Source of the DNA: an uncultured virus (IMG/VR IMGVR_UViG_3300032665_002303)
Lineage: Duplodnaviria > Heunggongvirae > Uroviricota > Caudoviricetes
DNA length: 20,000 nt
IMG/VR virus record: IMGVR_UViG_3300032665_002303
Direction: 5' to 3' (one strand)
Shown here piece after piece: positions 1 through 20,000 of this stretch. The translations under genes and the position numbers were made by a program. How positions within the stretch are numbered: the first letter of the stretch is position 1; every line of letters begins with the position of its first letter. The notes beneath the pieces are model-generated. The model ran no database searches. It worked only from the letters and a program-made list of their open reading frames with translations, and had not been told where the DNA came from.

Positions 1-98
1 GGTGGACACTGCCCGGAAAAAGAGTATTTTAAAACAGGGAGTAAATCCCTAAAGAAGTTTGAAACGGAAGGGCGGTCATTGCTGCTGTTGTTATTCAT
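1..98 (-). CDS. 5' part of hypothetical protein, runs off window (MNNNSSNDRPSVSNFFRDLLPVLKYSFSGQCP...)
   Basis: Manual translation from ATG at 98, open to the window edge. The upstream CACACACAAACAATAGCAAA leader resembles those of other genes here. Confidence 0.5.
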   Translation of the reverse strand, partial: MNNNSSNDRPSVSNFFRDLLPVLKYSFSGQCP

Positions 99-197
99 TT
101 TGCTATTGTTTGTGTGTGAACAATGGCATATGTGTGGTTATTTTTAGTTAAATCGAAGCCCTGTGAGAGAGCGCCGGAGGCTCAAAAGAGCATTTTT

Positions 198-297
198 TGT
201 AACTATAAATAAGCGCATATGTTACTTAGGTCTTTTATATTGATTTTAGAATTTCAGCGACTAGTTCTATTTAACATTGCGTCAAATTATAGTTCAA
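198..297. other. Inverted pair of dif-like sites / long imperfect hairpin
   Basis: TGTAACTATAA-ATAAGCGC-ATATGTTACTT (198-227,+) and TTGAACTATAA-TTTGACG-CAATGTTAAAT (269-297,-). Compare E. coli dif GGTGCGCATAA-TGTATA-TTATGTTAAAT. Confidence 0.5.
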
Positions 298-328
298 AAA
301 ATTCCATTGGAGGCCGCATAGCCTGTTG

Positions 329-358
329 CAAATATAGTACAAATGTTGAAACTGCAAA
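329..358 (-). promoter_or_regulatory. Leftward Bacteroidota-type promoter inside the duplicated segment
   Basis: TTTG (358-355) and TATATTTG (336-329), 18 bp spacer. Confidence 0.45.
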
Positions 359-483
359 ATAAATTTGCCCGATGCAGGGCGCCGTAGTTGATGATTATTG
401 ATGAAGTTAAATCAGGGAACTGAAGCCTGGATTGGTGGGAGAACAAATTATACTTATTTTTGGATGATAATAGTGATGCCGCC

Positions 484-511
484 GAACGGAGCGTCGCCAC
501 CGCAGCTAAAT
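484..511 (+). repeat. Boundary site 1 (type A)
   Basis: GAACGGAGCG-TCGCCAC-CGCAGCTAAAT, then N8-AAAAGCTAAGT. Confidence 0.95.
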
Positions 512-569
512 AGATCGACAAAAGCTAAGTACAAAAGATTATATTTGTACTCACACAAACAAAGAGCCA

Positions 570-1232
570 ATGACCACCAGCATACTTAACGACCTACTCC
601 TTCTAAAAAACGAACCCAGAGAGAAGATACAAGAATACCTGCAGTCCATAAACCTACAGATATTCGATCCTATCTTTGAAAAGTACATCCAGAATGACCA
701 GGAGGCAAAGCAAATAGTATTATACATAGTATGTGCCTATAGTGAGGATAGCCCATTAATAATACTCCGCCAAGACAGTAAAGAAGAGAAAGAAGGGATA
801 TGTGAGTATTTGCAGATACCGGAATATCTCAGAGGCAACCTGGTAAACTTCGGAGATCAGATAATCAGAAAGGCCGCGACGCAATATCTCACAAAATTCG
901 CCGGGCCGCTATTTAGATCCTACATGTTCATGAAGATACAGGCTGCAGACTATGAGCTGGATATTACAGACAGGGCGTTCACTATCACAAAGACAGAAAA
1001 AATAGATGGCGGAGAGATAGTGTCAGAAGTATTCGACTCCAAGGAGCATGGAAAGGCCATAGCTGAGTACAACCGTTTATGCATACAGATAAATAAAACA
1101 GAGTTAGCTATAAGGGCCCAGGTAAAAAGAATGGAAGGAATAGAGGAGATTAAAGAGTTTGCAAGAACAGGAAAAGAAACAGGAAAATTAAAAGGAGCAA
1201 GAGTAGGAAATGTAGAGAATGTTATTGGGTAG
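570..1232 (+). CDS. Phage protein, possible terminase small subunit
   Basis: 220 aa helical protein with C-terminal coiled coil and K/G-rich tail. It shares the same duplicated leader as terL. The functional call is from position and context only. Confidence 0.5.
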   Translation: MTTSILNDLLLLKNEPREKIQEYLQSINLQIFDPIFEKYIQNDQEAKQIVLYIVCAYSEDSPLIILRQDSKEEKEGICEYLQIPEYLRGNLVNFGDQIIRKAATQYLTKFAGPLFRSYMFMKIQAADYELDITDRAFTITKTEKIDGGEIVSEVFDSKEHGKAIAEYNRLCIQINKTELAIRAQVKRMEGIEEIKEFARTGKETGKLKGARVGNVENVIG

Positions 1233-1260
1233 CTACTTTTTGCAACCAGCACCACCGCCA

Positions 1261-1287
1261 GATCATCTTCGTTGCGTCGCACTGTTC
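1261..1287 (-). repeat. Boundary site 2 (type B)
   Basis: GAACAGTGCG-ACGCAA-CGAAGATGATC on the minus strand. Confidence 0.9.
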
Positions 1288-1304
1288 AACGCCAGAACAA
1301 GAAA

Positions 1305-1332
1305 AAGGAGGGCGCAACCACCGGTGCTAAAT
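1305..1332 (+). repeat. Degenerate boundary site
   Basis: AAGGAGGGCG-CAACCAC-CGGTGCTAAAT, then N8-TGCAGCTAAC. Confidence 0.6.
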
Positions 1333-1367
1333 CAAGGAACTGCAGCTAACATGCGCCAGAAATAAAA

Positions 1368-1398
1368 TTTGGTGGGTAATAAAAAATGAGTATATTTG
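1368..1398 (+). promoter_or_regulatory. Bacteroidota sigma-A promoter
   Basis: TTTG (1368-1371), 19 bp, TATATTTG (1391-1398). Confidence 0.7.
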
Positions 1399-1437
1399 TT
1401 CAATAGAAATTAGTAGCAATTGCAGTAAATTTTATTT

Positions 1438-1501
1438 TTATGTTACTTAGGTCTTTTAAATTGACCTTAGAATAAGCGAGATTAAGTTCTATTTAGCATA
1501 A
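1438..1501. repeat. Partial third copy of the hairpin core of the duplicated segment
   Basis: TTATGTTACTTAGGTCTTTTA...GTTCTATTTAGCATAA matches 217-279. Confidence 0.75.
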
Positions 1502-1508
1502 AAAAAAC

Positions 1509-1536
1509 ATTTAGTGTCTGTTGCGGTGCTGGAATA
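1509..1536 (-). repeat. Variant boundary site (type C)
   Basis: TATTCCAGCA-CCGCAAC-AGACACTAAAT. 19 bp (1514-1532) are identical to 2074-2092. Confidence 0.7.
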
Positions 1537-1579
1537 GAAACGAAGCCCGATTGATGTTACCAAATCAAAGCAAGACACG

Positions 1580-1768
1580 ATGACGTTTGATTCAAAAATA
1601 ATAGATGCCGCAAAGGAAATAGCCGATCCTGCATGGGAGAAATTAAAAGGGCAGCCCAAGGAAGTAAAGCAACGCTTTTTCTACGAGTTAGGTGTCAGCA
1701 TTATGGATGAATACAAGGACGAATATCCGAAAGAGTGGGAATCTCTGTTAGCTATTGGCTATTTGTAG
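1580..1768 (+). CDS. Hypothetical protein (62 aa)
   Basis: ORF track, A-rich leader, downstream of the promoter at 1368. Confidence 0.65.
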   Translation: MTFDSKIIDAAKEIADPAWEKLKGQPKEVKQRFFYELGVSIMDEYKDEYPKEWESLLAIGYL

Positions 1769-2003
1769 GCGATTTGCGAAGTTCTTTAATAATTTGTTCC
1801 AATGATTCTACTCGTTTGTTGAGTTCTATAATTGGGTTGATGCTGGTGAGTGTATATTGCCTTTTGTCGCAATGTGGGCACATGAGATGTATAACTTCAA
1901 TTTTACTTGCAAATTGAGTGGATTTAAACATATCTAAGGAGTGGGGGAATTTATCTATTTCTTTTCCGCAATCCTTGCATTTATGTTTTAATTGTTGGCT
2001 CAT
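1752..2003 (-). CDS. Zinc-ribbon (CxxC...CxxC) plus coiled-coil protein
   Basis: CKDC and CPHC motifs. Start placed at ATG 2003 (MSQQLK), below a TATATTTG -7 box at 2031-2024. Confidence 0.7.
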   Translation of the reverse strand: MSQQLKHKCKDCGKEIDKFPHSLDMFKSTQFASKIEVIHLMCPHCDKRQYTLTSINPIIELNKRVESLEQIIKELRKSPTNSQ

Positions 2004-2068
2004 AAAATTTGATTTATTTGTTACAAATATAAAGATAGAAATTCTTAGCAATTGCATGTAGGTTTAAC

Positions 2069-2096
2069 AACCTGTGTCTGTTGCGGTGCTGGGATG
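2069..2096 (-). repeat. Variant boundary site (type C)
   Basis: CATCCCAGCA-CCGCAAC-AGACACAGGTT. Confidence 0.65.
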
Positions 2097-2148
2097 AGAT
2101 AAAAGCGAAATCAGGGAACGGGACGTTTGTTCTTTAAATTAATGGGTT

Positions 2149-2277
2149 ATGAAAAATCAGGAGACTATGACTTGTGCGGAAGCGGCACAGAGGTTTGGCT
2201 CGGAATTCGCTAAGGATCTTAGCGGGTATGCCGAACATGATATGATAACGATTGGGTTTATAGAGTGGCACTCATAG
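2149..2277 (+). CDS. Small hypothetical protein (42 aa, MKNQETMTCAEAAQRFGSEF...)
   Basis: Manual translation. Converges on the ORF at 2283. Confidence 0.35.
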   Translation: MKNQETMTCAEAAQRFGSEFAKDLSGYAEHDMITIGFIEWHS

Positions 2278-2282
2278 AGTGC

Positions 2283-2519
2283 TTATTTCTTCATCTCATT
2301 TTTGTCTATCGCCCTCATGATGCTGATGCGTATTTCATTTTCTTCATCCGAGGTGAGCGGGAAAGCGGCTTGTTTTCCTTCAATCCAAAAAGAGAAGTGA
2401 GCAATTTTAGGTATGGTAGTTTCGACTTTAAAGACGATGTTTCCTTTTCCTCCGATTGACTTTCCGTACTTTATAAGTTGGTCTTCTCCTTTTACGTTTA
2501 CGGTGATTATCTTATCCAT
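2283..2519 (-). CDS. Hypothetical protein
   Basis: ORF track. Start placed at ATG 2519 (MDKIIT), below TATATTTG at 2537-2530. Confidence 0.7.
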   Translation of the reverse strand: MDKIITVNVKGEDQLIKYGKSIGGKGNIVFKVETTIPKIAHFSFWIEGKQAAFPLTSDEENEIRISIMRAIDKNEMKK

Positions 2520-2612
2520 TGTTTTTATGCAAATATACGAGTTCAATAGTAGCCGTATCGAACGGCTTTCCTTTTTGGGCTTTGCCCTTGAAGCGGAGCT
2601 AAATCAATCAGA

Positions 2613-2728
2613 CGGATTTGTTCTATAATTTTGTCTTATGTTATCCGAAGGACGTGAATAGCGAGGTCGTAAATTTTCCTACGACCGAAGATATTTAACA
2701 ATAAGATCAATTATAGAACCAACATCCG
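2613..2728. other. Inverted pair of dif-like sites / long hairpin with internal stem-loop
   Basis: TTGTTCTATAA-TTTTGTC-TTATGTTATCC (2618-2646,+) and TGGTTCTATAA-TTGATCT-TATTGTTAAAT (2693-2721,-). Internal stem GGTCGTA...TACGACC. Confidence 0.55.
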
Positions 2729-2875
2729 CTTCGTGCGGTGGCCGTTTGTGCGATTGTTTGTGACCTGATACTAATTGTGCGCTCCGATAACGGAACTCAC
2801 TTACGCTAAGTAGCTCATTCGAGGATTGCAGGAAATACGAGGTGGGAATTTACATGTGATACAAAACATGCACAC

Positions 2876-3118
2876 ATGACAGTTACCGAAGATATTAAGA
2901 TAGAGACATTCTCCGATTCTCCAATAACTACTCCTGAGCAAAAAAAGGCGGCATTGCTTGAATATATAGATATTCAAACGGACAAGATTGACGCAATGGT
3001 GAGGGAATTAAAGGATACCGTAACAAAAGCATTGCTACACCCCGAAAAGGAAATAATTAAAGATTACTTCGCTGGATGGGAAGGGCAAAAGAATTACACT
3101 TATCACGTTAAGGATTAA
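2876..3118 (+). CDS. Hypothetical protein (80 aa)
   Basis: ORF track, CACAC leader. Confidence 0.7.
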   Translation: MTVTEDIKIETFSDSPITTPEQKKAALLEYIDIQTDKIDAMVRELKDTVTKALLHPEKEIIKDYFAGWEGQKNYTYHVKD

Positions 3119-3342
3119 TCGTTTACAACATCTGCCGCATCGATTAATAAATTCCATGATTTTCCGTCAATACTTCTCTCGAAAGGGATTCTAATTCTGC
3201 CTCCGGGCATTAATTTGCCATCCTCTCCAAATTCGGGAGCAGAAGAAACGGTTATGATGGCTGTTAAATCTGATGTGTGCTTTAGCTTAAGCCCTTGAAT
3301 ACCTTCAATTAGTAAGTCAATAGGTATTTTCATTTTTCTCAT
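3115..3342 (-). CDS. Hypothetical protein
   Basis: ORF track. Start placed at ATG 3342 (alternative 3333). Confidence 0.6.
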   Translation of the reverse strand: MRKMKIPIDLLIEGIQGLKLKHTSDLTAIITVSSAPEFGEDGKLMPGGRIRIPFERSIDGKSWNLLIDAADVVND

Positions 3343-3379
3343 AATATTTACGTTTAAGGTTAGCACTACGAATGTAAGT

Positions 3380-3412
3380 AATAGCTCCGAGCAATCGGGG
3401 CTATTTTATTTT
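3380..3412 (+). terminator. Rho-independent terminator-like hairpin
   Basis: AATAGCTCCGA-GCAA-TCGGGGCTATT followed by a T-rich tract. Confidence 0.6.
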
Positions 3413-3514
3413 GCATATATTTGCAATGCAAAACCAATAGAATAATGCAGGCACTCTGCCATGCAAAATAAAAAGATTAAAAATGAGTATCGCCCATATG
3501 AAGAATTGGCAAAC

Positions 3515-3934
3515 TTAGAAAAGCATTTTAGCAATATCCCCACTCAGACTTTTAAAATCAGGGCAGATAAAGGCTTGATAAGAATCAGCAGCACAAAGGA
3601 TGTCCGCAAACTTAGGCAATTCGGTATTTAGTGTTTTTATAGCCCTATCTATGGCGCTGTACGCTATTCTAACATTCAATTCCGTTCTTTGGGCAGATAG
3701 CGCCGAAAATATATTTTCAACCGCAAAGAACCCATATTTAGCATTGTGTATAATGAGTTCAAATTTAGGCTCTACAATAAAATATTCGGTTCCGTCAACC
3801 AAGGCTCTTCCATAATTCAGGAAATAGCTTCCAGCTATTTCTCCTGGCTTAAAGCTAGTTAATTCGACTTCATTTGGCAATCCATTTTTTACATTAATTT
3901 TGAGATGGTCTAACATGATATTTTGGTTTTGCAT
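3515..3934 (-). CDS. Hypothetical protein (~140 aa)
   Basis: ORF track. Start moved to ATG 3934 (alternative 3916) because the longer start overlaps the terminator. Confidence 0.7.
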   Translation of the reverse strand: MQNQNIMLDHLKINVKNGLPNEVELTSFKPGEIAGSYFLNYGRALVDGTEYFIVEPKFELIIHNAKYGFFAVENIFSALSAQRTELNVRIAYSAIDRAIKTLNTELPKFADILCAADSYQAFICPDFKSLSGDIAKMLF

Positions 3935-3948
3935 CCACAATATATAAA

Positions 3949-3981
3949 TAAAAAAGTAAAGCCCCACAATATTGTGGGGCT
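3949..3981 (-). terminator. Perfect 22 bp palindrome / terminator
   Basis: AGCCCCACAATATTGTGGGGCT (3960-3981), followed by a T-rich tract on the minus strand. Confidence 0.65.
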
Positions 3982-4057
3982 GCGACATTTAAATTGCAAA
4001 ACCAAAATGCAGCTATTTTAGGACACTAGCGCAAGCCCAATAGAGACTCCGTGTGTG

Positions 4058-4424
4058 GCGCCGGAGGCTCAAAAGAGCATTTTTTGTAACTATAAATAAG
4101 CGCATATGTTATTTAGGTCTTTTAGATTGATTTTAGAATTTTAGCGAATAGTTCTATTTAACATTGCGTCAAATTATAGTTCAAAAAATTCCATTGGAGG
4201 CCGCATAGCCTGTTGCAAATATAGTACAAATGTTGAAACTGCAAAATAAATTTGCCCGATGCAGGGCGCCGTAGTTGATGATTATTGATGAAGTAAAATC
4301 AAGGAACTGAAGCCCGGATTGGTGGGCCAACAAATTATACTTATTTTTGGATGATAGTAGCGATGTTGTCGAACGGAGCGTCGCCACTGAACCCTAATAG
4401 TAGTACCAAAAGCTAAGTACAAAA
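4058..4424 (+). repeat. ~366 bp direct repeat, copy 2
   Basis: Near-identical to 171-536. Ends immediately at the terL ATG. Confidence 0.95.
4371..4398 (+). repeat. Boundary site 3 (type A)
   Basis: GAACGGAGCG-TCGCCAC-TGAACCCTAAT, then AAAAGCTAAGTAC. Confidence 0.95.
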
Positions 4425-6731
4425 ATGAATTACCAAGAAGGACAAATACTAACCATCCCCATAGGGAAAGAAGATATAGCGGAACATTACTTCCACACCC
4501 CGCCTATTCCGCCAAAGAAGCAAATCCTATTCCACGACAAGAAAAAAGAAGATCAATACTGGACCAGGCAAAAAGACCTGCCCAAGATATTCTACGAATG
4601 GCACGAAGAAAAAACACAAGTAGGCATAGGGGTAGAACTGGATGCCAAGAAAACAGAGTACAGCGACACCGGGGAGCTTGTATCCCTGAGTAAAGTAGAC
4701 ACAGGCATACTATTCGACAAGATGGCCGTAGATGGCAGGGAAGGACTGCAAGAGCGCGAGCACCGAAGGAGAACAGAAGGAGTGTGGTTCATGAATAATG
4801 GAGAGCCCACCTACCTTACCGGCAATCACTATGCAATACTGCAAAACCTGCCCATGCTGGGGTGCTCTAATGACGTAGAGCCCGGCAGCCACTACGGGCA
4901 GTATTACCAATTCCAGCGGGATATGGCCTATTACTTTGAGGTATGTAAGAAAGTGGAATACGCCAGAGGTGGGATATTCATCAAGCCAAAAAAGACCGGC
5001 GCCACCCAGTTTTTCTCATTGGTTGCTCTCAATGAGGCGATGACTAACCGGGAAAAGAATGTCCGCATGATGTCCATTACCGAAACACTGTGCAGGGAGT
5101 CAAACTTCGGGTTTGTAAAATATGCCATGCAGAAAGTGCCGAACATCCTAATGCCCTCCCGTTCAAAGCAGAATGAGGGAGAGGTGGTGTTCGGCCCGCC
5201 AAATGCATCAAGGAGCCCGCTGAAAAAACGCCGGGATGTGAGTTTTGGGTACCTGAACACATGGCTATGCACGGTACCAACAACCCGTACTGCCTTCGAT
5301 ACGTTCACAAATCACCTGGCGCTCATAGATGAGTTCCCCAAAATAAAGGAGAATACCTACCCAGAAGAGTTGTTTCTTGCCACGATGCCTACCGTAATGG
5401 AGGGATTTAAACGCAAAGGAACCATATTCGCCCTATCTTACGTGCCGGAGATCACCGACCGCTCATTCTACGAGGCCCGGCAGCTATACAAGGACAGCAA
5501 ACTAAAAACAAGGAAGCGTGACGAGAATGGCAACCAATACGGAGAAACCAAAAGCAAGCTCATCTGCCATACCTTGACCGTACAGGAGGGAATGTTTAGT
5601 TGCTGTGATAAATACGGAAAACCCATTGAGAAGAAGATATGGGATGAGATACGCCGAGAACTGGACGACGTAAAGCACGATCCGGTAAAACTGCAGGCAA
5701 CAAAAAGGCAGTACCCGGCCAGCGAGGCGGACCCATGGAGCGAAACCAGCAGGGAGGACAGCCTGTTTGATAACCTCCGGCTAGGAGAGAAGGCGCAGGA
5801 ATTAGAGGAACTGCAGTCATTAGGCGCGGCACCATACAAGGACTTCAACCTGGAATATACCGTATTGCCGGTAAAGGACCTCAAAAGTGAGCGATATAAG
5901 TTTGATGGTAATATCCGCATGAAATTTGTCACCGACGAAGAGAAGATGAATGACGCGCCTCACGGAAAATTCAAGTGGTACCACAAAGACTGGACACCTG
6001 ACTGGTTCCTACAACGACATCTGAACAAAACAACAGTAGACACAAAGACTGGACGCAGGATGCCCAACCCTAATGCCCCATTTTTTATATCCATTGACCC
6101 CACCAACTACCGCATAAGGAAAAACACCGGCAAGGGCTCTCTGAACGCCATGCAGGTGTTCTTGCTCCCCAGCGCGGAGTTAGATGCGCAGCAGGGTAAA
6201 AGTGTCAGCAATAGGCGCCTAATGGTTAGCTATCTACACAGGTGCGATAAGCCAAGTGACACCCTTGCGGATATGATCAAGTTGATACTTATGTTCGGGT
6301 GCATGGTCCAGATAGAGTCAAACGTAAGTACATGGGCCACGCAGCTTATAGAAATGGGCTTAGGAAACTTCGTGCTCATGGTAAATAAAGACGGAGCAAT
6401 CGAGCCATGGAAGGACTACGATGCTGGACAGAACTATTTTACCTCCCAGAAATCGCAGATAGACATGTATGTAGCGGCTGGTGCAGAATTCTTAGGCGCC
6501 CCCATGATAGAAGGAGAAGTGGATAACATACAATACCTGGACGACTTAGATGTGGTCCAGCAGTTAATGATGATCAAGAAAGAAAACACCACAGAGTATG
6601 ATGCTGCAGTCGCCTACCTCGAAGGATTAATGGGTATAGATGTATGGCTGGGATGGAAAAGAGCAAACGACAACAAAGGAAGAAAGAATGATGAAGGACT
6701 ACGGCAGTTTGCAATGAACATGCTCCACTAA
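4425..6731 (+). CDS. terL: Phage terminase large subunit
   Basis: 768 aa. GVWFMNNGEPTYLTGNHY N-terminal motif, which I recognise from Bacteroidota phage TerL. Walker A-like KPKKTGAT, Walker B LALIDE, and RNase H-like nuclease motifs ISIDP, VQIESN and EYDAAVA. Confidence 0.88.
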   Translation: MNYQEGQILTIPIGKEDIAEHYFHTPPIPPKKQILFHDKKKEDQYWTRQKDLPKIFYEWHEEKTQVGIGVELDAKKTEYSDTGELVSLSKVDTGILFDKMAVDGREGLQEREHRRRTEGVWFMNNGEPTYLTGNHYAILQNLPMLGCSNDVEPGSHYGQYYQFQRDMAYYFEVCKKVEYARGGIFIKPKKTGATQFFSLVALNEAMTNREKNVRMMSITETLCRESNFGFVKYAMQKVPNILMPSRSKQNEGEVVFGPPNASRSPLKKRRDVSFGYLNTWLCTVPTTRTAFDTFTNHLALIDEFPKIKENTYPEELFLATMPTVMEGFKRKGTIFALSYVPEITDRSFYEARQLYKDSKLKTRKRDENGNQYGETKSKLICHTLTVQEGMFSCCDKYGKPIEKKIWDEIRRELDDVKHDPVKLQATKRQYPASEADPWSETSREDSLFDNLRLGEKAQELEELQSLGAAPYKDFNLEYTVLPVKDLKSERYKFDGNIRMKFVTDEEKMNDAPHGKFKWYHKDWTPDWFLQRHLNKTTVDTKTGRRMPNPNAPFFISIDPTNYRIRKNTGKGSLNAMQVFLLPSAELDAQQGKSVSNRRLMVSYLHRCDKPSDTLADMIKLILMFGCMVQIESNVSTWATQLIEMGLGNFVLMVNKDGAIEPWKDYDAGQNYFTSQKSQIDMYVAAGAEFLGAPMIEGEVDNIQYLDDLDVVQQLMMIKKENTTEYDAAVAYLEGLMGIDVWLGWKRANDNKGRKNDEGLRQFAMNMLH

Positions 6732-6764
6732 AAACAATTTTATTGAGCCAGCTATCTCTCTCCG

Positions 6765-6792
6765 ATGGAGCGTCCGTTGCGACGCTCCATTC
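6765..6792 (-). repeat. Boundary site 4 (type A, self-complementary)
   Basis: GAATGGAGCG-TCGCAAC-GGACGCTCCAT, then N8-GATAGCTGGCT. Confidence 0.9.
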
Positions 6793-6828
6793 ATCTTTCT
6801 GCCCCTGATGAAAATATTTTAAAATAAA

Positions 6829-6859
6829 TTTGGTGGTTAAATAATTAGTGCTACATTTG
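6829..6859 (+). promoter_or_regulatory. Bacteroidota sigma-A promoter
   Basis: TTTG (6829-6832), 19 bp, TACATTTG (6852-6859). Confidence 0.75.
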
Positions 6860-6867
6860 TGATAATT

Positions 6868-7050
6868 ATGGCAGGCGCAAAGAGAAACAACTACCTTAAA
6901 GAAAAGCCAACAGAACCCTTCAGGATGAGGTTTAGCGAGAAGTACGCTAAGAAATTAGTGGACAAAATAAATAAGGTGGCAGAGGATGACGACAGATCAT
7001 TTCCCGGTGTGATAGAAAGGATATTAGTTCAACATTTTAATTTAAAATAA
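6868..7050 (+). CDS. Small DNA-binding protein, ribbon-helix-helix-like
   Basis: Strand-helix-helix pattern FRMRFS...INKVAEDDDRSFPGVIERIL, as in Arc/CopG proteins. ATG at 6868 lies just after the promoter. Confidence 0.6.
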   Translation: MAGAKRNNYLKEKPTEPFRMRFSEKYAKKLVDKINKVAEDDDRSFPGVIERILVQHFNLK

Positions 7051-7334
7051 TGACTGGTAAATTTTGGTTTATATTGACACTTCAGATTGCCGCCGTATTC
7101 TTCGTGGCTATATCAATGTCGTTTATTGGTGATTATTTTCACGGATTCTTTGGTGATTATTTTCACAAAATACCTGAAAAATGTTGGATAGGAGCAGTAT
7201 ATGAAGCAAATGAGCCACATTGGCACTGGGGATATAGGCATGTGCTGTGGTGTTTTATGGGCGTATTCATATTTTTAGTTCAGGTGTTTCGCATTGGAGT
7301 ATTTATATATCGAGAAGCCCAATCAAAGCACTGA
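7050..7334 (+). CDS. Membrane protein (2 predicted TM segments)
   Basis: Hydrophobic N- and C-terminal segments, HWHWGYRH loop, TAATG coupling to the upstream gene. Confidence 0.75.
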   Translation: MTGKFWFILTLQIAAVFFVAISMSFIGDYFHGFFGDYFHKIPEKCWIGAVYEANEPHWHWGYRHVLWCFMGVFIFLVQVFRIGVFIYREAQSKH

Positions 7335-7339
7335 ACGAT

Positions 7340-7366
7340 CAACGGAGCGTCGCAACGATGCTAAAT
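7340..7366 (+). repeat. Boundary site 5 (type A)
   Basis: CAACGGAGCG-TCGCAA-CGATGCTAAAT. Confidence 0.95.
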
Positions 7367-7407
7367 AGTGGCAAAAAACCTGACAAACAAAACCTAAAAA
7401 TAGAGAA

Positions 7408-7893
7408 ATGACACCAATCAAGAAATACCCAAAGAACCACAAGGGCGGAGTGCCACTGGCAGAGTATAAAAACCTGATGAAGCACTATGATAATATGACT
7501 ACATATGCGGCCGTACAGGAGCAAGAGGCTAAAGATCAAAAAGCAAAACAGGAGCACCTTGTAAAAGAGCTGAAATCCAAGTGCGATCTGAATGTATCGT
7601 ACTTGAGCCAGCTACACAAGATAGAAATGGACCGAGCCGAGAACACTACAACCATAAAAACAGTAGGTGACGCAATAAACTACACCGTCCACTTCCTGGC
7701 TAACTTCAAAATACAGGACAAGGCAGAGATCATCAAGCAGATATCGGCTAACTTTCTAAAGCAAGAGCGCGAGCGCCTAGCTGCCATGAAAAATGAAGTG
7801 GGATTCAACGAGGAGATACTATCTCAGTATACAAGTTCTATGGAGAAGTTTTCAAGAGGAGATGTGTTCTTATCTCCGGAGAGTTTTAAATGA
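7408..7893 (+). CDS. Hypothetical coiled-coil protein (161 aa)
   Basis: ORF track. Confidence 0.8.
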   Translation: MTPIKKYPKNHKGGVPLAEYKNLMKHYDNMTTYAAVQEQEAKDQKAKQEHLVKELKSKCDLNVSYLSQLHKIEMDRAENTTTIKTVGDAINYTVHFLANFKIQDKAEIIKQISANFLKQERERLAAMKNEVGFNEEILSQYTSSMEKFSRGDVFLSPESFK

Positions 7894-7919
7894 CTTTTAA
7901 GCCAGCGGGCGTCGCTATG

Positions 7920-7946
7920 ATTAAACATCGTTGCGACGCTCCGTTC
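7920..7946 (-). repeat. Boundary site 6 (type A)
   Basis: GAACGGAGCG-TCGCAA-CGATGTTTAAT. Confidence 0.95.
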
Positions 7947-7986
7947 GACTTCATACTTTCAATTTCACACACAAATTAAAATAGGT

Positions 7987-8757
7987 ATGTGCAAAGAGCA
8001 TCCAATATTATTTTCTACACCAATGGTGGAGGCTATTATTGACGGAAGAAAAACAATGACGAGGCGCATAGTTAAGCCAATGAGGTCCCAGAGGTGGCTA
8101 TCGATGGATACGCTATTAAAATCGCCATCGGCCTATATGTGCATTATTGACGGAGATGATTGGGCGCAATTCAGGCACCCATTAGCCGGACAGTTTGCGT
8201 TCGGTGTTCAAAATGAGGAAGATAGCCCCTTAACCTGCATTAAACACCCTTACGGGAATATCGGGGATGTGTTATATGTTCGCGAAACATGGCAGCACAC
8301 GGATAGTCTTGGAGTAAATAGGGAGGATGAAAATTCGGGCTATATCTACAAGGCTAGTGAGAATGGTAGGGAGTGGGAATCCAGCGATGATAATTGGATA
8401 TGGAAGCCTTCTATTTTTCTGCCAAAAGAAGGATCGAGAATATGGATTCAGATATCCGATATAAAGATGGAGCGACTACAAGATATTTCGCAAGAAGATG
8501 CAAGGCTGGAGGGTATTTTACCGGCGCCACATAGGCCGTCAATGCCGTCTTGCCCATTACATAAAGATAAATCAATGCATAGAGATTGCTTCGTGTGTGC
8601 ATTTAAAACGCTATGGAATAAAATAAATGGAAAGTCTGGGAATGGGTGGCTTATAAATCCGTGGGTGTGGGCAATATCTTACAATGTGTTATCTACAACA
8701 GGCAGGCCAAATAGTATTCCTGTTTTTGAACGGAGCGTCGCCACTGAAGCTAAATAG
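7987..8757 (+). CDS. ASCH/PUA-like phage protein
   Basis: Motifs PILFSTPMVEAIIDGRKTMTRR, GDVLYVRETW, WKPSIFLP, ERLQDISQEDARLEG and NPWVW. Confidence 0.85.
   Translation: MCKEHPILFSTPMVEAIIDGRKTMTRRIVKPMRSQRWLSMDTLLKSPSAYMCIIDGDDWAQFRHPLAGQFAFGVQNEEDSPLTCIKHPYGNIGDVLYVRETWQHTDSLGVNREDENSGYIYKASENGREWESSDDNWIWKPSIFLPKEGSRIWIQISDIKMERLQDISQEDARLEGILPAPHRPSMPSCPLHKDKSMHRDCFVCAFKTLWNKINGKSGNGWLINPWVWAISYNVLSTTGRPNSIPVFERSVATEAK
8728..8755 (+). repeat. Boundary site 7 (type A), encodes the C-terminus of the upstream ORF
   Basis: GAACGGAGCG-TCGCCAC-TGAAGCTAAAT, then N8-AAAAGCTAAGT. Confidence 0.95.
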
Positions 8758-8784
8758 TAAGGAAAAAGCTAAGTACCCAAAATT

Positions 8785-9096
8785 ATGCCCAGACTACCTA
8801 CCATAAGAACCCTAAGAGAATGTATTACCTGGTATACTAACAAGTATTATGAGCTAGTAACAACAGATATAAGATCAAGAGAAAGAGCACACATAGAACT
8901 TATAGAAGAAGTTAACGAAAGATACCTGCTTGTATTAAAAAAATGTATACCAGAACAATATGAAGAAGGTAAAGATGCTTTTATAAGGAACATAGACTTT
9001 CTTACACAAGTATTTACTAAAAAAAGGATGAGAGAAGAAAAGGAAATGGCATTACAGGAGTTCAAAAATAAAATTCAGGGAGCCAGCGGCCGGTAA
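8785..9096 (+). CDS. Hypothetical protein (103 aa)
   Basis: ORF track. Confidence 0.75.
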   Translation: MPRLPTIRTLRECITWYTNKYYELVTTDIRSRERAHIELIEEVNERYLLVLKKCIPEQYEEGKDAFIRNIDFLTQVFTKKRMREEKEMALQEFKNKIQGASGR

Positions 9097-9099
9097 TAA

Positions 9100-9126
9100 A
9101 TTAAGCCAAGTTGCGACGCTCCGTTC
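9100..9126 (-). repeat. Boundary site 8 (type A)
   Basis: GAACGGAGCG-TCGCAA-CTTGGCTTAAT, then N8-GGCCGCTGGCT. Confidence 0.9.
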
Positions 9127-9150
9127 ATCTTCATACTTTCAATTAAAAAC

Positions 9151-9474
9151 ATGTCAACCATAGAAATAAATAATGAATTACTTGGAAATCTGTCATTCGA
9201 TAAGTTTGATGCCCTTTGCAATGCCCTAAAATGCACCGCCCTCGGCAAGACCAAAAAAAATACGTGGATAATAGAGGCAGAGGATCCAATTAGTTTATTT
9301 AATCTTGGCGGACATCTTGAAATGGAAATTGAATTTATTTCAACTACCAGTACAGATGATGGAAGAAAGGAGGTTGTCAAAGTTAAAAACATGAATACGA
9401 AACAATTCAACGTGTTTGTGGGCGAAGTAATCATGGCGCAAAGCGATGTTGCTAAACCAGAAAACGGTAATTAA
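9151..9474 (+). CDS. Hypothetical protein (107 aa)
   Basis: ORF track. Confidence 0.75.
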   Translation: MSTIEINNELLGNLSFDKFDALCNALKCTALGKTKKNTWIIEAEDPISLFNLGGHLEMEIEFISTTSTDDGRKEVVKVKNMNTKQFNVFVGEVIMAQSDVAKPENGN

Positions 9475-9496
9475 TAATTATTTTAAAATACAGACA

Positions 9497-9739
9497 ATGA
9501 TTGACCAATTGAAGGTAGCACAAGTGATATTGTGCGAAAAAATATCAAGGGGAGACGGAAAGGATACGCCCATTCGCAAAATTATGGAGGTTGTTGACTT
9601 GGATGGAAAATTCATAGCTGAGTATGATTTTTTAAGTTTTACTATAGAGGAGGTGATGGAATTATTACCGAGTATAGATGTTGATACAAGGGCCTCTATA
9701 TATAGATCGCTATTAAAAGCCCGGGACTGCGCAAGGTGA
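9497..9739 (+). CDS. Hypothetical phage protein
   Basis: ORF track. Start placed at ATG 9497 (MIDQLK). Contains RGDGKDTPIR...DLDGKFIAEYD. Confidence 0.7.
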   Translation: MIDQLKVAQVILCEKISRGDGKDTPIRKIMEVVDLDGKFIAEYDFLSFTIEEVMELLPSIDVDTRASIYRSLLKARDCAR

Positions 9740-9746
9740 TGTCGCT

Positions 9747-9774
9747 GAACGGAGCGTCGCCACTGAAGCCAAAT
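9747..9774 (+). repeat. Boundary site 9 (type A)
   Basis: GAACGGAGCG-TCGCCAC-TGAAGCCAAAT. Confidence 0.95.
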
Positions 9775-9806
9775 AGATAAACTAACTTCTGCTTAAAAAT
9801 ATTTTT

Positions 9807-10445
9807 ATGAACACAAACTTAGAATTCCGTATCTGGGACAAACAAGAAAAGAAATGGGCAGCCCAATCTCACTATACAGAGGCGATTCTGCTATCTGCAG
9901 CAGGGGATATTGTAACCGTAGATAACAATGGCAGAATGTTATGCAGCCAACCAGGATTCAGGTACGAAGTAAGTCAATACACCGGCTTCAAGGACAAGGA
10001 AGGAGTAAAAGCATTTACCGGGGATAAGGTGGAGTATTACAATAAGGAGGGTGGTGAAATAGTTTTTTCAGATCACCATGGCGCATATATGATAGATGGA
10101 AAAGGAAGGGGTATGCGCGGTATGTCAAATGGTTCGTGGAAGATAGTAGGAAGCAAATGGGAAGAGAAGCCGGAGCCCGCACCAAATTCTCCAGCCCACC
10201 GCAAAACCAAAGAGGAGATAGCGGATGATATTCTTAGGTATCTAAGAGGAAGCGCCAATCCAAGGGTGGTAGATTTATTGTCCAAAAAGCGACCACCACT
10301 CTGCCTGCGTCCCCGCCACATAGTAGAAACACAAAGAATGGGAGAGATAAACGTTGCTATATCCCGTTACCTGGTAGAAGGAAAAGGAATACCAAAAGAG
10401 TGGATAGAGGAATTGCAGGAGCTTAATGATAAAAGGGGGATGTAG
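9807..10445 (+). CDS. YopX-family protein with additional C-terminal domain
   Basis: YopX signature LEFRIWDK...SQYTGFKDKEGVKAFTGD...KIVGS, then a Pro-rich linker and KRPPLCLRP...IPKEWIEE domain. Confidence 0.8.
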   Translation: MNTNLEFRIWDKQEKKWAAQSHYTEAILLSAAGDIVTVDNNGRMLCSQPGFRYEVSQYTGFKDKEGVKAFTGDKVEYYNKEGGEIVFSDHHGAYMIDGKGRGMRGMSNGSWKIVGSKWEEKPEPAPNSPAHRKTKEEIADDILRYLRGSANPRVVDLLSKKRPPLCLRPRHIVETQRMGEINVAISRYLVEGKGIPKEWIEELQELNDKRGM

Positions 10446-10462
10446 CCAGCGGCGGTGCCGTG

Positions 10463-10490
10463 ATTAGGCAGCCGTTGCGACGCTCCGTTC
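10463..10490 (-). repeat. Boundary site 10 (type A)
   Basis: GAACGGAGCG-TCGCAAC-GGCTGCCTAAT, then N8-CGCCGCTGGCT. Confidence 0.9.
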
Positions 10491-10520
10491 GACTGAATTT
10501 AACAATTAAACAACCATATT

Positions 10521-11003
10521 ATGCAGGGACTTACACCAAGCCAATTATCAGAGGTATCAGAATTCGTACAGAAACACCATAAATTTGGATATGTCAGAGA
10601 GGATGATAGATACGCAGGGCATGAAGGGTACTGTATAAAGTATATTGATGCTTGCTATGACTCTCGGCAGGCTGATTTTTGGGCTATAACATTCAGGGGT
10701 TGTGGTAGAATTAACTTCTCCACGAACTCTCAATATCCAAAACCATATACTACATTATTTGATTGGATAATGGGTTTTTTAAAATACGAATGGCTGCAAG
10801 AGGGGAAAAGATATGATCACATGTCAGAAAAGTCGGAAGCCCTGCTGGTTAATAGTTTCCCTAATGGAGAGATAGAAACAGAATGGAGCGATATTGATAT
10901 GATGAATGCTTATTGTGCAGATTTGGAAGACGGAGCAACTTCAGATGATATGGCAGATGCTTGTAAGTGGGTCATTCAATATAGAGAAAAACAGAATAAA
11001 TAA
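10521..11003 (+). CDS. Hypothetical protein (160 aa)
   Basis: ORF track. Confidence 0.8.
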   Translation: MQGLTPSQLSEVSEFVQKHHKFGYVREDDRYAGHEGYCIKYIDACYDSRQADFWAITFRGCGRINFSTNSQYPKPYTTLFDWIMGFLKYEWLQEGKRYDHMSEKSEALLVNSFPNGEIETEWSDIDMMNAYCADLEDGATSDDMADACKWVIQYREKQNK

Positions 11004-11029
11004 CCGACCGTACAAGAATTAAACAGTTT

Positions 11030-11341
11030 ATGGGATTAAATATAAGTATATATCGGGTCAATATTCAATTAGACGATGAGGGGTATTTTGTATCAGAAGA
11101 GAGGGTAAATGAACAAGTTGGCTGGGATAGCCTCAGATATGCGGGGGATACTGATTTTTCCAAAGCGAATTTATGTCTTCAAATAAAAGACAGAGAGAGT
11201 GTATATTACCGTCCTGAAAATTTCGAATCAACGTTTGCTTGGATAAACGGAATTGTTCCTACTGGAAATAAAAACAGATGGATTGAAATTCTAAATAAAA
11301 TGAAAGGACAACCAGACTTATATTTCTTCTTTGGATGGTGA
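11030..11341 (+). CDS. Hypothetical phage protein (103 aa)
   Basis: ORF track. Flanked by a 15 bp direct repeat. Confidence 0.8.
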   Translation: MGLNISIYRVNIQLDDEGYFVSEERVNEQVGWDSLRYAGDTDFSKANLCLQIKDRESVYYRPENFESTFAWINGIVPTGNKNRWIEILNKMKGQPDLYFFFGW

Positions 11342-11358
11342 GTAGCAAACCGACCGTA

Positions 11359-11385
11359 CAAGTGTGCGACGCAACGCAGCCGATA
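11359..11385 (+). repeat. Boundary site 11 (type B)
   Basis: CAAGTGTGCG-ACGCAA-CGCAGCCGATA. Confidence 0.9.
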
Positions 11386-11471
11386 GTAGCAACAAATCTG
11401 ACAACCAAAAATTTACATACAATGCAAACAGAAATACCTTTTAAGATCGAAGGAAATACAGCCCCATTTAC

Positions 11472-11624
11472 ATGCAGGAGCAGAAGAAGGCGCTGTGGAA
11501 GCAATTTGTGAATAGATTTGAGGTGCTAAAAGAGAAAGCGCAGAGTACATATCCAAACGGAAAGCCATGGGAGGACATTCTGGCTGAAATGTTGCAAAAC
11601 GAATATAATCTGACGGTAAAGTAA
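11472..11624 (+). CDS. Small hypothetical protein (50 aa, MQEQKKALWKQF...), possibly frameshifted from ATG 11422
   Basis: Manual translation. Last gene of the rightward block, ending before the terminator. Confidence 0.55.
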   Translation: MQEQKKALWKQFVNRFEVLKEKAQSTYPNGKPWEDILAEMLQNEYNLTVK

Positions 11625-11647
11625 ATATCCTTTCCTCTTGAAACAAG

Positions 11648-11677
11648 AACGCCCGCTATATGCGGGCGTTTACTTTT
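11648..11677 (+). terminator. Terminator at the convergence of the two gene blocks
   Basis: AACGCCCGC-TATAT-GCGGGCGTT followed by TACTTTT. Confidence 0.75.
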
Positions 11678-11709
11678 GTATGGAATAGCTAAATTATTAA
11701 TAGAACCCA

Positions 11710-11736
11710 GAACGGAGCGTCGCAACGATGCCTAAT
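11710..11736 (+). repeat. Boundary site 12 (type A)
   Basis: GAACGGAGCG-TCGCAA-CGATGCCTAAT. Contains the stop codon of ORF 11732-11938. Confidence 0.95.
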
Positions 11737-11938
11737 CAGTGGCCTCCGGCCGGCCCAACGGTTCATCAAAACTAACAGTAATAATACACCCACTATCAGT
11801 AAGAGAGAATATTATCTTACGCAACTCCTTTCTTGTTTCAAAGCGGCTGGTCTTGATAACACTCTCTAGTTTGGCGGCAGAAGGGTTTACTATTGTTATA
11901 TGCCCTCCATTGTATAAATACTTTTTGTTTACAGGCAT
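11732..11938 (-). CDS. Hypothetical protein (68 aa)
   Basis: ORF track. Exactly bracketed by sites 12 and 13. Confidence 0.7.
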   Translation of the reverse strand: MPVNKKYLYNGGHITIVNPSAAKLESVIKTSRFETRKELRKIIFSLTDSGCIITVSFDEPLGRPEATD

Positions 11939-11973
11939 AAAAAGGTTTTTGGGTACTTAGCCATAGGAATACA

Positions 11974-12001
11974 ATTTGGCACCTGTGGCGACGCTCCGTT
12001 C
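11974..12001 (-). repeat. Boundary site 13 (type A)
   Basis: GAACGGAGCG-TCGCCAC-AGGTGCCAAAT, then N8-TATGGCTAAGT. Confidence 0.95.
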
Positions 12002-12013
12002 ATCGCAGGATGG

Positions 12014-12406
12014 CTATTTGGCCTTGTTTATGTAAGCGTTATATTCTTCTTCGGTAGCCGGCATAATAGTGACATCCCCTATAACCGATATGGTTTCATA
12101 CACGGGATGCACCCTCTCCCTGGTTCCCGAATCATCAATCACTATTTCGTATTCTGGCATTTCGTCTGGTGCACGATCTTCCCACCACTCCATGATGCGG
12201 AACAAATGCGGGTACTGCCTGATCTTATCTGCATACTGCCATTCTCCTACTGGAGCGTCTTTGTCTTTAGCTACACATACTCCATAAATAGGATGTTCAA
12301 ATTGAGTAAGTATATCACCAGGTAAGAAGGGGCTGCCGGGGTAATGGTGTATGCCTGTTCCTGTGCAAATAAATCGGGGTGTGAGTAGTTCTTCTTTGGA
12401 TAACAT
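12014..12406 (-). CDS. Hypothetical phage protein (130 aa)
   Basis: ORF track. Motifs YPGSPF..GDIL, YPHLFR..EWWE.R..DEMPEY and PATEEEY. Confidence 0.8.
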   Translation of the reverse strand: MLSKEELLTPRFICTGTGIHHYPGSPFLPGDILTQFEHPIYGVCVAKDKDAPVGEWQYADKIRQYPHLFRIMEWWEDRAPDEMPEYEIVIDDSGTRERVHPVYETISVIGDVTIMPATEEEYNAYINKAK

Positions 12407-12438
12407 AAAATTTTTGTTTGTCAGTGTTAAGAATAAGA

Positions 12439-12465
12439 ATGAAGCATCGTTGCGACGCTCCGTTG
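12439..12465 (-). repeat. Boundary site 14 (type A)
   Basis: CAACGGAGCG-TCGCAA-CGATGCTTCAT. Flanks shared with site 5. Confidence 0.95.
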
Positions 12466-12481
12466 ATCGTTCGGTTATTAA

Positions 12482-12613
12482 TTAAGCCTTACTGGGTAGT
12501 ATATTGTATTGTTTGGTGTTTGGCGCTGTATTTTTTAATGGCTCATAGGCAGGAATCCACGCATGTCGTAGCCACTTCCTTATTAAGAAGTATTTAATTG
12601 ATCTCTTTGTCAT
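12482..12613 (-). CDS. Small hypothetical protein (43 aa, MTKRSIKYFLIRKW...)
   Basis: Manual translation. ATGA overlap with the upstream ORF. Confidence 0.45.
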   Translation of the reverse strand: MTKRSIKYFLIRKWLRHAWIPAYEPLKNTAPNTKQYNILPSKA

Positions 12614-12816
12614 TCCCAATCAAGTTTTTCAAAGGTTATCGGATGAGTATCTTTACTTTGGTATATCCACATCATTTCCGCCGGCATGTGCGGGCTGGTC
12701 TGGGGTAATACAATGGCGCCACATACAACCGGATTATGGTTATTTACGTTGTCCATTTTTCGATTAAATGAATTGGAGTCAAATGGGTAGGTATTGAATC
12801 CTATTTTGTTGTCCAT
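12610..12816 (-). CDS. Hypothetical protein (68 aa)
   Basis: ORF track. Confidence 0.6.
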   Translation of the reverse strand: MDNKIGFNTYPFDSNSFNRKMDNVNNHNPVVCGAIVLPQTSPHMPAEMMWIYQSKDTHPITFEKLDWE

Positions 12817-12847
12817 TTTGTAAAAAGTTAAATAGTGAACTGAATTT

Positions 12848-12876
12848 GAACGGTGCCATCGCCACTGCAGCCCTAT
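12848..12876 (+). repeat. Boundary site 15 (variant A)
   Basis: GAACGGTGCCA-TCGCCAC-TGCAGCCCTAT. Contains the stop codon of ORF 12873. Confidence 0.75.
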
Positions 12877-13346
12877 CGAAGCTGGCAGCCTGGACCATAA
12901 AGTTTGTCCCGGTGATTACGTAGAGCAAACCACAAAGAAGAGGTGTATTCTACTTGTGTCATTCTTTCTGTGTAATGATCGTAAAGAGTTTTAGAAAATG
13001 ATTTTGGTTCCAGCACTATGGAAGACAAGGCGGCAGTAGTTGCGTCGCACTCTTGTACGCTTAGTTCTTCTATGAGCTGTTCTACTGTTATAGAGGAGAG
13101 GGAATCATCGTAAGGAGCGAATAGCGTGGCCGATAGCCAATATGTGCCGTCGGATATAATGTATGTATTATAGCAGTGCCCGCATTTGGATGTTGGATGC
13201 TTGGTTGTTATTCCAATGTTTATTTCTGTGATGCCACATCTGCACGGAGCAAGGCGAATGCTATGCAATAGAAATATCTGACCCTTTTTAATTAAGCCGG
13301 CAGAATGGCTCTTTATGCAGATTACCTTCTTTCCTACTTCAAACAT
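12873..13346 (-). CDS. Hypothetical Cys-motif phage protein, reads through site 16
   Basis: ORF track. VGKKVICIK, CRCG and CGHC motifs. Confidence 0.75.
   Translation of the reverse strand: MFEVGKKVICIKSHSAGLIKKGQIFLLHSIRLAPCRCGITEINIGITTKHPTSKCGHCYNTYIISDGTYWLSATLFAPYDDSLSSITVEQLIEELSVQECDATTAALSSIVLEPKSFSKTLYDHYTERMTQVEYTSSLWFALRNHRDKLYGPGCQLR
13028..13055 (-). repeat. Boundary site 16 (type B, intragenic)
   Basis: CAAGAGTGCG-ACGCAAC-TACTGCCGCCT. Confidence 0.85.
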
Positions 13347-13389
13347 AGTATGTGTGTTTTAAAATTATGAACTTAGCTGTTTTCTATAA

Positions 13390-13416
13390 ATTAGGCATCG
13401 TTGCCACGCTCGCTTC
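13390..13416 (-). repeat. Boundary site 17 (variant)
   Basis: GAAGCGAGCG-TGGCAA-CGATGCCTAAT, then N8-AACAGCTAAGT. Confidence 0.85.
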
Positions 13417-13433
13417 GCTCATCGTATTTTATT

Positions 13434-13883
13434 TTAACAATCTGGACATTCAATTTCCAGTATCATTTTAAGCATTTTATTTCTTTCTGCAGTTGATCCC
13501 TGAAAGGCATATCGAGGGTTGAGTTTATATACGCCTCTCTGTGTGCTGTAGATAAGTTTTTTATCAGTAAGGGCTCCCAAGGCATTAGCTACGGTGCCCG
13601 GGCTTAACTTAGTGTCCTTGCCTATTATATTGCGTATGCTGGCTGAAATACCTATGTCTGTACCTACCTGATACTTTTCTAAAAGGTGGCAATAAACACG
13701 CACTTCCGGCCCGTTTAGTTTCTTGAATACGCCAATAAGGGAGGCAAATATTATATAGAATTCCTCCTTGCTTTTAGCTAGGTATTTATATTTCTGGACG
13801 CTATCTTCAAGCACCTCTCCAGTAATCCTGTCGACGATGTGAATATTTTTCACTAAGCCTGTTTTTAAGAATGATGTATTCAT
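13434..13883 (-). CDS. RepL-like winged-helix DNA-binding protein
   Basis: VDRITGEV, EEFYIIF, HTH segment LSPGTVANALGAL, and GVYKLNPRYAFQG typical of RepL-like proteins. Confidence 0.7.
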   Translation of the reverse strand: MNTSFLKTGLVKNIHIVDRITGEVLEDSVQKYKYLAKSKEEFYIIFASLIGVFKKLNGPEVRVYCHLLEKYQVGTDIGISASIRNIIGKDTKLSPGTVANALGALTDKKLIYSTQRGVYKLNPRYAFQGSTAERNKMLKMILEIECPDC

Positions 13884-13896
13884 AGCTTTGATTTAG

Positions 13897-14005
13897 TTCA
13901 CAAAACTAATGAATAATTTTAAATCAAACAAGCATTTGTTCACTATTTTTATGAATTAAATACTTGTTCATTAACTATAGCATGTTGTATTCACTGTATA
14001 ATGAA
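13897..14005. promoter_or_regulatory. Three inverted-repeat boxes TTCAC-N6/7-ATGAA, the first overlapping a promoter -7 box
   Basis: Boxes at 13897-13913, 13939-13955 and 13990-14005. TAGTTTTG -7 box at 13908-13901 (-). Confidence 0.55.
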
Positions 14006-14119
14006 TAAGATATTGGTATTTGGTGAACAAAAAACAACTTAAAGTGTTGATTATTAGTTATTTGATTACAAAAGCCCTCTATCTATCATATAATAACATG
14101 TGGTTGAAACTATGCAGCC

Positions 14120-14146
14120 GAAGTGTGCGACGCAACGATGCTAAAT
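14120..14146 (+). repeat. Boundary site 18 (type B)
   Basis: GAAGTGTGCG-ACGCAA-CGATGCTAAAT. Confidence 0.95.
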
Positions 14147-14152
14147 CTGGCG

Positions 14153-14494
14153 CTATTTGCCGGCTGCATCAGTTTTTGAAAAGTGATCCAGTAGGTTCGT
14201 CATTTCATCAAAGGAGTCTTGAAGGTTATCGTATTCTTCGTTAGATACGCCCTTTATTTGCAAGTTACCCATAACGCTTAGTGCATTACCTACTATATTC
14301 GGGATAGAAAGGAGACATTGTACAGTACCTTTCCATACTAATCCTCCTGGAAGGGATATAGATATAAGGTCAAGCTCTCTGTCTGTTCCGTTTTCTTCCT
14401 GAGTGGTTACTTCTATTTTGTAACCTTCTCCGGATATGCTGGCTTGTGGGGAGAATTCAAAGTCGTTATTGGTTTCTATTTGTATGGTTCTCAT
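14153..14494 (-). CDS. Hypothetical protein (113 aa)
   Basis: ORF track. Bracketed by sites 18 and 19. Confidence 0.75.
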   Translation of the reverse strand: MRTIQIETNNDFEFSPQASISGEGYKIEVTTQEENGTDRELDLISISLPGGLVWKGTVQCLLSIPNIVGNALSVMGNLQIKGVSNEEYDNLQDSFDEMTNLLDHFSKTDAAGK

Positions 14495-14502
14495 TGTTTT
14501 AT

Positions 14503-14530
14503 TTTTGGTTGCTGAGGCGACGCTCCGTTC
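14503..14530 (-). repeat. Boundary site 19 (type A, degenerate right arm)
   Basis: GAACGGAGCG-TCGCCTC-AGCAACCAAAA. Confidence 0.85.
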
Positions 14531-14542
14531 GTCTGCGGAGTT

Positions 14543-14788
14543 CTATTTAGCGATCAGGCCAATTTTGTATTTCCCCTCGTATTCCTTTATTATTGCGATA
14601 AATAATCGCTCCATGTAGGAGGTATCAATAAATGATATTGAGATGGATATATCCCCGTTCACTATAATTGGGTTTACTGATCGTATGGCGGCAAGTAATA
14701 TTTCCTTTGTGAATCCAAGGCCATTTATTTTATCGTCTACAAATTCCTCTTGCTGAGAGGGCCGGAGATCGTTAAAGTATTTTGTCAT
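14543..14788 (-). CDS. Hypothetical protein (81 aa)
   Basis: ORF track. Confidence 0.7.
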   Translation of the reverse strand: MTKYFNDLRPSQQEEFVDDKINGLGFTKEILLAAIRSVNPIIVNGDISISISFIDTSYMERLFIAIIKEYEGKYKIGLIAK

Positions 14789-14822
14789 TTTGAGTGAAAA
14801 GTTTAATTATTAACTGAAAGAT

Positions 14823-14849
14823 GAATGGAGCGTCGCAACGAAGTTTAAT
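14823..14849 (+). repeat. Boundary site 20 (type A)
   Basis: GAATGGAGCG-TCGCAA-CGAAGTTTAAT. Confidence 0.95.
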
Positions 14850-14958
14850 CTTTATTCCGGTTCCTGTAACCGATAAAAGCACAACATAAAAGGAAGAGGA
14901 GCAACAATATAATATCCTCAATAAAGTGATGTTGTTCTAAAAAGGAGACAATAAGCAT
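14845..14958 (-). CDS. Small single-TM peptide (37 aa, MLIVSFLEQHHFIEDIILLLLFLLCCAFIGYRNRNKD)
   Basis: Manual translation. The stop codon lies within site 20. Confidence 0.45.
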   Translation of the reverse strand: MLIVSFLEQHHFIEDIILLLLFLLCCAFIGYRNRNKD

Positions 14959-14969
14959 AAAGAGTACAT

Positions 14970-15143
14970 TTAGTTAAAAACAATATTATAATCAATAATA
15001 GTTTTGATCATTACCTCTTTAGTCTGCTTAGGTAATTCCTGGTAGATACGACCTGTTTTAGATTTTACTACCCTTCCACCGGGAGTAAGTATATCAAAAG
15101 TAGAAAAGGTTTTACGAAGAGAGTTATATAATTGCCTGGACAT
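14970..15143 (-). CDS. Small hypothetical protein (57 aa, MSRQLYNSLRKTF...)
   Basis: Manual translation. Leader CACACATACT-ATG is identical to that of ORF 13346. Confidence 0.6.
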   Translation of the reverse strand: MSRQLYNSLRKTFSTFDILTPGGRVVKSKTGRIYQELPKQTKEVMIKTIIDYNIVFN

Positions 15144-15191
15144 AGTATGTGTGATTTTGCGTTAAGATTTTGTTTCAGAATTCAGAATATA

Positions 15192-15218
15192 ATTTAGCTT
15201 CGTTGCGTCGCACTCTTC
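15192..15218 (-). repeat. Boundary site 21 (type B)
   Basis: GAAGAGTGCG-ACGCAA-CGAAGCTAAAT. Confidence 0.95.
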
Positions 15219-15244
15219 GGCTGCATTTTCGCCATTGCGCTTCT

Positions 15245-15523
15245 TTACAGATCACCATTTTTAAGGGCCATTTGGGCTGTTGCTGCATCGCTCATTAAAT
15301 GCTCATATTCTCCGGCAGGGCAATATTGAGAATTAAAGTTGGACTGCGCATATTGAAACGCCCATTTTGTAGGGCTGCCCATTATTGGGGCGGCAAAGTT
15401 TGAGCAAAAACACTCCCGCGCATCATTGTAATTTTCCGCGGTTACTTTTACGTAATGATCTTTCATTGGCTGTCCATCTTCTGTAAAGTGTGCCTGGCCG
15501 AAAGTGAAATAGTAATTTTCCAT
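15245..15523 (-). CDS. Hypothetical phage protein (MENYYFTFGQAH...KWAFQY)
   Basis: ORF track. True start placed at ATG 15523, because the longer start lies in site 22. Confidence 0.8.
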   Translation of the reverse strand: MENYYFTFGQAHFTEDGQPMKDHYVKVTAENYNDARECFCSNFAAPIMGSPTKWAFQYAQSNFNSQYCPAGEYEHLMSDAATAQMALKNGDL

Positions 15524-15566
15524 TTTGTGTGATTTTATGATTAAAGTTAAATTATATTCTCCCCTT

Positions 15567-15594
15567 GAACGGAGCGTCGCCACCGCAGCTCAAT
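15567..15594 (+). repeat. Boundary site 22 (type A)
   Basis: GAACGGAGCG-TCGCCAC-CGCAGCTCAAT. Confidence 0.95.
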
Positions 15595-15818
15595 TATTCT
15601 CCTTCGCTGGCCCCAAAAACTTCTTTTTCGGTCTTTATTCCTTCCTCAACTACGGCCTCTAAAAAGCTATCTATAAAGGCTACTATACCGTTAAAGTGGC
15701 TTGTTTCTTCTTCTGTTAAGCATTCATCTCCTTCTTTCTCTATTAAGTCAAGGAGTGTATCTCTCTGCTTACGTAGCAAATTATAATCAGTTTTATTGGC
15801 AATTTCTAAGAGTAGCAT
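15594..15818 (-). CDS. Hypothetical protein (74 aa)
   Basis: ORF track. Confidence 0.75.
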   Translation of the reverse strand: MLLLEIANKTDYNLLRKQRDTLLDLIEKEGDECLTEEETSHFNGIVAFIDSFLEAVVEEGIKTEKEVFGASEGE

Positions 15819-15821
15819 ACA

Positions 15822-16052
15822 TTAAAAGTTTAAGGGATCAACAATAAAAGGACGTGTAGCATAGTTGGTATTATCTGCCGGGGAGGTAGCAACGCCTAAT
15901 ACTTTAGCGTGTGCCTGGGTTTCATCATATACCCTTATTCTTTCTGCTTCTACTGCTTCAAGGGGGTTTCTGCTGCGTATTATACGCTCTAACATGGATA
16001 ACTGTATATCCAGTTGTATTGTTTTTTGGTAAAGTTTTTCTGCTGGTGTCAT
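15822..16052 (-). CDS. Hypothetical protein (76 aa)
   Basis: ORF track. Confidence 0.75.
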   Translation of the reverse strand: MTPAEKLYQKTIQLDIQLSMLERIIRSRNPLEAVEAERIRVYDETQAHAKVLGVATSPADNTNYATRPFIVDPLNF

Positions 16053-16088
16053 TGTGTGTAAATTTTTTGGTTCAGAATGTTGAATATA

Positions 16089-16116
16089 ATTTAGCTGCGG
16101 TTGCGTCGCACTCTTG
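16089..16116 (-). repeat. Boundary site 23 (type B)
   Basis: CAAGAGTGCG-ACGCAAC-CGCAGCTAAAT. Confidence 0.95.
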
Positions 16117-16129
16117 TGCGTTCATATCT

Positions 16130-16627
16130 TTACCGGGCTATTCCCGGCAGGCGTTCTTCAAATGTTTTCTTATCCTGCTCGGCATCCTGTTTATTGTCGT
16201 ATCGGTATTCTTCCCCGTCTATTTTTAGTAGATACTGATCGAGCATGTAACGCTCTATTTCTATATCCGGCTCATATCCCACATTGGAGTATAGCCCGCT
16301 GATCCAGTCGCTGCTCAAATCGGAATGTAAAAATTCCTTTACATTTTCATTGTCCATATTTAGTATGTGCTGAAAGGTGTCATCTGCCGCAAACCCAACC
16401 AAATCAAGTGCCTGCTCAAAACCTTCCAGGTATTGTATAAATTCAGTTAATTTTAAAGGCTGGCATATTGCGGTAATATCTTCCCCCTGTGCCGTTTCAA
16501 GAAAGAACCTGTTTTTAACGCTGTTGATCTGCACGGTTATAGGCTGGTCAGATTGGAGGCCGGATAAGCGGGCGTTAATGTTTTTAATTAAAAGTTCCGG
16601 CATTTCGGTATTGAATTGATTTTCCAT
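16130..16627 (-). CDS. Hypothetical protein (165 aa)
   Basis: ORF track. Confidence 0.8.
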   Translation of the reverse strand: MENQFNTEMPELLIKNINARLSGLQSDQPITVQINSVKNRFFLETAQGEDITAICQPLKLTEFIQYLEGFEQALDLVGFAADDTFQHILNMDNENVKEFLHSDLSSDWISGLYSNVGYEPDIEIERYMLDQYLLKIDGEEYRYDNKQDAEQDKKTFEERLPGIAR

Positions 16628-16653
16628 TATTTTGTGTGTTTTGGTGTGAATTT

Positions 16654-17184
16654 TTATATGGCGGTCAGTTCTTGCAGTTTGTTCCAGTCGCTTTGTGCGT
16701 CGTGTTCATTATCATAGGTATATTCAAATAATTCCTCATTACCCATGCTGCGGAAGATAAGCTCCCATTGTTCCGGCTCTATTTGTGTTCTCCCGATATT
16801 ATCCAGGATATACGCCTCATTTTCGTTTACCTCTGCATTTCCCCAATCAAATTGTAATGATGGATGTTTGAAATCCGCCGAGGGAGTATTAAATACGGGT
16901 AATTTTTTTTCTTGTGATTTTACTACTCCGTCCATATATCCGTAAACCTGATAAATGTTTGCGTATCCGTAAATTATGGAATTAGTGCCCCTTTCGCCAT
17001 TTTGAGCAATCGCCCAATATTTACCCGCGCGTGGATCACTTTGCGTTAAATATATAGTGCCTGGCGTAGCGCAGATATATTCACGGTCTCCGTTTGGAGT
17101 ATCTAAAAAATAGTTGCGCTCACTTTTTATATTCAATGCAAGGCAATACTCTACAAACTTTGATTCTATAATTGACTTTTTCAT
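16654..17184 (-). CDS. Hypothetical protein (~176 aa)
   Basis: ORF track. Start placed at ATG 17184 (MKKSII), because the longer start spans site 24. Confidence 0.8.
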   Translation of the reverse strand: MKKSIIESKFVEYCLALNIKSERNYFLDTPNGDREYICATPGTIYLTQSDPRAGKYWAIAQNGERGTNSIIYGYANIYQVYGYMDGVVKSQEKKLPVFNTPSADFKHPSLQFDWGNAEVNENEAYILDNIGRTQIEPEQWELIFRSMGNEELFEYTYDNEHDAQSDWNKLQELTAI

Positions 17185-17220
17185 TTTGTGTACGTGTTTT
17201 GAGGTTGAAAATATACAGTT

Positions 17221-17247
17221 GAAGTGTGCGACGCAACGAAGTTTAAT
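17221..17247 (+). repeat. Boundary site 24 (type B)
   Basis: GAAGTGTGCG-ACGCAA-CGAAGTTTAAT, then N7-TGCAGCCGGCT. Confidence 0.95.
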
Positions 17248-17330
17248 TATAGGCTGCAGCCGGCTTAAAAAGAGTAAAAAGATAGGGTTCAAACGTTCCG
17301 GGTAACTACTCCGGAATACTTACAAACATC

Positions 17331-18011
17331 TTAGTTAATATTTTTCGCTACAGCGTACACATCGAATGTTTTGCCGCTACTTACACTTGACCATTCATAA
17401 CCTATGGACTTGAATATTGCAGGATAGCATGAAACACCCACGCCACCTTCAAAATATGGCTTAACGCCATAACCTGATCCGTAGCCAAACAAATTTTGAT
17501 TTTCTTTGATAATATTACTATCCTTTACAGTGTACAGCGCATTAAGCAGCTCGGAGCATTTATTTAGTGCTTGAGCTATAGCCGTAGATTCTTTGTCAAA
17601 TCCATAGCCAGTAATGCGGCCCGATTTATAGTTATCGCAGGTATTATCAGTAAAGCACACCCTAACAGATGCAGCCGGACAATTACCCCATGTGCGGCTC
17701 TTTGCCCATTCAACAGATATAGAAATACTAGAAATTACTTTTACGGCATCCGACACAGCCAAAACTTCAGACTTTACTTTTGATATTTTACCTTCCGTCT
17801 CTTTATTGATCCTTTTAGATAAGTAAGCGACCAGAGCGGATAATTCCCATTTTTTATTTAATGAGGCTGCGGTCATCATGCTTTTAAAACGCCAGTTAGA
17901 TAGTATTTCTTCGGTAGTTTTAATTCCCTGAAGCTCTGCTATTGTTTCGGTTGCAGATGTGGTAATTTTGCTAATCTCTGTAGCTGCGATGTTGAAGAAT
18001 TGATTTTTCAT
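17331..18011 (-). CDS. Hypothetical phage protein (226 aa)
   Basis: ORF track. Motifs WAKSRTWG, GYGFDKESTAIAQALN and PYFEGGVGVSC. Confidence 0.85.
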   Translation of the reverse strand: MKNQFFNIAATEISKITTSATETIAELQGIKTTEEILSNWRFKSMMTAASLNKKWELSALVAYLSKRINKETEGKISKVKSEVLAVSDAVKVISSISISVEWAKSRTWGNCPAASVRVCFTDNTCDNYKSGRITGYGFDKESTAIAQALNKCSELLNALYTVKDSNIIKENQNLFGYGSGYGVKPYFEGGVGVSCYPAIFKSIGYEWSSVSSGKTFDVYAVAKNIN

Positions 18012-18049
18012 TGTTTGTAAGTTTAGATTGTTAGTTATTGATTAGGATG

Positions 18050-18082
18050 TAAAGATATTGCGTATATGCGTACTGTGCAAGT
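18050..18082 (-). promoter_or_regulatory. Promoter with TGCGTATATGCG box (copy 1)
   Basis: -7-like TATCTTTA (18057-18050), box at 18059-18070. Confidence 0.6.
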
Positions 18083-18122
18083 AAATTTAAATGTATTTGT
18101 TTTTATAATGTGTTACTTGTTT

Positions 18123-18308
18123 TTACTCTTTGGCTGGTGCCGGTTCGTCGATGGAAAGAAGGTATGCTTTGCCAACTTTGCGGACAGATGTAAGGCCGGG
18201 TATTTTGTGCCATTGTGATTTATCAGCGGCTATTTCTTGTATGTACCTTTTTTTTCCAGGACTGCTGGGTCTGTTGAGGTTTATGTATTCTGTTATTGTC
18301 ATTTCCAT
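18123..18308 (-). CDS. Small putative DNA-binding protein (61 aa)
   Basis: ORF track. TITEY...RKVGKAYLL weakly resembles excisionase/MerR-type wing motifs. Confidence 0.55.
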   Translation of the reverse strand: MEMTITEYINLNRPSSPGKKRYIQEIAADKSQWHKIPGLTSVRKVGKAYLLSIDEPAPAKE

Positions 18309-18349
18309 TTCTCCGGTAGTTTATTTTTGGTTCAGAAGTTCAGTTATAA

Positions 18350-18377
18350 ATTAGGGGTTCGTTGCGTCGCACTCTTG
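18350..18377 (-). repeat. Boundary site 25 (type B)
   Basis: CAAGAGTGCG-ACGCAAC-GAACCCCTAAT. Confidence 0.95.
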
Positions 18378-18399
18378 TGCGGTTGGTAATTCTATTCGG

Positions 18400-18600
18400 C
18401 TATTCATAAATTATCTTACCGTCGTACTCTGCGGGGATTACATAGGCATCATAAATATTAACTAATGAGTCGGCAATCTCTCCGGCCTTACCTTTTGGAG
18501 CTAAGAGCGTTTCGGTTATTTCGTGAACGATTGCGCATGGTGTTCCATCGGTCATTTCATCAAATGTGATGTTGCCGAATATTATTAATGTCTTGTTCAT
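18400..18600 (-). CDS. Hypothetical protein (66 aa)
   Basis: ORF track. Confidence 0.7.
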   Translation of the reverse strand: MNKTLIIFGNITFDEMTDGTPCAIVHEITETLLAPKGKAGEIADSLVNIYDAYVIPAEYDGKIIYE

Positions 18601-18634
18601 AATTATAAATTGAGATGTTGAAAATATTAATTAA

Positions 18635-18880
18635 TCAAGGCTTTAAATGAAGCGCTAAAATAACGTTTAAATCTTCTGTATTTCCGCTCCATGTGCGACC
18701 ATCCGAAAAGGATATTTGTATGAGCGGTTGCTCGCGCTCTTTATATGTGTCGCCGCTTCAGGTGTATGCATCCATATGGATATAAATTCCGTTTGCGGTC
18801 ATTAATACAGATCCTTTCTGCTCGTTTTTAAATTGACCGCCCTTTACGCCCTGAGTAGTTACTTTTATTGACTTTGACAT
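18635..18880 (-). pseudogene. 81-codon gene with an internal in-frame TGA at 18758-18760
   Basis: Manual translation: MSKSIKVTTQGVKGGQFKNEQKGSVLMTANGIYIHMDAYT*SGDTYKEREQPLIQISFSDGRTWSGNTEDLNVILALHLKP. Confidence 0.65.
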
Positions 18881-18918
18881 GATTTAATATAATTTTAAGT
18901 GGTTGAAAATATGTTGTT

Positions 18919-18945
18919 GAAGTGTGCGACGCAACGAAGTTTAAT
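18919..18945 (+). repeat. Boundary site 26 (type B)
   Basis: GAAGTGTGCG-ACGCAA-CGAAGTTTAAT, then N7-TGCAGCTAAGT. Confidence 0.95.
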
Positions 18946-18974
18946 AGTAAGTTGCAGCTAAGTAAAAGAAGATT

Positions 18975-19370
18975 TTAAATAGAAAAACATAATTCATATT
19001 CATCAGGAATAACAAGAGAGCATTTAATACTCTTAACCCGCAGCGCACAATTTGCACCGATGGAAGTTATCACCTTTCCTACGAACAGATCCGATGTTAG
19101 TATTTCCTTTACTTGCTCCGTTTCAGAAGTAACCACAACAGGCGCAGCGTACAGCAAGTTAGACAAGCAAACCACGGCCGGAACATAACCCAGCAGGACA
19201 GAAAGAAACACAATAAAGGGTATTAGAGCCTTAGTATTATGTGCCTCGCAAATATCATGCGAATAAATAGCAGATCCATACCGAGCAGAAAGGGAGTAAA
19301 TAACAAACCCCACAAGCCCAGCAATGAGGACAGGAGCAAAGAGAACGGTTAATATTTTGGTGTGTTTCAT
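18975..19370 (-). CDS. Membrane protein (2 predicted TM segments)
   Basis: ORF track. Start placed at ATG 19370 (MKHTKI). Two hydrophobic stretches. Confidence 0.7.
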   Translation of the reverse strand: MKHTKILTVLFAPVLIAGLVGFVIYSLSARYGSAIYSHDICEAHNTKALIPFIVFLSVLLGYVPAVVCLSNLLYAAPVVVTSETEQVKEILTSDLFVGKVITSIGANCALRVKSIKCSLVIPDEYELCFSI

Positions 19371-19392
19371 AAATGCAATGTTTTTGCACCTC

Positions 19393-19422
19393 AAAACCCC
19401 GCAGCTTTGCAGCTATGCGGGG
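19393..19422 (-). terminator. Terminator-like hairpin
   Basis: CCCCGCA...TGCGGGG stem followed by TTTT on the minus strand. Confidence 0.55.
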
Positions 19423-19446
19423 CGAGAGTGCTTGTATATTTTATTA

Positions 19447-19731
19447 TTAATTGCTTTTTATTCCCATTCCTATTAAAATACCTCTTAAATACGTCTCCAT
19501 TTCGCTTGCTTTTTTACGACCTTCTACGTCGCTCATGCCCTTGAAAGGCGCACAATGGCCACCGCTTACAGTGCGAACCCTTACTAAACGGTATCCGCCA
19601 TAGTGCGAAGCGTATTCAGTAGTTAAATACGTTTCCTTTCCCATTTCAATTGCTTGGTTATAGCTTACAGCGTCGTTTGTTTCTGTAGCTATTTCGGATA
19701 CTAATAATGCGATCATTTTTGCAGGTGTCAT
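19447..19731 (-). CDS. Hypothetical phage protein (94 aa)
   Basis: ORF track. YGGYRL...SGG...YLRG motif. Confidence 0.8.
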   Translation of the reverse strand: MTPAKMIALLVSEIATETNDAVSYNQAIEMGKETYLTTEYASHYGGYRLVRVRTVSGGHCAPFKGMSDVEGRKKASEMETYLRGILIGMGIKSN

Positions 19732-19765
19732 AATTTGTAAGTTTAGTTACTGATTGATTAGACCA

Positions 19766-19797
19766 CAAAGATAGTGCGTATATGCGAACCAAACAAA
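19766..19797 (-). promoter_or_regulatory. Bacteroidota promoter with TGCGTATATGCG box (copy 2)
   Basis: TTTG (19797-19794), 20 bp, TATCTTTG (19773-19766). Box at 19775-19786. Confidence 0.7.
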
Positions 19798-19888
19798 CAA
19801 ATGGAAATAGAAATGTTTTCATAATACATATTGCACTAATGGCATGCCGTTTATTATATACCCCCCCCCAATAGAATTACCCCCAGCC

Positions 19889-19916
19889 GAAGAGTGCGAC
19901 GCAACAGACGATGATA
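19889..19916 (+). repeat. Boundary site 27 (type B)
   Basis: GAAGAGTGCG-ACGCAAC-AGACGATGATA. Confidence 0.9.
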
Positions 19917-20000
19917 GTAGGAGCAGCAGCTGGCAACCAAAGATAAAAACAAAGGGAGAAAGAAAGAAAGGATAAGAGATACAACGGCAGGAGGAAGGAA

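What the first reader, a model, noticed from the sequence alone, without database searches (positions are those of the whole stretch)
484..19916. Phage genome divided into gene cassettes by at least 27 alternately oriented recombination-site-like repeats (candidate new cassette-shuffling system)
Seen: 27 copies of a GC-rich 27-29 bp motif start at 484+, 1261-, 4371+, 6765-, 7340+, 7920-, 8728+, 9100-, 9747+, 10463-, 11359+, 11710+, 11974-, 12439-, 12848+, 13028-, 13390-, 14120+, 14503-, 14823+, 15192-, 15567+, 16089-, 17221+, 18350-, 18919+ and 19889+. Three degenerate copies lie at 1305, 1509 and 2069. All but one sit at gene boundaries and typically delimit modules of 1-3 genes. 22 of 26 neighbouring pairs are in opposite orientation, in both the rightward and the leftward gene block, so orientation is independent of transcription direction. 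The layout is arm / 6-7 bp spacer / 11 bp arm, and the right arm CGATGCTAAAT matches the XerD arm of dif (TTATGTTAAAT) at 8 of 11 positions. Established: tyrosine recombinase sites have two ~11 bp arms around a 6-8 bp spacer, and Acinetobacter pdif modules are genes bracketed by inversely oriented Xer sites. Inference: this is a pdif- or integron-like modular exchange system in a Bacteroidota phage, acted on by host Xer or a phage recombinase encoded outside the window. I know of no description of this motif but cannot search for one.
Basis: partly seen in the sequence, partly recalled or inferred. Interest (0 to 1): 0.92.

Follow-up and report, generated by a model that had tools for sequence, protein, structure and literature searches.

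The report
Host-shared intergenic repeat crowding a phage
The repeats are real, but they belong to a roughly 80-base intergenic repeat family found in Chitinophagaceae bacteria and several of their phages, and they look like gene-junction elements where modules get swapped rather than Xer-type recombination sites.

Summary
All 27 copies exist: a 10-mer core gives 27 hits against 1.5 expected, and 22 of 26 neighbours alternate in orientation (p=2.7e-4).

The Xer/pdif mechanism is not supported.
- The motif has no dyad symmetry, and its core-to-TAAT spacing varies.
- No recombinase was found in 38 window ORFs or in 34 ORFs of related contigs.

The motif is not private to this phage. The 17-mer GAACGGAGCGTCGCMAC sits in a head-core-tail element conserved over about 76 nt. 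Five Chitinophagaceae-lineage genomes carry 14-72 dispersed copies each. The copies lie in every kind of intergenic context, including inside housekeeping operons. At least four other phage-like contigs carry it densely, again mostly alternating (20 of 28).

Relatives differ in gene modules exactly at these junctions. In one relative, identity runs through the element and then stops.

Best reading (0.4): a host-lineage REP/BOX-like repeat that phages keep at gene junctions. It serves as portable homology for module exchange, as PeSLs do in T4-like phages.

Its molecular function in the host is unknown. I found no Rfam family and no relevant paper.

The parts
484..500 (+). copy, A core (CCAC), co-directional with gene 570-1232
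1271..1287 (-). copy, B core, points at the stop of gene 570-1232
1305..1345 (+). degenerate copy (GGAGGGCGCAAC...GCTAAATCAAGG), head-to-head with 1271-
4371..4387 (+). copy, A core (CCAC), 37 nt before the TerL start
6776..6792 (-). copy, A core; the clearest of the 3 copies flagged as a terminator-like hairpin (6764-6791), after TerL
7340..7356 (+). copy, A core (CAAC), co-directional, before gene 7408
7930..7946 (-). copy, A core, after gene 7408-7893; reverse-complement flank has TTG-N20-TACTTTCAA before gene 7987
8728..8744 (+). copy, A core (CCAC); read as the C-terminus ERSVATEAK* of gene 7987-8757, 40 nt before gene 8785
9110..9126 (-). copy, A core; core and head 100% identical to relative L355, where homology then ends
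9747..9763 (+). copy, A core (CCAC), before gene 9807
10474..10490 (-). copy, A core, after gene 9807-10445
11359..11375 (+). copy, B core, after the last + strand gene
11710..11726 (+). copy, A core; overlaps the stop of gene 11732-11938 (- strand)
11985..12001 (-). copy, A core (CCAC), co-directional, before gene 11938
12449..12465 (-). copy, A core, co-directional, before gene 12406
12848..12865 (+). copy with a 1-nt insertion in the core
13039..13055 (-). copy, B core, inside ORF 12873-13346
13400..13416 (-). degenerate A copy (GCGTGGCAAC), before gene 13346
14120..14136 (+). copy, B core, at the stop of gene 14153-14494
14514..14530 (-). copy, A core (CCTC), before gene 14494
14823..14839 (+). 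copy, A core
15202..15218 (-). copy, B core, before gene 15143
15567..15583 (+). copy, A core (CCAC)
16100..16116 (-). copy, B core, before gene 16052
17221..17237 (+). copy, B core
18361..18377 (-). copy, B core, before gene 18308
18919..18935 (+). copy, B core
19889..19905 (+). copy, B core
171..536 (+). left copy of a 367-bp direct repeat (93.5% identical to 4058-4424), including copy 484+ and host-type -7 boxes
4058..4424 (+). right copy of the 367-bp direct repeat, directly before TerL
1233..4057 (.). segment with - strand genes that separates the terS-like gene from TerL; absent in relative L001 and different in L358
570..1232 (+). 220-aa gene whose homologue abuts TerL in L001 and L358; called terS-like from position only
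4425..6731 (+). large terminase subunit
   Evidence: (phrog_6681, E=1.6e-36)
11647..11671 (.). bidirectional intrinsic terminator between the two gene blocks; not part of the repeat family

Best explanation
The 27 repeats are copies of a modular, non-palindromic intergenic repeat family. Each copy has an A/T-rich head box (..TTGCTnAATAG..), an almost invariant 17-nt core (GAACGGAGCGTCGCMAC), a second TAAT(AG) box, a GCTGG/GCTAAG box and an A-run.

The family is native to Chitinophagaceae chromosomes. It is amplified more than 100-fold in density in a group of lake and soil phages of that lineage, where one copy fills almost every gap between modules of 1-3 genes.

Shown:
- the family, its host distribution and its presence/absence turnover;
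- its density and alternation in phages;
- mosaic breakpoints at copies.

Inferred:
- The copies work as junction elements, in the way PeSL cassettes or lambdoid boundary sequences do. The 40-90 nt of near-identical sequence at every gene boundary gives homologous recombination a place to swap, insert or delete modules between co-infecting phages without cutting genes.
- Alternation persists because replacement by double crossover conserves it, and because adjacent direct copies would delete the genes between them.
- The invariant core is probably kept by a conserved host factor that binds it, as protein or RNA. That factor is unidentified.
For: The family extends beyond this phage.
- The exact motif plus tail gives 133 stretches in metagenome contigs and 122 in species genomes. 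Nearly all named records are Chitinophagaceae or Chitinophagales.
- Five genomes of that lineage hold 14, 35, 39, 72 and 14 copies, against 1-3 for the reversed-pattern control.
- All 39 copies of G003 share the full head-core-tail architecture.
- Conservation spans -26 to +50 around the core in 233 distinct copies.

Turnover in hosts.
- The bamA-skp junction is empty in 5 of 5 of these genomes and filled in the 5 other loci I printed.
- The core ending is lineage-specific: CCAC, CAAC or CAAG.
- A long subfamily exists: 50 of 233 copies carry a GCGACGC arm, 45 of them at -32 to -34; controls give 6 and 2.

Phage amplification.
- The window has 25-27 copies in 20 kb.
- Ga0316224_1000335 has 10 copies in 21.6 kb, G007:C128 has 12 in 18.6 kb, and C371, C376 and OCZT010010595.1 carry more.
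- The window and Ga0316224_1000335 share only the repeats, not genes.

Alternation: 40 of 52 neighbour pairs overall (p=6e-5) and 20 of 28 outside the window (p=0.018).

Breakpoints at copies.
- In L001 the terS-like gene overlaps TerL. In the window 3.2 kb lies between them, bounded by copies 1271-/1305+ and 4371+.
- In L358 (TerL 70% nt identity) different modules lie between terS-like and TerL, and between TerL and the g8785 homologue. The junction copies there have the opposite orientation.
- In L355, 83% identity rises to 100% over the 44 nt of core plus head of copy 9110-, then the next gene is unrelated.
- A 367-bp direct repeat flanks the terS-like gene plus the insert.

Precedent for this kind of mechanism: PeSLs (abstracts of PMC2839356 and PMC4122927).
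Against: - A copy occupies almost every intergenic gap, so any whole-gene indel must be flanked by copies. The breakpoint evidence is therefore weak. Only the L355 junction shows homology ending inside or at an element.
- Homologous exchange does not need alternating orientation, so my account of the alternation is inferred and untested.
- L358 has three copies in a row in the same orientation.
- Contigs from four lake runs gave no trustworthy rearranged joints.
- The host function, and the factor that keeps the 17-mer invariant, are unknown.
- I saw only 20 kb of this phage. A recombinase or other dedicated enzyme may lie elsewhere in its genome.
Confidence: 0.4

Rival explanations
1. Transcription signal. 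The element is bound by a host transcription component (an alternative sigma factor, an activator, or an RNA-guided factor of the dCas12f-sigmaE kind). Phages place it before genes as a promoter or activator site.
For: - In co-directional copies the start codon follows the first G of the motif at a narrow distance: 51-75 nt in 16 of the 19 copies I measured by hand. A conserved GCTAAGTA box and an A-run lie in between.
- The core is a 5'-G followed by 16 nearly invariant bases. That is the shape of a target reported for RNA-guided transcription, with the start site 46 bp from the TAM (PMC13472631, sections read).
- Host copies lie beside housekeeping genes such as rpsA, purA, gcvH, rho and ilvD.
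- The core ending changes in concert within each lineage.
Against: - About half of the copies point at the 3' end of a gene: 13 of 27 in the window. In bacteria, 71 of 126 tail-side neighbours are convergent genes.
- Copies occur in convergent gaps (17 of 129 sites) and inside operons (mraY-murD, rpmD-rplO, bamA-skp).
- There is no match to the Bacteroidetes -33/-7 layout (that layout is recalled). TAnnTTTG boxes occur at only a few junctions.
- A Cas12f/TnpB TNB domain is found in 1 of 5 motif-bearing genomes.
- No copy in G003 looks like a guide rather than a target.
Confidence: 0.2
2. RNA punctuation. The copies are transcribed within long polycistronic RNAs. Neighbouring copies of opposite orientation pair into 20-30 bp duplexes that loop out each module. 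These duplexes are cut by RNase III or protect the mRNA ends.
For: - Alternation is significant.
- Any inverted pair can form a duplex of about -37 kcal/mol.
- Host-type -7 boxes and intrinsic terminators are few, so most copies should lie inside long transcripts.
- The pattern is the same in both gene blocks.
Against: - Adjacent pairs are no more complementary than non-adjacent ones (-37.6 vs -37.5 kcal/mol, permutation p=0.49).
- Host copies are mostly solitary and occur in both orientations.
- L358 has three same-orientation copies in a row.
- There is no conserved local structure on either strand.
Confidence: 0.15
3. Selfish mobile repeat. This is a MITE-like element without function that has invaded both host chromosomes and phages.
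For: - Presence/absence differs at orthologous loci.
- Copy number ranges from 14 to 72.
- Subfamilies and modular long forms exist.
- All four intergenic configurations occur in roughly background proportions: 49, 36, 17 and 16.
- The tail abuts a stop codon at +49 to +63 in 27 of 71 convergent cases.
Against: - There are no terminal inverted repeats and no evident target duplication.
- Y1 transposase loci adjoin a copy in 1 of 8 cases, and G003 has 39 copies and no Y1 transposase.
- A density of about 1.3 per kb with non-random orientation, in size-limited phage genomes, argues for selection.
Confidence: 0.15
4. The copies are sites of a site-specific recombinase (Xer/pdif-, integron- or shufflon-like) that moves or inverts gene cassettes.
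For: - The geometry matches pdif module arrays and shufflons: alternating sites around modules of 1-3 genes. pdif modules are known to me only from the search listing and abstract starts of PMC6449649 and PMC13141974.
- Module content differs between relatives at the copies.
- The 1.2-4.4 kb segment holds genes on the opposite strand between copies 1271- and 4371+.
Against: - No dyad symmetry and no fixed central spacer.
- Poor match on the XerC-arm side (3 of 11, counted by hand against a recalled E. coli dif).
- No recombinase in 38 + 34 ORFs.
- 14-72 chromosomal copies, some inside essential operons.
- Genes remain co-oriented in two long blocks.
Confidence: 0.08

Closest known systems
PeSL cassettes of T4-like phages (PMC2839356, PMC4122927; abstracts read)
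   Same: Short conserved intergenic sequences repeated at the boundaries of small, variable gene modules in phage genomes. Indels and replacements between relatives fall at them. Exchange is by homologous recombination.
   Different: PeSLs are a sigma-70 promoter plus a terminator stem-loop. Here no promoter is evident, and only 3 of 27 copies overlap a terminator-like hairpin. These copies alternate in orientation and are shared with the host chromosome.
REP/BIME elements of enterobacteria and pseudomonads (abstract starts of PMC2817692 and PMC3733652 in the listing; the rest recalled)
   Same: Dispersed intergenic host repeats that also occur inside operons. Copy number varies by lineage. 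Orientation alternates within clusters.
   Different: REPs are 20-40 nt palindromes tied to RAYT transposases. This element is about 80 nt and non-palindromic in its short form. It shows no RAYT link (1 of 8 loci). Its alternating copies are separated by genes rather than short linkers.
pdif (Xer) modules of Acinetobacter plasmids (PMC6449649, PMC13141974; search listing and abstract starts only)
   Same: Modules of one to a few genes bracketed by sites of alternating orientation.
   Different: pdif sites are 28-bp XerC-spacer-XerD sites with partial dyad symmetry. This motif lacks that anatomy and occurs tens of times per chromosome.
MITEs such as Neisseria Correia elements (recalled), and MITEs shared by viruses and hosts (bioRxiv 10.1101/2024.01.18.576219; abstract start only)
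   Same: Small non-coding repeats close to genes, present or absent at orthologous sites, and shared between hosts and their viruses.
   Different: No terminal inverted repeats or target duplication were seen.
Stoperators of cluster A mycobacteriophages (recalled; no call)
   Same: Tens of copies of an asymmetric motif in the short intergenic gaps of a phage.
   Different: Stoperators are 13-14 bp, keep one orientation relative to transcription, and are not host repeats.
Targets of dCas12f-sigmaE RNA-guided transcription in Bacteroidetes (PMC13472631; abstract and sections 7, 10, 25, 28 read in part)
   Same: A 5'-G followed by a conserved intergenic sequence of about 16 nt. Copies change in concert within a lineage.
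   Different: Those targets number up to seven loci per guide and face the gene they drive. Here there are 14-72 copies in both orientations, and 4 of 5 genomes show no Cas12f-type domain.

Membership tests
Xer/dif (pdif) site | Two ~11-bp arms with partial dyad symmetry | tested here: not met
   Aligned copies show an asymmetric core. The left 11 nt share only 2 terminal bases with the reverse complement of the right 11 nt (hand count on copy 7340+).
Xer/dif (pdif) site | Fixed 6-8 bp central region | tested here: not met
   The core-to-TAAT distance varies by 1-2 nt among 120 aligned copies, seen as gap columns in A1.
Xer/dif (pdif) site | Alternating orientation around gene modules | tested here: met
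   22 of 26 in the window; 40 of 52 over all phage-like contigs.
Xer/dif (pdif) site | One chromosomal dif site, with extra sites on plasmids | tested here: not met
   14-72 dispersed copies per chromosome.
Integron attC | Imperfect palindrome (R''-L''/L'-R'), all cassettes in one orientation, intI nearby | tested here: not met
   No consensus pairing. Orientations alternate. No integrase in 38 window ORFs.
REP/BIME | Short GC-rich palindrome | tested here: inconclusive
   The short form has no consensus structure. 50 of 233 copies carry an upstream GCGACGC arm able to pair with the core, but fold z-scores are only -0.5 to -2.1.
REP/BIME | Association with a RAYT (Y1 transposase) flanked by the repeats | tested here: not met
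   1 of 8 Y1_Tnp loci has a copy nearby, on one side only. G003 has 39 copies and no Y1_Tnp.
MITE | Terminal inverted repeats and target-site duplication | tested here: not met
   Head and tail are not inverted copies of each other. The AATAG boxes are conserved parts of the element rather than variable duplications, and there is no long-range mutual information.
PeSL | Strong promoter plus terminator stem-loop | tested here: not met
   Sigma-70-type sites are not enriched (64 vs 56.1 expected). 3 of 20 terminator-like hits overlap copies. TAnnTTTG boxes occur at few junctions.
PeSL | Lies at indel and replacement boundaries between related phages | tested here: met
   Caveat: copies fill nearly all gaps, so this is nearly unavoidable.
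Any Rfam RNA family | Match to a covariance model | tested here: not met
   0 matches at E<=1 in the window. 0 at gathering score in 10 bacterial loci.
dCas12f-sigmaE target | dCas12f and guide RNA in the genome, with the target facing the regulated gene | tested here: not met
   TNB domain in 1 of 5 genomes. All 39 G003 copies are ordinary elements. More than half of the tails face gene ends. A diverged dCas12f could be missed.

The most novel reading that the evidence does not exclude
The element is the recognition site of a dedicated, still unidentified sequence-specific machine. It could be RNA-guided, or a recombinase of a new type. Chitinophagaceae and their phages would share this machine, and it would move, invert or switch on modules of 1-3 genes. 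That would make whole phage genomes arrays of exchangeable cassettes, with the host chromosome as part of the same pool.
Probability: 0.1. Interest if true: 0.9.

Novelty: new variant of a known kind. Interest (0 to 1): 0.62.

Why it matters
If these junction elements drive module exchange, they give a concrete, sequence-defined handle on how phages of an abundant freshwater and soil lineage (Chitinophagaceae hosts) build mosaic genomes.

They would also be a rare case of one repeat family serving both host chromosomes and phages.

The near-invariant 17-mer, kept across genera, implies a conserved binding partner that nobody has named. Finding it could uncover a piece of Bacteroidota gene-expression or DNA-handling biology.

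In practice the motif may also link uncultured phage contigs to Chitinophagaceae hosts.

Tried and rejected
- **Whole genome of the window:** none is held. The record behind L143 is not held either.
- **IMG/VR:** the exact 17-mer gives 18 loci with 1-2 core copies each, which is about chance level. None is a dense carrier, and the window's own contig is not there.
- **Nearest IMG/VR relative, L001:** no motif.
- **Rfam:** nothing.
- **Consensus RNA structure:** none on either strand, and mutual information is only local. Tail folds have mean z -0.4 against -0.04 for control flank. The larger run timed out and printed nothing.
- **RAYT link:** not found.
- **Cas12f/TnpB link:** not found. No guide-like odd copy among the 39 in G003.
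- **Coding reading:** the motif frame gives ERSVAT..K* and two ORFs read through it. But 1-nt indels between blocks, and copies in other frames, rule out a conserved peptide.
- **Partner-specific pairing of adjacent copies:** none.
- **Sequencing runs:** 24 lake or freshwater runs hold the stretch. No RNA holder is listed.
- **Contigs of X16, X18, X19 and X21 laid on the window:** four of the seven joints listed (427>7333, 1291>17217, 6801>8726, 7336<>9735) end at or next to motif copies. Their sides are only 25-36 nt long, some have extra letters between, and min_likeness was 85. I read them as repeats from other genomes. Logan contigs break at the repeats, so rearrangement could not be tested.
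- **Literature:** the 10-mer in either strand gave 36 papers, and none of the 20 listed is relevant. Word searches for Chitinophagaceae phage repeats and Bacteroidetes intergenic repeats found no description of this motif. Supplements were not consulted.
- **Protein comparison on an untrimmed L001 range:** failed because of stop codons. I used tblastx and the ORF list instead.

Full report
**1. The observation**

The 10-mer GCGWCGCMAC, with up to one mismatch, occurs 27 times in the window. Dinucleotide-preserving shuffles give 1.50 (largest 7). The remaining site, 12848+, has a one-base insertion in the core.

Two core forms exist:
- A: GAACGGAGCGTCGC[C/A]AC
- B: (C/G)AAG(A/T)GTGCGACGCAAC

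Orientation is defined by the conserved flanks. An objective detector finds 25 sites with 20 of 24 alternating.

Copies sit at ORF boundaries, except 13039-. Conservation reaches far beyond 27-29 bp.

Of the three 'degenerate copies', 1305 is one. It lies head-to-head with 1271-. The other two, 1509 and 2069, are a different two-copy repeat.

**2. What the window is**

ORF 4425-6731 is a large terminase (phrog_6681, E=1.6e-36). Its nearest isolates are Cellulophaga and Flavobacterium phages, all 84 records below 60% identity.

Other hits are YopX and RepL-like domains. No integrase, resolvase or transposase appears in 38 ORFs scanned.

The genes form a rightward block (4425-11341) and a leftward block (11732 to the window end). 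A strong bidirectional intrinsic terminator lies between them at 11647-11671.

**3. The motif is not private to this phage**

The nearest IMG/VR relative, L001 (TerL 64% identical), lacks the motif. IMG/VR holds only chance-level single copies.

The picture changes in the other collections. Scanning one genome per species hit it at 122. The records are overwhelmingly Chitinophagaceae or Chitinophagales: Ferruginibacter, Flavisolibacter, Segetibacter, Filimonas, Flavihumibacter, Pinibacter and Chitinophaga-labelled MAGs. A few oddly labelled MAG contigs also appear.

Five genomes of that lineage hold 14, 35, 39, 72 and 14 copies within two mismatches. The reversed-pattern control gives 1-3. That is roughly 0.002-0.012 copies per kb, against about 1.3 per kb in the window.

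**4. Anatomy of the family**

In 233 distinct bacterial copies, conservation runs from about -26 to +50 around the core. The consensus of 120 aligned copies is AATTGCTnAATAG..N..T-GAACGGAGCGTCGCAAC-nnAAGCTTAATAGnAGnAC..AAGCTGG..ACAAAAAAA, with 1-2-nt length variation between the blocks.

Features of the family:
- All 39 copies of one genome show this full architecture.
- The last three core bases are lineage-specific: CCAC, CAAC or CAAG.
- No consensus RNA structure exists on either strand, and mutual information is only local.
- A long subfamily (50 of 233; 45 of them at -32 to -34; controls 6 and 2) carries an upstream GCGACGC arm that can pair with the core, preceded by a hairpin of variable sequence. 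Its folds are only weakly better than shuffles.
- Rfam has nothing.
- Searches for the sequence and for descriptive words found no description in print.

**5. Context in bacteria**

Of 129 sites, 12 have the core inside an ORF of 70 aa or more. The flanking-gene configurations are (-,-) 49, (+,+) 36, convergent 17, divergent 16, and 11 incomplete. So there is no preference of the kind expected for promoters or terminators.

Neighbours are housekeeping genes. Several copies lie inside conserved operons:
- bamA-skp, at five or more loci
- mraY-murD
- rpmD-rplO
- upstream of rpsA, purA, gcvH, rho and ilvD

The tail often abuts a convergent stop codon, at +49 to +63 in 27 of 71 cases.

Occupancy turns over. 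The bamA-skp gap is short and empty in 5 of 5 of these genomes, yet carries a 125-nt element-bearing insert in five other loci.

No mobilising enzyme emerged:
- Y1 transposase loci adjoin a copy in 1 of 8 cases.
- One genome has 39 copies and no such gene.
- A Cas12f/TnpB domain is present in 1 of 5 genomes.

**6. Other phages**

Several phage-like contigs carry the element densely:

| Contig | Size examined | Copies |
|---|---|---|
| Ga0316224_1000335 (structural-gene block) | 21.6 kb | 10 |
| G007:C128 | 18.6 kb | 12 |
| G007:C371 | 6 kb | 4 |
| G007:C376 | 4.9 kb | 3 |
| OCZT010010595.1 | 8.8 kb | 4 |
| JGI26470J50227_1000437 | 17.3 kb contig | 8 exact loci |

Ga0316224_1000335 shares only the repeats with the window, not genes. 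Outside the window 20 of 28 neighbours alternate (p=0.018). Over all contigs the figure is 40 of 52 (p=6e-5). Alternation is therefore a strong tendency, not a rule: C371 has three copies in a row in one orientation.

In phages the orientation classes differ in their flanks:
- **Co-directional copies.** The upstream gene's stop lies in the head (AATAG or GTGATG). A tail of GCTAAGTA plus an A-run runs into the next ATG.
- **Opposite copies.** A GCYGGC tail lies next to the previous gene's stop.

The same conserved gene can have either class beside it in different phages. The TerL 3' junction and the g8785 5' junction differ in this way between the window and C371.

**7. Comparative evidence for module exchange**

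- **L001.** The homologue of gene 570-1232 overlaps the TerL start. In the window 3.2 kb with opposite-strand genes lies between them, bounded by 1271-/1305+ and 4371+. A 367-bp direct repeat (171-536 = 4058-4424, 93.5%) brackets the segment.
- **C371 (TerL 70% nt identity).** One different gene lies between terS-like and TerL. A single 61-aa gene, flanked by two copies, lies between TerL and the g8785 homologue. The window has four genes and four copies there.
- **G006:C142.** An 83%-identical stretch covering gene 8785-9096 becomes 100% identical over the 44 nt of core plus head of copy 9110-. The next gene is then unrelated.

These data fit exchange at the elements. But because a copy fills nearly every gap, only the last case is discriminating.

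**8. Tests of mechanism**

*Site-specific recombination.* The motif lacks dyad symmetry and a fixed spacer. No recombinase was found. Chromosomal copies sit in essential operons. The joints in lake-run contigs that end at motif copies have 25-36-nt sides lying in the repeats, so they are not usable.

*Promoter.* Motif-to-ATG distances are narrow in co-directional copies, 51-75 nt in 16 of 19 by my hand count. The 5'-G plus 16-nt shape recalls targets of RNA-guided transcription (PMC13472631). However:
- Half of the copies face gene ends.
- Host-type -7 boxes occur at few junctions.
- Sigma-70-type sites are not enriched.

*Terminator.* Only 3 of 27 copies overlap a terminator-like hairpin.

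*RNA duplexes.* Any inverted pair could form about -37 kcal/mol. Adjacent partners are no better matched than others (p=0.49), and host copies are solitary.

**9. Verdict**

The element is best filed as a new, host-shared, REP/BOX-like intergenic repeat family. A group of Chitinophagaceae phages keeps it at nearly every gene junction.

Its most likely role in the phage is PeSL-like: a junction sequence and portable homology for modular exchange (abstracts of PMC2839356 and PMC4122927). My confidence in this is 0.4.

The cause of the alternation and the factor that holds the 17-mer invariant are open questions. They are what make the finding worth following.

Limits of this analysis:
- Only 20 kb of this phage was seen.
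- ORF calls in loci are crude (longest-ORF rule).
- Only contigs, not raw reads, were available.

Noticed in passing
window 171-536 and 4058-4424: A 367-bp direct repeat (93.5% identity). It holds a near-palindromic region with host-type -7 boxes (TATATTTG, TAAATTTG) plus one motif copy. It stands before both the terS-like gene and TerL.
   Followed up: partly
window 1509-1530 and 2069-2090: A separate two-copy repeat, GTGTCTGTTGCGGTGCTGG, each copy upstream of a small + strand ORF.
   Followed up: partly
window 7987-8757; L144 12506-12661: Two ORFs read through a co-directional copy and end in ...ERSVATEAK*. The PHROG match of the 256-aa protein stops at residue 236, so the tail is an add-on encoded by the repeat.
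   Followed up: partly
L356 (G007:C128) 5778-6548 and 7106-8008: A C5 cytosine DNA methylase is split into two ORFs about 560 nt apart. A NUMOD4-domain protein, a motif of homing endonucleases, lies nearby at 4065-4958.
   Followed up: no
L357 (G007:C376) 741-4506: A motif-bearing contig encodes GroEL-like (Cpn60) and Cpn10-containing proteins, possibly phage-borne chaperonins.
   Followed up: no
bacterial loci such as L150, L096, L224: The left arm of the long form (GACCCTTCGCTTCGCTCTGGGTAAACTGCGACGC) recurs at unlinked loci. It looks like a repeat module of its own. Other copies have CCCGAT-N-ATCGGG hairpins at the same place.
   Followed up: partly
window 2119-2542: Contigs of two lake runs (X18, X21) skip 422 bases here, with 9 other letters in between and 30-nt sides. 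This may be a variant lacking part of the insert region, and it is not at a motif copy.
   Followed up: no
window 19938-19979: Simple purine-rich repeats (AAGAAAGAAA...) with very high summed contig depth in two runs (411 and 268). This is probably low-complexity cross-matching.
   Followed up: no

Follow-up and report, generated by a model that had tools for sequence, protein, structure and literature searches.

The recurrent sites on this phage DNA are copies of a dispersed intergenic repeat of ~70 bp that belongs to the Chitinophagaceae and has colonised this freshwater phage lineage. The repeat is polar, lacks a hairpin, and occurs both in Chitinophagaceae and in their phages. It probably behaves as a REP-like element whose copies recombine with one another and shuffle phage genes, in the manner of the PeSLs of T4. 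"The window" denotes the whole 20-kb stretch that was analysed.

Results

Anatomy and Host Distribution

The initial annotation had described the sites as 27-mers composed of two arms and a spacer; its numbering is kept here, with position 1 the first base of the 27-mer. That anatomy does not hold. Within the window sites, one arm matches the other at only 3.5 of 11 bases, and the true unit is ~70 bp long. In order, it consists of a GCY box, AATAG, 13 variable bases, CAA or GAA, and a core block of 10 nt that exists as a handful of alleles. The core is followed by CAA, a 7- to 8-nt word, AATAG, 13 variable bases, GCY-GG, and an A-rich end. The two motifs reported as outer flanks are both present, but they lie at positions −18 to −4, and the idea that they travel with the arms is not supported. 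Since the sites are the middle of the ~70-bp unit, these "outer flanks" belong to the repeat itself.

The two AATAG-containing direct repeats within the unit lie 42–43 bp apart. They are unlikely to be target-site duplications, the within-copy excess of similarity being only 0.3–0.7 of 19 bases and not significant in the window. As regards the terminal inverted repeats and target-site duplication of a MITE, the ends of the repeat vary, the flanks of empty sites are only 70–88% identical, and the internal direct repeats are hardly more alike within than between copies. A hairpin is ruled out by folding of both strands (mean z of −0.2 to −0.4 for the window copies, with z < −2 in 2–4 of 26), and the sole symmetry is a 7-bp micro-dyad with one co-varying pair. 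The repeat may resemble the internal repeats of long Bacteroidota attC-like sites.

Chitinophagaceae genomes carry from 0 to 1846 copies. In the family of one host genome, G003, 65 of 101 genomes match the repeat and 48 have at least 5 copies, compared with at most 2 for a reversed-pattern control; in G003 itself, 114 of 144 copies fall outside crudely called ORFs. The repeat is high in copy number, intergenic, and lineage-restricted, and the right words of host copies differ from those of window copies. Rfam returned 0 matches at E up to 1, and two single copies of 81–86 bases, which are short queries of low power, had no match in annotated phage and plasmid collections. Searches of the openly accessible literature turned up no account of the family, which is unpublished as far as they reach.

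Copies Along the Window

Two left-arm patterns had been claimed, and they recover exactly 15 sites of type A and 10 of type B; there is also a 26th site of a third haplotype (13390, minus strand). A matrix scan of the window found the same 26 sites at 23.6–39.9 bits and no further match of at least 8 bits, whereas 10 simulated sequences yielded 3 such matches in total, the top one at 20.2. The copies are listed below. Extents are the 27-mer plus 22 bases per side and are approximate; lines with no further remark are copies recovered by pattern and matrix scan.

462..532, plus strand: type A; 3′ end towards the putative small terminase; right arm that of 16089 (type B)
1239..1309, minus strand: type B; its 3′ end adjoins the stop codon of gene 570–1232
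4349..4419, plus strand: type A; its 3′ end adjoins the start of the terminase gene
6744..6814, minus strand: type A; after the terminase stop; junction lacks a copy in relative L270 and has one in L276
7318..7388, plus strand: type A
7898..7968, minus strand: type A
8706..8776, plus strand: type A; the end of gene 7987–8757 reads through the copy
9078..9148, minus strand: type A; overlaps the end of gene 8785–9096
9725..9795, plus strand: type A
10442..10512, minus strand: type A
11337..11407, plus strand: type B; top match to the host-derived model, 41.8 bits
11688..11758, plus strand: type A
11953..12023, minus strand: type A
12417..12487, minus strand: type A
12828..12881, plus strand: possible decayed copy, not established; 5.2 bits, under the best shuffle score of 6.1
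13007..13077, minus strand: type B
13368..13438, minus strand: third core haplotype; right arm that of 11710
14098..14168, plus strand: type B; right arm that of 7340 (type A)
14482..14552, minus strand: type A; right part decayed
14801..14871, plus strand: type A; right arm that of 17221 and 18919 (type B)
15170..15240, minus strand: type B
15545..15615, plus strand: type A
16068..16138, minus strand: type B; right arm that of 484 (type A)
17199..17269, plus strand: type B
18329..18399, minus strand: type B
18897..18967, plus strand: type B
19867..19937, plus strand: type B

Linkage among the window sites involves positions 4, 5, 7, and 11 (permutation p=0.0002 each) and is complete for 5, 7, and 11. 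It is weak at position 15 (p=0.023) and absent at positions 18–27 among the 26 sites (p 0.10–0.94). Left-arm and right-arm distances are uncorrelated (Mantel r=0.04, p=0.22). The right arms said to occur with both left types are indeed present: six pairs of sites are identical at positions 17–26, and five of the six pairs have differing left haplotypes, compared with 0.08 pairs expected from column shuffles (p=5e-5). Type B sites lie further right than type A sites, as had been noted (Mann-Whitney p=0.009).

Site orientation switches at 20 of 25 steps along the window (p=0.004). Alternation of this kind is one of two points that would suit Xer-type sites (dif or pdif, 11+6+11 bp) that bound gene modules and alternate in direction; the other is that the best right arms match the XerD site of Table 1 in PMC13141974 at 8 of 11 bases. 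However, the mean match to XerD is only 4.1–4.8 of 11 bases and that to XerC 1.9 of 11, none of the 26 left arms ends in AA, 0–1 of 26 right arms start with TT, and host copies, up to 1846 per genome, have other right words. In addition, exchange here joins different "spacers," whereas pdif recombination requires identical or near-identical ones (PMC13141974). The Xer-type reading is largely refuted, and we hold it to be extremely improbable.

Under recombination between copies, crossovers between close direct copies would delete the gene in between, and neighbouring copies may alternate for this reason. Direct pairs make up 5 of 21 window neighbours less than 1 kb apart and 1 of 67 in three host genomes. 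Alternation may also stem from insertion geometry, as 47 of 48 pairs closer than 300 bp are head to head. No inverted gene between inverted copies was seen in the window.

Linkage Breaks in Hosts and Phages

A linkage break inside CGC[A/C]A had been set as the test of crossover between copies. Such a break exists, at the invariant CAA between positions 13 and 17, in three host genomes (G003, G394, and G404, with 153, 78, and 100 copies). Across the boundary, mutual information averages 0.35–0.49 at positions 9–10 and drops to 0.03–0.05 at 13–16. In 193 viral plus window copies the break lies at 15|17, with position 15 linked leftward and position 17 linked to nothing. The fall in mutual information and the linkage of the phage set both support the proposed crossover between copies. 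In G003, the upstream word goes with the core haplotype (p=2e-11) but the right word is independent of it (p=0.27), and right words assort freely across four core haplotypes. Linkage persists across the break in a further genome, G001, reaching 0.45. In the pooled viral set (p=9e-4), as in G394 (p=0.024), the core does show an association with the right word.

The single crossover point originally envisaged is not supported. A second break lies at positions 1–4 (0.05 in G394 and G404), with positions 4 and 11 remaining linked at 0.97–0.99. The exchanged units are therefore the 10-nt core block and the right-hand word, not two arms. Phage pairs with only the downstream gene in common often switch at the left edge of the core, and in one hybrid core the changeover falls somewhere from position 9 to position 13. 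Since homologous exchange alone leaves the linkage of 4–11 alongside the 13|17 break unexplained, selection on whole core alleles is also needed.

Orthologous Copies in Related Phages

Among 24 distinct pairs of orthologous copies, 15 are identical, and in four, grouped changes turn one allele into another, both being common in other members of the repeat family. One of the four has a hybrid core between flanks of 99% and 100% identity. Overall, orthologous copies differ by 5.8% at positions 17–26 compared with 2.2% in their flanks. In 12 phage pairs with only the downstream flank in common, identity at positions 4–11 is 91%, compared with 68% at random, which places many crossovers left of the core. 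Two tallies were not used statistically: the flank counts (8 pairs with both flanks in common, 6 upstream only, and 17 downstream only), which include chance matches and recounted loci, and a second set in which most of 16 upstream-only pairs are paralogues within G001.

These pairs also bear on the idea that resident copies do not recombine. Mosaicism would then arise during synthesis of new copies (template switching or error-prone copying by a putative mobilising enzyme), or cores would be fixed by protein binding while flanks mutate to a small vocabulary, and copies would mark gene boundaries only through their insertion there. Single copies do occur at junctions empty in relatives, as length differences of 57–87 bp, in a search whose 17 candidate alignments include several chance coding matches. 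Likewise, a 2485-aa gene of L269 contains three in-frame copies, the flanks are nearly unique per copy around invariant cores, and the junction test described below is borderline within groups. Nevertheless, the multi-base switches between known alleles, seen at one locus within near-identical flanks in 4 of 24 pairs, speak against non-recombining copies, as do cases in which orthologous right halves continue into unlike left halves and unlike genes. We judge this explanation quite unlikely.

Copies at Gene-Exchange Junctions

The repeat often separates a gene common to related phages from an unrelated one, and it sits at gene-exchange points in several unrelated phage groups. In L007, L011, and L095 the gene downstream of a copy is the same and the upstream gene differs. 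At one junction, empty in L007, both L011 and L095 have a copy, accompanied by different genes. Broken junctions make up 41 of 47 with a copy and 227 of 370 without one (pooled p=3e-4; the junctions are not independent). Within phage groups the difference is only borderline (31/33 vs. 135/171, p=0.050; 8/12 vs. 61/166, p=0.062; 2/2 vs. 31/33), and per comparison p is 0.17 and 0.26. Copies may simply gather in regions that are already variable.

The terminase region of the window illustrates the association.

171..470, plus strand: 300-bp non-coding segment, first copy; 97% identical to 4058–4357; ends inside the repeat at 484
570..1232, plus strand: putative small terminase, named by position only, 220 aa; no Pfam or PHROG match
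1233..4424: 3.2-kb stretch between the two terminase genes, with a repeat copy at either boundary, 3′ ends outward
4058..4357, plus strand: 300-bp non-coding segment, second copy; ends inside the repeat at 4371
4425..6731, plus strand: terminase large subunit, 768 aa (phrog_6681, E=1.6e-36)

The small terminase is assigned from its place directly before the large subunit gene, or within 400 bp of it, in all four relatives covering that stretch. The terminase pair is adjacent in relatives and split by 3.2 kb in the window. In run X1 the duplicated 300-bp segment was collapsed, forming its own contig at greater depth.

Search for an Enzyme

No recombinase was recognised among the 34 ORFs of the window, and no integron integrase was seen. 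Clustering of 599 proteins neighbouring the copies returned only orthologous neighbours and no recurrent candidate gene. A Y1 transposase occurs in 77 of 101 family genomes, many without any repeat copy, and among the best 30 of about 250 matches no locus was flanked by an inverted copy pair, with 3 having one copy nearby. Tyrosine integrases of 418–432 aa are present in three of five virus records. The two terminase relatives among the five have none, though these records are 64–70% complete. The matching sequencing runs listed include no RNA run. Joints in contigs of runs X1, X9, X18, and X19 were rejected as rearranged forms, the contigs matching several repeat copies. Because assembled contigs drop rare variants, they are uninformative on inversions or circles.

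A dedicated site-specific recombinase or nickase, from host or phage, might bind the repeat and exchange strands at CAA 14–16 whatever the core allele, with the AATAG direct repeats as accessory binding sites. It would explain why the 13|17 break, found in three genomes, is sharper than any decay with distance within either block, why position 17 goes with the right word and position 15 with the left block, why two CAA triplets bracket the core block, and why direct pairs within 1 kb are close to absent in hosts. It fits poorly with the second break at positions 1–4, with the 12 downstream-only phage pairs, with hybrid cores and arms devoid of symmetry, and with the failure of any gene to recur among the neighbouring proteins; genome stability would also be difficult with >1500 live sites. 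We regard such an enzyme as unlikely. Equally doubtful is the broader proposal of an undescribed Chitinophagaceae recombination system, in which unlike sites at up to ~1800 chromosomal positions exchange at a fixed CAA without hairpin or symmetric arms, and which phages use as a gene-cassette shuffler whose sites stand at nearly all gene boundaries. If a dedicated enzyme does cut at CAA, it would represent a new recombination system.

Discussion

Our preferred model, recombination between copies of a REP-like repeat, starts from the observed block structure. Through recombination or gene conversion, short blocks would pass between copies and produce mosaics. The tract ends would cluster in the invariant boxes that flank the core block, above all at CAA, positions 14–16. 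Crossovers between copies of different phage genomes would join the downstream gene of one to the upstream gene of another, so that the repeat could serve as portable homology for gene shuffling, consistent with its association with broken junctions. The core is probably held by a putative host protein that may also spread the repeat. The family bears on how REP-like repeats spread and why their cores are invariant. Because thousands of natural copies carry few discrete alleles, exchange points can be mapped to within a few bases from sequence alone.

It is useful to compare the repeat with known systems. First, integron attC sites stand one per gene boundary, a gene and its site are inserted as a unit, and crossover occurs near an AAC triplet. 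The attC sites share with the repeat the boundary location, the unit of gene plus site, and the triplet. The repeat differs in having no long imperfect hairpin such as the bottom-strand one of attC with its inverted core boxes, in occurring in both orientations, and in reading CAAG in place of AAC in most G003 copies.

Second, pdif sites and the dif modules of Acinetobacter plasmids are likewise directional sites alternating around exchanged gene modules (PMC13141974). The repeat has neither XerC nor XerD arms nor a 28-bp dyad, and its unlike cores exchange.

Third, the REP, BIME, and REPIN elements with their RAYT transposases (PMC2817692; PMC3733652) are also short, intergenic, lineage-restricted, and present in hundreds to thousands of copies, with close pairs in opposite orientation and composite and hybrid forms. 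The repeat differs from them: it lacks both a hairpin and the combination of a GT(A/G)G head with a palindrome after it, is dense in phages, and is ~70 bp long with an invariant centre and variable flanks, and the Y1 transposase loci surveyed above lack its inverted pairs.

Finally, a parallel in phages is with the PeSL cassettes of the T4-type phages RB49 and phi1 (PMC2839356). These are repeated intergenic units of ~70–100 bp in regions of small genes, become chimeric after recombination, and mark junctions where a gene plus one unit is gained or lost. The repeat, too, lies at points of gene gain, loss, or replacement in related phages, borderline within groups. PeSLs are cassettes of a promoter and a terminator stem-loop oriented along transcription, whereas the repeat lies in both orientations without a stem-loop, and the Bacteroidota −7 promoter motif is found in 1 of 26 copies. 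PeSL mini-circles have been demonstrated (PMC2839356), whereas the repeat is known here from assembled contigs. Unlike PeSLs, the repeat is a host chromosomal family. It also ties a host chromosomal element to phage mosaicism: what fills host intergenic regions is also found at the gene-exchange points of phages, even where it splits the terminase pair.

Sites in the Window

Before this analysis, the window was described as carrying 15 type A and 10 type B sites, named for their left-arm (core) haplotypes. Both counts are matched exactly by the patterns then proposed, and an extra site at 13390 with a third haplotype brings the total to 26. A matrix scan of the window returned these 26 sites and nothing further at ≥8 bits. 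Numbering from the first base of the 27-mer site, linkage to type is complete at positions 5, 7, and 11, nearly so at 4, weak at 15, and absent at 18–27 and at position 1. Identical right arms do occur on both left classes: six site pairs are identical at 17–26, five of them across left haplotypes, where 20,000 column shuffles give 0.08 pairs. The right-end excess of type B was also borne out (p = 0.009), and site orientation alternates in 20 of 25 steps (p = 0.004). This description of the sites is correct, and the pattern is far from chance. Two stretches that the profile missed, 400–430 and 1305–1350, look like the right half of the repeat and lack an intact core.

A Family-Wide Repeat

The core of these sites is also found in other phage contigs, with conserved sequence flanking both sides. 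The repeat unit is ∼70 bp long. It opens with a GCY box and AATAG, followed by 13 variable bases; next come CAA or GAA, a 10-nt block, CAA, and a 7- to 8-nt word. A second AATAG lies 42–43 bases past the first and is followed by another 13 variable bases, a GCY-GG box, and, at the end, an A-rich stretch. Motifs initially taken as outer flanks occupy positions −18 to −4 and so belong to the repeat's own left part. No hairpin was found on either strand of the repeat, no Rfam family matched it, and its sites have no arm symmetry; the sole co-varying complementary pair is positions 9/13, in a 7-bp micro-dyad centered on position 11.

A longer pattern matched at least 130 stretches in bacterial genomes. 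Among those listed, the 80 titled matches are nearly all Chitinophagaceae, Chitinophagales, or unclassified Bacteroidota; two bear other names and may be misbinned. Copies number 1846 in G003 (Limnovirga soli), 1573 in G001, another bacterial genome, and 91, 66, and 26 in three others, and a reversed-pattern control gave 0 in the same genomes. In the family of L. soli, 65 of 101 genomes match, 48 with five or more copies; across the phylum, 9 of 301 genomes hold seven or more. Single host genomes carry types A and B side by side with a third common type, all three being alleles found family-wide. Type A is absent from 153 L. soli copies and dominates the window's phage clade (10/10 copies in phage contig L269, 3/4 in L276). 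At several G001 loci (L116, L141, L205, L240, and others) one variant is dominant and identical 7-nt tandem repeats often stand before it, a pattern that suggests recent spread of a composite unit.

Linkage Breaks and Their Interpretation

Linkage was measured in three host-side genomes, on 153 copies from 400 kb of G003, 78 from 400 kb of G394, and 100 from 280 kb of G404. Mean normalized mutual information across a boundary peaks at positions 9–10 (0.43, 0.35, and 0.49, respectively) and falls to low values at 13–16 (0.04, 0.03, and 0.05). In host copies, positions 4 and 11 are linked at 0.99 and 0.97 across 7 bases, and 9–13 linkage is 0.83–0.93 versus only 0.00–0.06 for 13–17; position 17 is linked to 18 (0.25–0.33). 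In a set of 193 copies from viruses and the window, position 15 is linked leftward and position 17 to nothing. In L. soli, the right-hand word that a copy carries does not depend on its core haplotype (p = 0.27), whereas its upstream word does (p = 2e-11). This loss of linkage within CGC[A/C]A is the sharp break that the test proposed beforehand had looked for. A core–right word association remains when viral copies are pooled (p = 9e-4) and among G394 copies (p = 0.024), and linkage persists across the break, up to 0.45, in G001, where one variant is dominant.

The initial annotation had attributed hybrid sites to crossover within the shared spacer. The break agrees with this, but other data speak against a single exchange point: linkage is also low at positions 1–4 (0.05 in G394 and G404, 0.18 in G003), and in the window position 1 is unlinked to type. 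The annotation's observation is confirmed and its interpretation partly supported. The repeat occurs family-wide and is a block-wise mosaic, with a sharp break at 14–16 and a second at 1–4. Copies probably exchange blocks by recombination or conversion, while a binding protein would keep core alleles whole; the consequence in phages would be gene shuffling. A break this sharp would not be expected from general recombination by itself, which leaves some room for a dedicated enzyme cutting at CAA, an explanation that we consider unlikely. The presence of Y1 transposases does not follow the repeat, and no gene family recurs beside the copies among 599 neighboring proteins.

Signs of Exchange at Fixed Loci and Gene Junctions

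Related phage contigs provide 24 distinct orthologous copy pairs, of which 15 are identical, 5 have scattered differences, and 4 have clustered ones. The clustered changes turn one allele into another, both of them frequent in other members of the family. A hybrid core results in one pair, where only positions 5, 7, and 9 differ and the flanks are 99% and 100% identical; in another, most of positions 17–25 are replaced. Orthologous divergence is 5.8% at 17–26, 2.2% in the flanks, and 1.6% in the core. Near 14386 in contig L331, the core is split at its center by a 20-nt perfect palindrome that orthologous copies lack; the core there appears to be a target for another small element.

Blocks are swapped at fixed loci, and copies lie at points of gene exchange. 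Downstream, contigs L007, L011, and L095 share a gene and the right half of a copy; upstream, each has its own unrelated gene, and the copies are of two core types. The next junction is empty in L007 but is filled in L011 and L095 by different genes, together with a copy. In 12 pairs sharing only the downstream flank, which recount about eight loci, identity is 47–64% through position 3, 91% at 4–11, and 78–94% further on; random pairs give 68% and 45–47% in the same comparison. Since identity is already 91% at 4–11, many of these crossovers lie left of the core, away from CAA. Over all gene junctions in 28 contigs, 41 of 47 with a copy are broken versus 227 of 370 without (p = 3e-4); inside groups p is 0.050 and 0.062, and per comparison 0.17 and 0.26. 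The direction of this association is real and its strength modest.

The window belongs to a phage: its gene 4425–6731 has a match in phrog_6681, a family of terminase large subunits, and the remaining genes are mostly small and without family assignment. Homologues of gene 570–1232 overlap the terminase start in L024, L269, and L271 and lie ≤400 bp from the terminase in L270. In the window, 3.2 kb separate the two genes; copy 1261 and copy 4371 flank this gap, their 3′ ends facing the genes. A 300-bp segment is duplicated, standing once before each gene, and each time it ends inside the repeat copy there. The simplest history would be duplication followed by crossover between copies. The repeat was gained or lost within this clade, given no copies in the 91-kb record of L024, none after the terminase in L270, and ten in L269, three of them (1579, 2588, 4231) in frame within a 2485-aa gene.

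Window sequence is present in lake and freshwater metagenome runs. Contigs from two runs, X1 and X9, which may be where the sequence came from, span it with zero mismatches and break at copies 7920, 8728, and 9747, a hint that this phage has near-identical copies at other places.

Several other features of the window were recorded. Between the terminase genes, 1580–3988 holds several convergent tiny-ORF pairs and no repeat copies. The duplicated segment contains a 35-nt motif that is found again at 1439–1473, and an 18-nt motif is common to 1516 and 2073. Within 11422–11625, a 50-aa ORF (11472–11624) with a relative in phage contig L010 does not share the frame of the start codon that follows copy 11359. 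A RepL-like helix-turn-helix gene (PF05732) at 13434–13883 is followed by a long AT-rich gap ahead of copy 14120. Finally, 18030–18109 and 19746–19825 form a two-copy 80-nt repeat (73%), upstream of leftward genes and unrelated to the repeat family.

Orientation of Neighboring Copies

Across three hosts, only 1 of 67 neighbor pairs <1 kb apart is direct, and 47 of 48 pairs <300 bp apart are head-to-head; in the window, 5 of 21 neighbors <1 kb apart are direct. Deletion between direct copies would explain the scarcity of direct pairs. A rule placing the 3′ end against a gene would explain it too: in L. soli a stop codon faces the 3′ end of 70 copies, 47 of which lie ≤40 bp from it.

Comparison with Known Systems

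The literature searched yielded no published description of this repeat family. It can be compared with three known systems. Like pdif sites (PMC13141974), the sites alternate in orientation, but they fail the arm and spacer tests (PMC13141974 Table 1; PMC3091885 for Bacteroidetes dif). REP and BIME elements, with their hairpin and flanked transposase, have a similar distribution (PMC2817692; PMC3733652); the repeat lacks the hairpin, and none of the 30 best of about 250 Y1 transposase matches is flanked by a pair of copies. Recombination of the PeSL cassettes in T4-type phages brings in or removes a gene together with one chimeric unit (PMC2839356). The repeat appears to work similarly but has no promoter–terminator anatomy of the PeSL kind.
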